DNA from: Terriglobia bacterium | Lineage (GTDB): Bacteria; Acidobacteriota; Terriglobia; 20CM-2-55-15 | Direction: 5' to 3' | NCBI GenBank assembly: GCA_963664115.2 | Contig: CAXWPJ010000009.1 | Coordinates: 1 to 64,000 of the forward strand | Length of the DNA: 64,000 bases | Part shown: positions 1-64,000 of the stretch, piece by piece | Layout: every line of letters starts with the position of its first letter | Position numbering within the stretch: the first letter of the stretch is position 1 | Made by a program: the position numbers and the translations under genes | The notes under the pieces: generated by a model | Seen by the model: only the letters and a program-made list of their open reading frames with translations | The model's database searches: none | Told to the model about the DNA's origin: nothing

Positions 1-377
1 TAGTCCTCGTCTTTGATGCGAAGAGATCGGCGAGCGTCGGGCCGGTTCTGGTGAACGAAACAGAACACGCATTCGTTGTCGCACACCCATGGCTCGATGG
101 GCTCCAGTTCAACCCCAAGACTTTCCCATTCTTCCCGTACGAATTCGTGGGTCTGCCGCTGGGTCCGCAGCGACACAGGCGCATCAAAAACCGCCATCTG
201 GAACTGTAGGTCGATGACATCTTTGGGCGGTGTGCCGTTGACTTCTACGATCTCGTCACCCGCCTGAAGCCCGATTCGCGCGGCCAGCGATTCGGGTTCT
301 ACTCCCAAAATCCGCAAGGGAGCCGAGACGCCTTTATGCGTGGGCGGGGCATGCCGGTATTCATGCTGAGCCGACAT
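1..377 (-). CDS. PDZ/radical-SAM DUF512 family protein, N-terminal part (runs off the window)
   Basis: Manual translation, not in the ORF track: ATG at 377, PDZ-like LRILGVEPESLAARIGLQAGDEIVEVNG, then CDNECVFC (CxxxCxxC) and HQNRPDARRSLRIKDED. Confidence 0.85.
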   Translation of the reverse strand, partial: MSAQHEYRHAPPTHKGVSAPLRILGVEPESLAARIGLQAGDEIVEVNGTPPKDVIDLQFQMAVFDAPVSLRTQRQTHEFVREEWESLGVELEPIEPWVCDNECVFCFVHQNRPDARRSLRIKDED

Positions 378-449
378 TTTACGCGCGAGGTCCTGATCGT
401 TGGCTTTACGGACGTAGGCGCTTGAAGAAAACTGCTTTTTCGCAGCCAT

Positions 450-1043
450 TCAATGCTCGAGAAGCCTGCGGCCAACGGCGAGGTACTGGAAACCCGAGAC
501 AACGGTGAGCAGACCGGTCAGGATGAACAAAAAATATATCCCACTCTCCTCGACGCCGATCCAATTGTAGAGGAGCACGGCAAACACAGTCAGGAATTGA
601 AACACTGTGTTGGCTTTCCCGACAAGCGTGGGTGGAAAAACGCGAAAGCCGTAAGTAATGATGAACGCCAATCCACCAAGCAGTATGAACACATCGCGAA
701 AAATCACCAGTAGAAGAAGCCAGATCGGAATAGGGTTCGCAAACCCCATCTGGGGTAGTGACAGCACAACGATGGAGCTACTCATGAGCAACTTGTCAGC
801 GATCGGATCCAGGATCGCGCCCAGGGATGTTTTCTGCCGAAAGTGACGTGCAATAAGCCCGTCCATCCCATCGGTCACCGCGGCCACGCAGAAGGTGATC
901 AGCGCCCAGCCCAGCCGGTTATAAGCGAGGAGAATAATGAACACCGGGATAAAGACGATCCTCAAGAGCGTCAACTGGTTGGCTATCGTTAGAATGTTCG
1001 GCCGGTACTTCTCAACGGTACGGTCGGAGAGTCTGGTGGACAC
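450..1043 (-). CDS. CDP-alcohol phosphatidyltransferase (PgsA-like)
   Basis: NQLTLLR and DGMDGLIAR..G..LDPIADK motif; multi-TM. Confidence 0.9.
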   Translation of the reverse strand: MSTRLSDRTVEKYRPNILTIANQLTLLRIVFIPVFIILLAYNRLGWALITFCVAAVTDGMDGLIARHFRQKTSLGAILDPIADKLLMSSSIVVLSLPQMGFANPIPIWLLLLVIFRDVFILLGGLAFIITYGFRVFPPTLVGKANTVFQFLTVFAVLLYNWIGVEESGIYFLFILTGLLTVVSGFQYLAVGRRLLEH

Positions 1044-1122
1044 GCTTTTTATCCTAAAATGAGGAAAGGACGCAATGACCTCGTCACTGCGTCCTTCAAT
1101 TTTCGGCCGCTTACCGTGGAGC

Positions 1123-1551
1123 TTACTCCGCCGTCACGGGAACAACAACGTCCACGATCTGGCGCGAGCAAAAACCGTCGGATTTGGAACAAAAGAAGTA
1201 AACGAGTTCGCCTGGAATCTCATACTCACCCGCCACGGCCGCTTCCACGGCAACATTAAAAGCGGGCACGTCCACGTAATAATCGTCAGTCGATTTCGGA
1301 TCTTCTGGAGGCGACTCCAGCTTGGCCGCATCGTGCGTCAACCCTTCAACAGGCTGCAGCTTCAACTGGATCGCCGGCACGCGGTTGATCACGTATCCGT
1401 CCAGGACGTCGAACGAGACGACAACCTCGCCGCCGGCGCCGGCTTCGATGGCATCGTCAGAATAGTTCGCTTCCATAACCTGCGGCAGTCCCCCTCCCAA
1501 AGTCAGGAGCTGGGAAAGAAGAAGGATGATTCCGAATCCAAAATTCACCAT
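1123..1551 (-). CDS. Exported protein, DsbD N-terminal-like domain
   Basis: Signal-like N-terminus; C-terminal YFFCSKSDGFC Cys pair. Confidence 0.5.
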   Translation of the reverse strand: MVNFGFGIILLLSQLLTLGGGLPQVMEANYSDDAIEAGAGGEVVVSFDVLDGYVINRVPAIQLKLQPVEGLTHDAAKLESPPEDPKSTDDYYVDVPAFNVAVEAAVAGEYEIPGELVYFFCSKSDGFCSRQIVDVVVPVTAE

Positions 1552-1628
1552 AATAGTCTCCTGCGATTGCCCGTACGGATGTATTCCTCACGACATCGAA
1601 TGCGCTGGAAATCGTTCAGAATTATAAC

Positions 1629-2720
1629 ATGAGAATCATTTCCGTCGCGGGCGCCCGGCCCAACTTCATGAAGATCGCGCCCCTGGTCGCCGAGTGCAGC
1701 AGGGTCTCTGGAATCAACCACTTGCTGGTCCATACCGGGCAACACTACGACACACAGATGTCAGACGTATTCTTTCGGGATTTGTCCATTTCCTCACCCG
1801 ATATCGATCTCGGTGTCGGATCGGCGTCCCACGCGGTTCAGACGGCCCGGATCATGATGGAATTCGAAAAGGTCTGTACGCGGGAGCTCCCGGACCTCGT
1901 TATCGTCGTCGGTGACGTCAACTCGACGATGGCGGCAACCCTGGTAGCGGCCAAGCTCAACATACCGGTTGCGCACGTCGAAGCGGGCCTGCGCAGTTTC
2001 GATCGCGGGATGCCCGAGGAGATAAATCGCATCGTGACGGACCAGTTGGCGGACTATCTGTTCACGACGAGCCGGGAGGCGGACGAGAACTTGAAGCGGG
2101 AAGGCGTGAACCCTGAGAAGATCCACTTCGTCGGAAACGTCATGATCGACACTCTTCTCAAGCACCGGGGGAAGGCCGATGGTCTCAACGTTGCCTCCGG
2201 GCTGGGAATCGACGGCACAGACTACGCTCTGATGACCCTGCACCGGCCGTCAAACGTAGACAACCCGGCCGTTCTTCAGGGAATTCTTACCGCCGTTCAG
2301 GACATCTCGACATCGCTCCCGGTGATCTTCCCCATTCATCCGCGTACATCGCAACGGATCCGGGAATTCGATCTCGACGCGATGGTCCACGGCAGCGTCC
2401 GTCTGACCGACCCCCTGGGATACCTTGAGTTTCTCAACTTGATGTCGGGAGCCCGCCTGGTCCTGACCGACTCAGGAGGCCTGCAGGAAGAAACGACGAT
2501 TCTGGGCGTCCCGTGTCTGACGATCCGGCAAAACACCGAGCGCCCCGTGACAATCTCCGAAGGCACGAACGAACTGGTCGGGACGGATCCGGTCCGTATT
2601 CGGGAAGCTGCAGACAGGATTCTTGCCGGAAATTGGAAAACACCCCGCGTACCCGAATACTGGGACGGCAAAGCGGCTGAACGGATTGTTGCGATACTCA
2701 CCGCGAACGTTTCTGCCTGA
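1629..2720 (+). CDS. wecB: UDP-N-acetylglucosamine 2-epimerase (non-hydrolysing)
   Basis: GARPNFMKIAP, HTGQHY, HVEAGLRS, PEEINR, TDSGGLQEE, TERP motifs. Confidence 0.95.
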   Translation: MRIISVAGARPNFMKIAPLVAECSRVSGINHLLVHTGQHYDTQMSDVFFRDLSISSPDIDLGVGSASHAVQTARIMMEFEKVCTRELPDLVIVVGDVNSTMAATLVAAKLNIPVAHVEAGLRSFDRGMPEEINRIVTDQLADYLFTTSREADENLKREGVNPEKIHFVGNVMIDTLLKHRGKADGLNVASGLGIDGTDYALMTLHRPSNVDNPAVLQGILTAVQDISTSLPVIFPIHPRTSQRIREFDLDAMVHGSVRLTDPLGYLEFLNLMSGARLVLTDSGGLQEETTILGVPCLTIRQNTERPVTISEGTNELVGTDPVRIREAADRILAGNWKTPRVPEYWDGKAAERIVAILTANVSA

Positions 2721-2754
2721 ACTGCACAACTGTCGAAGAGAAGCCGAAGATTTC

Positions 2755-2932
2755 ACCGCAAAGGCGCAAAGACGCAAAGGAAGATGGGATGGTCTGTGTA
2801 GATTTCGTCTGATCGCAACTCTATGGGTTCTCAACGACGTTCTTGCTAACCCGAATAACTCCAGTCGAGCGGGATGAAGGCAGGCTATCCCGTCCTGCTT
2901 TTTCTTCCTTTGCATCTTTGCGCCTTTGCGGT
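2755..2932. repeat. Inverted-repeat element copy 1 (CGCAAAG family)
   Basis: 30-bp arms ACCGCAAAGGCGCAAAGACGCAAAGGAAGA at 2755-2784 and its reverse complement at 2903-2932, one mismatch. Confidence 0.9.
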
Positions 2933-3111
2933 TAATCCCCTCTTAATTCTTCCCTTAAATGTCTCGAAAGCCCGGAAAAAGTGGGTCGTTGACCCGGAGG
3001 TTATGGGTCAGACGCCCATTCAGTTTCAATAGTTTAGTGGAGGACCATGACATGCTCAGTCGTCGATGGGTCGGTGACGATGATTACTCTGTTAACTTCG
3101 AGTGGGATAAA

Positions 3112-3657
3112 ATGGCACATATGGATACCAAGGGGCCGGCGACGATCGACGATCTCTATAACGTTCCCGAAGACGGGCGTAAATACGAGCTGGTCGACGG
3201 AGAGATTCTGGTGAGCCCGGGTGGGTTCCGCCACGGCCAAGTCTCCGTCCAGATCGGCTACCTGATCAAACGATTCCTGGAAGGTTCACCGATCGGCGTT
3301 GTCTGCGGCGCGGACCTCGGCATTATCTTCCCCAACGGCAACTTGAGATCTCCGGACGTAACTTTCGTTCGTAACGAAAAGGTCCCAGCCGGGGAGGCGG
3401 CTGAGCGATTTCTTGAGGCTGTGCCCGACCTCGTGGTCGAAGTACTTTCTCCGGGCGACCACATGCGGCATGTCGCAGACAAGATCGGTGAGTTCCTGGA
3501 ATCCGGTGTGTGTCTGGTCTGGTTGGTCGACCCTCAGCCCGAAACCGTCACGGTGTACCGCTCGTTGACCGATACCCGCCAACTCCGGGGCGACGACCTC
3601 ATCGACGGAAACTCTGTCCTTCCAGGCTTCAAAGCGAAAGTCTCCGACTTCTTTTAG
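3112..3657 (+). CDS. Uma2 family (PD-(D/E)XK-like) endonuclease
   Basis: YELVDGEI, H in GFRHG, RSPDVTFV, PDLVVEVLSP, WLVDP, LPGF motifs; start 3112 or 3121 more likely than 2959. Confidence 0.9.
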   Translation: MAHMDTKGPATIDDLYNVPEDGRKYELVDGEILVSPGGFRHGQVSVQIGYLIKRFLEGSPIGVVCGADLGIIFPNGNLRSPDVTFVRNEKVPAGEAAERFLEAVPDLVVEVLSPGDHMRHVADKIGEFLESGVCLVWLVDPQPETVTVYRSLTDTRQLRGDDLIDGNSVLPGFKAKVSDFF

Positions 3658-3698
3658 CTTCAGCTGAACTGCAGATTACTCAGACCGAAACAAAATCT

Positions 3699-3877
3699 TT
3701 CACCGCAAAGGCGCAAAGGAAGATGGGTTGGTCTGTGTGAATTGCGTCGGACTGAACCTCTATGGGTTCTCAACAGCATTCTTGCTAACCCAGACAGCTC
3801 AAGTCGCGCAGAACGTAGGCAGTCTTTCCGTCTTTCTTTCATTTTCTTCCTTTGCGTCTTTGCGCCTTCGCGGTGAA
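3699..3877. repeat. Inverted-repeat element copy 2 (CGCAAAG family)
   Basis: TTCACCGCAAAGGCGCAAAGGAAGA at 3699 and TCTTCCTTTGCGTCTTTGCGCCTTCGCGGTGAA ending 3877; spacer homologous to copy 1. Confidence 0.9.
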
Positions 3878-4207
3878 TCCCCTCTCAGTTCTTCCTAAAG
3901 AAGTCTCGAAAGCTGCGCCTTTGCGGGTCGCGGTTTTAGCGGTCTTTCACTTCCCCTCTGTTTGATTTCAGTGCGTTAACAACGGACCTCTCCGTGCACT
4001 TCTAGTCAGCGTTCCGGTGGATGGCGGGCTTGGGGGCTCAATTAACCGAAGGGCCGGTGCCTCCGACGTGATTCGCCGGAACTCATTCTCCAAATTCCTC
4101 TCGGCGGTTAGAAGGCGAGGCTGTGTATTTACAAATGGAAAGGGCCGCAGTTTCGCGGGCCGCCGGGAGGAAACACATCCAACCACTATTACCTCAAAGG
4201 AGGTTTC

Positions 4208-4513
4208 ATGTTTCGAAAAGCATTTGCAGCGACGCTCCTCTTCACGTTCCTGTTCGCCATGGCCACGATCGCGCCCCAGAGCAGTGAAGCTCAGTCTGCG
4301 ACCACCATGGTCATCGATATCAATTCGGCTCCCCTGGCTGCGCTCCAAGGCATCGTTCAGGACGAGGGTCTCGCCCAGCGGATCATCGAAAATCGGCCGT
4401 ATGCCAACAAACGGCAGTTGCTTTCACGTCAACTCGTGTCGGCAGAGCAATACGACGAGATCAAGGACAGGATCATTGCTCGACGGATCGAGGATTCGGA
4501 AGACTCCCGGTAG
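4208..4513 (+). CDS. Secreted helix-hairpin-helix (ComEA-like) protein
   Basis: GGAGG RBS, signal peptide, IDINSA..LAQRIIENRPY motif. Confidence 0.75.
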   Translation: MFRKAFAATLLFTFLFAMATIAPQSSEAQSATTMVIDINSAPLAALQGIVQDEGLAQRIIENRPYANKRQLLSRQLVSAEQYDEIKDRIIARRIEDSEDSR

Positions 4514-4520
4514 CGCGGCA

Positions 4521-4808
4521 ATGTACGCGCGCATGGTGATCGGCGAAGCAATCCATGAAGATCAGGTTTCAGAGTTCGTTCGGATCTACGAGTCAGAAGT
4601 GCTTCCCAAGCTCCACGACGAACCGGGGTTCGAATCGGCGAACTTCATGGTCGAAGATGGAGGCCGGATGGCGATTTCGCTCACGCTCTGGCAATCCCAG
4701 CAGGACTGCCTGAAATACCACTCCAGTATGGCTTACCGCCAGTTGGTGGAAAAAACCCAGCATCTGTTGAAAGGCAGTTTCATCGTGCGGTTATTCCGTA
4801 CCGTTTAG
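4521..4808 (+). CDS. Antibiotic biosynthesis monooxygenase (ABM)-like protein
   Basis: MYARMV..EPGFES..SLTLWQS..YHSS..Y pattern; real start is inside ORF 4017-4808. Confidence 0.7.
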   Translation: MYARMVIGEAIHEDQVSEFVRIYESEVLPKLHDEPGFESANFMVEDGGRMAISLTLWQSQQDCLKYHSSMAYRQLVEKTQHLLKGSFIVRLFRTV

Positions 4809-4842
4809 GCCCGAGACAGAAAGCGGGGGAGGCAAGAGACCT

Positions 4843-4946
4843 AACCGCAGAGACGCAAAGGCGCAAAGGAAGAGAGAAGAGTCAGTTTGTCTTTTCTGAA
4901 AATCATTTTTCTTTGTCTTCCTTTGCGCCTTTGCGTCTTTGCGGTT
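4843..4946. repeat. Inverted-repeat element copy 3, between convergent genes
   Basis: 31-bp arms AACCGCAGAGACGCAAAGGCGCAAAGGAAGA at 4843-4873 and reverse complement at 4916-4946, one mismatch. Confidence 0.9.
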
Positions 4947-4982
4947 CAAACTTCTTGCCTCTTCATATCCATGCCTCTGCGT

Positions 4983-5999
4983 TCATTCTTTTTCTTTTCT
5001 GCGGTAGGGCCTGAAATCGACGTTGCATCGGTGGCGCCGCAGGAAGTCCATGAATCGCTTGTAATCGGTGTCGGGCATATTAAAGAGTCGGACGACCTTT
5101 CTGTAGCTACCGTGGGTTTGAACCAGGCCACGCCGGATGACGGCCTCGACCTGTCGCTTGGTGATCAGACGGTCGGTGTAGGGCCGGGCGACCGATTCCC
5201 AGAAATCGTCGACGACGACTGCCTCGACAGGTTCCCGAACCAGGGCATCCGTGGGCAGCGTGATCGCATCCGGCGCAATAATTTCTGTCTCCGACATGTA
5301 GTAGCTGCTTTCAATGACGTTCTGCAGTTCGCGAATGTTTCCCGGGTAATGATAGGCAAGCAACTTTTCCATGGCATTGGGCGACAGAGTTCTCTCTTCT
5401 CCACTGTCGGCATTCAGCGATGCGACGATATGACGCACCAGAAGCGGGATGTCGGACCGGCGCTTTCGAAGCGGGGGAACTTCAATCGCAAATACGTTGA
5501 GACGGTAGAGGAGGTCTTCGCGGAAATCACCCGAACGCGCCATCGACCGAAGGTCACAGTTGGTGGCGGCGATTATGCGGGCGTCGATCGGGCGGTCGAC
5601 AACGTCACCGAGTCGACGCACCTGCTTCTCCTGAAGCACGCGGAGAAACTTCACCTGGAATCGTTTGGAAGTATTCGCAATTTCATCCAGGAAGAGCGTT
5701 CCCTGGTTCGCTTGCTCAAAAAGTCCGGGTTTGTCGCCGATGGCCGTCGTAAAGGCGCCACGCCGGTAGCCGAACAGTTCGCTTTCGACCAGTTCTTCCG
5801 GAAGGGCACCGCAATCAATGGGCACGAACCGGCGCTGGCGGCGGCTGCACTGATCGTGAATAGCACGTGCGACCAATTCCTTTCCGGTACCGGTCTCTCC
5901 CTGGATCAGAACCGAACTCGAAGTTCTGGCAGCGGCTTGAATTTTTGAGTGCAGGAGTTCGACCGCATCACTTTGTCCAATCATTTTTGTTCGCATCAT
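4983..5999 (-). CDS. Sigma54-dependent transcriptional activator (AAA+ and HTH, no sensor domain)
   Basis: GETGTGKE, ESELFG, GAFTTA, LFLDEI, FREDLLYRL, YPGNIRELQN; start MMRTKMIGQS. Confidence 0.9.
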   Translation of the reverse strand: MMRTKMIGQSDAVELLHSKIQAAARTSSSVLIQGETGTGKELVARAIHDQCSRRQRRFVPIDCGALPEELVESELFGYRRGAFTTAIGDKPGLFEQANQGTLFLDEIANTSKRFQVKFLRVLQEKQVRRLGDVVDRPIDARIIAATNCDLRSMARSGDFREDLLYRLNVFAIEVPPLRKRRSDIPLLVRHIVASLNADSGEERTLSPNAMEKLLAYHYPGNIRELQNVIESSYYMSETEIIAPDAITLPTDALVREPVEAVVVDDFWESVARPYTDRLITKRQVEAVIRRGLVQTHGSYRKVVRLFNMPDTDYKRFMDFLRRHRCNVDFRPYRRKEKE

Positions 6000-6020
6000 G
6001 ACACTACAGCCGGAGCAGAC

Positions 6021-6547
6021 ATGGAAAAGGTCACTCAAAAATTGGAGCAAGGCAGCCCGGAGGTTCTCGAAGAGCTCGGTCGCGCAATCCGAAAGATCCA
6101 TGGCACGCGCGATCCGGATCTCGAGCAGGAAGTCTTTCTCAGAACGCTCAAGGCGTTTCGGAAGGAAAGAAGGTCGAGCATCCGCGGGCACTCATATGGA
6201 AGATCGCCAAAGACACGGTCGCTGACCATTGGAGGCTCAGGGCGCGGGACCGTTGGGACCCCCTGGACGAACTCCAGCACCCGGCCGCCCAGGACACGGA
6301 TGCCGAACGCGACCTCGATCGAAAACGTCGTGTCGAACAATTGCGAAACGGGATCCTGCGACTTGGATGCGACATCCGGGGATCGGTCTACCTGTTTTAC
6401 ATGGAAGGCTATTCGGTTTCCTCGATCGCGCGGATTTATGGAAAGACGCCCTCCGCGGTCAAGATGGCCCTCTACCGGGGACGGCGGCAATTGGTGCGAA
6501 TGTTTCGATCGGACGCGACTAACAAGTCGGGCTTCGAGCGACTTTGA
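6021..6547 (+). CDS. ECF sigma factor, apparent frameshift near 6165-6172
   Basis: Region 2 DLEQEVFLR continues in another frame as ALIWKIAKDTVADHWR, then region 4 LFYMEGYSVSSIARIYGKTPSAVKMALYRGRRQL. Confidence 0.8.
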
Positions 6548-6562
6548 GGCCCGCCAGAGCCG

Positions 6563-6636
6563 TAACTCATTGATCTCAAGACGGACTAAGAATGGAACCC
6601 CACGTGAAACAGTCTGAGTCGGGCACACGGTCCGCG
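6563..6636 (+). promoter_or_regulatory. Candidate IHF site plus sigma54 -24/-12 promoter for the peptide genes
   Basis: GATCAATGAGTTA on the minus strand (6563-6575) resembles WATCAAnnnnTTR; GG-CACACGGTCC-GC at 6622-6635. Caveat: predicted +1 near 6647 falls just after the GGAGG. Confidence 0.4.
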
Positions 6637-6657
6637 ATCTGGGAGGATCAACACACA

Positions 6658-6840
6658 ATGAATCGACAAATTGTAACGCTCAGCAGCACAGAGCTCATGG
6701 GAACAGTCGGCGGTGACTGGAATTGGCACGATTTCTTTGCGGGGGCCACCTGGGGTTTAGGCGCAGGCTGCGGGATCAGCGGTCACCCCGTTCTGTGTAT
6801 GGGCGCCCTGTTTACTGGCGGCATAACGATGTTCTTCTAG
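6658..6840 (+). CDS. Double-glycine leader peptide precursor 1 (bacteriocin-like)
   Basis: GGAGG upstream; leader MNRQIVTLSSTELMGTVGG matches LSxxELxxxxGG; Gly-rich hydrophobic 41-aa core; C39 exporter downstream. Confidence 0.85.
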   Translation: MNRQIVTLSSTELMGTVGGDWNWHDFFAGATWGLGAGCGISGHPVLCMGALFTGGITMFF

Positions 6841-6852
6841 GAGGAATGAACA

Positions 6853-7038
6853 ATGACATCACACGTCCAAGACATTTCCGCATTGGAACTCCAGCAAATT
6901 GGTGGAGGTGACTGGTTTGAAACCACCTGGGGAATCCTGCTCGGCACGGGATTCGCTGCCGGCTTCCTCGGTTCGGGTGGACTGCTGACGATTGCAGGAA
7001 TCGCCGGATTTGGCCTGATCTTCGGTCCCCCGTTCTAA
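6853..7038 (+). CDS. Double-glycine leader peptide precursor 2 (bacteriocin-like)
   Basis: AGGAGG RBS; leader MTSHVQDISALELQQIGG(G); core with several GxxxG motifs. Confidence 0.85.
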   Translation: MTSHVQDISALELQQIGGGDWFETTWGILLGTGFAAGFLGSGGLLTIAGIAGFGLIFGPPF

Positions 7039-7131
7039 GCATTCAACCTCTTCAACCCTTAGGTGCGCTCGAATGGGCGCACCTCGCATTCCACCTGGAC
7101 CTGCGTGCCATGCGCGCACAAAACTAAATCA

Positions 7132-7872
7132 ATGGACGTCTTTCAACTCGAACAAGCCGTCAAAAAGCGCAGCGACGATTTTGTCCTGGGACCGCTCGAC
7201 CTTCATCTCTCAGCGGGGGAAATCCTCGGTGTCATGGGCCCTAACGGTGCGGGCAAAACCACCCTCCTGCGATTGTTGTGGGGCTTTCTGCGTCCGGACG
7301 CCGGGCGCGTGTCTGTGTTCGGCAGAACACCCCATCTGGAACAGGTCTGGATTCGTCTACGGGCGGGCTACCTTCCCGAGTCGTTGAAGTTCTATGACTG
7401 GATGACGGTGGATCGATTCCTTGCGTTCATGGCCGGTTTCTATCCGTCCTGGGACTGGGGCCATGCCCTTGAACTCCTGGAGCAGTTCGGAATAACTCCC
7501 GCCCGGACTATCGGGACCTTATCCAAAGGAAATCGGGTGAAGCTGGGCCTTCTGGCAGCGGTGGCCCATCGGCCAAAGCTACTGATCCTGGACGAACCGA
7601 CCTCGGGTCTGGACCCCTTGATACGAATCGACATCCTCCATTTCCTCCGATGCTCCGCACAAGAAGACGGCACGGGAATCGTCCTGTCCTCTCATGTGTC
7701 CGACGATCTGGACCGGATTGCCGATTCCGTTCTGATGCTGAACGACGGCAAGGTATTGGAGTATGCGCCGACTAAGGTTCTGCTCGACAAAACCAACGAA
7801 ACTCAACTGGAGGCTGTGTTTTTGAATGCGGTCGGTAGGATTCCCACATCTCGCGTTCCACATCGCGCGTAA
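7132..7872 (+). CDS. ABC transporter ATP-binding protein (ABC-2 type, possible self-immunity)
   Basis: GPNGAGKTT, LSKG, LDEPTSGLDP, SSH. Confidence 0.9.
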   Translation: MDVFQLEQAVKKRSDDFVLGPLDLHLSAGEILGVMGPNGAGKTTLLRLLWGFLRPDAGRVSVFGRTPHLEQVWIRLRAGYLPESLKFYDWMTVDRFLAFMAGFYPSWDWGHALELLEQFGITPARTIGTLSKGNRVKLGLLAAVAHRPKLLILDEPTSGLDPLIRIDILHFLRCSAQEDGTGIVLSSHVSDDLDRIADSVLMLNDGKVLEYAPTKVLLDKTNETQLEAVFLNAVGRIPTSRVPHRA

Positions 7873-8461
7873 AGACTGGGCCGAAGCGCGTCATGTCGTG
7901 ATCGCGCTGACCCTGGGTCTTATGGTTCCCGCCCTGCGCGTCCGCTTCGCTCCGGGCCGTTCGGACGACTTCGCAAAAGGTCTGCTGGCCGGCTTGCTCG
8001 CAGGTGCCGGTTTCGGCTACGCCCAGTTCTGTTTCCTGAACGAACGCCAGCGAGGCACACTGGAGTTTCTGCTCAGCCTTCCCATTGAGCCCCGACAGCT
8101 TGTCCTCGCCAAATTCGTCTCCCTGTACTCAATGGTCCTTTTCACCGTAAATGTCCCTGGCCTGCTCGTCCCAGACCTTCGGCTCGTCTACATCACCAAC
8201 GCCGCAGCCCTTTCACTAGCAACCGTCTTCATGGCCACAACGGTCATCTCAGACAAGCCCTGGGCCTCGCAAATACCCGTCTGGTTCCTTCTCGTCTTCA
8301 TCCTCCCCATCCAACGCCTCCTCGAACGCTACTACCCCAACGGACTGCAGCTCTTCGAAACCCTCACCGCCAACCCCATTCTGTTAGCGACATTCGCCTT
8401 GCTCGTCAGCCCGCTCGTTGTCGCTGTATCCGTTTCGATTTTTCACCGCAAAGGCGCAAAG
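7826..8461 (+). CDS. ABC-2 permease; no stop codon, reads through into the GxxExxY domain (ORF ends 8839)
   Basis: Multi-TM; ERQRGTLEFLLSLPI..LVLAKF motif. Confidence 0.8.
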
Positions 8462-8950
8462 GTGAATGAGAACCCTTTGTCACGGAAGGTCATTGGGGCC
8501 GTAATTGAAGTGCACCGCATCTTAGGCCCGGGCCTACTAGAGTCGATTTATCAAGACTGCCTCGACATTGAGTTCCGGCTTCGAAGAATCAGGTTCGAAA
8601 GGGAAAAGAGAATCCCTCTCATCTACAAAGACCAAGATCTGAGAGAGCGCCTTCGTATCGACTTTCTCGTCGCAGATGAAGTCGTAATCGAAACCAAATC
8701 CGTTCACTCGTTACTGCCCGTACATGACGCGCAAGTGCTCACGTACCTAAAGTTGACCGGCTGCAAATTAGGTCTGCTGATCAACTTCAACGTCCCAGTA
8801 GCAAGAGACGGAATCAAACGCATCGTAAACCGCCTCTAGCCCCCCCCCCTTTTTCGTTTGCATCGACGCCCCCTTTGTTTCCCATTCGGATTCCCCCTCC
8901 CCCATATAGAATCGTCTTTCTTCTTTGCGTCTTCGCGCCTTTGCGGTGAA
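8442..8950. mobile_element. GxxExxY cassette bounded by CGCAAAG-family inverted repeats (copy 4)
   Basis: TTCACCGCAAAGGCGCAAAG at 8442-8461 and CTTTGCGTCTTCGCGCCTTTGCGGTGAA at 8923-8950 enclose the nuclease ORF; mobility is inferred. Confidence 0.6.
8462..8839 (+). CDS. GxxExxY protein (PD-(D/E)XK-like nuclease fold)
   Basis: VHRILGPGLLESIY, RIDFLV..VVIETK, HDAQVLTYLK, GLLINFN. Confidence 0.92.
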   Translation: MNENPLSRKVIGAVIEVHRILGPGLLESIYQDCLDIEFRLRRIRFEREKRIPLIYKDQDLRERLRIDFLVADEVVIETKSVHSLLPVHDAQVLTYLKLTGCKLGLLINFNVPVARDGIKRIVNRL

Positions 8951-9100
8951 CCTCTTCATGTCTTCGCCTTGAAGCTCTAAATTCCCCGCTTTATCTCCCC
9001 GTACCCACACAAACAAATCGCCGATCAAGCGTCTTTCCCATTCTTGGTCCTATGGTGTGAGCCGTTTAGCTATGGCCCCCCAACTGCCCTTTCTCCCACT

Positions 9101-11175
9101 GTGGCATACACCATCATTCACCAGCATGACGCCAATGACTGTGGCCCCGCGTGTCTGGCGATGGTGGCGGCGCATTATGGAAAACGTCAGTCCATTGCTC
9201 GACTCAGAGAAAAATCTGGAACCGACCGCCAGGGCACAAACCTCGCAGGGCTAATACAGGCGGCCCAGGAAGTGGGCTTCGAGGCCCGTGGCGTCCGCGC
9301 CACCCCGGAAGGCCTCACCGAGGTCACGCTCCCCGCCATCGCCCCCTGGTCCGAAGACGGGCGGAACCACTTCGTCGTCCTGTTCAAACAAAGCTCGCGG
9401 CGCATTACGATCGGCGACCCCGCCCTTGGTGTACGCAAGCTCACACCCGAAGAATTCGCTGCGCACTGGACCGGGATACTCGTACTTCTGAAACCCACCC
9501 TCAACTTGCGGGATCTATCCACGCCCTCGCTTTCGAAACTGTGGTCCCTGGTTGGCCACCATCGAAAGCTCTTCCTGGATGCACTGCTCGCGGCAGTCCT
9601 CATGACGATCCTCGGCCTCGCCTCAGCCTTCTTCATCCAAGTCCTCGTCGACTTCGTGTTCCTTGTTGGAGCCGAACCCACCTTAAACTGGCTCGGCCTG
9701 GGATGCTGCTCGTGCTGGGTGCGCGTGTCGCGTTCCACGGCCTCCGAGCCTATCTCCTCGCCCACCTCAGCCACCGGATCGATGCGGACATTGTGTTGGG
9801 ATACCACCATCATGTCCTGGGACTGCCGCTTGATTTCTTCTGGACCCGCCGGACCGGCGAGATCCTCTCCCGCTTGTCTGATGCGATGAAGATCCGCCTG
9901 GCGATCAGCGGGACTGGCCTTGCCGTCATCGTCGACGGCATCACCTTGATTCTGACCGCCACCATCATGTGCATCCTTCATTGGAAACTGGCCATCGCTT
10001 CTCTCGCTCTTTTGCCAGTGCTCGTCGTTGTCCTCTATGGTTTGACGGGGCCTATGAAACGCGCCCAGCGGACGGCCATGGAGCGGGCCGCACACTTCGA
10101 GTCGCACACCGTAGAAGCCGTCAGCGCCATCGATACGGTCAAGGCGTTTCGGGCCGAAGACCGCATGCGGCTTCGCGGCGAAGTCCGCTTTGGTGAGTTG
10201 ATCGACGCCACGTTCCGGGCCGAGATCTTTGCCTTGCACGCCTCCACCTTAACAACGTTTCTGACCGGACTGGCAAGCCTGACGCTGCTGTGGGTCGGCG
10301 GGCGCGAAGTCCTCGCCGGTGGTCTGAGCGTCGGTCAGCTCATGGCACTCTTCACGATGTTGGGAACCGTTATTGGCCCCGTCGAACGACTGGCCAATGC
10401 GAATCAATCCATACAGGACGCATTGGTCGCTGGAGAACGCCTTGGGGAAATTTTTGAAATAGAGCCCGAAGAAAATCGGGAACCTCAGGAAAGATCGATG
10501 AAGGTCGCACGTTCCATTGAAGGTGCCATCGAATTTCAGAACGTGACATTTGGCTATGGAAACCGGCCGCCCGTCATCAAAGATCAGAGCTTCCGCATTG
10601 ACCCCGGCGAATGTTGCCGCATCGTAGGCGCAAGCGGTAGCGGCAAGACAACGCTTGCCCGGGCGCTGGGACGGTTTCTGAAACCCCACAGTGGGCGTGT
10701 CTTAATTGATGCCATCGATGTCAACGATTACACCCTGGAGAGTCTGCGCCGCCAGGTGGGCTATGTCTCCCAGGACGGGCACATACTGAGTGTCTCCATC
10801 GCCGACAACATTCGCCTGGGCCGGGCGGACGCTTCCCCTACAGAAGTCCGCCTGGCCGCGACCCAGGCCGGAGCCGCCGCATTTATCGAACACCTACCCC
10901 TGGGCTACAACTCGCTGGTCGGCGAGCGCGGCACTACCCTATCGGGTGGGGAACGGCAGCGCTTGCTCCTGGCACGGGCCATTCTTGTCAACCCGCCCAT
11001 ACTGGTTCTTGATGAACCGACCAATCACCTCGACCGGGCATCGACACAGGCAGTCCGGGAACTGATCGATCAGCGCAAACGCGACCACCGCACAACGATC
11101 ATAATCTCCCACGACGAACTGCCCGCCCACAGAACGATTGCCATCGACAGCAACACTTATGCGCTGGCGAACTGA
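9101..11175 (+). CDS. Peptidase-containing ABC exporter (C39, TMD, NBD), apparent frameshift near 9700
   Basis: QHDANDCGPACL, HFVV, IGDPA triad; GASGSGKTT, LSGGERQ, LDEPT, ISH; frames switch at GGCCTGGGATG. Confidence 0.9.
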
Positions 11176-12328
11176 GCTTAACCTCGGCGGAAAGCCCCGC
11201 CTGGTGGGCGCGACGGTCTACGTCCTTGCCACTCTCCTGGCCATTGCACTCACATGGAGTTATTTCACTGAAGTGGACGTCGTCGTCCGTGCACCCGGCC
11301 TGGTCCGGCCCGATGGCGAAGTCGTTCGAATCACCTCCGAGGTCGCCGGAACCATCGAGGCCGTCCACGTTGAGGAGGGCGACGCAGTTCACACAGGTGA
11401 CATCGTCGTCCGGTTGGACAACCAGCAGATCCGTTTGGAACGCGAAACGATAGAACACCAAATCGCTCTCGCCGGGGAACAACTCCGGGACCTCGATCGC
11501 AGGATCGCGACCACGGCCAGAATCCACGTTCTGGAACTGGAAAAGCTCGACACGGAAATCCGCTCAGCCCGTCAAGTCCTGGAACAAGGACACAGGGAAC
11601 ACGCGGCTCAAATGGAATCAGCCTCGCTTCGGCTGGAACAGACACGCCAGGAACACTTGAGGAACCAGCAATTGTTCGCGGAAGGACTCATCTCCCGGCA
11701 AACTTCGGATCGCTTCCGGAACGATTTCAATCTGGCCGAGGCCCAGCACCTGGAAATCCTCTATCGGAAACCCACTGACGCATCCTTGCAATCGTTGCTG
11801 GAAACGAAAAATTTGATCGATGCGGAACTTGAATCACTCCAACAGGACCTTCGGATGGAATCCGTGCCGATCGAGGCCCAACGGACCGAACTCCGGTCAC
11901 GACAACAGCAAGTCGATCAGGAAGCGGAGCGCCGCTTCATTCGCAGCCCGTCTACGGGCCAGATTACCCTGCTGCCCACAGTACATCCGGGAGAACATAT
12001 TGCCGCCGGCACTCTGATCGCAACGCTGGCCCCGACACCGGTCCGTCCCATCGTCGAGGCCTGGGTCCCAAACGCCAAGGCCACGGACCTTCGGCCCGGC
12101 CATCCCGCCCGTCTCCGTCTTGACGATTCGGAAACCATAGACGGCATCGTCTTCGCCGTCAGCCCGAACGTGCGGTTTACCGAGTCCGCGAACGGCGCCT
12201 TCCAGGTCCTGATCGCCCCCGACACGCTGGGCCTCCGCCTCGGCCTGGCCGTCGACGTCCGCATCATTACACGCCAGGAGCGAGTCCTGACCTTGCTGTT
12301 CAACAGAATCGAAAGGGCGTTTGACTAA
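11138..12328 (+). CDS. HlyD family secretion membrane fusion protein
   Basis: N-terminal TM, GTIEAVHVEEGDAVHTGD, long coiled coil, IRSPSTG. Confidence 0.9.
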   Translation: MPSTATLMRWRTELNLGGKPRLVGATVYVLATLLAIALTWSYFTEVDVVVRAPGLVRPDGEVVRITSEVAGTIEAVHVEEGDAVHTGDIVVRLDNQQIRLERETIEHQIALAGEQLRDLDRRIATTARIHVLELEKLDTEIRSARQVLEQGHREHAAQMESASLRLEQTRQEHLRNQQLFAEGLISRQTSDRFRNDFNLAEAQHLEILYRKPTDASLQSLLETKNLIDAELESLQQDLRMESVPIEAQRTELRSRQQQVDQEAERRFIRSPSTGQITLLPTVHPGEHIAAGTLIATLAPTPVRPIVEAWVPNAKATDLRPGHPARLRLDDSETIDGIVFAVSPNVRFTESANGAFQVLIAPDTLGLRLGLAVDVRIITRQERVLTLLFNRIERAFD

Positions 12329-12432
12329 CTAGTAATTCATACTCGGAAAGCTAACACTGGCCTCCAACTGGCCCACATGACAATGCCCGACCCTTGACTC
12401 GACTTCTGGCCTACGCACAACGGGTGTACTAG

Positions 12433-14281
12433 ACCCAAAACAAGCGCATAACCAGTCCGCCGAGGCCCAGTTCGCGCCGATAGAATTCGAGGCATAGAAT
12501 CCCGTTCCCGGATGGCCTGTTCCAGGTATCGAGTTTCTGTTGAATCTGTTTCAGTTCAGCCTCGCTGGTGTTGGACGGTTGACAGAAACCGGGACCTCGA
12601 TCGCCCGGGCTCAGAGTCATGATCGGGTCAACATCGCAGAGGCTGACGCAACACATCCACCCCGCGGAACAAGACCGGCAACCACCGGTTCCAGGCCAGG
12701 ATCCGGAACAGAATGCGCCGCCCGGTGCGCACGAGTTGGCACGGCACAAGCATGAAAGCGTTCAAGAAGGTTTTGAACTCCATGCGCAGCACGGTTTGCT
12801 TCTCAGCCTGATATTTTTGGCCCCAACGTCCGGTTTCGGGAAGCAGCAATGCAAACCACGCTTTCAGTGTCCAGGCCAGTGACGCGATCACCATGTAGGC
12901 CCAGTTGCTGGTCTGATCTCCGACCGGCATCCGCAACGCCTGAACGCCGTTCTTCAACTGCTCAATGAGATTCTCCTGATTGCACCGTTGATTGGCACGC
13001 ATCACAATCTGGTCGGCCGGATCCGAACGGTTGGTAATGTAGAAGAAGTACCGGATGTCGTCAAACAACACCTGCTCTCCTTTGGCCACCGACAGATTCT
13101 TCCGCACCACGACGACACGGTAGTCCCGATCGCAGGCTCCGGGTCGATACCGAAACTCGGCCACATCCTCACCCTGCAAGCGGATATTGTCGAAACCGCG
13201 CTGCCGAACGATCTCTTCCTTCACGTTGTCGGGACGTTGGCGCGGTTCGGTCGCCACGTCGTATTTCGCGGGCCGTTCCAGGCGCTTCCACTGGCGCGGC
13301 TCCAGTTCATCGGCCCGGGCCTTCAGGTTCGCCATCGCGTCAATCCCGAATATGAAACCCACCTGCTGGTCGTCCCATCCGTCCAGATGCCGGGTCTGGC
13401 TGAAGTCCGTGTCCCCGCGCAGCAGGATCTGGCGAAACCCCGCATGCCGGCACAATGCGATGGCTTGGTCGAACCGGACCGCGGCTCCTTCATGCGACGG
13501 CCGGTTGCCGCTACGATTGACCAGATACAGCGGTTCGGCGGTGTTGGCCAGCGAGATCATCAGCGGGTGATATCCCCACGTCCCGTCGTAGGCCACGTCC
13601 ATCCCTTGCTTGCATTCCCCCGTGGTTTCGGCCAGTGTCCCGTCCGCGTCCAACACCGCTTCTTCGAAAAACGCCGCCGGTTGCTGTCGCCAGACTCCGA
13701 GCCGGACTTGATTGGTTGCCTCCATCAGACACTCCACGTCGTCGGCCTCGAATCTCCGGCAGAAGTCTCCCGCCGTCGTCGGATCCGGAATCCGTTGCGC
13801 TCCCAGCGCATCCAGATACACCGCATCGTTGCGCCGCAGTTCGATGTCTTCCAGGCACGTTCCTCCGCTCAAGGCGTTGTAGGCGATGTTCAGCACGTGA
13901 TCCGACTCGTGATACGGCAGGTGCCGCTTCAACACATGCACGCCCTTGTCGATGGCTTCGATCAGCCCGGTCCGCCGCGCCACCAGTTGCATCGTCCCGA
14001 TACCACCAACCGATGTGCCCCGCGTCCGCTCTCCCATCTCGTACTGAATGTTGCTCGCCGAAAACATCGGCTCTACCTGATCCGTCCAATGCCGGTCCCC
14101 AAGCCGACGTTCGATTCGCCGCTTGCGGTTCCTCATGTTCTTGCGCGTATAATCGTTCATCTGAAATGCCTCCTTTTCCGAAGAATCTGTTCAAGGTTTT
14201 TTTCGCACGGAGACGGGGCATTTCGGGTACTTCCGCTCTTATTGCACTATCATTTCCTCGTCAATCACGCTTGTTCAGGGT
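12433..14281 (-). mobile_element. IS1380 family insertion sequence
   Basis: Imperfect terminal IRs ACCCAAAACAAGCG and CGCTTGTTCAGGGT, with CTAG on both flanks (12429-12432, 14282-14285). Confidence 0.85.
12628..14160 (-). CDS. IS1380 family transposase
   Basis: PDPTTAGDFCRRF, LDADGT, GYHPL, LRGDTDF, RCNQENLIEQLK motifs. Confidence 0.9.
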   Translation of the reverse strand: MNDYTRKNMRNRKRRIERRLGDRHWTDQVEPMFSASNIQYEMGERTRGTSVGGIGTMQLVARRTGLIEAIDKGVHVLKRHLPYHESDHVLNIAYNALSGGTCLEDIELRRNDAVYLDALGAQRIPDPTTAGDFCRRFEADDVECLMEATNQVRLGVWRQQPAAFFEEAVLDADGTLAETTGECKQGMDVAYDGTWGYHPLMISLANTAEPLYLVNRSGNRPSHEGAAVRFDQAIALCRHAGFRQILLRGDTDFSQTRHLDGWDDQQVGFIFGIDAMANLKARADELEPRQWKRLERPAKYDVATEPRQRPDNVKEEIVRQRGFDNIRLQGEDVAEFRYRPGACDRDYRVVVVRKNLSVAKGEQVLFDDIRYFFYITNRSDPADQIVMRANQRCNQENLIEQLKNGVQALRMPVGDQTSNWAYMVIASLAWTLKAWFALLLPETGRWGQKYQAEKQTVLRMEFKTFLNAFMLVPCQLVRTGRRILFRILAWNRWLPVLFRGVDVLRQPLRC

Positions 14282-14518
14282 CTAGACTCGCTCTTCCCTT
14301 GGAGCGCCGCCCAGGGCGTAGCGCAAACCGGCAGCGTATGACTCCAACTCGCTGCGGCGGATGTTCAACCTTATCTTCTCTTCAAGACTCCGCTCGGGGT
14401 CGCGATATTGCTTCATGAGTTCTACGAGTTGGTTGCTGGTTGTGGCCAACTCTTCCCGTAGGTCCTCCGCCCCTCGCAAGGCATCGCCTGTGACCGTCTG
14501 TGTTGCTGTCGCTGACAT
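14282..14518 (-). CDS. Small coiled-coil hypothetical protein
   Basis: GGAG RBS; its TAG stop coincides with the IS flank CTAG. Confidence 0.6.
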   Translation of the reverse strand: MSATATQTVTGDALRGAEDLREELATTSNQLVELMKQYRDPERSLEEKIRLNIRRSELESYAAGLRYALGGAPREERV

Positions 14519-14554
14519 GATTTCTCCGTGTTCAGACGTCCGTCGGCCAGCATT

Positions 14555-15873
14555 TCAGTACTCCCAGACCGCGATCGGGTAATACGGAAACGTACTGTTT
14601 GCACTGGCGATCGTGCTCGTGTTGTAAATGATTCCTGCACCGCCACCGCCGTTGAAGTCGGCAATGATATCTCCCCGCGTCGACCGCAGGGCTCCCAGCG
14701 GTTCGGACATCGTTGCCGTGTCGCGCGTCTTCGCAATAAACACGCCTCCTTGTACCTCTCCGTTCCCACCACCGTTCCAGTGCATTTCTCCCTGGCCGAT
14801 CGCCAGAACCAGGCCGTTCCAATTGAAGTTGCCCGAAAGTGTCAGGACACCCCGTACCAGCAGAATGCCGTAGCCGGTTCCGGGCCCGAACGTGGCATCG
14901 CCGTTGACGACGACAACACGGTAGTCGCTGGCACTTCCGATGTCACCGATCGAAGTCGAGCTTCCGAAGCCCGGCGTGTAGGTGTCTGTGGCCGAGTCCG
15001 AGATGCTGGAGACGATGTCCTCCAGCCCGGACACTGTTTCCAGCGATGTCGAAAGGTCAGTGCTGACGTCTTCGACGTCTGGTGTGGCACCGCCATCACC
15101 GGTGTAGTTGGAAACCCGATTTGCGGGAATGGCGCCGGTTACGGTCGTATCGTCCCCCGCAGAAATGACACCGATAGCATTCTCGTTGTTGCCGCTACCC
15201 GCCGAATCAAATCCATCCACGCGGAACAGATTCGAATTTGCGGCATCGAACAAACCGATGCCTCCGTTGAGAGTCAGCGCTGCCGGAATGGGCGGAAAGG
15301 TTCCTTTCTTGACGTCGGCTGCTATCGTCAGCGTCGCGTTGCCGATGGTTCCGATACTCACCAGGGTGACGACATCATTTGCATCCGTTGTCGCAGTCTG
15401 ACCTTCCGCCGGATCGTTGCGCATGAATACATGGTAGGCGCCTATGGTTTGCCCGGAACCATTGTCGAGGGTCTGGCCCGTCGTTCGGAGTACCGTCGTA
15501 CTCCGGCTTCGACTCAGTCGCTGTTGACGTTGGAAAAGCAATTACGTTACATTAATTTCGACGGGCTAGATGGCAGGAGGGGCTGGTCGTCGGTTGCCAG
15601 GAGCGTGGCCAGGTCCATCGATGCCGACAGCGTCGTGTCCGTCCCGGCAGCCGCCACCATATCCGTGGTCAGATCGTTCGCCGAAACCCTCAACGTTTCC
15701 CGGGCTGCATCGAGACCGGCTTCGGTGAGGAACAACAACTGTGCGTTGGTTTTGTAGTTATCGGCGATCTTAAGGTCGACCGTCGTGCTGGATAAGAGTG
15801 CTCCGCCCACGACCGTGAGAAATGCGAGCAGCATCAGGGCCGTGATCAGCGCCATACCACGCTGTGATCTCAT
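14555..15873 (-). CDS. PilX N-terminal domain type IV pilus-associated protein, apparent frameshift near 15545
   Basis: Prepilin-like QRG/MALITALMLL..TEAGL N-terminus; C-terminal GYGILLVRG..F.WNGLV beta-rich domain in the adjacent ORF. Confidence 0.75.
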
Positions 15874-16240
15874 TTCCGAAACCTCCGTCTAGGGATCAGT
15901 CGAAACTACTCTCAGGCCACAACTAAGGCAAGCTTAATTAATATATTTATTATAGTTATTGATGGCACTTTAGGGGGTGGGGGCCTTAAACGGTTCCACA
16001 ATGCACAGTCGGAAAACCTGCTGAACCGTTGTTGAAAAACACCAAAGCCGTTTCGGACGCTTGATTTGAATTCCTAAGTCTGACTCCTAAGATATAGGAC
16101 GACTTTTTGGTTGAAGACACCCTGCCAGTGGAAGAAATCAACGAAGACTTCCATCACTGGAGTCGCCCAAATTACTGGAACTGATTACAAACCGCCTGCC
16201 GTTGCCGCGCACAGGCATCGTGAAAGAGAGGGGATTTCTA

Positions 16241-16337
16241 AGGGGACGGACACTTCAGGATAGGGACGGACCCTTCTTGCTGCGTCTTAGTCTGAACGCT
16301 GCATTTCGACCGAAGTGTCCGTCCCTGTTCCGTCCCC
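16241..16337. repeat. REP-like inverted repeat doublet (GGGACGGA family)
   Basis: GGGACGGACACTTC (16243-16256) pairs perfectly with GAAGTGTCCGTCCC (16312-16325); extra partial units at 16263 and 16328. Confidence 0.75.
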
Positions 16338-16348
16338 CTGCACCGCCG

Positions 16349-17889
16349 CTACTGGAACGGACAGGTTGGGAGAAACTGTCCGACAGGTTCCATGCACAAT
16401 TGCTGGGTTCTTTCAATTTTCTCCTCAAGGCTCGTGAGCACCTGGGAGTACGGCACGACAGGACCGTGGACGGGAACATCCGCAACCATCAGGTTCCGGA
16501 GTGCGACGTTGTCAGCGTAGACGTCCCGCCACCAATAACCCTGCCACGAGAGGTCAAAGAGATCTCCCTGCACAAGAATTCGATCGCGAGGTACGTAGGC
16601 CATCAGCGCTTCGGCCATGTGGTCGTCCCCGATGATGTGATAGAGATCGATCTCCATAGCGTCATCTTCCAATTTGAGATGGTCGTCAATCCCCACGAAT
16701 TTGAAGGGCGCCGGGTTTCGGCCGAGGTGATCGGGAGCTATGGTCGAGGGCCGGGCGGCGATCTCAGCAAACATATCCTCGGTTCCTCGATGAGCGATGA
16801 TCGTGAGGCCCTCGGCGATAGCCGTTCGCAGCCCTCCCGAGTGGTCGAAATGGTGATGGGAAACGATGGCTTCAGTGAGAGGTTTATCCGGAACCAGGGA
16901 CCGGGCGGTTTCGATCAGTGCAAGGGTCCACGCCTCATTCACGGGCACTTCGAACAGTGTCAGATGATCCTCGAATTCAAATACGATCCCGTTGTGCCCC
17001 CGATTACCATGGAGTAGCCAGATTCCATCTGCGACGACTTCCGCATCAACCATTGGCACGAAAGGGGCCGGCGGTGGGGCCGACACTACCAACTGGGGTG
17101 CGGCAAAAGATCATCGATGGGCGCATCCACGGTGTTCCTGTTGACGTAGAGCTTGCTGGAGACGATGTTCCTGAAGTCGATGACGGTATTGAATCCAAAC
17201 GGCATCTGGAGTCCGTCGATTGGCATGTATCCGGTGAAGGCTGTCTGATACGCGAGGTCGGCCAGCATACCGTTGCTGACCATCCACCGCACCGATGTCG
17301 GGAGTTGGGTCTCTCTGTCGATGCCGAGGATAAATTGGTCGCCTGCCTCAGTCGTGATGTCGACAAGCTGCTGGTTCCCCTGGTTCCGCAAATTGTTGAC
17401 GACGGTCGTCGGGTCGAGCGCTTTGCGCACGAGAACGACAGGGTGCGTCAGCATCTCGATACGCAGGTTGGCCGCGTTCCCTCCGCGGCTGGCCTCTCCG
17501 TCTTCGTTGACCGTGTACGACAGGTCTCCATCCAGGACCTGGGTCGTAACGAAATTTTCCAGACCCCGACTGAGCGTCGCGGCAGAGGTAAAGGCCTGGG
17601 TGCGTTGACGGACACGCACACGGTTGTTGACCAGATCGATCGTCTTTTCGTAGGCCTGAATGTTGGTCCACACCTGGGGCGAATCCACCGAAGCGGAGGC
17701 ATTGGCGCCGCCGTTCTGGGCTGCAGCCTGACCATAGCCTTCGATCATGAGCGTCCGGACAGAGAGGATCCTGTCCTCGCCTCCGAGCGCTGCCGCAGCC
17801 CTGCGGATCACGTCCGGGGCAGACTGCCCCATTGCCTGGCCACACATGGCGGCCACCAATAGACAAAGGGTCCAGATGCTGTTTCGCAT
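16349..17889 (-). CDS. Secreted MBL-fold metallo-hydrolase-like protein, apparent frameshift near 17090
   Basis: Signal peptide; SHHHFDHSGG, H, QGDLF, PVHG motifs in the C-terminal ORF. Confidence 0.8.
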
Positions 17890-17927
17890 ATCTAGCCTCC
17901 TTCGAAAGCTGAAAGTGGAGTCGTAAG

Positions 17928-19029
17928 TTACGACTTGCCGTTGAGTTCTTCCCGGACGATCTTTGCACCTGCGACAAGCGCCTGTAACTTCATCCTCGCG
18001 ACGATACGCGGAAGCGGCTTCATGCCGCAGTCCGTGCTTAAGTACACGCGTTCGGCCGGCACGACCTTGATCACCCTACGAATCCTGTCCGCAACCTGCT
18101 CGGGCGTTTCGATCATCATGGTACGGATATCGATGACCCCAATCTGGACTTCCTTGTCTTTAGGAAGTGAACTCAGACAATCGATATCGGACCTATCCCG
18201 ATTCGCGAAGTCCAGAACGAACTGATCCACGGGAGCGTCATAAAAATGGGGCAGGACGGTAGCATAGTTGCTCGGAACGACGGCATTGCCCCAGGCATTA
18301 CCAAAGCAGAAATGCCAGGCCACCTTGGCATCGACCCCATCCACACACTCTGCGATAACGTCCCCGATCCAACCGTAGTCGTTTTCGTCGTTTGTGAACA
18401 CGGGGAGCCAGGCCCCGAGGTCCTCCAACTGCAGGTAGGTCGCTCCAGCCGCAACGAGGTCTTTCATCTCGGCGTTGAAAATGGGTGCCAGGGCAAAACT
18501 CAGCTCACGGGCATTTTTGTAGTGCTGGAAGTGGACATGCCACGCCAGGTTGACCGACCCGGCACCGACGGACACCTTCATGGGTTTCGTGGCATACTTT
18601 TTGCCTATCTTATAGAGGTCCGCGAGCCGGATCGGACCGCGCGACACCGGCCCGTCATTAACCACGCCGCCCCAGTCGGCAAGAAGCTCGATCTCTTTGG
18701 TCCTCACCGGAGCCCCGATCTCTGACGGATGGATCTCCTTCGCGTTCTGGAATCCGGGAATGCGCTCGTACATATACCAGCAGAACGAGCCGATCACCCC
18801 GACGTAGTCGTCGTAGGACATCTGTCCGTCCGTGATGATATCGAGGCCGGCTTCCTCCTGATCGTGAATAACCGCCTGGGTGGCATCGTTGTACGCCTCT
18901 TCGTGCCCGACTTCTTTGAACGCGACGCGAATGTCGCGTCCAAGGAGTTCGTAGTTATACCAGCCCGGCCGGGGAGAAGGATCCGACCATGGTGGTCGGC
19001 AGTAAGGTATCCACGATCTTGATCGGCAT
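17928..19029 (-). CDS. Cobalamin-independent methionine synthase II family protein, apparent frameshift near 18970
   Basis: N-terminal LPTTMVGSF, QEEAGLDIITDGQ, HFCFGN, GVIDIR, STDCG. Confidence 0.8.
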
Positions 19030-19046
19030 ATTGCGACTCCTTCTGA

Positions 19047-19580
19047 TTAATCTGTGCTATCTATGAGCGACCGCGCCGCAGCGGCCACCCGGCGACCCAG
19101 GGCAATGGCACGCGCGACATCGTCGTTTGGGACTTCCTCGGCGAGAGAGGCGCCCAAACGCGGAGCAGCTAATGCCAGCGGTGCAATCGCCCTTGAAAAG
19201 GCCGCAAGTCCCGGTTCGCTCCCAAGTGCGACGCCCACCTTTCCACGCAACTTTCCTTGAGACCCGAGCCGGGCAAGCACGTCCAGATACCCCTTCCATT
19301 CCCCCGACTCCGCCGCAAAATCTCCAGGTACTCCGAACACGAGTGCGTCCGAGGCGATCACGTCCGATTCCGTGGGACCGACATATTCCTTTCTCATCCG
19401 CTCCAGAGACTCTCTGAATTCGGGAAACCCGCGAATTGTTTCCAGGGAGCCCGCATCCGGCATGCGCCGCAAACGTATTCGGGCTCTACCCTGCACGGCG
19501 CCTACAGCCGCAGCTGTCGCAAGCCTCTCGGTGGAACCGCGGATCGAATAGAAAGCAATCATCACTGTGATCGGAGACAT
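19047..19580 (-). CDS. Flavodoxin/WrbA-like protein (degenerate)
   Basis: FYSIRGSTERLA, DALVFGVP, LRGKVG. Confidence 0.65.
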   Translation of the reverse strand: MSPITVMIAFYSIRGSTERLATAAAVGAVQGRARIRLRRMPDAGSLETIRGFPEFRESLERMRKEYVGPTESDVIASDALVFGVPGDFAAESGEWKGYLDVLARLGSQGKLRGKVGVALGSEPGLAAFSRAIAPLALAAPRLGASLAEEVPNDDVARAIALGRRVAAAARSLIDSTD

Positions 19581-19590
19581 GTCATGCGCC

Positions 19591-20301
19591 TCAATGTAAA
19601 TCGAACACGAGGACTTCCCCGCCCTCAGGTCCTCTCCCGACCACCGACAACTCTTCTTCGCTGCCACAGGCAGCGCCGTCGCCCGCACCGAGCACTCGCC
19701 CGTTCACTGAGCTCTCCCCCCTCACGACCTGCACCCACGCGTAACGTCCGGGACCGAGCACATGGCGTACGCATTCTCCTGTCGCGACTTCCCCAACAAA
19801 TACTCGGGCGTCTTGATTTATGACTGCTGCCCCCTCGCCCACACTCGCTTCCGGCCCGGCCAACAGGCGCAATCTTCCGCGTTTTTCCTCGGGAGAAAAT
19901 GCGATCTGCTGATAGGACGGAGGCAAATCTTCGCATCTTGGCTCGATCCAGATCTGCATCATGTGGAGCGGCTCGGTTTCGGATGCGTTGAACTCGCTGT
20001 GCACAATCCCGTTGCCGGCCGACATGAGCTGGATCTCGTTCGGCCCCATCGTGTGCCGCTCCCCCATGCTGTCTCGATGCACCAGATGTCCTTGCAGGAT
20101 GTAACTGATGATCTCCATGTCCCGGTGCGCGTGGGGACCGAAACCTTTTCCGGGACTGATGCGATCCTCATTCATCACACGTAAGGAGCGAAATCCTGTG
20201 TGCTCCGGATCGTTGTAGTCCGCGAATGAGAACGTGAAAAGTCCCTTCACCCACCCACGGTCAGCGCCGCCTCGCTCTTCACTCTTGCGTATGTCGATCA
20301 T
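19591..20301 (-). CDS. Pirin family protein (YhhW-like)
   Basis: FSFADY, GFGPHAHRDMEI, HRDSMG, MSAGNGIVHSE, QIWI. Confidence 0.92.
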   Translation of the reverse strand: MIDIRKSEERGGADRGWVKGLFTFSFADYNDPEHTGFRSLRVMNEDRISPGKGFGPHAHRDMEIISYILQGHLVHRDSMGERHTMGPNEIQLMSAGNGIVHSEFNASETEPLHMMQIWIEPRCEDLPPSYQQIAFSPEEKRGRLRLLAGPEASVGEGAAVINQDARVFVGEVATGECVRHVLGPGRYAWVQVVRGESSVNGRVLGAGDGAACGSEEELSVVGRGPEGGEVLVFDLH

Positions 20302-20406
20302 AATTTCATTGCCAGTGGGTTTGTGGGTCCTACCTCTTCGGGCGCAGAGTCATTTGAAATGCGACAAGCGTTTCCGTGTCCGGGTTGAACCGTCGCTTCG
20401 CTTGAT

Positions 20407-21564
20407 CTAACCAAATAGCCGCTTCGAAGCGAGATCGGCCCCTTCACGGAGCGTCTTGAGCTTGAGCCACACCGAGGGTTCAATCACCCACTCGCGATTT
20501 GTAAAAGTTCCAAAGCCGCAATCGGTGCTGGCGATGATCCGCTCACGATCCCCGACGACGCCCACAGCCTCCTCAAGCCGACGTGCGACAACTTCGGGGT
20601 GTTCCACAATGTTGGTCGTGGTGTTGATAACGCCGGGAATCAGCACCATGAGGTCCGGCAGTGGATTCCGCCGGATTGCCTGGTACTCGTGCTGGTGCCT
20701 GGGATTCGCAAGCTCGATGCTCAGGGCTCCCACATTTGCCTGATAGAGAACCGGCAGCAACAGATCCAGGGCAACGTCGAATATGTGCGGTCCGTCCCAA
20801 TTTCCCCAGCAGCAATGGAGACGCACCCTATCGGGTGGAATGCCCTCCAGACCCTTGTTCAATGCCGCGACGTTCAGCTCCACAGCTTTCACGAAGTCCG
20901 CATCGTTCAAGTCGCGAAAGAACATGGCACGGTCCATCGCCAGATCAGGCGCGTCAATCTGCAGGACCAACCCCGCCTTGTGGATCGCCTGATATTCATG
21001 CCGCATTTCCCGTGCGATGGCGTCCAGATAGGCCTCCTGCGAGTTGTAATAAGCGTTGAGCATGGTCGAGGAGATAATGCCGGGTGATGGTGCAGTCATG
21101 AAGCACTCTTCAAAGCGGCCCGCCGTCTTCGCCGTCTCCAGAACTCGACCGATTTCCTGATTGATTGCCGCCGTGTCCAGGTACTTCAGCTCGCCTTGAG
21201 CTTCAGGCGCGTTCTGCATCTTGCTGCGCTTTGGAAAGCGCCTCATCAGCGTCTCGCCCAATTCCGGAAATTCCGTATAGTCGAGTCCTGGACGCCGGTT
21301 GGATTCGCCGGCAAAACCCGACATGCGCCCGGGCACGTAAGTCTGAAAGCCGACACGCTGCTGCTCGCCGTCGTTACCGATGTCGATTCCTGCTTCGGCC
21401 TGCTTTTCGACAATACGGCGAACCCCACGATCCATTTCCTCCGCGAGACGCTCGGGATCGACGTCTTCACCGGCCTCGCGTTGGAGCAGAAGGTCCGATA
21501 AGGTCTCGCTGCGGGGAAGGCTTCCGACGTGGGTGGTAAGAATCCGATCGCGGCTAATCTTCAT
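20407..21564 (-). CDS. Cobalamin-independent methionine synthase II family protein
   Basis: TTHVGSLPR, LQIDAPDL, HCCWGN, IELAN, PGVI, STDCGF. Confidence 0.88.
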   Translation of the reverse strand: MKISRDRILTTHVGSLPRSETLSDLLLQREAGEDVDPERLAEEMDRGVRRIVEKQAEAGIDIGNDGEQQRVGFQTYVPGRMSGFAGESNRRPGLDYTEFPELGETLMRRFPKRSKMQNAPEAQGELKYLDTAAINQEIGRVLETAKTAGRFEECFMTAPSPGIISSTMLNAYYNSQEAYLDAIAREMRHEYQAIHKAGLVLQIDAPDLAMDRAMFFRDLNDADFVKAVELNVAALNKGLEGIPPDRVRLHCCWGNWDGPHIFDVALDLLLPVLYQANVGALSIELANPRHQHEYQAIRRNPLPDLMVLIPGVINTTTNIVEHPEVVARRLEEAVGVVGDRERIIASTDCGFGTFTNREWVIEPSVWLKLKTLREGADLASKRLFG

Positions 21565-22072
21565 GTGTACTCGGATTAAATTCCGGCGGCAGCGACACTC
21601 TACGACCTTGCCGCGCATTCAGTAACAATTGAGAAGAACCAACTGCCGGAATCAGTTTGCGGTGCCCGCCTCGCCAGCCATGCAGTATTCCTTGAGTGCC
21701 GGCAAGCGCTGGGCGAGCGCAGTCTACCACCTGAGCAAGGAATGAATCCACTTGAGAACATTCCCGTGGTCGCGGGACAACCTGTAAGCCTCAGATGCAG
21801 AATTCGCAGCCTTTAGCTGAATCGAGATTTCTAAGGTATGAGGGGTGGAGGGGCTTAGCGGGAAGGTTAATTGCAATTCCGGAAACAGGACTCGAAGCTC
21901 CTCGGAGTTTCCCCCAATAAATCCTTAATCCGAGTTAAACAAAGCTAACCGAACCGTTGGATCTATCGGGGGATTCCGCTTCACGTTCCCCATTTTCAAC
22001 GTGCCTGATTGCCGGCCTGCTTGTGTGCCGATCAATTCCCCGACTATGTATGACGCAGGGTCGCCTGCGCCC

Positions 22073-22900
22073 CTATCCGATAACTTTCAGGACAGATTCG
22101 GAAGACAATTCCCCGTAGGACATGGCCGCTATGCCGCTATCGGTCAGGATGCGGTTTTTCGTCAGTTCGGCGATCGCCTCAGCAATGTCGGCATCTCGAA
22201 TTCGAGATTCGGAAGCTTGTAAACTGGCCGAAACCCGCCGGGATTGAGACGCGGCGTAACTCAAGCGGTTCATCGCGGCTCCCGTTCGGGCCTGAACCGT
22301 ACCGAGAGTTCCCGATGCATCCTGAAGCTTCGAGATTGCCGCCGCAGCGCCGTCCTGACTCAGGATGTCCTGGGTGTCGAGACCCAGTCCTTGCGTGTCT
22401 ACACTGTCATTCGCAGCGATAGCAACGTAGCTGACGCTATCGGAGGTATTGGTTTGCGTGTTGCCGACGAAGACTTTGCGAACGTCCAGATTCGCCCCGC
22501 CGGTCTCCAGATCTGCCGCAGAGGCGGTCCTCGAAATTTCAGCCATGACAGACTGAAACTCCTCATTCAGGATCGCCCGGTCACCGGTGAAGGTGTCTGA
22601 TGCAGCCTGAGCCGCCAGTGTCGTCGCGCGATCCATTAACGATGAAATGTTGTTTAGGGCTCCATCCTCAATCTGCAGTTGGCTGCCCGCGTCGTTCGCG
22701 TTCCGGACCCCGACGGTATGAGTCGTGTTGTCCAATCGATACCGGTTGGCCCTGGCCAGGCCCGCCGCATCGTCCGCTGAACTGTTGATGCGCGATCCTG
22801 AAGTCAACTGATGCAGCGCCTGTCTAACGTTGGCCTGAGCGCCGCTCAACATGGATCGAGCAGTGATGGACGAAATATTTGTTACCACTGAAAAACTCAT
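22073..22900 (-). CDS. fliC: Flagellin (275 aa, minimal)
   Basis: LTSGSRINSSADDAAGLA, RNANDA, GAAMNRL, SESRIRDADIA. Confidence 0.92.
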   Translation of the reverse strand: MSFSVVTNISSITARSMLSGAQANVRQALHQLTSGSRINSSADDAAGLARANRYRLDNTTHTVGVRNANDAGSQLQIEDGALNNISSLMDRATTLAAQAASDTFTGDRAILNEEFQSVMAEISRTASAADLETGGANLDVRKVFVGNTQTNTSDSVSYVAIAANDSVDTQGLGLDTQDILSQDGAAAAISKLQDASGTLGTVQARTGAAMNRLSYAASQSRRVSASLQASESRIRDADIAEAIAELTKNRILTDSGIAAMSYGELSSESVLKVIG

Positions 22901-22966
22901 GTGATTTTCTCCATTTACTACTTATTAAACCTGGCTGATTTCGGGGCATAGGCCCCTCAATTCCCG

Positions 22967-22994
22967 TTATCGGCCTGGCGGCCGCAGAACTTTA
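22967..22994 (-). promoter_or_regulatory. Sigma28 (FliA) promoter of flagellin
   Basis: TAAA-N16-GCCGATAA on the minus strand. Confidence 0.85.
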
Positions 22995-23193
22995 GTTCCA
23001 TTTAGGGAGAAAAACTGAGTTTCGAGAATTCAGTCCCCAGCGTTCTTCCATCAGAACGCGTGAACAGTTGAATCTTTATATGGGCAACAATTGGGAGTTG
23101 TGTTCGTGGATGGCCATCCGAATTCAGTTCCGCGGTTGGCTGAGCATATCGAGTCGTGCAGAATGGCACGATCCAACTCAGGGAGGTCATCTC

Positions 23194-24009
23194 ATGCGCA
23201 CTACTGTGTTGCTGGTTCTTTTGGGTGCGGTCGTCGGCTGCGGCCCGCCCGATGCGGACTACGGCGCCGTCTTTGACGGTTCGGCCGGGCAGTGGGTTGA
23301 CCTCACGCACGCCTTTTCAGACTCAACGATCTACTGGCCGACCGACACGGAGGGGTTTCAACTCGACGAGCTCGCCTTCGGTCCGACAGGGGGCGGCTGG
23401 TTCTATGCGGCGTACCGCTTCTCGTCGGCAGAACACGGTGGAACACATCTGGACGCACCGATCCACTTCGCCGAAGGCAAACTTACGACCGAGCAAATCC
23501 CACTCTCGGACCTCATCGGACCCGCAGCAGTCATTGACGTCTCGGCAACGGTAACCCCGGATCACCTCGTGTCTATAGGCGAGCTCACCGCGTGGGAAGA
23601 TGAAAACGGACCGATCCCTGACGGAGCCATAATTTTGATCCGCACGGGGTGGGCCGAGCGGTGGAACAACCGCACCGCGTATTTGGGCACAGACCTCACC
23701 GGCGAAGAGGCGATCGCGGAGCTCCACTTCCCCGGCATCGGCGCCGAAGCGGCACAATGGCTCGTAGACAACCGCAGGATTGTCGCCGTCGGAATCGACA
23801 CCCCCAGCATCGACCGCGGCCAGTCATCTGACTTCCGAGCGCACGTGATCTTCTACGCGGAGAACATCGCCGGCTTCGAAAATGTAGCCAGTCTCGCGGC
23901 GCTACCGGCGACGGGGAGTTACGTAGTCGCACTTCCCATGAAAATCGAAGGGGGAAGCGGTGGCCCGCTCCGGATTGTCGCGTTTGTTCCCCATGAGTCG
24001 GGGCCATGA
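23194..24009 (+). CDS. Cyclase (kynurenine formamidase-like) family lipoprotein
   Basis: Lipobox-like VVGC; EHGGTHLDAPIHF, IRTGW, GIDTPSID, ENV, GGSGGPLR. Confidence 0.88.
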   Translation: MRTTVLLVLLGAVVGCGPPDADYGAVFDGSAGQWVDLTHAFSDSTIYWPTDTEGFQLDELAFGPTGGGWFYAAYRFSSAEHGGTHLDAPIHFAEGKLTTEQIPLSDLIGPAAVIDVSATVTPDHLVSIGELTAWEDENGPIPDGAIILIRTGWAERWNNRTAYLGTDLTGEEAIAELHFPGIGAEAAQWLVDNRRIVAVGIDTPSIDRGQSSDFRAHVIFYAENIAGFENVASLAALPATGSYVVALPMKIEGGSGGPLRIVAFVPHESGP

Positions 24010-24210
24010 CCATGGACGCCTTTCATTGTCGCTTCACGGGATAGAACACGGCGTCTGGTGAGGATGTCGCAATTCACTCACATGGTGACAAGACCTGAAC
24101 TATTAGCTAAATGGGCGAGGGATCATGAATGCGCCATCTTCAGGAATTTCGCTACCTTAGAAATATAGTAAACTGAGCCATCAATGACATTCGAGAATCA
24201 GGAGGTTGCG

Positions 24211-24612
24211 ATGAAAAGGCTGTTTGTAGTTGTCATGCTGCTTGCGGGACTGTCGGTTGGGGTCGTAGAGCTGTCGGCGCATCATGGCCGTGGAAACGTC
24301 TACGGCATGGAGACACCGATCACCTTGAATGGAAAAGTCACGGAAGTGGCCTGGCGCAATCCGCACGTGTTGGTCTATATGGACGTGGAGAACGAAAGTG
24401 GCGACGTCGTTAAGTGGGCGTTCGAGAACAGCAGTGTCAATACCCTGGCCGAACAGGGCTATCACCGGAATACGCTGCGGCCCGGACAGGAAATCACCGC
24501 CATCGTGAATCCATCCAGAGCCGGTGCACCGACGGGCATTGTCCTGGCTGTGATCCTCGAAGACGGCACTGAAATCATGTCGCGACGTCGCGGGGAGAAC
24601 CCCATCGACTAG
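24211..24612 (+). CDS. DUF6152-like exported protein
   Basis: Signal peptide ending AHH; GKVTEVAWRNPH; WAFE. Confidence 0.7.
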   Translation: MKRLFVVVMLLAGLSVGVVELSAHHGRGNVYGMETPITLNGKVTEVAWRNPHVLVYMDVENESGDVVKWAFENSSVNTLAEQGYHRNTLRPGQEITAIVNPSRAGAPTGIVLAVILEDGTEIMSRRRGENPID

Positions 24613-24669
24613 TGTTCGATGGGTGAATCCGAATATGGAAGAGGGGTTACAAAGAGTAAGGAGTATCTG

Positions 24670-25516
24670 ATGCGCAACCGTTTCGCTTTCTTGACTGCTG
24701 TCGTTGTGTCCATTCTCTTTGTCTTTGCGGCGGGTCGCGCGGAAACTGTTCGCTCACCGCAGGGGGCACAATCATCCGACGGAAGCGGGGCGGCTGGGTT
24801 CGACCCGCGGGATCTCTCGGGATTCTGGCATCTCAGGGGGAGGAACGGAGGCGAAATTGGTCCTGATGTTCCAGCGTTAACGACCCTGGGACAAGCGAGG
24901 GAAAGGGAGAACGTTTCCGCCAACGAAACCGACAACCCGACGGCATCCAACGATCCCGCCTTCGAATGCAATCCTGTGGGCTTTCCGCGCATAGTCTTCG
25001 ACGCCGAACCGGTTGAGTTTACCAACACCGAAGGACGGCTACTGCAACTGTTCCAGTGGACCCGGGTCTTGCGTGAGATATGGCTGGATGGCCGGGCAGT
25101 GCCGGCGGGCGAGAACCTGGAAAATCTGGGGCCCGCCTGGTACGGACATTCGGTCGGGGAGTGGCAGGGAGACACGCTGGTTGTCACAACGGTTGGTTTG
25201 GAGGACCGTGCCTGGCTCACAGAATCTGACGGACGCCCGAAGAGCTTCTCCGCGCGAATCGAAGAACGCTACCAGCGGGTGGAGGTCGACGTGATCGAGC
25301 TTCAAATGACCGTGGTTGACCCGGTGATGTATACCGAACCATGGGGTGGGTAACACCAAGCGTTTCGAAAGGATGGCTCCGGAAAGGCACAACTATTTCG
25401 GATGGGGCGGGTTGTTCGGCGGTATTACCGAGGCTATTTGCGCACCCGTTAACGAGGTGGAAGGCTTCAACGAAGGATTTCGAGATCCGGGAGTCTACGG
25501 CGACACGAATCGTTGA
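24670..25516 (+). CDS. Exported hypothetical protein, apparent frameshift near 25345
   Basis: DLSGFW, CNPVGFPR, WYGHSVGEWQGDTLVV, DPVMYTEPW; continues in another frame to EAICAP and a stop at 25516. Confidence 0.65.
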
Positions 25517-25657
25517 TCGGGTCGTAGCGTACGACTGAAGCGCCGCCTATGATTCTTCGATGTCCAGCACCTCTTCGGGGCATTATCACCCCTTTCTCAG
25601 GTGTCCGCTATATCGGGTGAATTCCATGCCTAGAAAAAAGCCAAAAGGGAGGACTTG

Positions 25658-26410
25658 ATGCGAATCGAAATTCTGATGGTGTCGGTAGTCGTGGTGTTGG
25701 GCTTCGGCCTCAATGTTTTTGCGCAGGAACAGGAACCGGACCTGAGGCCCGGGAAGGCCTATAGCGGGACTTCACTGCTCTTCCGTGAAGACTTTCCGTC
25801 GGAGGGATTCAGGCATGCGGCGTTGACTCAAGAACGCATCGAGAACCCGGACCTTGAGCTCAAAATGTACGGACCCGGTGGCGAGTCCGGTGACGGCGAA
25901 ACGTTCGGGATCCGGCTGAGCTATGAAGAGGACCATATCTATCCCGGTGAGATGGCGAGCATGGTCTACAGCGGAGTAGCACAAGGAAGCTGGGCCGTCA
26001 TGCTGAAGGACAGGAACAACTACTTCGACCTTCGGGACACGGCCCGGATCCGCTGGCGCGTCCGGGGACGAGGACTGCACCTGCTCCGGCCTGTGGTCAA
26101 GCTGGCGGACGGAAGCATGTGGGTCTCGGACTATGTCGAGCAGTTTTCAACGTACTTCCACGAAAACGAGATCTTTCTTGTCGATATCTTTCGCTGGCGG
26201 GAGGTGGACCCCACGACCATGGCCGAAGCCCGCGCCAGAGGCGGCGAGCCGCTCTGGAGGACAGACCTCGACCTCAGTATGGTCGACGAAATCGGCTTTA
26301 CCGATCTCAGGACGGGCGCGGGCGATGGAACCCAGGGAAACACCGCCGTCGATTGGATCGCAGTGTACGGGAACCCGGTAAGTCGGACTGCCCAGCAACG
26401 CCAGCGCTAG
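25658..26410 (+). CDS. Exported hypothetical protein
   Basis: GGAGG RBS, signal peptide, long open frame. Confidence 0.7.
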   Translation: MRIEILMVSVVVVLGFGLNVFAQEQEPDLRPGKAYSGTSLLFREDFPSEGFRHAALTQERIENPDLELKMYGPGGESGDGETFGIRLSYEEDHIYPGEMASMVYSGVAQGSWAVMLKDRNNYFDLRDTARIRWRVRGRGLHLLRPVVKLADGSMWVSDYVEQFSTYFHENEIFLVDIFRWREVDPTTMAEARARGGEPLWRTDLDLSMVDEIGFTDLRTGAGDGTQGNTAVDWIAVYGNPVSRTAQQRQR

Positions 26411-26825
26411 TCGGCACACGAGTTGCATCTGTTTTCAACTTGCGGCATGTTTGGCAGGGGCGGCGGCGACTGATTTTTCGGTGCCCCTTGTCCCTGCTTC
26501 GGTGCTGAAACCAAAGAGGTTCGTTGGATCGAACGTGGAGATTTACTGCGACCGCTCTCCTCCTGTCACAAGCATTTCGTCGCCCTGGGGACGCCAACAA
26601 CAGACAAGCGCAATCAGACCCTAAACTCCGCGGACACGTTTAAACCTGCTTGATGTGGTGGGTCAGCGGACGAAGCAGTTGACGATCTCGGCAAGCGGAT
26701 GTTGCTTTTGCTTGAATCGCGATCGACTTACGGAGTGGATGGATTTGATGAGCTTGTGTCGGAAATATTCGATCAATACACCGATTTTGCAGTCAGATAT
26801 ATGTAGCGGGGATCGTAACTCGTTA

Positions 26826-26878
26826 TGCCGAAAAGAAGATTCGAACTTCCACGGGGTTGCCCCCACTAGATTCTGAGA
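26826..26878 (-). other. 3' fragment of tRNA-Leu(CAG), candidate att site
   Basis: Minus strand CTCAGAATCTAGTGGGGGCAACCCCGTGGAAGTTCGAATCTTCTTTTCGGCA: anticodon loop, long variable arm, T-arm GTTCGAATC and acceptor 3' strand; no D-arm or 5' half upstream. Confidence 0.8.
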
Positions 26879-27255
26879 CCACCCAGCGGAATGGGTGATT
26901 TCTTGATAAACCCTTAGTTTTTCAATTCATTACACGGATTCTTCGCCAACAGAAAACGTGAAAGATTGAGTCAGTTTGAGTCGCTGGGCGGGCGAGAAAC
27001 GGGAGGCGAAGTTTCAAGCGAGAGACTGGAGCAATCGAATCCGCGACGTCCAGTTTGGAAAATAAACCCTCATTCGTAAACCGATTATTTAGCGTCGATG
27101 GCTTCTGTTTTTGGCACCGGGATCGATGTCTTTCCGGACTTCTTCCTCCTAATTATGGAGCACGAACGGCGCACAGTACGAAATGCCAAACATATGTTCG
27201 GCTAATTAACTTGCCAAGCCCCCCTCATCGTCGTCTAGAATTCAAAGAGGTATTA

Positions 27256-28065
27256 ATGGCCAGCACATCAAAGATCGAATGGACCGATGCAACTTGGAAC
27301 CCCGTTCGTGGATGCATCAAGATCAGTCCTGGATGCAAGCACTGTTATGCAGAGACGTTCGCAGAACGCTTCCGGGGCGTCCCCGGACACGCGTATGAAC
27401 AGGGGTTCGATCTCAGGTTCGTTCCCGAGAAACTATTGGAGCCCCTGAGATGGACTTCTTCGAAGACAGTGTTCGTGAACTCGATGAGTGATTTATTTCA
27501 GGACGGCGTACCAGACGACTACATCGAATCTGTAATTGAGGTAATGAAACTCGCCAATTGGCACACCTACCAGGTGCTGACAAAACGATCAGGTCGAATG
27601 CGAGATTTCCTGAACAGCGATCGTTTCGATTCAAGAGGGTCCGATCACATCTGGTGGGGCGTAAGCGTGGAAGACAGAGAATTCGGATTGCCCCGCATAG
27701 ACGAACTCCGAGAGCTGAGCGTGGGCATCCGATTTTTGTCGATCGAACCGCTTCTTGCAGATCTTGGATCAATCGATCTAAGCAAGATCGATTGGGTGAT
27801 AGTGGGCGGTGAGAGTGGTGCCGGTGCACGTACGATGAAAAGGGATTGGGTAGAATCGATTCGGAAGCAGTGCGAGCGGGACGGTGTCCCGTTTTTTTTC
27901 AAGCAATGGGGCGGTTTCCAGAAAGCCAAAAACGGCCGTGAATTGAATGGACGGACGGACGACGAACTCCCTGAGCGACGACTTAGTCCGTTTCCAGATG
28001 CAGCCTCGAGACGACGATTGATCAACGACTTTGCGCAGGTCGCGTCAAACGTCGTTGGATTATGA
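27256..28065 (+). CDS. DUF5131 (phage Gp37/Gp68) radical-SAM-like protein
   Basis: SKIEWTDATWNPVRGCIKISPGCKHCYA, FVNSMSDLF, LTKR, WVIVGGESG, FFFKQWG. Confidence 0.92.
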   Translation: MASTSKIEWTDATWNPVRGCIKISPGCKHCYAETFAERFRGVPGHAYEQGFDLRFVPEKLLEPLRWTSSKTVFVNSMSDLFQDGVPDDYIESVIEVMKLANWHTYQVLTKRSGRMRDFLNSDRFDSRGSDHIWWGVSVEDREFGLPRIDELRELSVGIRFLSIEPLLADLGSIDLSKIDWVIVGGESGAGARTMKRDWVESIRKQCERDGVPFFFKQWGGFQKAKNGRELNGRTDDELPERRLSPFPDAASRRRLINDFAQVASNVVGL

Positions 28066-28142
28066 GAACGGCAGAGTTGTGGTGAGTTCACGGTCGTCTA
28101 TGGCTAGCCCATCAGGGGTTTCAGTTTTCTGGAAAGTCACAA

Positions 28143-29144
28143 ATGACCGAATACGGCACTCATCCTGACGAGATCCAGCCTTTTTTTCAAGCGAAGCGGC
28201 GCTGGTCAAAAGTCAAAGACAAGATCATTGGTGACTACGTCACCTCTTACCTAAAGATCATCACGCGTCGAGGGCGTCCAATCATCATCGTCGACGCGTT
28301 CGCCGGCCCTGGACGATTCGGCGACGGATCTGCTGGATCACCTCTCATTATTTGCAAGGCAATCAGAGAGGCAACAACCCGAGCCGACGTTGGGATCGGC
28401 TGTCTCTTTGCGGATGTCCATCCGGCTCACCGACGAGCGTTGCGCGAAAACTTGTCCGAGTACATCCGGGACGGCATCGCGGAGAACCCACTCTCAACTT
28501 TTTCTGAAGTTCTCACGCGTGCACTACAGATAGGCTCAGGATCCACGCTGTTTTTTTACCTAGACCCCTTCGGAATTAAGGACCTTGGCTTCAATACTGT
28601 CCGGCAGATCTACGAGAGAAACAAGCAGCAAAGCACGGAACTTCTGATCAATTTCAGTTTCCGAACATTCATGCGAATGAGCGGAAATTGGGGCTATAAC
28701 GACACGGCATCGGAAGTTACCGAAAAGGTTCGCAGCGGAAAGATCGAAACCGTGAACAGTGTGATGGGTGGTGACTACTGGCGCGACATCGTTACTGATC
28801 CAAATCTTGATAAGACTCAACGGGAAGACGCGGTGGTCGACGAGTACCTAAATCAGCTTCGCACTTCTTTCAATTATACGTGTTCCATTCCCGTCGATGA
28901 TGTAGATGACAAAGATTCTATCGCGCTTCCTGGGAACGAATTGGCCAAATATCACCTGGTGTTTGGCACACGAAATCCCAAAGCGGTCGTATTGATGAAT
29001 GACATCGCTCTGAACGCACTAGGACCGTATTTCGACCAGTTCAAGTCAGGCTTGCTCTTCGACGTAACGCCAGTGCGCTATGAAAGGAATCCTGAGGCTG
29101 AGATCAAGAACGCTATCGTCCAGGCAGTCATGAAAAACCCATGA
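28143..29144 (+). CDS. tcmP: Three-Cys-motif partner protein TcmP (methyltransferase-like fold)
   Basis: WSKVK, VDAFAGPG, GSPL, FYLDPFG, ELLINF, YHLVFGT; adjacent to DUF5131. Confidence 0.82.
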   Translation: MTEYGTHPDEIQPFFQAKRRWSKVKDKIIGDYVTSYLKIITRRGRPIIIVDAFAGPGRFGDGSAGSPLIICKAIREATTRADVGIGCLFADVHPAHRRALRENLSEYIRDGIAENPLSTFSEVLTRALQIGSGSTLFFYLDPFGIKDLGFNTVRQIYERNKQQSTELLINFSFRTFMRMSGNWGYNDTASEVTEKVRSGKIETVNSVMGGDYWRDIVTDPNLDKTQREDAVVDEYLNQLRTSFNYTCSIPVDDVDDKDSIALPGNELAKYHLVFGTRNPKAVVLMNDIALNALGPYFDQFKSGLLFDVTPVRYERNPEAEIKNAIVQAVMKNP

Positions 29145-29326
29145 CACGTCAAGAGATTTATGAGGAGGTGATTCCCCTCTATTTCCTGCAACGGAAGAAG
29201 AAGGAGTATAGGGTAATGATCGAGTCGCTAGTTTTCGCTGAAAGCAGGCTTTTTCCAGATCGCAACATCACCGGATCCAAGAAGAAGCTCAACGACAAAG
29301 TTGTTCTGTCAATTGCCCCCAGCTAG
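29141..29326 (+). CDS. Small ORF, probably the wHTH C-terminus of TcmP (split or frameshifted)
   Basis: ATGA overlap after AAAAACCC; KKKEYRVMIESL resembles a TcmP tail. Confidence 0.45.
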   Translation: MTRQEIYEEVIPLYFLQRKKKEYRVMIESLVFAESRLFPDRNITGSKKKLNDKVVLSIAPS

Positions 29327-29567
29327 GACCTTCCTGATCGTCACTGAGCGCTTCGATACTAAATCATAGTTCCCTGCGTCAGGTTCCTGTTTCTTCGTTC
29401 ACGATAGGAACTGAACGAATGCAAATTCCCTCGAAGAAACTATATGACAAGAACTGAAACACAGTCATCGAACTCATGAAATCGGACCTGGCATTCGTAG
29501 TTGATCGATTTCTACTGCGCCGGCACCAAAACGCTCAGTTACCACATCCTTTCGATATAATGGAGCC

Positions 29568-30257
29568 ATGTCCCCATACACGCTTCAGCTCGTGTGCCTT
29601 GCAAATTCCTATAGGGAAGGTGGTCGATGTGTTGCGGGGAAAATCATTGGTGAGGCCGGCTATAGTGAGTGGGTTCGACCAGTTAGGCCTGATCAGGACC
29701 GATTAAACCTTCAAGACGTAATGATTGAAGGAACAAGGATTGCGGGTCTGTTAGACATCCTCCAGGTAGATTTTGTTGAACCGAAGCCTGTCGAATTTCA
29801 GACTGAGAATCATGTTATAGACACAGAGCGGCCATGGCGGCAATCGGGAACCGTCGACACCGACACTGTCGTGGATGCCATTGACGATCTCGACAAATTA
29901 TGGATAAACGGACATAGCACTGGCAACGGGATAAACGATCGCGTTCCTGCAGAAGAGGCTGCTCAGTTTAGCCATTCCCTGATGCTCATTCGGCCCGAAC
30001 AATTTGAGATCCGCGTGCAGACTGAGGGAGGAGGTATGTACCCAAGGAAGAAAAAGGTTCGGGCGGCATTCAACTTCAAAGGCGCTTCTTACATCCTCGC
30101 GATTACAGATCCATTGATTCATTCGGAATATAAACCGCGCAAGGAAGGGCGATACCCGCTTGACGGCTCGCATCATCTCGTTTGCGTAAGTCTGTCTATG
30201 CCGTTCAAAGGCGACAATTCATGTTACAAATTAGTCGCCGGTGTAATCGCGATCTGA
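29568..30257 (+). CDS. Dual OB-fold domain protein
   Basis: LVCLANS..GGRCVAG, WVRPV, QTENH, ITDP, VSLS..CYKLVAGVI. Confidence 0.7.
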   Translation: MSPYTLQLVCLANSYREGGRCVAGKIIGEAGYSEWVRPVRPDQDRLNLQDVMIEGTRIAGLLDILQVDFVEPKPVEFQTENHVIDTERPWRQSGTVDTDTVVDAIDDLDKLWINGHSTGNGINDRVPAEEAAQFSHSLMLIRPEQFEIRVQTEGGGMYPRKKKVRAAFNFKGASYILAITDPLIHSEYKPRKEGRYPLDGSHHLVCVSLSMPFKGDNSCYKLVAGVIAI

Positions 30258-30261
30258 TCCT

Positions 30262-30876
30262 ATGCAACTATTCACGATTGGCCATTCCACGCACGAAACT
30301 GAACATCTCTTAAAGCAGCTCACGAAGCATCACGTGACTGCGGTAGGGGACGTTCGGTCTTATCCTTATAGTCGAAGAGTGTCGCAGTTCAACCGCGAGA
30401 ATCTTGCCGAAGCGTTAGACCGGGACGGAATTGAGTATGTATTTCTTGGAGAAGAGCTCGGGGGGCGGAGCGCCGACTCAGAGTGCTACGTCGACGACCA
30501 AGTGTCGTATGGGCGAGTGGCGAAAAACGCACGTTTCCTTGACGGCATCCAGCGTGTATTAAAAGGCCTTCAACAGTATTCGATCGCATTGCTCTGCGCC
30601 GAAAAGGATCCGCTTTTTTGTCATAGAGCGATTCTCGTGTGTCGCCAACTTGCAAACCACGACGTCCCAATAGCGCACATCCTGGGGAACGGTTCGATTG
30701 AGACACAGAAAGAGTTAGAGCGACGCTTGCTGAGGATCTGTCACCTTGAGAAGCCGTCCATGTTTTCCACACATGAGGAGCTGCTAGAACGTGCATACGA
30801 CGTACAGGGAAAACGCATTGCCTACAGTCGCCGACCCGATGTTGGAAGTAACCCAAACGCTCAGGAACAGATCTAA
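30262..30876 (+). CDS. DUF488 family protein 1
   Basis: LFTIGHS, DVRSYPYSR, ELGG, LLCAEKDPLFCHR. Confidence 0.88.
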   Translation: MQLFTIGHSTHETEHLLKQLTKHHVTAVGDVRSYPYSRRVSQFNRENLAEALDRDGIEYVFLGEELGGRSADSECYVDDQVSYGRVAKNARFLDGIQRVLKGLQQYSIALLCAEKDPLFCHRAILVCRQLANHDVPIAHILGNGSIETQKELERRLLRICHLEKPSMFSTHEELLERAYDVQGKRIAYSRRPDVGSNPNAQEQI

Positions 30877-31313
30877 TGCAGCTTTATACAATTGGTTTCA
30901 CAAAGAAGAGTGCCGAAGTTTTTTTCACTAAGATGATCGAGGCGGGGGTGAAACGCGTTGTGGACGTGCGTCTGAATAACGTGTCTCAGTTAGCAGGGTT
31001 CGCTAAAAGAAACGATTTGCAGTATTTCTTGAAGAAAATCGCCTCTATCGACTATGTGCACCTAACGGACCTAGCGCCGACCAAGAAGCTGCTCGACGAA
31101 TACAAGAAACACGGTGGTGACTGGTCTGTGTACGAAGACGGTTTCATGGACTTAATGCGAAAGCGTTCAGTTGCGGACAGGTTCAGGGACTTCTTGCTCA
31201 ACGGAGACTGCCTATTATGCAGCGAAGAACTACCGGAACATTGTCACCGTCGTTTGGTTGTCGAATATCTGATGAGTAAACAGATAGAGTTGCGGGTCAG
31301 ACATATCGTTTGA
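30876..31313 (+). CDS. DUF488 family protein 2
   Basis: LYTIGFT, DVRLNN.SQL.GFAK, LAPT, LLCSEELPEHCHR. Confidence 0.88.
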   Translation: MQLYTIGFTKKSAEVFFTKMIEAGVKRVVDVRLNNVSQLAGFAKRNDLQYFLKKIASIDYVHLTDLAPTKKLLDEYKKHGGDWSVYEDGFMDLMRKRSVADRFRDFLLNGDCLLCSEELPEHCHRRLVVEYLMSKQIELRVRHIV

Positions 31314-31771
31314 ACCAGTGGCGTGTTTTCGGCGTGATCAACGAAACAAAGCTCCGTCCAGCACCCCCTCCTATTTCACTTGGTCTTATAGAAACAAGTG
31401 TCGGCGGCAATGAACTGAACGAGTTGAAACGCTCGATATTCCGAGAGATGCACGCGGGGCAGTATGCGGAGCGAGATCGGATCGTGGCTCATTTCGGGTA
31501 GACGATGTCCGGCTAACTCGCTTGAAGTGAGTTAGCCAACTCGCCTCAGTCACGGACATAGGCCCAGAATCCCTCAGCTTCGCACCTGAACGGCCATCAT
31601 GGACTCAGCTGATGAGAGACCCATCTGATGTCTAGAAACGACTCACAGCCAATTCGGATTTTCGAACGTACGTATGTTTGTTCGAGTACAATTCTGTGTA
31701 TGCCTCGAAAGTCGTTTGCAGATCGTGTCCACGACTACTGCAAACGGCGGAGTCTCCGTTGGGAGTTCATT

Positions 31772-33156
31772 GAGTTATTGTCAAAAGTGGTGTTTAGGAG
31801 ATTGATTCAAGCGGCGGCCTGATCGACTTGTGTCGCTTCGACACCATCGTTGAATTTCACTCCGATGATTACCTTGCTCAGATCATCGAATCCTCGTAAT
31901 CGTCGCCAATTGTTCTCAGCGCACTGGCCCAGTTTGAACATCATGTGCAGCATGCCATCCCGTGTCAGGCAACCTCTGGATCGCTTCGTTCGGTGTCGAA
32001 TGGTGGCAAAGGTCGACTCAATGGGATTCGTCGTTCTGATGCTCTGCCAGTGCTTGGCCGGAAAGTCGTAAAAGGCCAGCAGTTCCTCTCTGTCTTTCTG
32101 CAGGCAGAGTGTGGCTTTCGGATACTTCGGTTCATAGGTTTCAATGAACAAGTCGAATGCCTTCTCGGCGTCTGCCTTCGTCTCGGCCTGCCAGATCGAG
32201 TGCAGGGCCTGTTTCGCCTTCGCCTGGACCGACTTGGGCAGGCAGTTGAGGACGTTCATGACTTTGTGCATCCAGCAACGTTGTTGACGTGTCTCGGGAT
32301 AGATTTCCTCCAGTGCGGCCCAGAACCCCATCGCACCGTCACCGATGGCCAACTTCGGAACATTCATCCCACGGGACTTCAGCTTCAACAAGACCTCGCG
32401 CCAACTCTGTGTCGATTCCCGTACACCGTCTTCGATCGCCAGGAAACGCTTCTCTCCGCGTTCATTCACGCCGATCACGACCAATGCACACAACTTGGTT
32501 TGTTCCGCCCGAAGTCCGCTGTAGATGCCGTCGGCCCAGACATAGACCCAGCGATCTGCATCCAAACGCTCCTCGCATCCGAGGCGGTACTGTTCGCCCC
32601 AAACCTGTTTCAACCGCGATACCGTGCTCGCCGACAGACCCTGCGCCTGGGGACCGACAAGAACTTTTAGGGCCTCACCCATCTCGCCGCTGGAAACGCC
32701 TTTCAAATACAACCACGGCACCGCTGCTTCCAGCGACTTCGTCTTCCGAATGTACGGTGGTACCAGGGCCGATCGGAACGTCACAGCTTCGCCCGTCTTG
32801 GCACGGACCTTCGGGATTTGGACTGTTACCGGACCCAATCCCGTCTGCAGTTCGCGTTCCGGCAGATAACCGTTGCGTACCACCCCGGCGTTTCCTGTCT
32901 CAGTTCGCCGGCCACCGTGCTGGGATAGCAGCTCTGCCAATTCGGCTTCCACTGCGCGTTGGATCAGTTGCTGTGCCCCAACTCGTAGTAGTTCTGTTAC
33001 TGGATCCTCAATCGTTTCTCGACCTTCCGGTCCATTCACGTTACTCTTGCTCACAGTGGCGTATCTCCTATGGTTGCTTTGAAGTTTTGTCACAACAAAT
33101 CAACCAGATACGCCGCTCTTATTCAATCCCTCAAACACCAGATTCGGTTATAACTC
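31772..33156 (-). mobile_element. IS256 family insertion sequence
   Basis: Imperfect IRs GAGTTAT..TGGTGTTT..GATTGA at both ends; flanks do not match, so no target duplication. Confidence 0.85.
31807..33054 (-). CDS. IS256 family transposase
   Basis: RNGYLPER, YLKGVS, WADG, IGDGAMG, QRCWMHK, TTNPIES. Confidence 0.93.
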   Translation of the reverse strand: MSKSNVNGPEGRETIEDPVTELLRVGAQQLIQRAVEAELAELLSQHGGRRTETGNAGVVRNGYLPERELQTGLGPVTVQIPKVRAKTGEAVTFRSALVPPYIRKTKSLEAAVPWLYLKGVSSGEMGEALKVLVGPQAQGLSASTVSRLKQVWGEQYRLGCEERLDADRWVYVWADGIYSGLRAEQTKLCALVVIGVNERGEKRFLAIEDGVRESTQSWREVLLKLKSRGMNVPKLAIGDGAMGFWAALEEIYPETRQQRCWMHKVMNVLNCLPKSVQAKAKQALHSIWQAETKADAEKAFDLFIETYEPKYPKATLCLQKDREELLAFYDFPAKHWQSIRTTNPIESTFATIRHRTKRSRGCLTRDGMLHMMFKLGQCAENNWRRLRGFDDLSKVIIGVKFNDGVEATQVDQAAA

Positions 33157-33890
33157 GACAAATCGTTCCTCCCCCGGAAAATCTCGAGTGGTCCTGCGAA
33201 TGGATTCGGCGAGCCAATATTCGTAGTTCGAGGGGGTTCCGTTCAGCGCAATGAATGCCCTTGATCCGACACGCGGTGTCTGGTCCCATGACGGAACGAC
33301 AGTGCGATATACGTTGGAATGCGGGTACTCGCGATCAAGATAGGCCTCGGCCAGGGTTTCATACTCCACCACGTTGCCGTGAAAAGGAGTATAGAAATCA
33401 ATCTGTTCATTGACGTTCCCGCAGTCGTGATTATGGGGCGGGAACTGAATTCCGCTGTCAAACCCGAACCTGGCGTAATCTTCGTTCTCATTGGTAAGGG
33501 CCGCGCAAAGGTGGATTGCACCGATACCAACGCTTTCACAGTGCTCCCGCCAGACCCTCGCACTCTTTCGAGGATCCGGCAGACGCTGCGGTTCGTAAAC
33601 AATCAGGAAAGGCGCACCGTTCTGTTGGATGTAGCGAGGGTCATTAAAAAACGGGGACACACTCTTGATGAAGTCCAGGTCATCGTTCGGTAATTGCTTT
33701 TGTCCGATAAGAATTTCATCGTCAGCGCCATCCCAACGACGGGTCCAATTCTCGTTCGCCCAGCACAGGCAAAACGGCATATCGCTTGAGGGGTCATCCA
33801 ACATATCGTCAAGGGGGCGATTCAATATGCGGGTACCGGAAAACCAATAGTAGTGGTAGCAGAATCCGTCGATGCCATACTGCCTGGCAG
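33157..33890 (-). pseudogene. WbsX/GH99-like glycosyl enzyme fragment truncated at both ends
   Basis: ARQYGIDGFCYHYYWF, FCLCWANENWTRRWDG, PSWDQTPR; bounded by IS256 and an IS3 remnant. Confidence 0.8.
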
Positions 33891-34077
33891 CCCTTCCAAT
33901 ACAATCCGCACCTTTTCTTCCGACGAGTACTTCTTCCGCGTCTTTCGACGAATCTCGCGCACTCGATCTTCTGCCGACACTTTCTCTCTCATCCGATCCT
34001 CCTTGAGATCGTTTCGATCCCGAAAGTGTCTCTTAGTTTTTCAGTGAAGTCTGGACGAAATGCTCTGACGAGCTACA
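33887..34077 (-). mobile_element. IS3 family left-end remnant
   Basis: End begins TGTAGC at 34077; GGAGG RBS and ATG at 33992 give MREKVSAEDRVREIRRKTRKKYSSEEKVRIVLEGL (OrfA N-terminus), then break off. Confidence 0.8.
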
Positions 34078-34366
34078 CGTTAGCCCAAAGCGCTGCATCG
34101 GCTGTCCTGCCGAACACGGCATAGAACAGTGCCACGATAGCCTGATACAGCGGCGGGTAATATCCTGTCAGACCCAGCGCGACGGACCCCAGCGCTTCGA
34201 AAATGGAGGTCGTCCGAAAAGCCTCATAGATCCTGAGTGCAGCGCTCTGGTGACCCGCCATATCCCAGAATGGCGGTCGCGTGTCATAGGCGATCCAGAC
34301 GAGATTGGTCGCGATCAGATAGGCACCGGAAACGAACAACAGGACTCGATTTCGCATATGGCTCAA
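34078..34366 (-). pseudogene. GT-C/ArnT-like membrane glycosyltransferase N-terminal fragment cut by IS3
   Basis: TM followed by DTRPPFWDMAGH and YYPPLY; truncated exactly at the IS3 end. Confidence 0.7.
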
Positions 34367-34510
34367 TCGATTGATGATAGCAAATGAACAATGCCGCGTG
34401 ACGACTTATGGGTGACAAGAACTGCGTTCACGCTCGTGCCTTGGCCATCGTCGCGCGTCGAAGAGGGAAAGTTAGGAAGAGGAAAAAAGAGTGTGGATGG
34501 ACCGAATGTC

Positions 34511-34765
34511 CTAGCTATCAGCCTTTGGTTCGGCTTTCAGGCCTTCGGCGATCTTCTCGAGCATGTCCTTGTCCGGGATCTGGGACTCGACGGCGGAGAC
34601 GTTCTGGTTCTTGATCGCCTCGTAGATTTCGTGCCTGTAAATGGAGATGTGGGGCGGTGCTTTTATGCCAATACGAACGTTGTCGCGACCGATCCTGAGA
34701 ACCTGAATCTCGATCTCGTTCCCGATGATCAGCCGTTCGTCTTTCTTTCGCGTGACAACGAGCAT
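34511..34765 (-). CDS. csrA: Carbon storage regulator CsrA
   Basis: MLVVTRK, VRIGIKAP, IYRHEIY, with the C-terminal extension typical of FliW-regulated CsrA. Confidence 0.95.
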   Translation of the reverse strand: MLVVTRKKDERLIIGNEIEIQVLRIGRDNVRIGIKAPPHISIYRHEIYEAIKNQNVSAVESQIPDKDMLEKIAEGLKAEPKADS

Positions 34766-34937
34766 CCTTGGTCAATATCCGCCTGTGCGAAAGGCGCCTC
34801 CGGCGCCTTCGGTAATTACTACCCTCGCGGCATCATAGCCCCAAAGTACTCTGGTAGCAAGCCGTTCTTGCCCCGAACCGGCCTCTGCGTGGACCTCTGA
34901 CAGGGTGCGTCCCCCAGCCGGCGATCGGAGTTACAGG

Positions 34938-35369
34938 CTAGGATACGAGCGACTGACGAACCGAAAATTCGGAATCGGTCAGGATGATCTGCTTTCCGAT
35001 CATTTCCTTGTGGTTGACCAGCAACGGCGCCTGGAAATTGCCCGTGCTCTTCTCCGCCGTCGGGCCGAGAATTACAGTGACGAAGGCCAGTCTATCGTTT
35101 CGATCCGTGACGCCGATAGACTCCCACTCCCGCTTTGGGATCAGATGGCAATACTCGGGTACGCGGTTGGTCGGATCCAGGACCAGGAACCCTACGTCAG
35201 AAGAATCAACGGCACGCAGCAGTTGGAAGGGCGCCAGGTAGTCGTTCTCCAGCAGGTTGAAGTTTTTAAAGTCCGAATAACCAATCAATCCTTCCTCAAA
35301 ATGGATGATGGTCTCCTGACCTTGAATGTCTGACTGACTTACGTAGTCGGGTGTTTCGATAACTTTCAT
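34938..35369 (-). CDS. fliW: Flagellar assembly factor FliW
   Basis: IHFEEGLIGY, FLVLDP, TGNFQAPLLVN, GKQIIL. Confidence 0.9.
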   Translation of the reverse strand: MKVIETPDYVSQSDIQGQETIIHFEEGLIGYSDFKNFNLLENDYLAPFQLLRAVDSSDVGFLVLDPTNRVPEYCHLIPKREWESIGVTDRNDRLAFVTVILGPTAEKSTGNFQAPLLVNHKEMIGKQIILTDSEFSVRQSLVS

Positions 35370-35375
35370 GGTTTC

Positions 35376-36254
35376 CTACCTCAAGTAATCAAGCAGCGAT
35401 AGCTGCGAAATCCTGGCGCCAACCGCCAGGGTGGACTGCAAAGCACTCTGATAAGACTGAAATTCGCTAAGCGTCTCGGTGAGATCGGCCGACTCCAGGT
35501 CAACGAGATTCTTCTCTCGAGCCAAAGAGAGCGCGGTCATTTCTTGTGATGCTGAATCTGCAACGTTGATCAGACTTCCCACACGGCTACGACTCAAGGA
35601 CAAACCTTCCCATGCCGATACGATGGGCTTCAGCTTGGCATCAATGTCGCTCTTGACACCCGACTTCATCGCCGCAATCAGGTCCGTCATAGACTTAAAA
35701 ACATCATTTCCCGTACCGAAAAGTTCGCTGCCCGGGATCTGGGTTTGAAGAGTCGAAGCCCGTCCTGTCTGCACTTTGACAACGTCGGAGTTGCCCTTGT
35801 AGGTCACAACGCCTGCCGCATCCTTCTGAAACGGAGGCGTTTCCCCGTCACTTCCACCAAAAATGAACCGCCCCTGGAACGCGGCATTGGCAGACCCGAC
35901 GATCTGATCGCGTAAGCCTTCGACTTCAACACTGAAACTGTCGCTATCGATAGAACTGCCGATGGCCGACAACGCCAGGAAACGGACTCGTTCGACCATG
36001 CCCTGCAGGCTCGCCAGAGCCGTGTCAGTAAATTCAAGCCGGGACCGCCCGAATTCCACGTTCCTCGCGTATTGACTGACTTCGATCTTGTCCGCGTTGA
36101 GCCGAATAATGTCAGACACCTCACGGGGGTTATCTGAGGGCCGCAGGATCCCACGTCCGGTCGATACCTTGTTCTGTGCTTCGAGCATCTTTTCCTGAGT
36201 GCCCGCAACACTGCGCAGAAAGTCTCGCATCGCCATGCTTTCAGTAACTCTCAT
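35376..36254 (-). CDS. flgL: Hook-associated protein FlgL
   Basis: MRVTE, STG..RPSDNP, GRFIFGG, SLLDYLR. Confidence 0.92.
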   Translation of the reverse strand: MRVTESMAMRDFLRSVAGTQEKMLEAQNKVSTGRGILRPSDNPREVSDIIRLNADKIEVSQYARNVEFGRSRLEFTDTALASLQGMVERVRFLALSAIGSSIDSDSFSVEVEGLRDQIVGSANAAFQGRFIFGGSDGETPPFQKDAAGVVTYKGNSDVVKVQTGRASTLQTQIPGSELFGTGNDVFKSMTDLIAAMKSGVKSDIDAKLKPIVSAWEGLSLSRSRVGSLINVADSASQEMTALSLAREKNLVDLESADLTETLSEFQSYQSALQSTLAVGARISQLSLLDYLR

Positions 36255-37630
36255 CTGACAACCATCGACAGTATTGTCTGCAACAATTCATCAACGATCC
36301 GAATCAATGATGCGGACGCCTGATACGCCCGTTGAAACCTCAGGATGTCCATTGTTTCTTCATCCGCCGACACTCCGGATATCGAATCGCGCCGATTCCT
36401 GAGTTGATGCAGCAACGCAGCATGGTGGTCCAGCTCTCCCCCGACGTTTGTCGTGTCGTTACCGATCGTAAAAACGAGACTGCGATATTGATCGATGACC
36501 GACCCCCCGGTAAAAACCTGCTTGTGCGTCAGATTCCCGATATCGGTGGCGGCTTGGTTGTCGGTGCCGGCCACCAGTTTGGCAGCGGCGATCTTCGTCG
36601 GGTCCGTTGAAATCGCTGAGTTCAATTTGATCAGCCGGGCGGCGGAGCTGGCCGAGGCCAGGGGATCGAAGAAGTTGACACCCGTGTTTCCACTACGGTC
36701 ATAGGAAACGGAATGAATCGCATTGACCTCGGTCGTGATCTCGTATGCAAGCTGATCCAGCTTGCTGATATAGTCGGGAACAAATTTGTCGCGGATCTGC
36801 TGCTGAGCAAAGACCCGACCGGATGTCACGGTACTGCTGACATCCACTGATCCTAACTTGACTGATACAAAACCGCCGGTTGCTGATGTGTCCCACGTTA
36901 ACGGGACCGTCTGACCGTCGAACACGAACAGAGTGCTGCCTATACTGAGCCGATAGTTGCCGTCAGCCCCTTCCAACTCGTTTACACCGATGTATTGGGA
37001 CAGCTCGTTAACCAAAGCCGTGCGTTGGTTTCTGAGGCTATTGGCGTTCTGACCTCCGACCTCCTGCACCTGGATGTCCTTTGCCAGTCCCGCGATCCGC
37101 TTTGCGAGACTGTTGATGTTTTCCAGGTAACTAACGAGGTCCTTGTCAGCCACGGTCTGCATCTGTCGGAGTTGGTCGCCTCGAGTTTGAAAACTCTGCG
37201 CCAGATTCTCAGCGGCAGTCTGAACCTGCTCGCGGGCATTGATCGATGCGGGATCTAGGGCGAGATCGTGAAAAGAATTGAAAAACTCCGTGATCACCCC
37301 AAGCATTCCGGTTTCGGCAATGTCGTTAAACAGAATCTCGACATCACGAAGCTTGCTATGAAGCAAATCAGAGCTCGTTTCGCTCGAAATTTCATCTCTC
37401 AGTCTGTTCTCGAGCAGCAGGTCTCTGATCGCTTCGATCCTCACAGCTTCCACACCGGAACCGGTCAACATCATGTCGCCCTCGTTCGGAGCCGGCTGCA
37501 CGATCAGGCGCTGTCTTGCGTAACCCGGCGTCCCCTCGTTCGCGATGTTATTGGAGGCAACTGCGAGTGCCTGCGTCGCCGTCTCCATGGAGCGGAGGGC
37601 CGAATTCATAATGGATGCAACGCCAGACAT
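36251..37630 (-). CDS. flgK: Hook-associated protein FlgK
   Basis: SNNIANEGTPGYARQ, SISGVSADEE, FQRAYQASA. Confidence 0.93.
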   Translation of the reverse strand: MSGVASIMNSALRSMETATQALAVASNNIANEGTPGYARQRLIVQPAPNEGDMMLTGSGVEAVRIEAIRDLLLENRLRDEISSETSSDLLHSKLRDVEILFNDIAETGMLGVITEFFNSFHDLALDPASINAREQVQTAAENLAQSFQTRGDQLRQMQTVADKDLVSYLENINSLAKRIAGLAKDIQVQEVGGQNANSLRNQRTALVNELSQYIGVNELEGADGNYRLSIGSTLFVFDGQTVPLTWDTSATGGFVSVKLGSVDVSSTVTSGRVFAQQQIRDKFVPDYISKLDQLAYEITTEVNAIHSVSYDRSGNTGVNFFDPLASASSAARLIKLNSAISTDPTKIAAAKLVAGTDNQAATDIGNLTHKQVFTGGSVIDQYRSLVFTIGNDTTNVGGELDHHAALLHQLRNRRDSISGVSADEETMDILRFQRAYQASASLIRIVDELLQTILSMVVR

Positions 37631-37633
37631 TTC

Positions 37634-37972
37634 TTATACCTGAACGACCACACGTCGCTGCGGGGCATTCTCTGAAATACCCTCTGCGGTATAGCCTTGT
37701 TTCATTAATCTAAAGTAGGGAGAAATTGAGATGAGATTCAGGAGAAGGGCAAGATTAAGGCGAGTTTGCGCTCCGAACGCAATGACACGCTCGCGTGACA
37801 GTTCGGATTCGTCCAGCGTTCCTCGAGAAACCAGACTTGTCTGTTCGGCCGCGGCTGTTTCGAAAGAGTCCGCATCGAACTCGATCAGCGCTTCCTTTTT
37901 TACAGATTCCAGCTCAAGCAATCGCTCAAGCAGTTCGTTCCCACTGAGGGGAGTGCCAGGTTCTTCATTCAT
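37634..37972 (-). CDS. FlgN-like export chaperone
   Basis: Helical protein between flgM and flgK. Confidence 0.55.
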   Translation of the reverse strand: MNEEPGTPLSGNELLERLLELESVKKEALIEFDADSFETAAAEQTSLVSRGTLDESELSRERVIAFGAQTRLNLALLLNLISISPYFRLMKQGYTAEGISENAPQRRVVVQV

Positions 37973-38113
37973 CTCAGTTCTCTCTTCTCGTCTGTCGCGA
38001 CATATGGAGCGGTGGGTCACCCACTCTATTCCAATGCCTGCATTACCTGCCGCCAGGGGCGGCGTCACTCACTCTTTGGCTTTTCTGACTCCTGGGGCCA
38101 GCGCGATCCCCGA

Positions 38114-38422
38114 CTATTTCTTATGCGCCTCAATGATCTTGTTCGCTATGTCTTCTCCCGATACGTGATAAGTGCCGTTCTGAATCGCCTCTCGAATCTG
38201 GCTGATCCGTGCAGTGCGATCACTGCTTGATTCCCCAGCCAGCTGCGAAAGCCGGCCTATTTCTTTGGCTTTCGACGATAGGGCCACCAAGTCGTCCTGT
38301 GTGGGCTTGGGGGTCTGCTCCTTGGAGACGGGCCCGTCCTTGAGCCGCGCTTCCTGCGCCTTGTCCAAGGACAGGGGATCGTTTATCCCCTGATTGGTGC
38401 TGTGAATTCCGTCAATACTCAT
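38114..38422 (-). CDS. flgM: Anti-sigma28 factor FlgM
   Basis: DLVALSSKA, RISQIREAIQNGTYHVSGEDIANKI. Confidence 0.9.
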   Translation of the reverse strand: MSIDGIHSTNQGINDPLSLDKAQEARLKDGPVSKEQTPKPTQDDLVALSSKAKEIGRLSQLAGESSSDRTARISQIREAIQNGTYHVSGEDIANKIIEAHKK

Positions 38423-38562
38423 AACAAGCTCCTGGCAAATACTTCCGGCCGTGTTTTCGCCAACCGAGCCCCTCTCTGTGGGCCGGTTCACCGTCCATGG
38501 AAGCTCTATTTGGTCGAAACGTCCTTGTTTCAAACCCCGGGCACAATTTGCCTCTACGTAAC

Positions 38563-38590
38563 TGATCGGCAAAAGGGCCACACATCTTTA
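38563..38590 (-). promoter_or_regulatory. Sigma28 promoter for flgM and downstream genes
   Basis: TAAA-N16-GCCGATCA, same spacing as the flagellin promoter. Confidence 0.75.
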
Positions 38591-38611
38591 ACCTTTCCGG
38601 TGAGGGAATAG

Positions 38612-39328
38612 TCATTCCGTCACCTCAAAATGAACATGCGGTCCGGTAGACCGGCCGGTTGAGCCGACCTGGGCAATGACCTCGCCCTGCCGCACACGGT
38701 CACCCACCCGCACATGATTGATTAAGTTATGCGCATACAACATTTTGCGGCCATCATCAGACTCGACTACCACCGCATTCCCATAGCCACCTTTCCTACC
38801 GCTCTCGACAACACGTCCGCTGCTCACGGCCTGGATCGGCGTGCCTTTAGGCGCGGCAATGTCGGTTCCCCGGTGGTAACGGATTTCGTCCGTGATGGGA
38901 TCGCGACGCCATCCCGTCGGAGAACTCACCTTACCGTTGACAGGAAGTGCTTCGGTGAGTGTTTCCTTTGCGGCCGGAGCCAAGCGTTGAACGGCGGGTT
39001 GAACCATGGGCTGAACCACGGGTTGAACATTGGGTTCAACCTTGAGTTGAACCTGGGATGACTGATTCCGGATCGCTTGCTCCAGTTGCTCGACCAGCGG
39101 CCCTTCCAGGTCTTGTGACATGGCTATGGCCAGTTCCTGCCGCAGCATGCCTCTGTAAATCTCTGAACTTGAAGAATCTCCGTACAGACCCCCTTCGGAT
39201 TCGATACTGGATTCCATACTCTTGATCAGCACCTCCAGGAACATCGCCTGAACCTGACTGGCAACCTCCTTGGGCCCCATCTCTCCAGACTGGAGTTGGC
39301 TGGAAATGCTGCTGATATCAAAATCCAT
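38612..39328 (-). CDS. flgJ: FlgJ rod-binding domain fused to M23 peptidase
   Basis: AMFLEVLIKSM..IYRGML..ELA N-terminus; HRGTD, YAH, GSTGRSTGPHVHFEV; directly after flgI. Confidence 0.75.
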   Translation of the reverse strand: MDFDISSISSQLQSGEMGPKEVASQVQAMFLEVLIKSMESSIESEGGLYGDSSSSEIYRGMLRQELAIAMSQDLEGPLVEQLEQAIRNQSSQVQLKVEPNVQPVVQPMVQPAVQRLAPAAKETLTEALPVNGKVSSPTGWRRDPITDEIRYHRGTDIAAPKGTPIQAVSSGRVVESGRKGGYGNAVVVESDDGRKMLYAHNLINHVRVGDRVRQGEVIAQVGSTGRSTGPHVHFEVTE

Positions 39329-39439
39329 ATCCGCTCTTATTCTTTAACCACAGAGGCGGGGAGGCAGAGAGATTCGAAATGTTGATTTCCCAGTCCCCAG
39401 TGTCTGCCGCTACTGTGTATTGAAAAATTCATTTTCCTT

Positions 39440-40561
39440 CTAAATAATTTCCAGATCGGCCTGCAGCGCGCCGGCCACTTTAAGCACCTCTAAAATGGCT
39501 ATCGTGTCGCGCGGAGTCACACCGAGCGCGTTCAATGCTCCGATCAGATCTTGTACTGTGGCGCCTTCGCCCAGCGTTACGAACTCGCTAATCTCTTCTT
39601 CAGCGTTAACCTGCTGGTCGGGGACGACTACCGTTTGTCCTTGAGAAAACCCCTGGGGTTGAGACACCTCGAAATCTGTTTCAATCTGTATGCTCAGATT
39701 CCCGTGGGCGATGGACACCGGCGATATTCGGACCTCACTTCCAATTACAATGGTCCCTGTTCTCTCGTTCACGACCACTCGCGCCCGGGTATCAATCTCG
39801 ACCGAAACCGCTTCGACAGCCGCAATGAACTCGATCGGCCGACGCTGATAATCTATCGGGACCGTCAGTCGCACTGAGCGCGAATCTAATGGTTTAGCAA
39901 TTGTCCCACCAAAGGCCTGGTTGAGCGCATCAGTGACCCGCGTGGCAGTCGTAAAGTCTGCCCTGTCAAGCACCAAGTCCAGTGTTTGCACCACTTCAGG
40001 CATCCCCGTGACGACCGTCCGCTCGACTGTCGCACCGTTCGGTATGCGACCAACTGTCGGATGATTGACACTGACGCCGGTTGTGTCGTTCCCTGCAGAG
40101 AAGCCCCCGAGAACCAGTGGACCCTGGGACATGCCATAGACACTGCCATCGGGTCCGAGCAGTGGAGTCCGGAGGAGGATGCCACCCTGAAGACTGGTCG
40201 CGTCCCCGATCGAAGAAACCGTGACATCGATCCTCGATCCTGTGCGGGAAAAGGCGGGCAGTTCGGCTGTAACCATGACCGCAGCGATGTTCTCAACCCG
40301 TATTGCCGGGTTGGTCAAGGTCAAACCGAAGCGCTCCAGCATGTTGATCAGGGTCTGGTTTGTGAAAAACGTCTGCTGGCGGTCGCCCGTCTTGTTCAGA
40401 CCGATTACGAGGCCATAACCAACCAGCGAATTGCCGCGAACACCGGAGATATGGCTGATGTCCTTGAGACGCGAACCTGCCGCCTGGGCCGGACCTGCAA
40501 AACTCAGCAACAAAACGACCGCGATGGTGCGTACCCACATATGCTCACCCTTAGTTTTCAT
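39440..40561 (-). CDS. flgI: Flagellar P-ring protein
   Basis: RLKDI, LVGYGLVIGL, AAVMVTA, VVVNERTGT. Confidence 0.95.
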   Translation of the reverse strand: MKTKGEHMWVRTIAVVLLLSFAGPAQAAGSRLKDISHISGVRGNSLVGYGLVIGLNKTGDRQQTFFTNQTLINMLERFGLTLTNPAIRVENIAAVMVTAELPAFSRTGSRIDVTVSSIGDATSLQGGILLRTPLLGPDGSVYGMSQGPLVLGGFSAGNDTTGVSVNHPTVGRIPNGATVERTVVTGMPEVVQTLDLVLDRADFTTATRVTDALNQAFGGTIAKPLDSRSVRLTVPIDYQRRPIEFIAAVEAVSVEIDTRARVVVNERTGTIVIGSEVRISPVSIAHGNLSIQIETDFEVSQPQGFSQGQTVVVPDQQVNAEEEISEFVTLGEGATVQDLIGALNALGVTPRDTIAILEVLKVAGALQADLEII

Positions 40562-40573
40562 AATTAGTAGCCA

Positions 40574-41272
40574 CTAAAACGGCGTAATCAGTTGGAACAA
40601 CTTGTAAAAAAAGCCCGGTTCGTTAGCATCGGTCACGACACCTTTTCCATCGAACTTCACTTCCATGTGCGCGATTGAGCTGGAAAGCACCAGATTGTTT
40701 GGGCTCACGTCGCGAGACCGGACCACACCCCGGAGAGTCAGGATGTGACTTTCACGGTTGATGGTGACCAGTTTGGATCCTTCGAGCACCAGGTCGCCGT
40801 TGGGTAACACTTCCACAACCCGCGCCGAGAGCGAAGCGGTCAGCGTTCCACTCCGTGAGGTCCTTCCCTCACCGGAAAAAGACAGATCCGAAAGGCCCTG
40901 AAGAATACTGGCAAAGTTCAGCGCAGAAGCGCCTTGCTCCAAACCGAAGAACGACGGCGCCGAAGCGTTCGATTCTCCGTCGCGGTCCGTTGACGTATTG
41001 GCCGAATTCGAAGCAGACGAATTTTCAAGAATCTGAATCGTTACGATATCGTTTAGATTCCGCGCCTTCACATCCACAAAAAGAAACAGGTTCGATGCGT
41101 TAGCTGAAAACAGCGACGGGCCAGACTCTGGCTGCTCTCTCCCGCTCACCCTAGCCTGACGTAGATATTCTTCGAGCGGCGAAATCTTGTGATCACTCTC
41201 TTCGACCTGGCCGGTCCCATATAACGGTGCAGACAGAGCTATCAACAGCACTACGACAATGGCTGGCTTCAC
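40574..41272 (-). CDS. flgH: Flagellar L-ring protein
   Basis: DVKARNLNDIVTI, VVEVLPNGDL, GVVR..D. Confidence 0.9.
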   Translation of the reverse strand: MKPAIVVVLLIALSAPLYGTGQVEESDHKISPLEEYLRQARVSGREQPESGPSLFSANASNLFLFVDVKARNLNDIVTIQILENSSASNSANTSTDRDGESNASAPSFFGLEQGASALNFASILQGLSDLSFSGEGRTSRSGTLTASLSARVVEVLPNGDLVLEGSKLVTINRESHILTLRGVVRSRDVSPNNLVLSSSIAHMEVKFDGKGVVTDANEPGFFYKLFQLITPF

Positions 41273-42165
41273 TATCGACCACCCACCAGTGCCTGGACTG
41301 TTCCTTGACCGGTCACCCGGGCTGTGGCCTGGCCCGATCCATTCAGATGTTCGACGATAATCGTTTGACCGTACTCGCCGGAAGATCGCGCCTTCATCAT
41401 CGCGGATATGGTGATGTTACCAACCGCTGCGACGACATTGACGGCATCGCCACGGCGGACCAGCACAGGCGAATAGAGCTGGCTTGTCGTCAATACCCGG
41501 CCCGGTTCCAGATCCTGCTTGGCGAGCATTCCCCGAATCTGGTCCAGCGATTGCACCACCTCACCCGAGCCATTCAAGGGCGCGAATTTCCATTGGACAT
41601 CATCCTCAAGTACCCGTGCGTGCGCTCTGACAGGGCGTTCCAGCACAGGTTGGGGGGTTTCGACGTGGACCCGAGTCTGAACATAGGCGGAGCGGGCGAA
41701 GCCGTCACCACGGATGTCAAGCTGGACTGAGACCCGGCCCCCTGGGTTGATATTCGTTGGCAGTGTCCCGGAAATCTGAACGTCGGCGGTCGTTACGTCG
41801 ATGGACGGAACGATCATTTCTTGAATCTCTACGCGGGCCTCGGGAAAGCGTCTACTGAAGAGTTCTTGAACGAGAACCCTGACCCGCTCCACATCCAATG
41901 GGACCGATTGTCGCCGGACCAGGACAGACTCCGGCAGGTCCAGGTCTTCAATCCTCAGGCCACTGACACGCAGTTTGCCGAGAATTTCGTAGTCGTGAAT
42001 CCTCCTGGCGAGGCCCGGATTCGGAGCTTGGCCGAGCAGCAAGGTAGAGCGCAGATCGCCTTCGGCGAACTCAATGAGATCGCCGAGAAGGATCGTGTCC
42101 TTGTCGAGACTTACTTCAGCCGGCGCCGTTAAACAACACACAAGAGCCAATACAATTGCAATCAT
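41272..42165 (-). CDS. flgA: P-ring formation chaperone FlgA
   Basis: SAF-like C-terminus LVRRGDAV..G..GQTI; position. Confidence 0.85.
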   Translation of the reverse strand: MIAIVLALVCCLTAPAEVSLDKDTILLGDLIEFAEGDLRSTLLLGQAPNPGLARRIHDYEILGKLRVSGLRIEDLDLPESVLVRRQSVPLDVERVRVLVQELFSRRFPEARVEIQEMIVPSIDVTTADVQISGTLPTNINPGGRVSVQLDIRGDGFARSAYVQTRVHVETPQPVLERPVRAHARVLEDDVQWKFAPLNGSGEVVQSLDQIRGMLAKQDLEPGRVLTTSQLYSPVLVRRGDAVNVVAAVGNITISAMMKARSSGEYGQTIIVEHLNGSGQATARVTGQGTVQALVGGR

Positions 42166-42182
42166 CTTAAAGACTCCATCAG

Positions 42183-42971
42183 TTACCGAACCAGATTGTT
42201 AACCTGCTGAAGCATGTCGTCAGCAACTCGTACGGCGCGCGAGTTCACCTCATAAGCGCGCTGTGCGATGATCATGTTCACCATCTCCCCCACAACATTC
42301 ACATTGGACATTTCCAGAAAACCCTGGTTAAGCAGCCCAAGCCCATTGGTTCCCGGATTCCCCGCAGTCGCGAGCCCGGACGCTGTGGACGGCATCAGGA
42401 GGTTGCGTCCAACCGCGCTCAAACCCGCCGGATTCTGAAACATTGCAATCTGAATGTTTCCAATCGGTGTCGCTGCTGACTGACCGGCCTGGGTCACCGA
42501 AACCGTGCCGTCAGACCCGACAACAACGTTTTGAGCTTCAGCCGGTATCGAAATGGCAGGCGTCAAAGGATTCCCTTCCGCTGTCACAACGTTTCCGAGC
42601 TGATTGACATGGAAAGATCCGTCCCGCGTGTAAGCAGTTTCACCGCTGGGTAAAGTGATCTGGAAAAATCCCTTTCCGGAAATCACAAGGTCAAGAGGAC
42701 TGTCGGTCTGCCTGAAATCTCCCTGTGCGAAGTTCCGCGCCGTTGCCACGGGCATCGTTCCCAGTCCAATTTGCAAACCCGTCGGGTATTCGGTTGAAGA
42801 GGAAGACGCCGTCCCGGCCGGCCGCAGATCCTGATAAAGCAGGTCCTGAAATTCTGCGCGAACCGATTTGAATCCCGTCGTGTTGATGTTCGCGATGTTG
42901 TTCGCAATCGTGTCGATATTGATCTGCTGCGCCTGCATTCCCGTCGCTGCGGTGTGTAACGCTCTTAACAT
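42183..42971 (-). CDS. flgG: Distal rod protein FlgG
   Basis: ANNIANINTTGFK, FQDLLYQ, YTRDGSF, LEMSNVNVV. Confidence 0.95.
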   Translation of the reverse strand: MLRALHTAATGMQAQQINIDTIANNIANINTTGFKSVRAEFQDLLYQDLRPAGTASSSSTEYPTGLQIGLGTMPVATARNFAQGDFRQTDSPLDLVISGKGFFQITLPSGETAYTRDGSFHVNQLGNVVTAEGNPLTPAISIPAEAQNVVVGSDGTVSVTQAGQSAATPIGNIQIAMFQNPAGLSAVGRNLLMPSTASGLATAGNPGTNGLGLLNQGFLEMSNVNVVGEMVNMIIAQRAYEVNSRAVRVADDMLQQVNNLVR

Positions 42972-43058
42972 TGAACAACTCCTTGAAAACTAACTTCTAA
43001 GCTTACGGCGTGGGGGCTCGTTCCTCGTCTCCGCTACCCACACCTTCAATTGCCGGCG

Positions 43059-43769
43059 CTAGACTAAACTTGCCATCTCTGCCAACAGTTGCTTATTCAT
43101 TTCGGTCGTGACGGACCTCAAGGTCTGCGATACCGATTCGAACTCTCGAAACGCCCCCATCAACTCAATCATTTCACGGACCGAATTGACGTTGGATTTC
43201 TCCAGGTGAGCGCCCTTGACCCTGGGATCAAGAACATCTGTGACACCCGTCGGGTCGCCGATCCACTCGTAACGAAACAGGCCTTCCTTTCTCAGGTAAC
43301 GGGTATCGTCGAATTCGACGATACGCAGGGTCCCAATGACGTTCCCGTCAACTGAAATATCACCACCGTCCTGCACTCTCACCTGACCCGGACCCACAAA
43401 AATCGGAGTGTCTCCGTCGCCGAGAATCCGGTGCCCGTCTTTCAACACCAGTTCACCATCTGCGTTTACCAAAAAGCTCCCGTTACGGGTATATCGGATG
43501 CCGTTGTCAGTCTCCATGAGAAAGAAACCCGGCCCATCGATCGCCGCGTCTAGTTCACGGCTCGTGGTGACGAGGACCCCCGGTGTCAAGTCCACCAGAC
43601 TGACCACTTCGATCTTTGTCTCTGTTTCTGAGACAACCTCTTCCAGGACTTGCCCGAAGTCGCGTTTGAAACCTGTCGTCCCGACATTGGCGAGGTTGTT
43701 GGCGATGATGTCCACAATCCGCATCCTCGCTTCCAGGGCCTCGTAGGCTGTAAAAATTGCATCACTCAT
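43059..43769 (-). CDS. flgF: Rod protein FlgF
   Basis: ANNLANVGTTGFK, YTRNGSF, LEKSNVN; precedes flgG. Confidence 0.88.
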   Translation of the reverse strand: MSDAIFTAYEALEARMRIVDIIANNLANVGTTGFKRDFGQVLEEVVSETETKIEVVSLVDLTPGVLVTTSRELDAAIDGPGFFLMETDNGIRYTRNGSFLVNADGELVLKDGHRILGDGDTPIFVGPGQVRVQDGGDISVDGNVIGTLRIVEFDDTRYLRKEGLFRYEWIGDPTGVTDVLDPRVKGAHLEKSNVNSVREMIELMGAFREFESVSQTLRSVTTEMNKQLLAEMASLV

Positions 43770-43934
43770 AAGAAACGCTCAAATCCGGGCTCCATCTCGA
43801 AACAGGTGCCCCAGTGTCATCGTTGCAAGTTATGAACCAATCGATACCCAATCCGCACAAAACGTCACAGGTCGCGATAAGTCACACACCTGTTAACACT
43901 TGGTGCAATCGGAAGGTCGCCCGCATGATTTCCT

Positions 43935-44405
43935 CTAAAGAAGTCCTGCAGTCCTGCCGATAGGAAGAAAAGGACGGTCCTGGCCAATTTTGCCGCGTTC
44001 GATCCGCGACATACCCAGCAAGACGTTGACTTCTGCTTCAGTCAGCCCCGCCGAGCGCGCAATCACGGAAACCTCTCTTCCACGCTTCCCCATTGCAATA
44101 ACCCGGCTCCGCAGGTCGAAGTCGATTGCTACCGCCGATCGATTAGCGGGCAGTGCGACAGCTGGGCTGAGTGGAGCACTTTTCAAACTACTGATTTGCT
44201 GGCGCGCCACGTCAGCGATATTGAAGAAACTGGCCTCCGCGTCTTGCCATTCCTTGTTCAGCGCGCCGAGCGCAACCCTGGTGAGCTGAAACTTCCGCCG
44301 CACGTAATATGCGAGCGAAATGATGGATAGGCCACACAGGCACAGCGCCAGATAGATGCCGATCTCCTCAGGAGGGATCGAGACTAACAAGCCGTTTGTC
44401 GTCAC
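43935..44405 (-). CDS. Membrane-anchored hypothetical protein with C-terminal HTH (DUF2802-like)
   Basis: N-terminal TM; IARSAGLTEAEVNVLL. Confidence 0.55.
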   Translation of the reverse strand: MTTNGLLVSIPPEEIGIYLALCLCGLSIISLAYYVRRKFQLTRVALGALNKEWQDAEASFFNIADVARQQISSLKSAPLSPAVALPANRSAVAIDFDLRSRVIAMGKRGREVSVIARSAGLTEAEVNVLLGMSRIERGKIGQDRPFLPIGRTAGLL

Positions 44406-44673
44406 TATTCAACTCCGTGATTCTGATTCCATAATATCCATCAACGACAACCACCTCGCCACGTGCGATCGCTCGGCCGTTGACAACAAGATCGACCGGT
44501 TCGTCGATGCTCGAATTAAGTTCGATCACTGACCCGATTCCCAGCTTGATGACCTCCTCAAGGAGCATATTGGTCTCACCAAATCGAATGGAAGCCGCCA
44601 ACTGGAGGTCCATGAAGACGTCCAAATTCTCATCCACACCCTTTGGCTTTGTTTCTTCAGGCTCAATTTCCAT
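44368..44673 (-). CDS. fliN: Motor switch protein FliN
   Basis: GSVIEL, NGRAIARGEVVVVDG.YGIRI. Confidence 0.9.
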   Translation of the reverse strand: MEIEPEETKPKGVDENLDVFMDLQLAASIRFGETNMLLEEVIKLGIGSVIELNSSIDEPVDLVVNGRAIARGEVVVVDGYYGIRITELNSDDKRLVSLDPS

Positions 44674-45561
44674 TTAGAAACTTTCTCCCATGGCAGATGT
44701 TGCAGTTTCGATGATCTCGAATGACTTGCTGTTTTCTTCGAGTCGCGCAGTTGCTTTCAGCTTGTCTTTGCCGGCGATTTTAAGTACGACCGGCAAATCG
44801 TTTCTCTGCTCCAGCACCAAGGTATCCCCTGCCTGAAGCGAGAGTATCGATCGCATCGGATAAAATGTCGCTCCAGTTTCAATGGCAACGTTCACTGGCA
44901 CCTTGTCAATATTTTCCTCCAGCGTTGAACCCGCAGCAGTCTTCCTTCGGCCGGACCATTCCTTGTCGAATATGTGCATGATCGGTTCGAGGACGAGCGT
45001 CGGAAACGCCAGGCTGATCTTGGTCGTCTTATCGCAGGTCCGCATCTGGAATCTGAAAACGACGACCATCTCGTTTGGAGAAACGATCTGGACCATGTGC
45101 GGTTGGGTTTCGGTGGCGGTGACGTCGAACTCGATCGGATAGATCTGCCGCCAGGCTTCACGCAAGTTATCCACTACCAGATTGAGAATTTGCTGAACGA
45201 CGTTCTGCTCGATTTCAGTCATCGGGCGCTCTATTTCCACTGATTCTCCGGACCCGCCGAGTAAGCGGTCGAGGATGGAGAAGATGGCTTCCGGCACAAT
45301 CTCCAGCGCGGCAGACCCTTCCAACGGCTTCAGAGAGATCGACGAATAACAGGTCGGATCCGACAACGTCTCCAGGAAGTCCGCATAGCTAATCTGGTCG
45401 ATCGTGTCGAGGTTGATCTCGACAACTTTACGTAGGTATGCGGAAAGAGCGGAGGAAATGCTCCTCGCAAACCGATCGTGGATAAAATGCAGCGATCGAA
45501 GCTGGTTCTTCGAGATGCGGTCAGGACGTTTGTAGTTATAAGTCTGTATCTTCGATTTCAT
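44674..45561 (-). CDS. fliM: Motor switch protein FliM (no N-terminal CheY-binding segment)
   Basis: YNYKRPDRISK.QLR, DRLLGG, RPMTEIE, C-terminal SpoA domain. Confidence 0.9.
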   Translation of the reverse strand: MKSKIQTYNYKRPDRISKNQLRSLHFIHDRFARSISSALSAYLRKVVEINLDTIDQISYADFLETLSDPTCYSSISLKPLEGSAALEIVPEAIFSILDRLLGGSGESVEIERPMTEIEQNVVQQILNLVVDNLREAWRQIYPIEFDVTATETQPHMVQIVSPNEMVVVFRFQMRTCDKTTKISLAFPTLVLEPIMHIFDKEWSGRRKTAAGSTLEENIDKVPVNVAIETGATFYPMRSILSLQAGDTLVLEQRNDLPVVLKIAGKDKLKATARLEENSKSFEIIETATSAMGESF

Positions 45562-46310
45562 CGTTCACTCAGAAGTTGGAACGCCGATTCGACGCCGGGC
45601 GACATTTTTTTCATTTTGGAGCGGAGACGGAGCATGGCCTTGGTGCGAATCTGCGACACGCGCGACTCGTTCACACCCAACATCGCACCGATCTCCTTCA
45701 TCGTGAACTCTTCGTAGTAATAGAGTGACAGGACAAGCCTCTCTCTCTCCGGCAGCGAGTCGATCACTCCGCCCAACATCTTGCCCAGCTCACCCCGTTC
45801 GAACTGTTCGTAGGGATCGTTCTCGCCATCATCGGGGTAGTAATTGATAAAACTTTCGCCGGAACCGTCCTCGCGGTTGTCACCGATGTCTTCAAACGAA
45901 CCAATCGTCAGTCCATGAAGCTGGTCAACAAGCGCATGGAAGTCCTCGATGTCTTCACCCAGTTCCAGGCAGACCTCCTCATCAGTCGCCGGACGACCCA
46001 GGCGCTGGCCCAGAACCCGGTAAACCTTTTCCAGGTCTTTACTTTTTTTCCTGAGCGAACGCGGAGCCCAGTCCAGATCGCGCAGGCTGTCCAGAATGGC
46101 GCCTCGAATCCGTAATTCCGCATAAGTCTTGAATTTGAAGCCTCGTTCAGGTTCAAACTTTTCAACCGCATCCAGGAGCCCGATGACACCCGCGTTAACT
46201 AGGTCGCAAATCTCGACACTCGGCGGCAAGCGCATTGCAACACGATGGGCGATGTGATTGATCAGCGGCAGAGAATCATTGATCATCTCTTCTCGTTCTA
46301 CGACATTCAT
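45558..46310 (-). CDS. fliA: Flagellar sigma factor sigma28
   Basis: DLVNAGVIGL, RIRGAILDSLR..DW, YYYEE.TMKEIG..LGVNESRVSQ. Confidence 0.95.
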   Translation of the reverse strand: MNVVEREEMINDSLPLINHIAHRVAMRLPPSVEICDLVNAGVIGLLDAVEKFEPERGFKFKTYAELRIRGAILDSLRDLDWAPRSLRKKSKDLEKVYRVLGQRLGRPATDEEVCLELGEDIEDFHALVDQLHGLTIGSFEDIGDNREDGSGESFINYYPDDGENDPYEQFERGELGKMLGGVIDSLPERERLVLSLYYYEEFTMKEIGAMLGVNESRVSQIRTKAMLRLRSKMKKMSPGVESAFQLLSER

Positions 46311-46351
46311 AAAAAACTTCCCCGTACCTTATCTGAGTGCATTAGACAGGC

Positions 46352-47608
46352 TCACTGTTTCTTTTTTGTGCGAGGGATACGCCCCTTTCTGGGTGGCAGC
46401 ATCATTCGGGCCAGGTCTGCAGCGTTCGCTGGCATGAGGTCGCCAGGTACGTGCGGCCCTTCGCTTACGAAAGAAACAGGTAATTGATATCCGAGCAACT
46501 CGCCGACGATGGCTCCCTTTGTCTCGGTTTCGTCCAGCTTTGTAACAATCACTGCCTGCGGTGACAACTTGTTGAAGCGTTTGTAAATTTTGGCGATGTC
46601 TTCCGCCTTCGTCGTCGCGCCAATGACCAATTGCACGCGCGCGTCCATTCCAGCCAGAGCGGCACGCAAACCCCGAAGTTGACTCACCTCGGAAGGACTG
46701 CCTCCGGTCGTGTCGATCAACAGCAAGTCGTAGTCTTTGAGATTTCCGATCGTCTGTTTGAGCGCCCCAATGCCAGCTCCGAATACGGGCACATCCAGCA
46801 GCTGTCCATAACGGGAAAGGTGTTCCTGGCCGGCAACGCGTTGGATGTCTGTGGATATCAACGCGACGTTTCTGCCGTAACGTGCAGATGCCTGTCCGGC
46901 AAGTTTGGCGATGGTTGTTGTCTTGCCGACACCGGTCGGCCCTACGAAAACACTGAGAATGGGTTGCTTACTCTCGAACTCAAGGGGGCTTTCGATTGCC
47001 AGGCTTTTTGCCAACAGCCCCCGAACAGCTTCGCGGGACTTTGCGGCTCCCGACTTGGTGCGTCCCGCACGGGCAATCAGCTGTTCCGCAAGCTCCGGGT
47101 CTACTCCCTGGCCAACCAATTCAGCATAGACGCCGCGACTGCGACCGACCGGAACTCCGGGGAACGCGTGGCTGAGCTGGCGCACGGCTCGCTTGAGTTC
47201 GTCGATCTCTTCGAGAACTTCCTCTATTCGAGCCTCGGCATTCCGAATGAGTCGGGAGGGGCCCTCGAACTCCGACATGGCAACACCGGCAACGTCCGTC
47301 GACCGGGCTACCCGCGCTTCTGGGTCGCCTCCGTTCTCGGGGTCATCGCTTGCCCATGCCGGGTCCTGTGAAATGGACACCGAATCTGGAACCGCGGCCG
47401 CGACCCTGTCAGCAGGGCTTTCGACCGGCGTCGGGACGCTCTCCTCTTTAACCCCTGCGGTAACCTCCCATCTCTGGCGACGAATACCCCAGGGTCTGCG
47501 TGTGGTCACAGGCCGGGTACCGAGGATCATCGCATCGGGACCGAAGTCGCGCTTGATATGCTCTACGGCTTCCTGGATCGTCCCTGTTTGATATGTTTTT
47601 ACCTTCAT
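46352..47608 (-). CDS. flhF: Flagellar biosynthesis GTPase FlhF
   Basis: FGPDAMIL, GPTGVGKTTTIAKLA, DTTG, TKLDE. Confidence 0.9.
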   Translation of the reverse strand: MKVKTYQTGTIQEAVEHIKRDFGPDAMILGTRPVTTRRPWGIRRQRWEVTAGVKEESVPTPVESPADRVAAAVPDSVSISQDPAWASDDPENGGDPEARVARSTDVAGVAMSEFEGPSRLIRNAEARIEEVLEEIDELKRAVRQLSHAFPGVPVGRSRGVYAELVGQGVDPELAEQLIARAGRTKSGAAKSREAVRGLLAKSLAIESPLEFESKQPILSVFVGPTGVGKTTTIAKLAGQASARYGRNVALISTDIQRVAGQEHLSRYGQLLDVPVFGAGIGALKQTIGNLKDYDLLLIDTTGGSPSEVSQLRGLRAALAGMDARVQLVIGATTKAEDIAKIYKRFNKLSPQAVIVTKLDETETKGAIVGELLGYQLPVSFVSEGPHVPGDLMPANAADLARMMLPPRKGRIPRTKKKQ

Positions 47609-49638
47609 TGTCCAACAACTCCTTGCGACACTATCTGCAGATTGGGCGGAATGTCATTCGGCGAGACAACTGTCAACTGTGGAATAAATCTTTCGATTAA
47701 TTTCCGCAGATGGAAGCGGATGGTGCTCGAGCACAGCAAGGTCCATTGAGACGTTGTCAAGGTCTGACAGGTTGCACCGATTTCCTTAACCAGATTTTCG
47801 AATCCCTTGGAATCCAGCGCCAGATATGCTCCCGACTCGTCCTGGATAAGGGAACCCTTCAACCTCTCTTCCCAATCCGGGGAAAGCGAAATCACGGGCA
47901 ACTCGCCGCTTTCGTTCAGCAACGGTTTTGTGATCGAACGGCTCAGTGAAGCTCGAACTACCTCGGTTAATGTCGCGGCATCTTTCGTGCGTACACCGAA
48001 GTCGGCAAGCGACTCAAAAATCGTTACGAGGTCGCGGATTGATACCTTTTCACGGAGGAGACTCTGAAGAACCTTCTGAACCTCCCCGACTGAAAGGGTG
48101 GCGGGTACGAGCTCTTCAACGAGTTTTGGATGGGTCTCTCCAACGTGATCGATCAGGGTCTTAACTTCCTGACGACCCATCAATTCATGGGCGTGCGACC
48201 GTATCATCTCTGTAAGATGCGTGGCCAGAATCGTCGAGGCGTCCACAACCGTGTAATTCATCAGTTGCGCCCGTTCCTTATTTTCTTTGCTTATCCAGAA
48301 CGCGGATAATCCAAAGGTCGGTTCTTTAGTCGGCGTGCCGTCGATTGTTCCCGTGGTGCTCCCTGGATCGATCGCCATCAGGCGGTCCAGCATCAATTCT
48401 CCGCGGCCAATCTCAGAACCCTTGAGAAGGATTGTGTATTCTCTGGAACCCAGTTTGAGATTGTCAGAGACGTTGACAGGGGGCACGATCATGCCCAGTT
48501 CTTGGGCCAGTTGCTTTCGGATCGACCGGATACGACTTAAGAAATCGCCGCCCACCTGGGCATCGACTAATCCGACCAGTCCATAGCCAATCTCCACAGC
48601 CAGGCTGTCGATCTTGAGGAAGGCCGTCGCCCTCTCCACGGTCCCCTCTTCCGGAGGCGGCGCTTCGATTGCAGGTGCCGCCAAGCGCTGCTTTTCGTTG
48701 TTCCAGGCGTAGAATGCAATCCCACCTAGAACGGTTCCAAGTACGAGAAAACCCATGGTCGGCAAGCCAGGTATCAGACCCAGACCGCCCACGATCACGC
48801 ATGAGAAAAAAACCGGTTTCGGGTTTTCAAACAACTGCCCGATGACGTCCTCGCCCAAACTCTTTTCCGCGGCGGCGCGGGTCGTAATGAGACCACCACC
48901 GATTGAGATCAGGAGCGAGGGAATCGTGGTGACCAATCCGTCACCGATAGTAAGAATCGTGAAGGTTTCCAGGGCCACCAGCGCGTCCATTCCGTTCTGG
49001 AACATGCCGATGAACAGACCCCCAACGATATTGATCAACGTAATCAGGATGGATGCCATGGCATCACGCTGCGTGAATCGGATGGCACCGTCCATAGATC
49101 CATAAAAGCTAGCTTCCCGACCGACTTCCTTACGCCGTATACGCGCTTCTTCCTGATCGATAACTCCGGCGTTGAGGTCGGCGTCGATTGACAGTTGTTT
49201 ACCGGGTAGAGCATCCAGGGTGAATCGTGCAGTCACTTCGGAAATGCGCACGGCACCGTGGTTGATGACGACGTACTGGATGATGATCAGGACGAGGAAA
49301 ATGATCAGGCCGACGACATAATTGCCTCCGACAACGAATTGTCCGAAAGCACCGATAACGTTCCCGGCTGCTGCGAAACCCTGACTTCCGTTGAGAAGAA
49401 TAAGCCGGGTCGAGGCGATGTTTAGTGACAGGCGGAATAGAGTCGTCAGCAACAGGATCGACGGAAACGCCGAAAACTGAACCGGTTTGAGTACGTAGAC
49501 AGATGAAAGAAGAACGACAACGGACAGCGAAATGTTGGCCGAAATGAGCAGATCCAGGAACACCGGTGGCAGTGGCACCAACAACGCTGTCAAAATTATG
49601 ATGACAGCGATCGGCATGGCTACCTGTGATTTGACCAT
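47605..49638 (-). CDS. flhA: Export gate protein FlhA
   Basis: EVTARFTLDALPGKQLSIDADL, FYGSMDGA, LTIGDGLV. Confidence 0.96.
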   Translation of the reverse strand: MVKSQVAMPIAVIIILTALLVPLPPVFLDLLISANISLSVVVLLSSVYVLKPVQFSAFPSILLLTTLFRLSLNIASTRLILLNGSQGFAAAGNVIGAFGQFVVGGNYVVGLIIFLVLIIIQYVVINHGAVRISEVTARFTLDALPGKQLSIDADLNAGVIDQEEARIRRKEVGREASFYGSMDGAIRFTQRDAMASILITLINIVGGLFIGMFQNGMDALVALETFTILTIGDGLVTTIPSLLISIGGGLITTRAAAEKSLGEDVIGQLFENPKPVFFSCVIVGGLGLIPGLPTMGFLVLGTVLGGIAFYAWNNEKQRLAAPAIEAPPPEEGTVERATAFLKIDSLAVEIGYGLVGLVDAQVGGDFLSRIRSIRKQLAQELGMIVPPVNVSDNLKLGSREYTILLKGSEIGRGELMLDRLMAIDPGSTTGTIDGTPTKEPTFGLSAFWISKENKERAQLMNYTVVDASTILATHLTEMIRSHAHELMGRQEVKTLIDHVGETHPKLVEELVPATLSVGEVQKVLQSLLREKVSIRDLVTIFESLADFGVRTKDAATLTEVVRASLSRSITKPLLNESGELPVISLSPDWEERLKGSLIQDESGAYLALDSKGFENLVKEIGATCQTLTTSQWTLLCSSTIRFHLRKLIERFIPQLTVVSPNDIPPNLQIVSQGVVGQ

Positions 49639-49665
49639 ATTCTTACTTCCTCAAACTCTCACTGA

Positions 49666-49682
49666 AGCAACCGGGATGCCAA
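49666..49682 (-). promoter_or_regulatory. Sigma54 promoter upstream of flhA
   Basis: TTGGCATCCCGGTTGCT (GG-N10-GC). Confidence 0.75.
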
Positions 49683-49765
49683 GTTGAAGCCCCGGTCCAA
49701 ACGACCCGACACATCCTTCCGCAGCCCATCGGGGAACTCACTTTGCGACGGAGATCAAGAGCAAC

Positions 49766-50833
49766 TTAAGCTCTTTTATTCATTCGTTTACGGACCTTGA
49801 AGACGTATGCCAGGACCTCGGCAACCGCCTTATACAAATTGAGTGGAATCTCCTGTCCGATGTCCACGCTCCAGTACAGAGACCGGGCCAAGGGGACGTT
49901 TTCCACGCGCGGGATGTCATATTCCCGACCCACTTCTTTGATCCGCTCGGCCAACGAATCCTGACCCTTGGCAACAATCCGCGGAGCGGCCATCAAATCC
50001 GGCTTGTACTCAAGCGCAACGGCAAAGTGCGTGGGGTTCGTGATGATGACGTCTGCATCCTGAATCGCGGCCATCATTCTCTGCTTGGCCTGCGCCTGCT
50101 GGATCGATCGGATCTTGTTCTTTACCTCGGGGTTACCCTCCATATGCTTGTTGTCTTGTTTGACGTCAGACTTGGACATCTTGAGACCCTTCTCATGCTT
50201 ATGCTTCTGGTAGAAGAAGTCTGCAATCGCCAACACAAGCAATGTGAGGATGACGTAAGTCAGAATCCGGATAAGAATCTCTCTAAGCAGCGCGTTCGAC
50301 GCTTCGATGCCCATTCCCGGAGTGAGCATCAATTCATCCCAACGGTCTGTAAGGACCTGCCAGACGGCAGTCACGAGAGCGGCCAGAAGGACGAGGAAGC
50401 GTGCCCATTCCGCCGGGTTGGCTTTCGTTTTGAGTTTTTCTAGACCCTTGGCCGGATTCAGCTTTTCCCATTTCGGCTCGAGTGCCTTCGTGGCGATGTT
50501 CGGCAGCCCCTGAACGACGTTTCCGGCGAGGGCTCCGAACCATGCACCGGCCAGAATCGGCGCGACCAACAACATGAAGTAAATCCCGGTCTCGTTGATC
50601 ACAGCCAGCAGGGCGGATTGGGAAGGATCGTCGAGAATCCCCGTCTCGAGCACGCGCGATAAAAGACCCCGAAACCCCCCCCGGTAGCTGAGAACCCAGG
50701 CCAGGGTAACAACAGCCGCGGCAAGTGAAAACGTCGAGGCCACCTGTTGAGAGTAAGCAACTTGTCCCTCTTCACGCGCCTTTCGGAGCCTTATAGAAGT
50801 CGGTTTCTCTGTTTTATCGTCTTTTCCAGCCAT
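49766..50833 (-). CDS. flhB: Export protein FlhB
   Basis: KTEKPT, EGNPEVK, NPTH autocleavage motif. Confidence 0.95.
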   Translation of the reverse strand: MAGKDDKTEKPTSIRLRKAREEGQVAYSQQVASTFSLAAAVVTLAWVLSYRGGFRGLLSRVLETGILDDPSQSALLAVINETGIYFMLLVAPILAGAWFGALAGNVVQGLPNIATKALEPKWEKLNPAKGLEKLKTKANPAEWARFLVLLAALVTAVWQVLTDRWDELMLTPGMGIEASNALLREILIRILTYVILTLLVLAIADFFYQKHKHEKGLKMSKSDVKQDNKHMEGNPEVKNKIRSIQQAQAKQRMMAAIQDADVIITNPTHFAVALEYKPDLMAAPRIVAKGQDSLAERIKEVGREYDIPRVENVPLARSLYWSVDIGQEIPLNLYKAVAEVLAYVFKVRKRMNKRA

Positions 50834-50834
50834 G

Positions 50835-51584
50835 TCATTTGAAGACTACGTAGGCAGCGACCTCTCGCATGATCGCCGGGAATACCACCAGGGACGCTCC
50901 CATGACGACGAGTCCGACGAGAATCTTGAGCGGCAGAGCAAGAATCATCGCGTTGAACTGGGGCTGCATCCGGGCGAGGAAACCAACGGTCATGTCAGTG
51001 AGCAAAATCACAACGAACAGCGGAAAGCCGATCTTCCAGCCCACGATAAAGATGTTGCCCGCCGTGGTCATGAGGAGGTCGAACCAGTCGGCCACTTGAG
51101 GCACACCCCCGATTGGAAAGCTTTCGTAGCTGACCTGCATCGCCACAAGGAATTCGTGGTGCATATCGGCAGCCAGAAAGACCGCGTAACCTATCAATGT
51201 GAAGTAACCGGACATGAGCGAGGACCGGTTCTGTGTCTGGGGATCGATCGCCTGAACGGCGGAAAAGGCCATGCTGAAGCCCACCAGCTGACCGGCAAAA
51301 TGCAAGACTGCGAACGCGATGCGTATCCCCATCCCCAGCAGCAAACCCACAAAAAACTCGCCGGGTATGATCAGTTCCGGATGTTCCAACGCAGCCTCAC
51401 TGAAGGGGATGACCGGAGCTAACCCGGCGGCGGTGGCGAAGACCAGAAGCACTCTCACCTGACGGGGTATAGCCGGACTGCCCCAAATCGGGGAGAACAA
51501 CAACATCGCCCCGACGCGGATCGCCACCACGAGGACGTGGACTATATAAAAGTAAGGAATCTGGACCGCGAAGATTTCGCCCAT
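50835..51584 (-). CDS. fliR: Export protein FliR
   Basis: Multi-TM, AGQLVG, RMQPQFN..PLK. Confidence 0.92.
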   Translation of the reverse strand: MGEIFAVQIPYFYIVHVLVVAIRVGAMLLFSPIWGSPAIPRQVRVLLVFATAAGLAPVIPFSEAALEHPELIIPGEFFVGLLLGMGIRIAFAVLHFAGQLVGFSMAFSAVQAIDPQTQNRSSLMSGYFTLIGYAVFLAADMHHEFLVAMQVSYESFPIGGVPQVADWFDLLMTTAGNIFIVGWKIGFPLFVVILLTDMTVGFLARMQPQFNAMILALPLKILVGLVVMGASLVVFPAIMREVAAYVVFK

Positions 51585-51591
51585 GAGAGGG

Positions 51592-51861
51592 TCAGGCGAT
51601 GTAGGGTTCGAACGAACCCAGCAGCATCTCGGTGAAAGAGACCATGTAGCCCATCATCCAGGGGAAAATGACCAGGAAGACCAGGAAGGTCACGACGATG
51701 CGCGGTACGAACGCCAGGGCCATGTCCTGTATCGAAGTAATGACCTGCGCAAGACTGATGGTTATTCCCACGATTAGCCCCACACCCAACATCGGGGCAC
51801 TCATGAGAAGAACAGTGTGAAGCGTCTGGGTCGCGAGACGTATAACGAGCTCTTCAGACAT
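51592..51861 (-). CDS. fliQ: Export protein FliQ
   Basis: QVITSIQD..LAFVPR. Confidence 0.92.
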   Translation of the reverse strand: MSEELVIRLATQTLHTVLLMSAPMLGVGLIVGITISLAQVITSIQDMALAFVPRIVVTFLVFLVIFPWMMGYMVSFTEMLLGSFEPYIA

Positions 51862-52570
51862 AACTGCTTACCAGCGACGAAATGACCAACCCCCATCCAT
51901 CGACCATGATGAACAGCAACACCTTGAAGGGCAGCGACACCATGACCGGCGGCAACTGCATCATGCCCATCGATAACAACACTGACGCAACGACCATATC
52001 GATCACCAGGAAGGGCAGAAACAATACGAAACCGATCTGAAAAGCGGTCTTGATTTCCGAAATGATGAAAGCCGGAATAACCGTCTTCATCGACAGGTCC
52101 TCCGGCCCGGAAGGTCTCGCATCGCCCGACATTTCGTTGAACAACATCAAATCCTTTTCCCGTGCATGCTTGAGCATGAACGTCTTAAGTGAAGCAGCCC
52201 CGTTTTCGATCGCCTCCACCTCTTCAATCTCCCCGTTTGTCCACGGCACATAGGCCGTTTCGTAAATCTGGGTCAGGGTGGGATTCATGACGAAAAAAGA
52301 CAAGAACAGCGCCAGCCCGATCAGAATCTGGTTCGAAGGAGCTTCCTGGGTTCCAAGCGCCTGGCGTAGAAAGTGGAAAACGATGATGATTCGAGTGAAT
52401 GACGACAGCGAGATGATGATAGACGGCAGAAAAGTTAACAGAGTGAGCAGGATCAACATCTGCACGGGCAGATTCATCTGAATCTGGCCGTCGCTGCCAC
52501 CTACGTCGATGCTGATGTTGGGCGTCGTCTGCAAAAGCGCTAGGAAGATTGGGGAAGGAAGGAAGTTCAT
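51854..52570 (-). CDS. fliP: Export protein FliP
   Basis: SFTRIIIV, PSNQIL, AFQIGF, LPFKVLLF..DGW. Confidence 0.95.
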   Translation of the reverse strand: MNFLPSPIFLALLQTTPNISIDVGGSDGQIQMNLPVQMLILLTLLTFLPSIIISLSSFTRIIIVFHFLRQALGTQEAPSNQILIGLALFLSFFVMNPTLTQIYETAYVPWTNGEIEEVEAIENGAASLKTFMLKHAREKDLMLFNEMSGDARPSGPEDLSMKTVIPAFIISEIKTAFQIGFVLFLPFLVIDMVVASVLLSMGMMQLPPVMVSLPFKVLLFIMVDGWGLVISSLVSSYV

Positions 52571-52803
52571 TTGGGAAGTTTTTCGAGAATGGAAACAGTT
52601 TCTCGAGTCACCCCAAGCAGGAGCTCTTCGTCACGAACCTTAACAACCATGACACGACACCGGTCGCCAAGATGAAGCTGTTCAACTACAGTCAAACTGG
52701 TCGCCCCTGCGATAGAAGGCACGTACCGTTTGAGCATTTGCAGGCCGAACACCATCACTCCAACAATTAGACCGAGCGCGCCTATAATTTGAAGGTAGGG
52801 CAT
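52567..52803 (-). CDS. fliO: FliO
   Basis: TM followed by LHLG..VVKV..LLLGVT; position before fliP. Confidence 0.8.
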   Translation of the reverse strand: MPYLQIIGALGLIVGVMVFGLQMLKRYVPSIAGATSLTVVEQLHLGDRCRVMVVKVRDEELLLGVTRETVSILEKLPK

Positions 52804-52813
52804 AAATCCACAC

Positions 52814-53170
52814 TCACAGCTTGACCACTTCTGTAACTCTGACTCCCGAACTGTTCTCGACAACGATGACTTCACCCCGAGCTACAGTTTGCCCATTGGC
52901 ACAGATGTCAAAGGGCTCACCAGCCGCCTTTGCAACACGGAAAACATCCCCGGGCTTGAGACCCAGAATTTCCTTCAACAGCATCTGCAACCGCCCGATC
53001 TCAAATGTCAGGTGAAGCGGAACGTCCGCGAACACCTTGAACCGTTTCAAAGTGGCCATTGCGGCCACTTCAGCGTCAATCGGCACGACAGGCTCTGTCT
53101 CTGCGTCAGGGGCTGAAATGACCGCCGGAGGAGCAGGAGTTGGGAGTGGAACGACTTCTTCGCCGGTCAT
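52814..53170 (-). CDS. fliN: Second FliN/SpoA-domain protein
   Basis: DVPL..EIG, ANG..ARGEVIVV..GVRVTEV. Confidence 0.85.
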   Translation of the reverse strand: MTGEEVVPLPTPAPPAVISAPDAETEPVVPIDAEVAAMATLKRFKVFADVPLHLTFEIGRLQMLLKEILGLKPGDVFRVAKAAGEPFDICANGQTVARGEVIVVENSSGVRVTEVVKL

Positions 53171-53712
53171 AGCTGAATAACGAACTCCGTGAACATGACG
53201 TCAACAACTTTGGGTTCGTGGTAATAGGGCCCGAGTTTTTCGAGAATTTCGGTGCGAAGGCTATTCTTTCCTTCCTCGTCCATGATCTCTCCTGACGTTT
53301 TTCGACTGAGCGTCTGTAAGATGACATCGCGGGTCTTGGAAGCGACGGCGGTATTCTCCATAACTTCTTCCACTGCATTCTTGTCGTCAACCATCAGACT
53401 GATAGTCACCCTCAGGTATCGGGGCGAATCGACATCCGCGAGATTTACAACGAACGGCGCCAAATCGACGACAGCCCCATTCTCCATGAGCAAACGCAGG
53501 GCCTCTGCCTCTTCATCGACATCGAGATTTTCTTCGCCGGCCACCGCAGGCAGGACGCCGCTTCGGCTGATGAGCATAAAGGACACAACACCGCCGCCCG
53601 CACTCGACGCGAGAACGAGGATCACACCCACCAATGCCTTGGCGATCAGTGGAACGAAACTCTTTAGTCCTTTAGACGGGCCTTCAGCTTCGGTCTTTTC
53701 TTCTTCTGACAC
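53167..53712 (-). CDS. fliL: FliL
   Basis: TM; PFVVNLAD..RYL; FTEFVIQ; GTG start at 53712. Confidence 0.88.
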   Translation of the reverse strand: MSEEEKTEAEGPSKGLKSFVPLIAKALVGVILVLASSAGGGVVSFMLISRSGVLPAVAGEENLDVDEEAEALRLLMENGAVVDLAPFVVNLADVDSPRYLRVTISLMVDDKNAVEEVMENTAVASKTRDVILQTLSRKTSGEIMDEEGKNSLRTEILEKLGPYYHEPKVVDVMFTEFVIQL

Positions 53713-53752
53713 AGGTTGCCTCCGTGAATCATGTTTACCGCAGACACGGAAA

Positions 53753-53769
53753 TGCACGCCATGTGCCAA
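53753..53769 (-). promoter_or_regulatory. Sigma54 promoter upstream of fliL
   Basis: TTGGCACATGGCGTGCA (GG-N10-GC). Confidence 0.75.
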
Positions 53770-53922
53770 GCATTAGGGATGTCTCAATAGATCCAGCAAA
53801 GTGCTGGTAAAAGGAAGGTTACGTTCTTTCAGAGTCCAAGCCGCAGAACCGGAATGACGGCAAGCTGACAGAGAAACCGTCAACAAACCTCCGAACGCGC
53901 CAAGGGCTTGACCCGGAATGGG

Positions 53923-54141
53923 CTAATCGAAATACCGCTGGGCCATCTGGGAGAGAATCTCCCGGGCGTCCAAGGCCTTCTGCTCGATCAGTTCGTAACG
54001 GCTCTTGGCCTTGCCTTCGGCCGCATCCAACTGCAACAGTTCCGACGATGTCAGGATGACGCCAATCTTGTTGTTCAGGTCGTGTATCGCTTTCTTTAAG
54101 TACTCCAGTTCCTCAGTTGAGAGAGCGTTGTCTTCAGTCAT
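53923..54141 (-). CDS. Stand-alone HisKA/DHp-like small protein
   Basis: H-box-like AIHDLNNKIGVI plus a second helix; GGAG RBS. Confidence 0.6.
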   Translation of the reverse strand: MTEDNALSTEELEYLKKAIHDLNNKIGVILTSSELLQLDAAEGKAKSRYELIEQKALDAREILSQMAQRYFD

Positions 54142-54169
54142 GGGTTTCGACCCTAACAACTCCAATTAA

Positions 54170-54419
54170 AAGTAACAAGTGACAAGCAGGGTTTCTTAGG
54201 ATCATCTGCCGGGACATCTGCCCGACTATCTGCCGGACCATCTGCCGCTCCAGCTAGTGTCGCGGCTTTGTGGCTGCCGGGCTATCTGCCGCTTCAACTA
54301 GTGTCGCGGCTTTGTGGCTGCCGGGCTATCTGCCGCTTCAACTAGTGTCGCGGCTCTGGCCGACCCCTACCGGTCCATCTGCCGCTTCAGCGAGTGAAGC
54401 GGCTTGTCACTTGTCACTT
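54170..54419. repeat. Composite repeat: 18-bp inverted ends with internal 12-bp and 44-bp periodic repeats
   Basis: AAGTAACAAGTGACAAGC and GCTTGTCACTTGTCACTT; ATCTGCC at 54204, 54216, 54228, 54240, 54284, 54328 and 54377. Confidence 0.85.
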
Positions 54420-54910
54420 CTTCTTACCGCTTCAGGTTCATCGTTTCCTGCAGGATCTCGTCGGTTGCGGTAATCATTCGCGCGTTAGCCTGGTAGCCCC
54501 TCTGGTAGGTGATGATCTTCGTGAACTCGCCCGCCAGATCGACGTTCGACAGTTCGAGCGCCCCGCTGACTAAACGCCCTCGCCCTCCCTGACCGGGTGT
54601 GCCGAGCAACAACGAGCCCGAAGCGACGGACTCGGCAAAAAGACCGCTGCCCGAGGAAGCGGCTTGTCACTTGTCACTTCTTCTTACCGCTTCAGGTTCA
54701 TCGTTTCCTGCAGGATCTCGTCGGTTGCGGTAATCATTCGCGCGTTAGCCTGGTAGCCCCTCTGGTAGGTGATGATCTTCGTGAACTCGCCCGCCCACGT
54801 TCGACAGTTCGAGCGCCCCGCTGACTAAACGCCCTCGCCCTCTGACCGGGTGTGCCGAGCAACAACGAGCCCGAAGCGACGGACTCGGCAAAAAGACCGC
54901 TGCCCGAGGA
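54396..54910. repeat. Tandem ~260-bp duplication of the flgE 3' end
   Basis: 54396-54655 repeats from 54656; copies differ by two small indels. Confidence 0.85.
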
Positions 54911-56016
54911 AACCAAACCATTTTCGTTCTTGAACACCGCGAGCGCCATCTTGGCAATGTCGATCGTCAGGCCGTTGCTGAATACTCCGGCGATCGTGCC
55001 GTCTGATCCAATGACCAGCGAGTTCATATCTCCCGGAGGCACGCCATCCTGATTGCTCAGTGTTACATTGCTCGGACTTGCCAGGCCGGTCGCGTTCAGA
55101 TCACCGCTTGGGGCAACAAGTTTCCAGGTCAGACCGTTTGGTGCCAGCGTCGCGCTGTTGGCCATTGTAGGAAGCGTGACGGCTGTTGGTGGAATCACCA
55201 GGTTTGCTGCCGCGACGACCGTCCCGCCCAGGTAGGCGGACTCGAGTTTTCCGTTGGTGTCGAACACCAGGGTGCCGGCCGCTGGAGTCGCCGTGGCGAT
55301 AGCGCCGGTTATCAGGCTGTAATTGTCCGTACTGGTCGCAGCAATCCCGGTAAAATCTTTATGTGGAACGGTGACATCAAACTTCCAGTCTGTCTGGGTT
55401 GCCGTGATGGAATTCTTGACCATGGAGATCGTTGCCAGGTGGGCCTTGCCAAGAGAATCATAGAGCTGAGTCGTCATCGCGAACTTAGTCCCGACGAGCG
55501 CGGCAGCGTCCAGATTAAAGGCCAATTCAAAATTGGCGGTCGGATTGGCGCTTCCCGTGGCGACTGGAATCCGTATGTTGGCCAGACTCGACGACGTGTC
55601 AATGACCCCTGTTGATGGATCGCGCACCCAACCTTGAACCGCGTGTCCCGTAGCGGCAACCAGTTGCCCGTCGGCATCGACTGAAAAGTTGCCCGCACGC
55701 GTATAGAAGTTGCCCTTCCCGTTGTTGACAACAAAGAATCCGTTTCCCTGGATTGCCACGTCGGTCGGGTTGTTGGTGGTTTCCAGTCCACCTTGGATAA
55801 AATTCGTACTGATGCGGCCGATCTGACACCGAGTCCGACCTGCCCACTCGTACCCCCACTGCTGCTGACGGTCTGACCTAGGACGTCGGTAAAATTGATA
55901 CTCGTGCTCTTGAAACCAACGGTGTTCATGTTGGCCAGATTGTTACCCACGACATTGAGTCCCTGGGTGTTGGTCGATAGACCCGACAGTGCGGTGGAAA
56001 AAGTATTAATACCCAT
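54684..56016 (-). CDS. flgE: Flagellar hook protein FlgE (apparent frameshifts near 55820, 54840 and 54795)
   Basis: GNNLANMNTVGFK, YTRAGNF, YDSLG, GALELSNV, YQRGYQANAR. Confidence 0.9.
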
Positions 56017-56051
56017 TATCTCTCCTTAGATCTCTTATTGTCCTGCATCGC

Positions 56052-56339
56052 TCATGCACTAAAAACTGTGGGCTCACTCACGTCCGAGGCAGCCTCAGAC
56101 TGGCTCACCAGCGTCTCGTTGACCTGTTCCATTACTTCTCGAATATTGATCAGTTCTTCCAAACTGCTGAACTGTGCGAGCTGGGCCACGAACGCTGTCC
56201 CGTCCATGGGGTCCAAGGGGTTTTGTCCCTTGATCTGGGCGATCAGTAATTGTAGAAACTGCGATTTCTGTTCCTCGGCTTGGGATTTCAATGCGGACGG
56301 CGCCGCGGTTGTTCCGGTTCCTGTGATTGTCTCAATCAT
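56052..56339 (-). CDS. flgD: Hook capping protein FlgD (short form)
   Basis: FLQLLIAQIKGQNPLDPMD..FVAQLAQFSSLE. Confidence 0.92.
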   Translation of the reverse strand: MIETITGTGTTAAPSALKSQAEEQKSQFLQLLIAQIKGQNPLDPMDGTAFVAQLAQFSSLEELINIREVMEQVNETLVSQSEAASDVSEPTVFSA

Positions 56340-56552
56340 CTCTGTACCTCCCCACGCTGGCTATAATGCACGCACCGCACCGAAGTAATTCTAGGCCGTA
56401 TACTGTTGAAACAAAGGGTATGGAAAGGGAGACGGCACCAAGGCAACAATGAACATTCTCCCCACCCGGCATTTTTTGCTCATGTTCGCGGCCCCAGCTG
56501 CCGATACGCTCCAGCACTGATCCGGAACTTGCCGCAAGAAGAATAGGAAGCA

Positions 56553-56727
56553 AACCGCAGAGGCGCAAAGACGCAAAGGAAGAAGCATTGGCTGCCCTTG
56601 ACTGGCGATGTTGAGTCCAACCATAGGCGTCGGGCCTAGCAACCACGTCATTGGAAACTCATGATGGTTGGGCAAGCAGACCGCTACACAGCCTAAAGTC
56701 TTTGCGCCTTCGCGCCTTTGCGGTGAA
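56553..56727. repeat. Inverted-repeat element copy 5 (CGCAAAG family)
   Basis: ACCGCAGAGGCGCAAAGACGCAAAGGAAGA and CTTTGCGCCTTCGCGCCTTTGCGGTGAA. Confidence 0.88.
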
Positions 56728-56955
56728 AGGTTTTTTCGAATCTACTGTAGGGATTGTTTTTGAGGGAAACGAGTAATTAAGCGGTGAGGCTGACGAGGGA
56801 GTCAGCGTCGGAGGATTCGAACTCGAACATGACATCGGAAAGCGGAACCTGCGCACGGGTGAGGGATTCGACCAGGTTGTGGACAGATAGTTCCAGACCG
56901 GCGCGAATCGCTGCCGGAGCGTCAAAGCGAAGCGAAACCTCGCCTTGATTCTCAG

Positions 56956-58785
56956 TCAACTGAACACGAACGCGGTCATGAAGGAGGCTTCTTGAGCTTC
57001 CCTCGTATGGGATCGGCCCTGCCCGGAGCCATGGCCATCATCTTGATGTCGCTGCCCTGAATCCGTTCCCGTACCGAAACGTCCAGAGAACATGACATCG
57101 GAAAGCGGAACCTGCGCACGGGTGAGGGATTCGACCAGGTTGTGGACAGATAGTTCCAGACCGGCGCGAATCGCTGCCGGAGCGTCAAAGCGAAGCGAAA
57201 CCTCGCCTTGATTCTCAGTCAACTGAACACGAACGCCAGCACCAGACTCTCCAAGCATCATCGTCACACGCCGGACCGGGTCAAGCGAGAACGTCGGCAG
57301 GTTCACCGGCTTTACCGGCTGGCGGGGTGCAAGCGGTTGCGGTTCTGTGTGAGGACTGGACCCTCCCGTCTCAGAAGGAATCTGGCTCGTCATCTGAACA
57401 AAAGAACCGGTCGATTCTTTTTCAGCCGTTTTTAGAGTCGCTTCCGTTGTCACAACTTTTGAATCCGTCCCGATTCGGCGACCGGTCGCCCCCTCATTCA
57501 GAACATACTGCGAGGTCACCTGAGACTTGAGGGCGGCACCCGAGACAATCGCAACTTCAGGTCGGCTGGATTGGGAAGTTGCGGCACCGCCATTGACGTT
57601 ATCGAAGTTTTCGACGCTATCAACGGTATCGATGACGGGGACGCTCTGCTTAGGCGCAGTTGCAGCAACCGGCTGGGGTCCTGGATCAGTCGGCAAGCTC
57701 CCCGCAGCGGCAGCGGCTACCGGCCTTAAGCCCAGCATCGCAAGCGTCGGCTCGGGTCGCGGGGTGGTGTTCGAACCTGCCTCCGGAGAAATGACCGTGG
57801 CCTGCGGTTCAGCCGTTGGACTGGACGTTGGAGCTTCGGCTGTGATCTTCATCGCGCGCACTCCGAAGGTTGCCAGGTCCAGGGACTTGAGCGACTTGCC
57901 CTCACCGGGCGGAACAAACGGATTCAAAATACCCTTGCTCACAATCGTTGGAGAAGCCGGAGAACCGGTCGTGGGAGAAACTGCAGCCGGACCTCTATCC
58001 ACAGGCGCGGTGTTGTTCGCTCGGTCTGTCTCCAGACTCCGTAAAGCCAAAGCCTCTGGAATGCCTTCAGCGGTTTCCACTACAGTCGTCTCAACCAGAG
58101 CGACTTCCGTCGGGCGTGGCAAGGGCAAATCGGCTCTCCCCACCACGGGCTGACCGGAGCCTTCAATGACTACGGGTTGATCCGTTAAAACTCCATCCGC
58201 TACGGGCAAGCCTGCAATCGAACGATCAGGGGCTTGGGAGCTCAGCTCTGAGGCCAGTTCATCGACGGCGACAGATCCAAGGTCCGGGCCTTGACTCTGG
58301 AGTTCCTCAGGAAGCAAGTCGGGTGTCTCTTCACCGGATGGAATCAGCGTCGCCGTAAAGACTGATGCGGCGGTGGTCAAGGATGCGGCTTCATCAAGCG
58401 TTTCAGCAGAAGCGGTCAAAGATGCGGCTTCATCAAGCGTTTCAGCAGAAGCGGTCAAGGATGCGGCTTCATCAAGCGTTTCAGCAGAAGCGGTCAAGGA
58501 TGCGGCTTCATCAAGCGTTTCAGCAGAAGCGGTCAAAGATGCGGCTCCATCAAGCGTTTCAGCAGAAGCGGTCAAAGATGCGGCTCCATCAAGCGTTTCA
58601 GCAGAAGCGGTCAAAGATGCGGCTCCATCAAGCGTTTCAGCAGAAACGGTCTCAATTTCCGAACCAGCTTCGGCCAGCAGAGCTTCAAACGAAGCGCTAT
58701 CAGATTCCGATTTCGGGCTCTGATTGACCGACGGCGCTTCGGCCTCGAACGGCGACTGAATGTTCAGTTGGTTGAAATCTTCCAT
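56956..58785 (-). CDS. fliK: Hook-length control protein FliK
   Basis: Long P/A/S/T-rich region with C-terminal T3S4-like GVRVQL..LVESL; between fliJ and flgD. Confidence 0.8.
   Translation of the reverse strand: MEDFNQLNIQSPFEAEAPSVNQSPKSESDSASFEALLAEAGSEIETVSAETLDGAASLTASAETLDGAASLTASAETLDGAASLTASAETLDEAASLTASAETLDEAASLTASAETLDEAASLTASAETLDEAASLTTAASVFTATLIPSGEETPDLLPEELQSQGPDLGSVAVDELASELSSQAPDRSIAGLPVADGVLTDQPVVIEGSGQPVVGRADLPLPRPTEVALVETTVVETAEGIPEALALRSLETDRANNTAPVDRGPAAVSPTTGSPASPTIVSKGILNPFVPPGEGKSLKSLDLATFGVRAMKITAEAPTSSPTAEPQATVISPEAGSNTTPRPEPTLAMLGLRPVAAAAAGSLPTDPGPQPVAATAPKQSVPVIDTVDSVENFDNVNGGAATSQSSRPEVAIVSGAALKSQVTSQYVLNEGATGRRIGTDSKVVTTEATLKTAEKESTGSFVQMTSQIPSETGGSSPHTEPQPLAPRQPVKPVNLPTFSLDPVRRVTMMLGESGAGVRVQLTENQGEVSLRFDAPAAIRAGLELSVHNLVESLTRAQVPLSDVMFSGRFGTGTDSGQRHQDDGHGSGQGRSHTREAQEASFMTAFVFS
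58375..58646. repeat. 39-bp tandem repeat x7 within fliK
   Basis: Encodes SAETLD(G/E)AASLTA seven times. Confidence 0.95.
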
Positions 58786-58799
58786 GAATAACGCTTGAA

Positions 58800-59252
58800 C
58801 TAGATTCCAGTCTTTCGCGAATGCCTGATGACAGACACTTCGTCTATCATTTTCTGCGTCAAAACTGCTTCTTCCCGTGACAGCTTTTGCAATTGGCGTT
58901 CCTGAAGCTTTTCGACGGTCTTGTACTCACGCCGAGCCTCTCTCCACACCGCCCGGCACTTGTCCAGCTTAGACCTTAATTTTTCAATATCTTGAAGGAT
59001 TCTGGCGAGGTAAACATTGCCCACTTCGATGGCCTTATCCGAGCATTGAAGGTGGCGCCCCGATATGCCGTTTGCGTGGGCAAATTCTTCCATCGTCTGG
59101 CGGATTTTGCCTTGTTCCGAGTCACCCCGGGATTCGAGACGCTGGATCTGAAACTCGCACTCGCGGATGCGGCCCTCCGCTGCATCCACAGCCATCTGGC
59201 GCACTTTCAGGATCCGTTCCAGCCGTTTCAGATATTGGAGGGCTTCTTTCAT
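58800..59252 (-). CDS. fliJ: Export chaperone FliJ
   Basis: Coiled coil, LERILKVR, K.VEKLQER, QKMIDE; follows fliI. Confidence 0.8.
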   Translation of the reverse strand: MKEALQYLKRLERILKVRQMAVDAAEGRIRECEFQIQRLESRGDSEQGKIRQTMEEFAHANGISGRHLQCSDKAIEVGNVYLARILQDIEKLRSKLDKCRAVWREARREYKTVEKLQERQLQKLSREEAVLTQKMIDEVSVIRHSRKTGI

Positions 59253-59342
59253 AGAGACTAGTCGAACAGCTGCACCATCTCCAGGCAAAGGGGCAGAGCT
59301 CGGCCACACTCGATCAGTTTGTTGGACGGTAGGGTTGGGTTA

Positions 59343-60683
59343 CTAGGCCCCCAGCGCTGCAAGTTGGACCAGTTGCTCCCGGGTCGCATTCATTTCGGAG
59401 TGTTCTTCCGAGCCTTGTCGCAGGAACGTGTTGATCGAATCGATACGGCCTACGGCCGTATCGATTCGTGCGTTGGAGCCCTTCTTATACGCACCAATCT
59501 GTATCAGATCTTCCGCCTTCTTATAGGTTCCCATCAGATCTCGAATTTCGTTCGCCGATTTCTGGTGGTCGGCGTCGATCATTTGCGTCATCAGTCGACT
59601 GTTACTGGACAGGACATCGATCGACGGAAAGTGTCCTTGCGTACTGAGATCCCGATCCAGGACAATGGGGCCGTCCAGGATGGATCGGACCGAATCCGCG
59701 ATCGGATCGTTCATGTCGTCGGCTTCGACCAGCACCGTGTAGAAAGCAGTGATGCTCCCAATATTAAACTTGCCGGCACGTTCCAGCAGTCTAGGGAGAA
59801 GCGAAAACACCGATGGCGTATAGCCCTTCGTTGTCGGGGGTTCTCCGGCCGCCAGGCCAACTTCACGTTGCGCCATGGCGAACCGCGTCACCGAGTCCAT
59901 CATCAGGAGCACGTTCTTACCGCGCTTCTGGAAATACTCGGCGGCTGCCGTGGCTGCAAAGGCCGCGCGAATGCGGACCAGCGCCGGCTGATCAGAGGTG
60001 GCTACGAATACGACCGAACGTTTCAAACCGTCGTCACCGAGGTCGTTCTCGAGGAACTCGCGCACTTCACGGCCGCGCTCCCCGACCATCGCTATGACGT
60101 TCAAGTCAGCGCTCGTGTATCGTGCAATCATGCCGAGAAGTGTGCTCTTGCCAACCCCGCTTCCTCCAAAGATCCCCACCCTCTGCCCAAGCCCGCAGGT
60201 CAGAAGACCGTCGATCGATCGGACGCCGGTTTGGATCGGGTCCCGAATTGGATCGCGAGTCAGCGGGTTGGAAGGTTCCGCATAGAGACTCTGGTACTCC
60301 AGAGTATCGGACACGGGACGACCGTCGATCGGACGGCCCAGACCATCCAGAACGCGGCCCATCAACTGCTCGCCGACACCGATCGTCGCCACCTGACCGG
60401 AAGCATAAACCGAATCGCCCTGTTTGATGCCTTCGGGCTTGCCCAGGGGCATCGTGATAACCCGGCCTTCGTTAAATCCGATGACTTCAAGTGGTATTCT
60501 GCGGTCTCCAATTTCGGTCCAGCATACCGATCCCGTCGTTACGTTCGGCCCATGGGATTCGATCGAGTTGCCGACAACCTTCTCGATCACTCCGAACTCG
60601 ATCAGAGAATCCGCACGCCCGAGCCGATCATGAGAGAACTTCAGATTCAATTCGGCAGGAAATCGTGTGGAGGTCGGACTCAT
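59343..60683 (-). CDS. fliI: Flagellar export ATPase FliI
   Basis: GGSGVGKS, GERGREVREF, DSVTRFA, GEPPTTKGY. Confidence 0.96.
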   Translation of the reverse strand: MSPTSTRFPAELNLKFSHDRLGRADSLIEFGVIEKVVGNSIESHGPNVTTGSVCWTEIGDRRIPLEVIGFNEGRVITMPLGKPEGIKQGDSVYASGQVATIGVGEQLMGRVLDGLGRPIDGRPVSDTLEYQSLYAEPSNPLTRDPIRDPIQTGVRSIDGLLTCGLGQRVGIFGGSGVGKSTLLGMIARYTSADLNVIAMVGERGREVREFLENDLGDDGLKRSVVFVATSDQPALVRIRAAFAATAAAEYFQKRGKNVLLMMDSVTRFAMAQREVGLAAGEPPTTKGYTPSVFSLLPRLLERAGKFNIGSITAFYTVLVEADDMNDPIADSVRSILDGPIVLDRDLSTQGHFPSIDVLSSNSRLMTQMIDADHQKSANEIRDLMGTYKKAEDLIQIGAYKKGSNARIDTAVGRIDSINTFLRQGSEEHSEMNATREQLVQLAALGA

Positions 60684-61270
60684 TATTCCTGTTCTTCGTC
60701 CAACAGCTCTCGGCCAATGTGGTTCAGCCGGGTCAACATCCGCCCATCGAAATGGGTCTTGCTGGTATCCAGAACGAAGTCGCCCCGCTCGAGGGAGGCG
60801 ACCTGTTCGACACTGACAGCAGAATCGATGTGTTCGATTCCGTTCCGGACTCTCTCAAAATCATCGGGGCTGACCTTGACAACAATTTCGTGATGCCCCT
60901 GAAGCCGCTTCAGAGCCAGCGTCACCAATGCGGTGACGACGTCGGGGTCAGTGGAAACTTCCCGTCCCAGGATGCTTTTGGCGATCTCCAGTGAGAGCCT
61001 AACGGTTTCTCTTTCCATCGATTCGACGAGCTTTTTGTGAGAAATCGCCATACCTGCGATGCTTTGGTCGTACTTCTTGACGGCCGTCTCCATCATCTGC
61101 TCGCCCATCTGTTTTCCGATTTGGTTACCTTCCTGATAACCCTTCTCGAAAGCTTCCTTCTCCACCTCCATGACGCGACGTTGGGACACACTCTTCAAAG
61201 CATCACCAAAAGGCGAGCTGACACGGGATTTCTTAACCCGCTCAACGCCGCGAATGATTCTAGACGACAT
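60683..61270 (-). CDS. fliH: FliH
   Basis: GxxxG repeats AFEKGYQEG..G..G; LERGD..DG. Confidence 0.88.
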   Translation of the reverse strand: MSSRIIRGVERVKKSRVSSPFGDALKSVSQRRVMEVEKEAFEKGYQEGNQIGKQMGEQMMETAVKKYDQSIAGMAISHKKLVESMERETVRLSLEIAKSILGREVSTDPDVVTALVTLALKRLQGHHEIVVKVSPDDFERVRNGIEHIDSAVSVEQVASLERGDFVLDTSKTHFDGRMLTRLNHIGRELLDEEQE

Positions 61271-62255
61271 ATTCCTCTTCGCCTCCGCTGATACCAATTA
61301 CTCCTTCTTCTTCGAGCTGACGGACAACGTCGACTATCTTCTGCTGCGCCGAGTGCACGTCCCGGGTTTTTAGCGGACCCATAATCTCCATCTCTTCCTT
61401 CAACATATCGACGGCACGTTGGGACATGTTCCCGAAGAACTGCTGTTGCAGATCCATCTCGGTTCCCTTCAGAGCTTGCGAAATCGTTTTCTTGTCGATG
61501 CGCTGGAGGATCTCGCGCATCGCAGCGGCGTCGAGACTGGTGAGGTCTTCGAAAATGAACATGAGTTGGCGAATTGAGTTCGCAATGTCAGGCTTGTCGG
61601 CATCGATATTTTCCAGGACCGTCCGGCTCATCCGCCGATCCAGGCGGTTGAACATCTCGGCGACAGCACGGACGCCTCCCAAACCCTCTCCCGCACCGAA
61701 ATTGCCAACCGGTTTGAGCTTTTCTTCGAGAACCGTCGCGATAGAACTAATGATATCGGGAGAAATCTCCTCGATATTGGCCATACGCACTGCGGCCTCA
61801 CATTGAATTTCGTCTGGAAGCGACGCAAGCAGTTCAGCACCCCTGCGGGGTGTAAGATGCGCCAGTATCAGTGCGATCGTCTGTGGGTGTTCATGCTGAA
61901 TGAACTGAGACAGCTGTAAGGGATTAATCTTATCGATGGCCTGGAACGCGTTTTGGCTGGCATAACCGGATGAAAGCCGGTCGATGATGCGCTTCGCCGA
62001 ACCCGCTCCCAGAGCCTTGGAGATGACCTTCCGTGCATAGTCGACTCCGCCCTCCGATACGAAGCGGTTGGCCACTAGCAATTGGTAGAATTCTTCCGCG
62101 TATTGCTCGGCTTTCTCCGCCCCAATGGGGCCAATTTTAGATATTTCCTGGGACAGTTGTTCTATTTCGCCCTCGTCAAGGAACTTCATGATGCCGGACG
62201 CCACCTCTTCGCCTAACAGAACGAACATTGCTGCAGCTTTTGATGCGTCGCTCAT
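61260..62255 (-). CDS. fliG: Motor switch protein FliG
   Basis: KAA..LGEE, GGVDYA, EHPQTIALIL, MFIFED, NMSQRA. Confidence 0.96.
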   Translation of the reverse strand: MSDASKAAAMFVLLGEEVASGIMKFLDEGEIEQLSQEISKIGPIGAEKAEQYAEEFYQLLVANRFVSEGGVDYARKVISKALGAGSAKRIIDRLSSGYASQNAFQAIDKINPLQLSQFIQHEHPQTIALILAHLTPRRGAELLASLPDEIQCEAAVRMANIEEISPDIISSIATVLEEKLKPVGNFGAGEGLGGVRAVAEMFNRLDRRMSRTVLENIDADKPDIANSIRQLMFIFEDLTSLDAAAMREILQRIDKKTISQALKGTEMDLQQQFFGNMSQRAVDMLKEEMEIMGPLKTRDVHSAQQKIVDVVRQLEEEGVIGISGGEEEYVV

Positions 62256-64000
62256 CGATTTTCTTCGTTAAGCCACATACGCACTAGGCGGGCGATGGTT
62301 TCAGGTTCGCGCTTCGCGTGCTCGACGATACGAGATCGAATCATGTCCACTTTTTTGGACGACGGTAGCGGCAGTAATTGGGGATCGTCAGCCTCATCGG
62401 CCTCTACGGGCTTGGCTGCAGAAACCGTGCCGGACTGCTGTCCTGGCAAGGCCGGCAGTGGTTGAGCCGTCAGCTGCTGTTCGAGTTGACCGACCGAAAC
62501 CGGGGCCTGGATTCCGTCCATCGTCACGGGCGACGCCCCAATCTGGCCGGGCGCCGCAAATTCTCCCGCAGTCAGCTGCGGTCGGAATTGCGGTTGCCAT
62601 TTCGCGAATATCGTCTTTTGCAAGGGTCTGAGGAAAAGCAGGTACGCGAACAAAAACACGATCGAAATGATCAGATAGCGCAATCCCATCAGAATCGCTG
62701 GCGCTCCCCTCTCAAGCAATGTTGGTAGTTCCAGCAGGGGGAGCAACTCCTTACCGAAAGAGACGTTCTCTACGATCAGGGTGTCACCTCGTTCAGGAGT
62801 GAAACCGACAGTGGCCGCAACCAGATCTGTGTATTTGGTCATGTCCTGGGGAGTCCATGAAACCAATACGGAAGTGGCCACACCCTCTTCGTCCACGGTG
62901 GTCTCGACCCTGTCGTCGATGATGACGGCAACAGACATCCGCTCGATCTCTCCGGTGGGATTGACGACGTGCCGCACCGTTTTCGAGACCTCGAAGTTGA
63001 CAACCTCATCTTCAGTAAGGAAACCTCCGGATTCCTGAGCCGGAAGTAATTCAACAAGAGGATCCAGAGCTTCACCCTGCGGTCCCGGAATGCCAATCGC
63101 CCGATCTTGATTGCCCGGCCCGCGCTCAGTCCGCCGCTGCTGCGAGCGAATGACCGATGCAGTTGGATCGTATTGTTCGATGGTCTCCTCGACCTCTTGC
63201 CAGTCCATCACGAGGGAAACCTGTGGGCGTACTTTCCCGACACCAACGACGGGTTCAAGAATCTGCGTAATCTTGTTGGCCAGATCCATCTCCGCACCGG
63301 CCCGCGTATCCAGTTGGCGTCCGGAGGCGGGCCCACCCTCGTCATTCCGCGACAACATTCGACCGGAATAGTCGATGACCGTAATGTTGGAAGCCTCAAG
63401 CCCCTTAACTGAACTTGCGACCAGGTGCACAATGCCTTCGACGGCCGCTTCGCCCAGGGAATTCCCTCGACTCAAACGAAGGATGATCGACGCCTTGGTC
63501 TGGTCCTCGGCCGACTGAAACAGCGACTTTGAGGGCAGGACCAGATGGACTCGGGCGACATCCACTTCCGTAAGCGTGGCAATGCTGCGAGCAAGTTCTC
63601 CTTCCAGCGCCCGCTGGTAGTTGACCTGTTCCTGAAAATTCGTCAGACCGAAGCTGGTACGGTCGAATATCTCGAATCCGATGCGTCCCGAAGAGGGAAG
63701 GCCCTCGCCCGCCAGTTGTATCCGGGCCGCAGAAATTTGGGATCCCGAGACCCGAACGGTTGTGCCGTCATCGGACACCTGATAATCGATCGACATCCCC
63801 TGCAGACGTTCGACAACGCCCTGGGTGTCGGCAGGATCCAAGCCCGAATAAAGCACCTGGTAATCTACCTGGTTGACGAAAAACACGAGGGCCCACAACA
63901 AGACAACAGACAGTGCCCCAGATCCGACAATTGCCATCTTTTGAGACAAGGAATAGGAGGCAAACCACTCTTTCAGTTGATCGATATTTGACGGTACAGC
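62252..64000 (-). CDS. fliF: MS-ring protein FliF (frame open to the window edge)
   Basis: GFEIFD..FGLT.F, YQRALEGELARSI, ARVHLVLP, RMSVAV. Confidence 0.95.
   Translation of the reverse strand, partial: AVPSNIDQLKEWFASYSLSQKMAIVGSGALSVVLLWALVFFVNQVDYQVLYSGLDPADTQGVVERLQGMSIDYQVSDDGTTVRVSGSQISAARIQLAGEGLPSSGRIGFEIFDRTSFGLTNFQEQVNYQRALEGELARSIATLTEVDVARVHLVLPSKSLFQSAEDQTKASIILRLSRGNSLGEAAVEGIVHLVASSVKGLEASNITVIDYSGRMLSRNDEGGPASGRQLDTRAGAEMDLANKITQILEPVVGVGKVRPQVSLVMDWQEVEETIEQYDPTASVIRSQQRRTERGPGNQDRAIGIPGPQGEALDPLVELLPAQESGGFLTEDEVVNFEVSKTVRHVVNPTGEIERMSVAVIIDDRVETTVDEEGVATSVLVSWTPQDMTKYTDLVAATVGFTPERGDTLIVENVSFGKELLPLLELPTLLERGAPAILMGLRYLIISIVFLFAYLLFLRPLQKTIFAKWQPQFRPQLTAGEFAAPGQIGASPVTMDGIQAPVSVGQLEQQLTAQPLPALPGQQSGTVSAAKPVEADEADDPQLLPLPSSKKVDMIRSRIVEHAKREPETIARLVRMWLNEENR

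Follow-up and report, generated by a model that had tools for sequence, protein, structure and literature searches.

A predicted GxxExxY nuclease gene and its own hairpin repeats: a candidate REP-like system with apparent replacement at fixed slots

In the cited passages on REPIN/RAYT systems, REPINs are extragenic inverted doublets of about 60-180 bp with conserved arms and a variable spacer, present in tens to hundreds of copies per genome (10.1101/2021.07.10.451892; PMC5581495; PMC6006769; PMC3733652). A related layout is that of Ssn/NTS, where the part of the account used here describes SsnA as a GIY-YIG (cd10448) nuclease that cleaves single-stranded DNA in a site-specific manner (PMC11893778), and freestanding homing endonuclease genes (PMC10055350) offer a further comparison. 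The spread and turnover of REP-like repeats are an old problem. The large GxxExxY family (PF13366) appears in the superfamily list of PMC3424549 as a PD-(D/E)XK family with function "Unknown". Here we describe a GxxExxY gene that almost certainly has a hairpin repeat family as its partner, giving PF13366 a candidate substrate and a testable job.

The window analysed is a stretch of 64,000 nucleotides from a Terriglobia bacterium, whose genome is G000 in our comparisons. An earlier note had described five paired inverted-repeat elements in it, one of them enclosing exactly one gene, and all five (5/5) are found in their places, with ACC-to-GGT ends used here as boundaries; the enclosed gene is GxxExxY, the only copy in the genome. 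The gene-less elements carry no strand assignment. Element 1 (2755..2932), with arms of three 8-nt units, begins 35 nt past the wecB stop and folds as a single long hairpin (z -9.5). Element 2 (3702..3874) lies 45 nt past the stop of a gene matching the Uma2 family (PF05685; 2959..3657, plus strand), which separates it from element 1. Element 3 (4844..4945) is short, has a purine/pyrimidine spacer and sits between converging genes, and element 5 (56554..56724) lies in a flagellar cluster. The spacers had been called variable; those of elements 1, 2 and 5 are in fact related and define a subfamily of ~170 bp with a common interior. A degenerate relative reported near 39346-39417 exists as a single weak arm of related type (39344..39375, plus strand, score 12), but it has no inverted partner.

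The same slots differ among relatives. At the slot of element 1, G002 has a homologous element with a retyped left arm; this is the only element at its wecB slot and is followed by sequence resembling that 3' of element 2. The sequences on either side of elements 1 and 2 form direct repeats that have diverged, and the Uma2 gene is likely, from these alignments, to be cargo acquired at the wecB slot along with one hairpin. G007 has a different palindrome family at the slot of element 3, and at the slot of element 5 the hairpin is decayed in G004, only a spacer-like remnant is left in G001, a different short hairpin stands in G003 and none is present in G007.

The gene-carrying element, or cassette (8445-8947 from ACC to GGT), encloses the GxxExxY gene (8462..8839, plus strand, 125 residues) between a left arm of two units (8442..8461, plus strand) and a right arm of three (8923..8950, minus strand). 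The arms thus flank the gene as claimed, but the left one is not intergenic: it encodes FHRKGAK, the end of an ABC-2 permease-like protein, and the permease frame (gene at 7826..8441, plus strand, its 3' end being the fixed address of the cassette) continues here into GxxExxY as an ORF at 7826-8839. In relatives with a three-unit left arm, the permease ends at a TGA overlapping the GTG start. The protein is a member of the family by TIGR04256 (143.7 bits, cut-off 35) and PF13366 (139.4 bits, cut-off 22), with the name-giving motif at G24-E27-Y30 and no GIY-YIG family among its Pfam and NCBIfam matches. Its structure model (pLDDT 94.5) is nearest to Cas4, lambda exonuclease, type II restriction and Hjc nucleases, the top matches being BpuSI (Z 8.2, rmsd 2.5, 91 residues aligned) and Cas4 SSO0001 (Z 8.0, rmsd 4.4, 102 aligned); the top Z, 8.2, does not exceed what a common arrangement gives, and with Foldseek nothing reached E 0.001. 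D67 (83/84 proteins), E77 and K79 (both 84/84) form the predicted catalytic set, a role assigned from the motif, and in the model the protein combines the fold and the D...(D/E)xK residues of the PD-(D/E)XK superfamily. Could the arms instead pair in the transcript, with the protein processing the stems, as in intervening sequences cut from operon transcripts? The stability of hairpins such as element 1, their position directly past stop codons and the presence of tRNA-splicing endonucleases low in the fold lists (Z 5.2-5.3) speak for such an RNA system. The best fold matches are DNA nucleases, however, and replacement at the DNA level that follows the resident arm type (below) would be left unexplained, so that we give this reading only a very slim chance.

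The genome-wide count proposed in the earlier note, with orientation and pairing, revealed 92 matches to ACCGC[AG][AG]AG[AG]CGC[AG][AG]AG and none to the reversed pattern. With up to two mismatches, 115 arms form 46 inward and no outward pairs, and a control pattern gave eight matches, every one with two mismatches. Positions 1-14285 of the window are duplicated on contig C10, and the removal of four pairs on this account leaves 42 distinct inward pairs for one GxxExxY gene. The arms are tandem direct 8-nt units, non-palindromic and purine-rich on one strand; across the wider family, doublets occur in both orientations. Of the 42 elements, 34 lie within 50 nt of a gene 3' end, and divergent junctions are avoided (2/42 versus 27%). 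Column conservation is 0.97 in the left arm and 0.65-0.72 in the interior. A matched order of subunits in elements 1 and 3 is visible, but the conclusion once drawn from it, that pairing is maintained, finds no support over the 42 pairs, where arm-to-arm likeness within elements is not above that of shuffled pairs (p 0.07, 0.39 and 0.34 for 17, 25 and 33 nt).

Twenty-three aligned G000 elements have a common interior, in which we found no covariation, and this requires copying between sites at some time. Such copying, together with the common arms, would suit a transposase that excises and inserts arm-bounded units, takes old hairpins as preferred targets and perhaps forms a covalent tyrosine intermediate. 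Y30 and Y95 are invariant among 84 proteins, new arms are stacked outside old ones in four of five G000 cases, and single arms lie in frame within a primase gene of G146, all of which could be read in this way. Against a transposase, none of 24 combinations of offset and length clearly exceeds permutation as a target-site duplication in the 42 pairs, near-identical copies are absent from G000 (highest spacer identity 81%), and PD-(D/E)XK enzymes are hydrolytic. A profile of the gene-less spacers has no hit in the interior of the cassette. In family f1 there is one gene per genome in a fixed place; elsewhere in the phylum genomes have up to nine matches, one 21, and the only near-identical multi-copy cassettes found are carried within a larger unit, which has inverted ends of its own and is bordered by CTAG. 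We consider a transposase quite improbable.

The proposal that GxxExxY genes are flanked by the repeat across genomes is supported: inverted arms flank 112 of 165 GxxExxY loci and 1 of 160 controls (65/88 versus 1/86 shifted controls in one subset; 47/77 versus 0/74 controls in the other, of named loci). The 53 of 165 loci without arms at the threshold include all five Bacteroidota and both Acidobacteriota named loci. The more alike two of the proteins are, the more alike are their arms (Mantel rho 0.37, p 0.0005, 65 loci). In the phylum sample, where 79 of 201 genomes have the gene, repeat abundance tracks it as had been predicted: at least five arms were found in 47 of 78 gene-positive and 11 of 122 gene-negative genomes. 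The remaining 31 gene-positive genomes fall below five arms for the one pattern searched, while G023 has 61 arms and no GxxExxY gene found (a genome 94% complete, in 230 contigs). The association is upheld by permutation within families (p 0.009) and is not significant within genera (p 0.61). The system is nearly absent from plasmid (7/72,556) and phage (0/50,697) records.

One might still argue that the gene is a passenger of hairpin slots and that a RAYT/TIRYT or host recombinase spreads the arms. The 11 gene-negative genomes with arms would fit, as would the two Y1_Tnp genes of G000 and the coming and going of other genes at the slots (large indels touch arms in 5/7 and 8/24 cases, versus 8-9% of random windows). 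By contrast, a search for a rival carrier of the same ends, which the earlier note had named as a refutation, found arms within 1.5 kb of none of 20 Y1_Tnp (Y1/RAYT) loci, and G244 has 101 arms of its cassette's type with no Y1_Tnp match. Moreover, GxxExxY genes sit between arms at many unrelated addresses, spread over at least six named phyla or classes, and arms occur in 18 of 25 families with the gene and in only 1 of 43 without it. A passenger role is thus very doubtful. Flanking, genome association and an arm type that follows the resident cassette all tie the repeat family to the GxxExxY gene.

A cassette, intact or broken, lies 3' of the permease gene in 10 of 16 permease-bearing genomes, the other six being empty alleles; in G004 the gene at this native locus is broken and the arms are decayed. 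In two sister pairs the gene does not appear to follow its host: permease dS is 0.25 for G007/G017 and 0.16 for G244/G245, whereas the GxxExxY genes share 57-58% identity, their synonymous sites are saturated and their arms differ. Identity falls just before the left arm and recovers at the start of the next gene, and in G021 and G013 an old arm remnant and a second, diverged permease end precede the new arm. These alignments indicate that relatives exchange the cassette at a single site, the 3' end of the permease gene. The nuclease may instead have diverged fast in place, which is formally possible since sister clades of the nuclease remain acceptable in AU tests (p 0.32-0.35) and seven of eight proteins from the site cluster (84/93).

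Sister genomes are each enriched for the arm type of the resident cassette. CGCRAAG and CACRGAG arms number 9 and 101 in G244 versus 190 and 93 in G245, and ACC and GAC arms 97 and 100 in G007 versus 54 and 160 in G017. An exception is G003, with 17 matches to its resident CACGAAG and 74 to the commonest type, CGCRGAG. We compared slots over 175-200 kb in each of the two sister pairs, both from one genus, reading the order of change (old versus new) without an outgroup. In 175 kb of G245 there are 14 CGCAAAG sites, and for 12 of them a paired ortholog exists in G244. There 10 of the 12 carry another arm type and two another palindrome family, with none empty (p 9e-6 versus 19/88 gaps). Conversely, 3 of 17 comparable G244 arm sites, one of them a coding false hit, lack an arm in G245. 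G017 has 28 arm sites, 21 with an ortholog and 11 of these swapped; at the eight gene-less swapped sites armed on both sides the type is GAC in G017 in 8/8 and ACC in G007 in 7/8. New-type hairpins stand at gene junctions that hold an older hairpin in the sister, and their spacers are unrelated. Older arm types persist as layers. The earlier picture of an autonomous cassette with non-autonomous derivatives in the MITE sense finds no support here, and the data favour replacement in fixed positions over jumping into empty sites.

The 22 new-type spacers of G245 are mutually unlike, save two that hold old-arm remnants, and both of the two searched genome-wide are unique; breakpoints are fuzzy and lie 13-52 nt outside the arms. 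Both the lack of mutual copies and the fuzzy ends speak against a transposase. Gene ends carry 63 mismatches in 660 nt at swapped slots versus 9 in 360 nt at kept slots, after removal of rows whose final 30 nt hold at least 10 mismatches (ORF ends that are frameshifted or false). A search for donor DNA of the replaced slots found none. Unique spacers and diverged gene ends also suit import from relatives, and the nuclease might then act as an Ssn-like filter that cuts incoming single-stranded DNA by arm type and so biases alleles, with hairpins as selected tags (for example mRNA-stabilising stems) and slot replacement as a by-product of gene exchange. The cited part of the Ssn account has SsnA restricting transforming DNA that bears its repeat, in a similar repeat-gene-repeat layout (PMC11893778), and the elements hug gene 3' ends and shun divergent junctions. 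However, destroying cognate-tagged DNA would deplete the resident type, and enrichment is seen; the common interior shows no covariation. Usual transformation tracts are longer than 13-52 nt, the distance of the breakpoints from the arms. We regard such a filter as unlikely.

The explanation we prefer for the whole, with a probability of roughly 0.5, is an arm-specific nuclease cassette that drives the overwriting of slots by host recombination. In this view the gene, together with mirrored arms built from tandem 8-nt units, makes up one cassette with a fixed address. The gene product, likely a PD-(D/E)XK nuclease specific for the arms, would nick next to hairpins and may read the arms as single strand or cruciform. 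Joining would be left to host recombination and not to the GxxExxY protein, and slot contents would be overwritten with DNA carrying the resident arm type. The donor would mostly come from a relative with the same junction, with short co-conversion of gene ends, and some copying within the genome might account for groups such as the ~170-bp subfamily. Judged from the sequences, the enzyme probably causes the turnover, and nicking followed by host recombination has about an even chance of being the route. We found no description of gene-driven in-place hairpin turnover in the literature searched. If true, the system would supply 125-residue nucleases of differing specificity. The sister pairs G244/G245 and G007/G017, with their matched enzymes and arms, make the question testable. 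More tentatively, there could be a widespread, undescribed class of interchangeable nuclease cassettes with their own repeat codes that seize one address and overwrite dozens to hundreds of slots, altering stop codons while cargo genes come and go. Such a class would turn repeats over in a way that is neither transposition nor homing nor REP duplication, and would offer a natural collection of small nucleases, each sequence-specific and paired with its substrate.

How does this compare with known systems? Integron attC sites are hairpins located just past stop codons; their ends are conserved, their interiors vary, and genes are gained and lost between them. The elements described here share these features but are dispersed over the genome, with no tyrosine integrase found next to them, and have no sharp crossover point. 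MITEs and insertion sequences have terminal inverted repeats, gene-carrying and many gene-less forms, target duplications and a DDE transposase. Inverted ends and one gene-carrying among many gene-less forms recur here, yet target duplication, near-identical copies and a DDE transposase do not; gene-less interiors are unrelated to the cassette and not internal deletions of it, and insertion into empty sites is unseen, with 0/12 new-type sites empty in the sister. Homing endonucleases cut empty alleles but spare occupied ones, and their genes spread with co-conversion of flanks; here too a nuclease gene at a fixed address is exchanged with short tracts of flanking genes and has empty alleles (6/16). 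By contrast, homing genes have no dispersed repeat family, and a plain homing cycle does not predict the replacement of occupied alleles by other occupied alleles seen here; gene-less slots turn over too.

The best reading is that the system is REP/RAYT- or Ssn-like. Like Ssn/NTS as portrayed in the cited passages, it has a small single-domain nuclease gene with a hairpin-forming repeat on both sides and dispersed in the genome, and many enzyme-repeat pairs across phyla. It differs in its predicted PD-(D/E)XK instead of GIY-YIG fold, in arms that are half of a long hairpin and not the hairpin itself, and in slot-by-slot replacement tied to cassette exchange, of which the part of the Ssn account used here has none (PMC11893778). 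As far as the passages on REPIN/RAYT go, both systems have extragenic inverted doublets with conserved arms and a variable spacer (here 42 pairs), a single enzyme gene that has its own repeat on either side and stays in one extragenic space (here in family f1), and near absence from plasmids and phages. In the same passages, the RAYT enzyme is an HUH/Y1 tyrosine transposase, the repeats are small palindromes tagged GTAG or CGTC and the gene follows its host, whereas here we find a PD-(D/E)XK-like PF13366 protein, tandem non-palindromic units of 8-10 nt and a gene exchanged between close relatives, and new hairpins supplant old ones at the same junction. A REPIN/RAYT-like layout with a non-DDE, non-HUH enzyme, as first suggested, therefore stands. 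It would be the third unrelated fold with a repeat-gene-repeat layout, after RAYT (HUH) and Ssn (GIY-YIG), and what is new in it is the exchange at a fixed address, the enrichment of the resident arm type and the replacement of slots with unrelated spacers.

The five inverted arm pairs that the earlier note had described in the window are all present where it placed them, among them the gene-less hairpins at 2755-2932, 3702-3874 and 56554-56724 (elements 1, 2 and 5) and the cassette with the 125-residue GxxExxY gene at 8462-8839 (PF13366/TIGR04256). The presumed degenerate relative at 39346 proved to be a single weak arm, standing alone. In the 4.9-Mb source genome (G000), the strict arm pattern matched 92 times and never when read backwards. 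Allowing up to two mismatches, 115 arms formed 46 pairs, every one of them inward. Since four pairs sit in a 14.3-kb duplicate of the window start on contig C10, 42 pairs are distinct: one surrounds the only GxxExxY gene of the genome, a further one surrounds an 86-aa ORF, and in the remainder a simple gene finder detected no gene. The elements lie within 50 nt of a gene 3' end in 34 of 42 cases, and occupy 17 converging, 23 co-oriented and 2 divergent junctions (background: 307, 1073 and 509). By permutation over the 42 pairs, the two arms of one element are no more alike than shuffled pairs, which does not support the earlier idea that arms are maintained pairwise. Two further arm types occur in this genome, AACACGAAG with 44 matches and a third with 10. 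Where arms are stacked, the resident type (that of the genome's own cassette) is outermost in four of five cases in G000 and the order is mixed in relatives, a weak trend toward polarity. Between elements 1 and 2 lies a Uma2 gene that resembles cargo moving at arm slots, the intergenic junctions that hold hairpins.

An interior is common to at least 23 elements, including elements 1, 2 and 5, and its profile (E < 0.5) matched arm-flanked places only, leaving the cassette unmatched. An IHF site in this shared spacer was rejected (9 of 23 spacers within two mismatches versus 10.9 in shuffles), and so was a structured-RNA interior: the consensus fold consists of the arm pairs only, with no compensatory change, and an Rfam scan of the window gave no match. 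RNA processing, for which the folding arms might be substrates, is the least probable of the readings we weighed. Local hypermutation between the arms was unsupported at the one site compared, where the orthologous spacer in G000 and its relative G002 is 77% identical versus 72% at wecB third positions.

Arm abundance tracked the gene across 200 genomes of the phylum, a check that the earlier note had proposed: at least five arms of one pattern were found in 47 of 78 gene-positive versus 11 of 122 gene-negative genomes, and leaving out one gene-negative row (G062, an unpublished genome) did not change the table in effect. By family, the association was 18/25 with the gene versus 1/43 without it, and permutation gave p 0.009 within families and p 0.61 within genera. 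We then turn from abundance to the loci themselves: the 97 fetched comprised 93 of full length, 91 distinct and 88 with flanks. Upstream and downstream flanks matched in inverted orientation (score at least 30) at 65 of these 88 versus 1 of 86 shifted windows (direct orientation, 13/88; cross pairs, 7%), and the best match was the locus's own partner flank in 44/88. Among 77 named loci (80 less three with short flanks), inverted arms flanked 47 versus 0 of 74 controls: 4/4 in Chloroflexota, 6/6 in Planctomycetota, 21/36 in Verrucomicrobiota and 13/20 in Alphaproteobacteria, with none in Bacteroidota (0/5) or Acidobacteriota (0/2). The arms are variants of a single word (ACCGCAAAG, ACCACAGAG, AACACGAAG, ATCCGCAGAT and others), and the higher the protein identity between loci, the more similar their arms, kin not being independent in this comparison. 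At some loci the gene lies between two complete hairpins rather than within one. It is very unlikely that the gene is only a passenger of hairpin slots. A RAYT carrying the same ends, which the earlier note had named as a refuting case, did not come to light: arms were present at none of 20 Y1_Tnp (RAYT-type) loci, and no RAYT-type gene was detected in genome G244. The GxxExxY gene is near-absent from mobile DNA (7 of 72,556 plasmids, all seven typed non-mobilizable; 0 of 50,697 phages).

Several loci depart from the common layout. Genome G170 has 21 GxxExxY matches and no arms of the searched pattern, and at loci L150 and L151, one of them in a Rhabdochlamydiaceae genome, the gene is bounded by 120-150-bp inverted repeats that are almost perfect and contain the arm. 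Doublets are reversed in G071 and G098 (L230, L231), with ACC ends facing inward around a spacer of ~22 nt. Four same-strand arm pairs in G146 (L226-L229) do not form a cargo element; they are single in-frame arms in a primase-like gene that is repeated four times, and sit at both of its domain linkers. Three ~98% identical cassettes in one alphaproteobacterial genome (L175, L179 and L185, about 1790-2560) are enclosed by a larger unit that has inverted ends of its own and CTAG borders, and are therefore carried by another mobile element; they were rejected as markers of nuclease-made ends, as 140-150 nt beyond the arms are common to all three.

The cassette has a fixed address 3' of an ABC-2 permease-like gene. 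Of the family's 35 genomes, 16 have this permease, with the cassette, intact or broken, behind it in 10 and absent in 6. In most genomes with a cassette the left arm encodes the last permease codons and a stop that coincides with or adjoins the nuclease start. In the sister pair G007/G017 the permease ends are 95% identical (dS 0.25) and the nucleases 57%, with saturated synonymous sites; in the pair G244/G245 the values are 90% (dS 0.16) and 58%. The cassette arms differ between sisters in both pairs. Sister identity drops 10-25 nt ahead of the left arm and, in G007/G017, resumes where the next gene begins. In G021 and G013, an old arm remnant is followed by a second, diverged copy of the last permease codons and then by the new arm, which indicates that the incoming piece brought the gene end of a relative. 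Two results count against exchange: AU tests did not reject sister clades of the nuclease (p 0.32-0.35), and seven of eight site proteins cluster together in the tree. The native locus of G004 holds a broken gene, with decayed arms there and at the flagellar slot. Contig C2 of G004 is nearly identical to G007 and encodes the same nuclease protein (L067 and L071), so the intact copy in G004 may stem from bin contamination or have been transferred recently. G244 also has a second, interrupted GxxExxY gene (L294, about 300-2050) between two complete CCACGGAT-type hairpins.

Arm counts follow the cassette. G244, with a CACGGAG cassette, has 101 CACRGAG versus 9 CGCRAAG matches, and G245, with a CGCAAAG cassette, 93 versus 190; G007 (ACC cassette) has 97 ACC and 100 GAC matches, and G017 (GAC cassette) 54 and 160. 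G003, where the resident type ranks third, is a counter-example. Within 175 kb of G245 we found 14 new-type sites, 12 of them paired with a G244 ortholog: ten orthologs held another arm type, two another palindrome family, and none was empty. Arms occupy ~19 of 88 gaps in the G244 block, so the overlap of slots greatly exceeds the chance expectation (p 9e-6). Interiors of these swapped slots are unrelated, with breakpoints 13-52 nt outside the arms. G017 has 28 arm sites, 21 with a G007 ortholog, of which 10 were kept and 11 swapped; at the eight swapped sites that are gene-less and carry arms in both genomes, the type was GAC in 8/8 for G017 and ACC in 7/8 for G007. Many identical junctions are occupied in all four sister genomes. 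In-register gene-end differences, counted without rows of at least 10 mismatches, amounted to 63/660 nt at swapped and 9/360 nt at kept slots, and 5/7 and 8/24 large indels touched arms. The analysis of new-type G245 spacers covered 22, out of 190 pattern matches; these do not duplicate one another, except two with old-arm remnants inside, and two searched genome-wide were each unique. Other palindrome families sit at the same junctions, GGGGACAGGGC...GCCCTGTCCCC in G244/G245 (L292-L299) and, in G007, one of the 7-nt tandem type (L071, 4725-4960). We conclude that gene and arms are partners, that cassettes are exchanged, that the resident type is enriched and that hairpins are replaced at occupied junctions, the slot evidence coming from two sister pairs of one genus compared pairwise. 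An Ssn-like filter instead of a slot-overwriting nuclease is unlikely, as a pure filter would be expected to make the resident type scarcer rather than richer.

Residues E27, Y30, E77, K79, Y95, N108 and F109 of the GxxExxY protein are invariant in 84 aligned relatives, and D67 is conserved in 83. PF13366 is classed as PD-(D/E)XK with unknown function (PMC3424549). A sequence search returned no relative with a solved structure, and ESM Atlas matches were exclusively PF13366 clusters. With the predicted model (pLDDT 94.5), Foldseek gave nothing at E 0.001, the best match being Cas4 SSO0001 (1.5e-3), followed by lambda-type exonucleases; VIA-align gave Z values of 8.2 for BpuSI, 8.0 for Cas4 and 6.5 for Hjc, which show a common arrangement, not function.

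The left arm of the G000 cassette has two units, not three. With one 8-nt unit missing, the upstream permease shares the reading frame of the nuclease, and 7826-8839 reads as a membrane permease fused to the nuclease. Four runs, one from each of four studies, gave contigs without an indel at this junction. The number of arm units could switch translation between the coupled and the fused form. A poly-C tract inside the cassette (8840-8849), directly after the GxxExxY stop, is shortened by 2-3 nt in the four runs and by 1 nt on C10. The frameshifts seen in the sigma-54 regulator and the ABC exporter probably stem from assembly errors, since each of the four runs carries an additional base at 6171 and at 9702. 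Positions 1-14285 are 99.9% identical to C10:366445-380728, ending at a multi-copy IS, and represent either a real duplication or an assembly overlap. IS-like units at 12429-14285 and 31772-33156 each have dozens of near-identical genomic copies and no arms by the patterns used. An exact 149-nt duplication at 56825-56973 is missing from three runs of a relative; those at 54396-54911, also exact, may be a similar case. A 39-nt tandem repeat (58336-58690) lies within a 609-aa gene of the flagellar cluster that Pfam and NCBIfam scans left without a match.

How might slots turn over? The GxxExxY protein would recognise its own arm, probably as a single strand or cruciform, and would nick near the hairpin base. 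PD-(D/E)XK enzymes hydrolyse DNA and are not known to rejoin ends, so completion would be left to host recombination, for which DNA that shares the junction and bears the cognate arm would serve as donor, sometimes another genomic copy. We put the probability of this route of recognition, nicking and host recombination at roughly one half. That the protein is instead a true transposase, moving the cassette and its gene-less relatives directly, is a good deal less probable. No target-site duplication was found at the 42 pairs of G000, spacer-to-spacer identity there reached at most 81%, and contigs of four runs over 1500-11500 and four over 54000-60000 held no empty allele, their short joints deriving from other arm copies.

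The nuclease-repeat system is real and widespread. Our searches of the open literature found no description of the gene-arm link, which closed journals or supplementary files may nevertheless contain. That the system represents a new mode of repeat turnover is somewhat less likely than not. MITEs differ in that the GxxExxY hairpins fail the duplication and copy tests. REPIN/RAYT (10.1101/2021.07.10.451892; PMC5581495; PMC6006769; PMC3733652) and Ssn/NTS (PMC11893778) are alike in layout, but the GxxExxY system fails the defining enzyme test of each, while homing endonucleases (PMC10055350) share with the GxxExxY cassette its fixed address.

Follow-up and report, generated by a model that had tools for sequence, protein, structure and literature searches.

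Two tandem genes of a Terriglobia bacterium encode peptides A and B. The sequence evidence supports them as a real, intact family of unmodified double-glycine peptides, so far undescribed, whose diderm producers have export of the microcin type. The window, by which we mean the whole stretch of 64,000 nucleotides analysed, is positions 1-64,000 of contig CAXWPJ010000009.1 in assembly GCA_963664115.2. The gene order runs from A and B through an ABC-2 pair to a C39 exporter (PCAT), with HlyD last, and the operon unit reaches upstream to 4983 with its regulators included; the sigma-54-type box, the activator and the ECF sigma factor in that upstream part had been missed by the first-pass annotation. 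A second copy of the locus lies on contig C10, and several relatives retain the locus in a fixed chromosomal neighbourhood.

Peptide precursors

Precursor A (6658..6840, forward strand) has a 19-aa double-glycine leader and a 41-aa core with two Cys, and is joined by 20 homologues. Precursor B (6853..7038, forward strand) has a 19-aa double-glycine leader and a 42-aa core, with 50 homologues and 55 profile matches among 50%-cluster representatives. The two tandem ORFs and their cores are as the first-pass annotation had them, and both cores are hydrophobic (hydropathy 0.66 and 1.07). They are also free of Lys and Arg, again as it said. A Gly that it had bracketed at the start of the B core belongs to the leader, since the leader register (L/I-12, E-8, L-7, x-4, G-2, G-1) and relatives with leaders ending IRGG or TTGG ahead of DW place the cut before Asp. 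The DW start is conserved across the family and the final Phe is not, being found in 30/49 B cores and 3/15 A cores. A net negative charge is carried by 47/49 B cores, and 42/49 are without K/R; these tallies omit 5/20 A and 1/50 B sequences in which the automatic split failed, and include a few leader/core splits that are misplaced or one Gly off. Two relatives, L030 and L031, have cores of a mere 19-20 aa. The GxxxG motifs, which had been offered as an argument for pairing, number 3 per core, the level of composition shuffles (P = 0.19 and 0.46), and as counts they lend that argument no weight.

The model of precursor A (pLDDT 83) has helices at 23-41 and 44-59 in a predicted helical hairpin, and precursor B is also predicted to be helical (pLDDT 77, pTM 0.36). 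Foldseek with the A model finds nothing at E ≤ 0.001, and sequence searches of the PDB with the A and B alignments reach a best E of only 0.32. The nearest look-alikes of A and B are Blp/Bacteriocin_IIc Atlas clusters (0.93 and 0.92). The window peptides are unmatched by PF10439 Bacteriocin_IIc (cut-off 27.1 bits); 7/19 A members and 12/48 B members match it weakly, and among 26 members rescored the best, in a relative, has 26.5 bits. Microcin models match neither precursor, and ComC/BlpC models score far below cut-off, with the leader as the matched part. For more distant homologues, 30 clusters looked up carry only the annotations "hypothetical" or "bacteriocin-like protein". The domain-model, PDB and homologue searches found no close characterised homologue. 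The siderophore motif of class IIb microcins, a Ser/Gly-rich C-terminus, is absent, and the cores end in hydrophobic residues. By gene content of the locus and its relatives, the conserved gene set contains no modifying enzyme, though one may be encoded elsewhere in the genome.

Distribution and paired change of the cores

Peptide B is found in 15 of 35 genomes of one Terriglobia family, strong matches to peptide A in 10, and A and B adjacent in 10; among 400 sampled genomes of other Acidobacteriota none has the operon peptides. Interrupted genes and remnants are seen in relatives. A was never found intact without B. In L091 and L094, by contrast, B is the only peptide gene after the promoter, and the sister clade has one peptide only. 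Close genome pairs show both cores changed together behind near-unchanged leaders in 2/4 cases: for L020/L019 and L022/L023 the core pN is 0.30 for A and 0.16-0.21 for B versus 0.015-0.021 in the flanks, and the A leaders are 18/19 identical. In the close-pair comparison, from which the activator was left out for the pair L021/L061, none of the genes at the locus tracks the changes in the cores. Against a same-genus locus, pN is below pS in every gene.

The pairing of A and B in the manner of class IIb bacteriocins, proposed at the outset, keeps the support of A never having been found intact without B and of the cores changing together, and is weakened by the B-only loci and the single-peptide sister clade. 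Because B is alone in loci that look intact, it is doubtful that the two peptides strictly depend on each other. The ancestral unit, able to work by itself, is probably B, and A is probably an added partner, found in one clade, by which B is made stronger or given another target.

Exporter

The C39 exporter (9044..11175, forward strand) has PF03412 C39, ABC membrane and ATPase domains, and the Gln/Cys, His and Asp motifs of an intact triad, as reported earlier, are all found in its C39 domain. The first-pass annotation allowed that the frameshift after 9702 might be real and the cluster decaying; the base missing there is present at full depth in 4/4 runs, and also in the C10 copy, which identifies the frameshift as an assembly error. 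The HlyD-family membrane fusion protein follows at 11138..12328 on the forward strand, matching PF13437, with TIGR01843 below cut-off. The genome also encodes RpoN and has 11 OEP-domain matches. In genus g3 no HlyD is found in 5/5 genomes. One of these HlyD-less genomes is a single contig with both peptides and an intact PCAT, and in several relatives the transporter genes are split or interrupted. The genome is IS-rich, with an IS1380 element 3' of HlyD. When N-termini were compared by eye at 6 loci, no shared genes were seen 3' of HlyD except in one near-identical pair.

ABC-2 pair

The ATPase of the pair (7132..7872, forward strand; PF00005) is a candidate for self-protection, and its best NCBIfam matches are PmtA, GldA and DrrA, each sub-cut-off. 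The permease of about 211 aa (7826..8460, forward strand) matches PF12679 (27.3 bits, cut-off 27.2), PF12730 and PF13346, and is kept behind the ATPase in relatives. TIGR03740 is far below cut-off at the pair, and comparison of the permease with plasmids gave zero matches. The permease reads in frame here into an inserted GxxExxY gene (8461..8950, forward strand, ending at 8839; TIGR04256 143.7 bits), which is separate or absent in relatives. That gene is flanked by copies of a palindromic repeat with 79 copies in the genome, and is likely outside the peptide system.

The region 6500-12450 is without a candidate small membrane ORF, bearing out the earlier remark that no small immunity ORF is visible; the only small hydrophobic ORFs there are B and one 33-codon antisense ORF. 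We considered the permease as an allele-specific immunity factor and found this unsupported, its pN being 0.024-0.027 in the core-changed pairs versus 0.030 in an unchanged pair. ABC-type self-protection has precedents in NisFEG/SpaFEG, As-48EFGH and LnqEF, which likewise place a second ATPase and permease beside a dedicated exporter. Those systems guard monoderms against lantibiotics and circular or leaderless bacteriocins, and the role suggested here is read from position alone.

Regulators and predicted promoter

A sigma-54 enhancer-binding protein is encoded on the reverse strand at 4983..5999 (PF00158, E = 1.8 × 10−64; start inferred), head to head with the ECF sigma factor (6021..6547, forward strand), their starts about 21 nt apart. 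The activator consists of AAA+ and C-terminal domains only, with no N-terminal sensor, and its relatives likewise begin at the AAA+ domain. Its loop is GAFTTA instead of GAFTGA; among the 28 of 30 loci where the loop is readable, GAFTTA occurs in 25, GAFTSA in 2 and GAFTNA in 1. The ECF frame lacks one base after 6171 in the window, the base being seen in 3/4 runs, and the intact C10 copy scores 44.7 bits against TIGR02937 (cut-off 42.9). This sigma factor is found in 30/35 family genomes, and the activator-ECF pair persists in genomes without the peptide operon.

A conserved -24/-12-like box, TGG-[AC]AC-N5-[GT]TG[AC], lies at 6593..6608 on the forward strand, 65 nt 5' of peptide A, and is predicted to be a sigma-54 promoter. 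It is the top site of its locus in 9/15 leave-one-out tests and is recovered in 6/7 held-out loci at P ≤ 0.012; it is also the top-scoring site of the genome, as a site that itself contributed to the matrix. Its conserved parts are five bases apart, which is sigma-54 geometry. An ECF promoter is less likely, since it would have a 16-17 nt spacer.

Like PspF and HrpR/S-HrpL, the activator has no cis regulatory domain, keeps the Phe and Thr of GAFTGA and is associated with an ECF (PMC3105312); unlike them, it has the loop GAFTTA and a box placed 3' of the ECF gene, before the peptides. A PspA/HrpV-like gene was not seen at the locus.

Comparison with known peptide systems

With MccV, MccL and MccN, which are microcins of class IIa, this system shares a diderm host, a size below 10 kDa, a double-glycine leader, PCAT with a membrane fusion protein, a predicted unlinked TolC, and Gly-rich hydrophobic cores with no modification beyond possible disulfides. 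A review (PMC10233263) describes the class II microcin locus as leader, PCAT, membrane fusion protein and unlinked TolC, with one small immunity ORF per microcin. It also describes most microcins as neutral or anionic and highly hydrophobic, MccV being near neutral and MccL anionic, so the anionic cores, previously put forward as a novelty, are usual company among microcins. Unlike the class IIa members, the present system has two tandem precursors, cores of 41-42 versus 74-90 aa (PMC10233263), an ABC-2 pair instead of a small immunity gene, a sigma-54 box accompanied by an activator and an ECF factor, and an Acidobacteriota host.

With class IIb and Blp-type peptides (PF10439), among which lactacin F, ABP-118, brochocin C and thermophilin 13 are named (PMC2850506), it shares adjacent unmodified precursors in one operon and Gly-rich helices. 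The 19-aa double-glycine leaders, with predicted cleavage, a dedicated ABC transporter and an accessory protein, also resemble class IIb, where leaders have 15-30 residues. It differs in diderm export, in having no dedicated immunity gene, in the occurrence of B without A and in the absence of a pheromone-kinase-regulator trio.

Proposed function and alternatives

We lean slightly toward an unmodified class II microcin or Blp-like antibacterial, secreted through PCAT, HlyD and TolC, with ABC-type self-protection. In its favour are the microcin-like layout of the locus with RpoN and OEP-domain matches in the genome, the Blp/Bacteriocin_IIc look-alikes, the mostly net-negative B cores, the divergence of cores between close kin and the precedents for ABC-type self-protection. 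Gene content, intact catalytic motifs, synteny across the family, the promoter box and the paired change of the cores are observed, and the steps that follow are predicted from them. The sensor-less activator would open the sigma-54 box so that the operon is transcribed, the C39 domain would cut the leaders after Gly-Gly, and the cores would leave through PCAT and HlyD together with a TolC-like channel encoded elsewhere. A may then form a hairpin, possibly disulfide-closed, and B a membrane helix, and the cores would attack the inner membrane of competing bacteria; since they are anionic, they would reach it through a receptor, not by charge. The ABC-2 pair may expel peptide from the producer's own membrane. 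The earlier label of a new class IIb/microcin-like family survives as an undescribed microcin-type family, without its anionic and GxxxG arguments. Set against a microcin-like function are the missing small immunity ORF, a permease that does not vary with the cores, cores shorter than those of the known class IIa microcins, the absence of HlyD in g3 and the split transporters in relatives. Double-glycine peptides with non-toxin roles are known, and killing was seen with only 1/6 Acinetobacter candidates tested. Somewhat unlikely, in our judgment, is the bolder version, in which the anionic pair would be a two-peptide microcin killing diderms, with matched core alleles exchanged between lineages behind fixed leaders, an ABC pump instead of an immunity protein, and induction by a sigma-54 activator that has no sensor and is coupled to an ECF factor.

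We consider it unlikely that the peptides act instead on their producer, whether as matrix or amyloid material, as a surface-active peptide or as an autolysis factor; for this they would be secreted, or would end up in the periplasm where a lineage lacks HlyD. PMC13188072 describes MccAB1 amyloid fibres that promote biofilm, and PMC11798529 gonococcal Nap peptides that are autolytic and without antimicrobial activity; the fixed neighbourhood, the sub-threshold PmtA match of the ATPase and the missing HlyD of g3 fit such a role. However, the rapid paired change of the cores suits conflict better than a structural role, A and B are modelled as helical, and the peptide genes are often lost, being kept in 15/35 genomes. 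About as unlikely is the secreted signal pair suggested by the first-pass annotation; such pherotypes would feed back on the activator or the ECF, possibly via the ABC-2 pair as sensor. The dedicated regulator pair, the control of the sensor-less PspF and HrpR/S by another protein (PMC3105312), the allelic core types and the short cores of L030 and L031 speak for it, but the conserved set has no histidine kinase, receptor or otherwise, and no response regulator, and none of the locus genes tracks core type, which leaves the suggestion weak. Moreover, 41-42-aa cores of such hydropathy would probably diffuse poorly, the ComC/BlpC matches are confined to the leader, and the regulator pair survives in operon-less genomes. 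That the cluster is decaying in this organism and yields no product seems very improbable: the IS-rich setting with IS1380 after HlyD, an ECF frameshift shared by 1/4 runs, and the interrupted genes of relatives point that way, but the PCAT frame is open in 4/4 runs with the peptide genes unchanged in them, every gene has a lower pN than pS against the same-genus locus, and the box is the top genome site, albeit one that helped build the matrix.

Every one of the 15 confirmed microcins that a 2022 review lists is enterobacterial; those validated later, in the literature examined, are from Gammaproteobacteria. Among the papers listed by literature searches there was no two-peptide microcin and no Acidobacteriota class II peptide family, and the supplements of microcin surveys may list similar peptides. 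If active, A and B would extend competition by unmodified bacteriocins to the Acidobacteriota, an abundant and mostly uncultured phylum, and a two-peptide microcin, if true, would be a bridge there between microcins and class IIb bacteriocins. The 41-42-residue cores are short enough for synthesis, and the natural allele pairs offer a ready test of A-B specificity.

Other features of the locus

An Rfam search of positions 1-16000 gave zero matches, and a scan for sigma-70 promoters and terminators stayed at chance level. RNA folding places a 10-bp stem-loop at 7061..7084 on the forward strand, 3' of the peptide genes, where it is possibly a transcript stabiliser or attenuator.

An intact operon for predicted secreted peptides

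The operon is real and intact, it encodes predicted secreted, unmodified peptides, and it is limited to one Terriglobia family among those searched. Precursors A (6658-6840) and B (6853-7038) each have a double-glycine leader of 19 residues, and the tandem ORFs and cores match the first-pass annotation. The transport genes it listed are likewise all found, in the 3' order ABC ATPase, ABC-2 permease, C39-containing ABC transporter (PCAT, 9044..11175) and the membrane fusion protein HlyD (11138..12328). PCAT has its C39 motifs (Gln/Cys, His and Asp) as well as those of its ATPase (Walker A, signature and Walker B). No small immunity ORF had been visible, and a search for overlooked hydrophobic ORFs of 25-140 aa agrees, yielding only B and one 33-codon antisense ORF.

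A real frameshift in PCAT, in a decaying cluster, had been named as one thing that would undo this picture. Window 1-14285 recurs at G000:C10:366445-380728 with 99.9% identity and complementary single-base errors, ending in IS1380, and this second copy is probably an assembly duplication. It carries bases absent from the window after 9702, in PCAT, and after 6171, in the ECF sigma factor gene (6021..6547), and is itself short of one base near 9342. The base after 9702 has full depth in 4/4 runs from four studies, one of which may be the source of the window assembly. Because that base is present in the C10 copy and in all four runs, PCAT is intact; the homopolymer near 9345 is one base short in one run and part of another. 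The base after 6171 is in 3/4 runs and the remaining run agrees with the window, so one population may carry a broken ECF. ATPase or PCAT genes are interrupted in several relatives; for the window, we hold a decaying cluster to be very improbable. Contig C4 also matches window 12429-22929.

Distribution and conserved unit

The closest PCAT relatives among named records are from Terriglobia bacterium, at 71-85% identity. The B profile matches 15/35 family genomes at E<=0.01, with two weak matches both confirmed as shorter peptides, and the A profile is strong in 10/35 and weak in 2; B was not found in a sample of 400 Acidobacteriota outside the family, for which up to 15 candidates per genome were scored. 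The conserved order is activator (reverse strand), ECF, peptide(s), ATPase, permease, PCAT and HlyD, with HlyD not found in the 5 genomes of one genus, g3. An ECF tree of 34 loci has two well-supported clades: clade 1 (18 rows) has 13 with A+B, 2 with B alone and 3 peptide-free, and clade 2 (16 rows) has one peptide at most. At L091 and L094 the promoter box is followed directly by a B that looks intact. From these counts and loci, one ECF clade usually carries A+B, and A can be dropped.

Stepwise loss states are seen at L028, L029, L026, L034, L035, L062 and L065: PCAT right after ECF and peptide-free, PCAT without adjoining regulators, or promoter and ATPase with no peptides. Two g3 genomes have tandem decayed repeats between the intact cassette and PCAT (L023:2900-9500, L022:9000-11500), the unit being an ECF fragment, promoter, peptide variant and permease fragment. 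A second cluster in G004 (L018, G004:C2) is nearly identical to L020 from another genus (G007), downstream genes included, which is either bin contamination or recent transfer.

Regulation

Regulation was overlooked in the first-pass gene list. A sigma-54-geometry box (6593..6608 in the window) lies mostly 59-75 nt upstream of the first peptide, is the top site of its own locus in 9/15 leave-one-out tests, and is present at P<=0.012 in 6/7 held-out loci. Where neither peptide nor ATPase follows ECF, the box score is low (1.7-8.8) in 9/10 loci; the tenth, L073, scores high, inside an ORF. The canonical TTGC -12 part is in only 3/15 training sites. RpoN is found in the genome. Activator (4983..5999, reverse strand) and ECF stand head to head with almost no intergenic space (window 4983-6547, loci L016-L073). 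The activator has no sensor domain, as is also the case for PspF and HrpR/S (PMC3105312), and has a GAFTTA loop in place of GAFTGA and a distinctive conserved C-terminus, retaining Phe and Thr, the sigma-54-contacting residues according to the same source. ECF is in 30/35 family genomes, many of which have no peptide operon, and this makes the regulator pair commoner than the peptides. Many loci have a second conserved motif, CCCGGCCC-like and weaker in the window, about 25 nt 3' of the box; this motif could base-pair with the ribosome-binding region of the 5' leader.

Core evolution

In the close pairs L020/L019 and L022/L023, flanking genes have pN of 0.015 and 0.021, respectively, core A has pN 0.30 in both with leader A identical at 18/19, and core B has pN 0.16 and 0.21. 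Core A pS is 0.59 and 0.52 against 0.12 and 0.16, and this excess of synonymous change suggests that core A was replaced by recombination. Neither core stands out in L021/L061, and in L024/L063 the cores are identical; thus two of the four close pairs show change in both cores and two show it in neither, in a small sample of pairs related to one another. Permease variation does not track the cores.

Relation to known peptides and likely function

A and B of the window have no Pfam or NCBIfam match at E<=0.1, and sequence searches of the PDB with both alignments and a fold search with the A model gave no match. Protein searches gave 50 homologues of B and 20 of A, with 55 profile matches for B among 50%-cluster representatives, and the names shown are nothing more specific than "hypothetical" or "bacteriocin-like". 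A aligns to B at 96.9% probability over 48 columns, the leader among them. The single-chain model of A is a hairpin (helices 23-41 and 44-59, pLDDT 83) whose turn is flanked by one Cys on each side, and that of B is one long helix with low global confidence. Among cores that were split, B is net negative in 47/49 and without K/R in 42/49, and A is negative in 14/15 with two Cys in 12/15. Both cores do have the GxxxG motifs earlier claimed, 3 each, at a number that composition shuffles reach by chance (P 0.19 and 0.46). Nor are anionic cores the novelty proposed, as the excerpted review PMC10233263 has microcins mostly neutral or anionic, and hydrophobic, so both arguments fall away. What remains of note is the host phylum, new for such peptides, together with the apparent exchange of cores in pairs, the ABC-2 pair and the predicted control by sigma-54 and ECF.

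By analogy, the predicted system would work like a class II microcin, whose locus layout has five parts (PMC10233263), or a Blp peptide. Blp/Bacteriocin_IIc are the nearest language-model clusters, yet every member tested stays below the PF10439 cut-off. Class IIb is described in PMC2850506 by adjacent genes, an immunity gene and a requirement for both peptides. We file the system under neither class IIa microcins nor class IIb bacteriocins because the dedicated immunity gene expected of each was not found. The text at hand from PMC12219008 mentions neither two-peptide forms nor Acidobacteria.

An antibacterial function is the most likely one, favored slightly over even odds. Producers of nisin, subtilin, AS-48 and lacticin Q have ABC-type self-protection (PMC8538875, PMC4155820). 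PMC10233263 warns that non-toxin roles of double-glycine peptides may occur, and biofilm amyloid (PMC13188072) and autolysis (PMC11798529) are other roles for such peptides. That these peptides act on the producer itself seems unlikely to us, and we give about the same low credence to their being signals. At L030:8071-8175 and L031:7667-7768, the same operon has very short double-glycine precursors with 19-20-residue cores, more pheromone-like than the window peptides.

Repeats and mobile elements

A palindromic repeat that occurs 79 times in the genome sits on either side of the GxxExxY gene in 8436-8950, and the two are possibly a repeat-associated mobile unit. Relatives have GxxExxY-like genes after the permease (several) or after PCAT (L030), sometimes fused in frame. 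The insertion sequences at 12429-14285 (IS1380) and 31772-33156 have dozens of near-identical copies across contigs, a recent expansion. Self-comparison finds an array of 39-nt tandem repeats (58375-58651) and a direct duplication of about 260 nt (54391-54911).

Follow-up and report, generated by a model that had tools for sequence, protein, structure and literature searches.

The 64,000-nt stretch of DNA analysed here (the window) carries, on its + strand, a run of five genes that a sequence-only reading had taken for one candidate DNA modification, repair or anti-phage module, and the question raised by this locus is whether the five genes indeed act together. We favour, with a probability of about 0.6, the explanation that they constitute two independent cassettes carried side by side as cargo of a split tRNA-Leu integrative element, the first likely DNA-modifying and damaged in this copy and the second likely phosphate-removing. 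The two-cassette architecture is the firmest part of this account, and the mechanism proposed for each cassette is tentative, its chances falling a little short of even.

Gene content and composition of the locus

Profile bit scores against Pfam and TIGRFAM families bear out the five co-oriented open reading frames and the assignments given to them (DUF5131, TcmP, a dual-OB protein and two DUF488 proteins), and the motifs singled out by the sequence-only reading are all present (C20-x6-C-x2-C, DAFAGPG, CAEKDPLFCHR and CSEELPEHCHR). The features of the locus are as follows.

26815-26877, - strand: att scar at the distal element end, consisting of the 3' part of tRNA-Leu(CAG) plus 11 nt
27017-27105, - strand: another scar, degenerate and similar to the 3' end of tRNA-Gly(CCC) plus island-end sequence (71-81% matches)
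27256-28065, + strand: DUF5131 (PF07505, 319 bits; 269 aa), radical-SAM-like, with C20-x6-C-x2-C; PDC-M30B/M41B
28143-29144, + strand: N-terminal part of TcmP (TIGR04474, 124 bits, cut-off 53; 333 aa)
29141-29326, + strand: detached C-terminal piece of TcmP (61 aa) in the -1 frame, with an ATG that overlaps the stop of TcmP
29556-29561, + strand: TATAAT, 6 nt before the DuOB start, a possible leaderless -10 element without a -35
29568-30257, + strand: DuOB, the dual-OB protein (PF22557, 202 bits; 229 aa); PDC-M45A
30262-30876, + strand: DUF488 'a' (PF04343, 80 bits; 204 aa), with C112-x-E-x5-CHR; PDC-M45B
30876-31313, + strand: DUF488 'b' (PF04343, 84 bits; 145 aa), with C115-x-E-x5-CHR; PDC-M45C
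31772-33156, - strand: IS256-family element, its flanking 9-mers pairing with those of the copy at C9:634459-635843

The region is AT-richer than its flanks, as had been noticed (GC 50.0% versus 57.1% on the left and 53.7% on the right), each of the five genes being low (46-52%); the genome as a whole has a GC content of 56.7 +/- 1.8%, and among 2427 genome windows of the same size 0.12% reach so low a value. A '240-bp gap' with TATAAT had been read as the border between two transcription units. The gap exists (241 bp), counted from the detached TcmP fragment and not from the TcmP stop, and two units are supported; the TATAAT at 29556 is there but lacks a -35 partner, a scan of 26800-31800 found no + strand promoter, and a scan of the gap found no terminator. 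A leaderless promoter before DuOB was rejected as a general feature, since TANNNT stands 5-7 nt before the start in 1/58 loci and CATAAT in two more.

A PADLOC check, suggested by the sequence-only reading, returned two candidate cassettes. The adjacent DUF5131 and TcmP genes correspond to the B and A genes of PDC-M30/M41, and the three downstream genes, separated by 4 and -1 nt (the 1-nt overlap of the DUF488 pair being thus real), match the M45A, M45B and M45C models of PDC-M45. All three are entries of PADLOC-DB 2.0 with defence as a prediction only (Payne et al., bioRxiv 10.1101/2024.01.29.577857). We found no experimental study of either cassette in the literature covered, most subscription papers and bioRxiv supplements lying outside its scope.

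The split integrative element and the broken tcmP gene

Both cassettes lie at the distal end of a tRNA-Leu integrative element of ~10 kb, between two landmarks, a tRNA scar and an IS256 copy, that had been correctly recognized before. The scar is identical at 63/63 positions to C9:640969-641031, the 3' end of tRNA-Leu(CAG), and beyond the window are found the tRNA in intact form and the integrase (G000:C9:639861-641063). The element displays att direct repeats, a tyrosine integrase and an excisionase-like HTH protein, and the att site is empty in another genome of the same genus. Its integrase half is 600 kb away from the cargo half, the separation falling at IS256 copies whose target duplications are swapped: the 9-mers flanking the copy at 31772-33156 do not match each other and instead match the flanks of the C9:634459-635843 copy, at a place where short-read contigs end inside IS256 and a real rearrangement and a mis-join look alike. 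The second scar is probably what remains of an older element; its island-end sequence recurs on contigs C2 and C11. Both the remote integrase half and the break in tcmP had been overlooked by the sequence-only reading.

TcmP had been described as a single gene with a SAM-binding-like DAFAGPG, but it is broken by a frameshift and stops at 29144, leaving 333 aa and a separate 61-aa tail against a homologue median of 401 aa. The tail corresponds to the proteins' own C-terminus in 117 of the 120 homologues listed (median identity 48%); it has no match to Pfam GMT-wHTH. Sequencing error is ruled out as the origin of the break because contigs of four short-read runs, representing at most four samples of which one may be the source, read through it with no indel. 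The short TcmP homologues listed comprise only the variant from this genome itself and two proteins encoded on contigs of 1.0-1.3 kb. The structural model places the cut inside a predicted C-terminal winged helix, between its helices 1 and 2, and so away from any domain border; most of this winged helix would be lost, and the TcmP copy is therefore probably weakened or inactive.

The locus might accordingly be seen as a decaying relic, that is, an immobilized element whose copy of at least the DUF5131-TcmP half no longer works. This idea draws on the separation of cargo from integrase by IS256, on the position of the cut inside the winged helix and on the presence of ~50 near-identical full-length IS256 copies in the genome, but the other four reading frames are full length and retain all family-invariant motif residues, and both element arms occur in four samples with few differences (two of the three listed coding differences are silent, too few to gauge selection). 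We consider general decay unlikely, if worth bearing in mind.

Predicted function of the DUF5131-TcmP cassette

The N-terminal 333 residues of TcmP contain a complete class I methyltransferase domain, with a glycine-rich motif I (D52-x-F-x-GPG) that is invariant across the homologues and with D142-P-F-G after strand 4; D142, P143 and G145 are invariant in 74/74 homologues, position 144 being Y or F. Sequence searches found no solved relative of either TcmP or DUF5131, and the TcmP alignment had no match in viral contigs. The predicted structure of a full-length homologue (P0002; pLDDT 88) shows a seven-strand Rossmann-like fold, for which the best VIA matches are DUF519/RlmJ 2oo3 (Z 16.2, rmsd 3.4, 207 residues aligned) and 6qe5 (Z 14.6), the next scoring 13.3. 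RlmJ is an adenine-N6 methyltransferase that modifies 23S rRNA and does not act on single-stranded DNA (PMC3814359). The suggestion that TcmP works like RlmJ is drawn from this fold rank and from the position of the Asp-Pro pair; the RlmJ-like fold and the invariant Asp-Pro-aromatic motif together single out a residue for catalysis by TcmP and a class of substrate.

DUF5131 represents megacluster 5-2 of RadicalSAM.org, the spore photoproduct lyase group being the neighbouring 5-3 (PMC9477430), and matches TIGR04471 weakly (E 4.6e-20, below the cut-off). All eight TcmP matches outside this genome adjoin a DUF5131 match. TcmP may bind SAM in an RlmJ-like pocket, grip DNA with its winged helix and methylate an exocyclic amine (N6 of adenine or N4 of cytosine), and DUF5131 would convert the methylated base further via a [4Fe-4S]/SAM radical in the manner of spore photoproduct lyase. 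The present copy is a poor choice for testing this scheme, because its tcmP is broken.

Predicted function of the DuOB-DUF488-DUF488 cassette

The second cassette is a coherent unit: DUF488a is also found in 77 and DuOB in 53 of the 80 metagenome loci of DUF488b, despite short contigs. A scan of genome contigs with DuOB alone gave two loci. Among 36 viral loci, DUF488a occurs in 12 and mSLOG-DUF4326 in 22, never both, and mSLOG-DUF4326 occupies the DUF488a position in 22 of the 24 viral loci without the first DUF488. RapZ-C, DUF488 and DUF4326 were reportedly united by Burroughs and Aravind in 2023 as one clade within the rhodanese-phosphatase superfamily. DUF4326 has been described as a rhodanese-phosphatase clade, with a predicted activity on the ribose-linked phosphates of ADP-ribose (PMC9503650), and its presence in place of DUF488a in prophages hints at ribose-phosphate or ADP-ribose as substrates of PDC-M45. 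For the DUF488b model (pLDDT 89) most of the fold matches are to PTP/dual-specificity phosphatases and to N-domains of tetrapyrrole methylases (Z 5-8.7, rmsd ~3), none much above the background level of the tool, and a Foldseek search with it gave no match at E <= 0.001. The DUF488a family has a clamp-motif-like [EQ]xD[LM]F at 164-168 (F168 in 89%, D/S/E166 in 87%); the strict Q-form is present in 21/87 sequences and a QLSLF type (compare QL[SD]LF) in a few, the present copy having a degenerate KPSMF. We envisage a dual-OB protein bound to single-stranded nucleic acid and two DUF488 enzymes that, using a Cys/Arg site in a phosphatase-like fold, remove a ribose-linked phosphate from DNA ends or ADP-ribose-type nucleotides, possibly while docked on the sliding clamp through [EQ]xD[LM]F.

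The second cassette probably serves anti-phage defence, as its genomic company suggests. It lies between HmaB and HmaC in two loci (L048, L086), directly after a DUF1156 gene in L093, between PglX and PglZ in L118 and directly after PglX in L120, and other loci are near CBASS and CRISPR genes; many unrelated genes adjoin it as well. The mobile-island origin and the defence-like, DNA-acting flavour ascribed earlier to the locus agree with these Hma and BREX contexts and with the PADLOC matches. Residence of M45 relatives inside such operons is also what the method of defining PDCs demands.

Rather unlikely, in our opinion, is the view that both cassettes help the host or the element to repair or tolerate DNA damage, with an enzyme like spore photoproduct lyase and end-cleaning phosphatases at replication forks. 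Besides the grouping of DUF5131 and the clamp-like motif of DUF488a, one may invoke the Atlas look-alikes of DUF5131, all below 0.9, which include a 'putative DNA repair photolyase' cluster (0.85; a lead only), single SRAP and LigD neighbours of M45, and the IrrE-type peptidases adjoining it in five loci (L053, L073, L117, L124, L196), such peptidases being reported to respond to DNA damage in CapP+CapH systems. CapP+CapH itself controls immune operons, however, and the patchy distribution of DuOB (10/400 and 4/400 genomes in two counts), its embedding in Hma and BREX operons and its proximity to CBASS and CRISPR are typical of defence genes. The fully specified scheme, in which TcmP is an unrecognized RlmJ-like DNA amino-methyltransferase, DUF5131 turns its product into a base modification of a new type, and the trio of DuOB and DUF488 proteins, brought next to this pair several times independently, is a clamp-docked end-processing arm of one modification-based defence, is a speculative proposal with small odds of holding in every part.

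Association of the two cassettes

The co-occurrence of the two modules had been put forward as a check on their unity, and they rarely meet, the very outcome named as counting against it. Among 400 genomes of the phylum, DuOB is present in 10, DUF5131 in 78 and both in three, as expected by chance (Fisher p = 0.42), and they are never adjacent. DUF5131/TcmP is absent upstream of M45 in 54 independent clusters with at least 2.5 kb of upstream DNA and in 80 clusters with at least 1 kb, and the present gene order recurs in 0 other loci examined; on the Comamonas plasmid NZ_CP101744.1 the two families lie 80 kb apart. A plasmid count (19 DuOB and 36 TcmP records, none shared) was discarded, as its query missed a divergent TcmP beside M45 on NZ_CP032923.1, which the TcmP profile applied to the loci does detect; a DUF5131 match in L056 (20 bits over 66 nt) was dropped as noise.

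A single system, in which a base modification or strand lesion produced by the radical-SAM/methyltransferase pair is finished or repaired by the DUF488-DuOB trio, is improbable. Co-orientation and the uniformly low GC of the five genes would fit it, as would independent juxtapositions in three other loci (L037, L049 and the Agrobacterium plasmid L196), where DUF5131 is a close neighbour of M45 and not scattered over the flanks (three observed against ~0.05 expected from genome-wide density, ~60-fold); in L196 DUF5131 is only 33% identical and TcmP 28% over 163 columns. All three are convergent, however, with different partners, the L049 DUF5131 being part of a row of genes that includes an ATPase and gave no TcmP match. 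Other cargo adjoins M45 equally often (DUF1156 three times and IrrE-type peptidases five times among 127 neighbours), the 241-bp gap parts the units, and an intact M45 stands beside a broken tcmP. The closeness of DUF5131 to M45 fits shared defence-island real estate, and there may be a weak functional link between the cassettes. What had been presented as a five-gene system is not new, both halves being catalogued candidates already, and the neighbourhood here looks like island accretion; the earlier observations are partly confirmed and their interpretation partly supported.

Least credible is a functional split of tcmP, with the tail supplied by translational coupling or -1 frameshifting to re-form the whole enzyme: the tail ATG overlaps the TcmP stop, Met is natural there in 35/74 homologues, and a short A-run precedes the break common to four samples, but no comparable split exists among the 120 homologues listed (from a search spanning 183-583 aa), the heptamer falls short of a complete XXXYYYZ slippery site, the first hairpin predicted after it begins only well downstream, and the cut lies inside a domain.

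Comparison with known systems

The value of the locus lies in testable leads for two widespread uncharacterized gene sets. TcmP resembles RlmJ in its top structural match, the Asp-Pro after strand 4 and invariant Lys residues in the N-terminal helix, but shares only 10-13% identity with it, has DP(Y/F)G for DPP(Y/F) at motif IV and so departs from the (D/N/S)-P-P-(Y/F/W) of amino-methyltransferases such as RlmJ and Dam; unlike RlmJ, it has an extra predicted C-terminal winged helix, is mobile and is paired with a radical-SAM-like protein. That partner shares megacluster 5 and the weak TIGR04471 match with the spore photoproduct lyase group, yet has Cx6Cx2C in place of the canonical Cx3Cx2C. 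As for PDC-M30/M41, DUF5131 matches M30B/M41B at 334/332 bits and TcmP passes the TIGR04474 cut-off, but the matches of TcmP to M30A/M41A are weak and partial (best 58 bits); it belongs to a distinct ~400-aa subfamily, has no match to Pfam GMT-wHTH and is split in the present copy.

The second cassette may be likened to the rhodanese-phosphatase superfamily in the fold neighbours of DUF488b, which are cysteine phosphatases and tetrapyrrole/diphthine-type methylase domains, and in the replacement of DUF488a by DUF4326 in prophage variants, but both DUF488 proteins have C-x-E-x5-C-H-R and not the C-x5-R phosphate-binding loop of PTPs. It corresponds to PDC-M45 in all its genes, DuOB, DUF488a and DUF488b matching M45A, B and C over their full length (E 1e-68, 1e-78 and 2e-66) in the same order; with gene content identical to that of PDC-M45, the present copy differs in standing alone at an island end and not inside another defence operon.

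Gene content of the locus

The five ORFs picked out by the sequence-only reading all occur on the + strand of the window, and profile matches bear out the families proposed for them, i.e. DUF5131 (PF07505), TcmP (TIGR04474), DuOB (PF22557) and two DUF488 proteins.

Features of the locus
27256-28065, +, DUF5131
28143-29144, +, TcmP
29141-29326, +, detached end of TcmP, 61-aa ORF in the -1 frame relative to tcmP
29568-30257, +, DuOB
30262-30876, +, DUF488a
30876-31313, +, DUF488b

The motifs recorded for these proteins, the 1-nt overlap of the DUF488 genes and the TATAAT at 29556 are likewise present in the sequence, and the region is indeed AT-rich (GC 50.0%, compared with 56.7 +/- 1.8% in the genome). 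TcmP had been taken for a whole gene, but its frame stops after 333 residues and the rest is a separate ORF. Overall, the locus is genuine and was acquired horizontally: two catalogued candidate cassettes, of which one is damaged, on a split integrative element.

Two cassettes rather than one module

PADLOC supports the suggestion of a candidate defence function, but the matches are split over two entries, PDC-M30/M41 (DUF5131-TcmP) and PDC-M45 (DuOB and both DUF488 genes). Such PDCs are predictions based on embedding within other defence systems (bioRxiv 10.1101/2024.01.29.577857). The proposal that all five genes form a single module is not supported by the co-occurrence check (400 genomes; 128 PDC-M45-type loci, forming 118 clusters at 90% nucleotide identity), which shows cassettes that are tight within and loosely linked to each other. 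TcmP lies beside a DUF5131 match in 8/8 cases from seven other genomes, and DUF488a is present at 77 of 80 metagenome DUF488b loci (the best 80 of 571). Within the phylum, in one set of 400 genomes, 10 carry DuOB and 78 carry DUF5131 (93 matches; the unpublished genome G053 is counted in), with both present in three, far apart in each (p = 0.42). DuOB was found in four of 400 genomes from a second phylum, one of which also carries DUF5131, on a different contig. DUF5131 or TcmP lies upstream of PDC-M45 in 0/54 clusters with at least 2.5 kb of upstream DNA and in 0/80 with at least 1 kb.

A functional link between the cassettes could be argued from three cases (loci L037 and L049 and the Agrobacterium plasmid NZ_CP032923.1, the last being one of three plasmid regions read) in which DUF5131 lies just downstream of PDC-M45 on the opposite strand, against ~0.05 expected from genome-wide density (~0.9 Mb of flank, genomes assumed to be 4-5 Mb). 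These juxtapositions are independent, as their DUF5131 proteins are 33% and 62% identical to the one studied here and the partners differ. However, genome-wide density sets the bar too low, given that both cassettes reside in islands, and other island cargo is equally frequent beside PDC-M45, with DUF1156 found three times and IrrE-type peptidases five times (127 of 157 immediate neighbours scanned). PDC-M45 is also found inside or abutting runs of Hma and BREX genes, and CBASS and CRISPR genes are among its neighbours. We therefore read the pairing of DUF5131-TcmP with PDC-M45 as a shared location and consider a functional link unlikely.

The plasmid region L196:444-10227 (NZ_CP032923.1) is one defence island, comprising CBASS with HORMA and AAA ATPase genes, an HTH and IrrE pair, the three PDC-M45 genes and, convergent to them, a DUF5131-TcmP pair. 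Peptidase genes of the IrrE/M78 type, in some cases accompanied by an HTH gene, directly adjoin PDC-M45 at loci L053, L073, L117, L124 and L196, and DNA-damage-inducible control of the cassette is possible. Large plasmids of Enterobacterales (200-400 kb) commonly carry a DUF488b-like gene (hits H74-H115); the plasmid records with such a gene number 115 in all, 74 of them conjugative.

The integrative element and its split

The 3' end of the genome's only tRNA-Leu(CAG), 614 kb off on the same contig, recurs without a mismatch as a 63-bp scar at 26815-26877. Beside that tRNA gene lie genes for a tyrosine integrase, an HTH_17 excisionase-like protein, a REP_ORF2-G2P-like protein (score slightly under the cut-off), DUF669 and a RovC-like DNA-binding protein, followed by an IS256 copy.

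Element core
G000:C9:635844-641063 (this genome; locus L001:7844-13064), RovC-like DNA-binding protein, Zn ribbon, DUF669, REP_ORF2-G2P-like HUH-type replication protein, two hypotheticals, HTH_17, tyrosine integrase

This core has the appearance of a rolling-circle element, or a satellite, that has integrated. The 9-bp target duplications are reciprocally swapped between the IS256 copies at 31772-33156 of the window and C9:634459-635843, and a wbsX gene (flagellar region) is divided between the same two sites. In the same-genus genome G002, the window's left-flank gene adjoins tRNA-Leu and the gene found after that tRNA in the present genome, RNase R-like by our reading. The scar identity, the swapped flanks and the arrangement in G002 together identify the five genes as cargo at the distal end of an integrative element about 10 kb long. 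Its halves are separated by a 600-kb segment, which contains dnaN and a dnaA-like gene and is therefore chromosome. The genome has ~50 full-length copies of this IS256, several others also with unmatched flanks, and the split may stem either from a rearrangement or from a mis-assembly. A second, decayed tRNA-Gly-type scar directly ahead of DUF5131 (27017-27105) points to an older element as the source from which the cargo accreted.

Decayed tRNA-Gly(CCC)-type att scars are dispersed in the genome (window 27017-27105; G000:C2:691825-692921; C11:130010-131970; C8:21550). A 251-aa protein at 25655-26410, which begins like a signal peptide and matches no Pfam family, is conserved beside tRNA-Leu in G002.

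The break in tcmP

The 333 residues of TcmP compare with a median of 401 in close homologues (57-67% identity), and the 61-aa ORF is matched by 117 of 120 proteins among the matches listed (257 found). Short-read contigs from four runs span the break with zero indels, so the population does carry it. Mapped onto the model of a full-length homologue, the break lies between helices 1 and 2 of the C-terminal domain, a putative winged helix judging by how its elements succeed one another; being cut inside a domain, tcmP probably suffered a lesion rather than a functional fission. In another assembly of the same locus (P0001), TcmP is frameshifted at residue 271, probably by a long-read error.

Possible functions of the cassettes

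Both DUF488 proteins keep D30-x-R32 and C-x-E-x5-C-H-R, and the model of DUF488b is similar, at modest Z, to cysteine phosphatases and to domains of tetrapyrrole methylases. At 36 viral loci, DUF488a (present in 12) and an mSLOG-DUF4326 gene are mutually exclusive, the latter replacing it in 22 of the 24 others; several of the 22 are near-duplicates, and the remaining two end at contig edges.

mSLOG-DUF4326 prophage variant of PDC-M45
L122, L125-L127, L130-L141, L143, L146-L150, viral contigs

DUF4326 belongs, according to PMC9503650, to a rhodanese-phosphatase clade likely removing terminal phosphates from ribose in ADP-ribose. The swap suggests that the position of DUF488a requires a ribose-phosphate-processing enzyme. 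Three mSLOG-DUF4326 proteins checked with PADLOC gave no match. The DUF488a family carries [EQ]xD[LM]F at 164-168, and some members QLSLF-type loops; the former resembles the sliding-clamp motif, and DUF488a is a putative clamp binder. Burroughs and Aravind reportedly predicted, in 2023, DNA-end processing for the RapZ-C/DUF488/DUF4326 clade.

As regards the other cassette, RadicalSAM.org places DUF5131 with spore photoproduct lyase in megacluster 5 (PMC9477430). Locus L049:1031-6309 has DUF5131 divergent from a row encoding an HTH-like protein, a DndH/HerA-like ATPase, a 538-aa protein and a methyltransferase-like ORF; this row contains no TcmP match. In the literature, a tcmP gene adjoining hna is listed with those up-regulated in a NolR+ strain of Sinorhizobium (PMC12445080), and listed prophage contents include TcmP ORFs (PMC12429752). 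Most likely, TcmP would methylate an exocyclic amine in DNA, DUF5131 would then convert the methylated base by radical chemistry, and the modified base would mark self or damage foreign DNA.

A class I methyltransferase fold is seen in the TcmP model (74 sequences, pLDDT 88). Of 48,161 chains, the two that match it best belong to the RlmJ family (Z 16.2 and 14.6; next 13.3). RlmJ is an adenine-N6 methyltransferase with a DPPY motif like that of DNA methyltransferases and with essential D164 and K18 (PMC3814359). In TcmP, D142-P143-(Y/F)-G145, located where strand 4 ends, is invariant, as are K19 and K26 near the N-terminal helix, and from their positions in the model we infer a putative correspondence with the RlmJ residues. 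The two differ in that RlmJ has DPPY whereas TcmP has D-P-(Y/F)-G, with one proline fewer.
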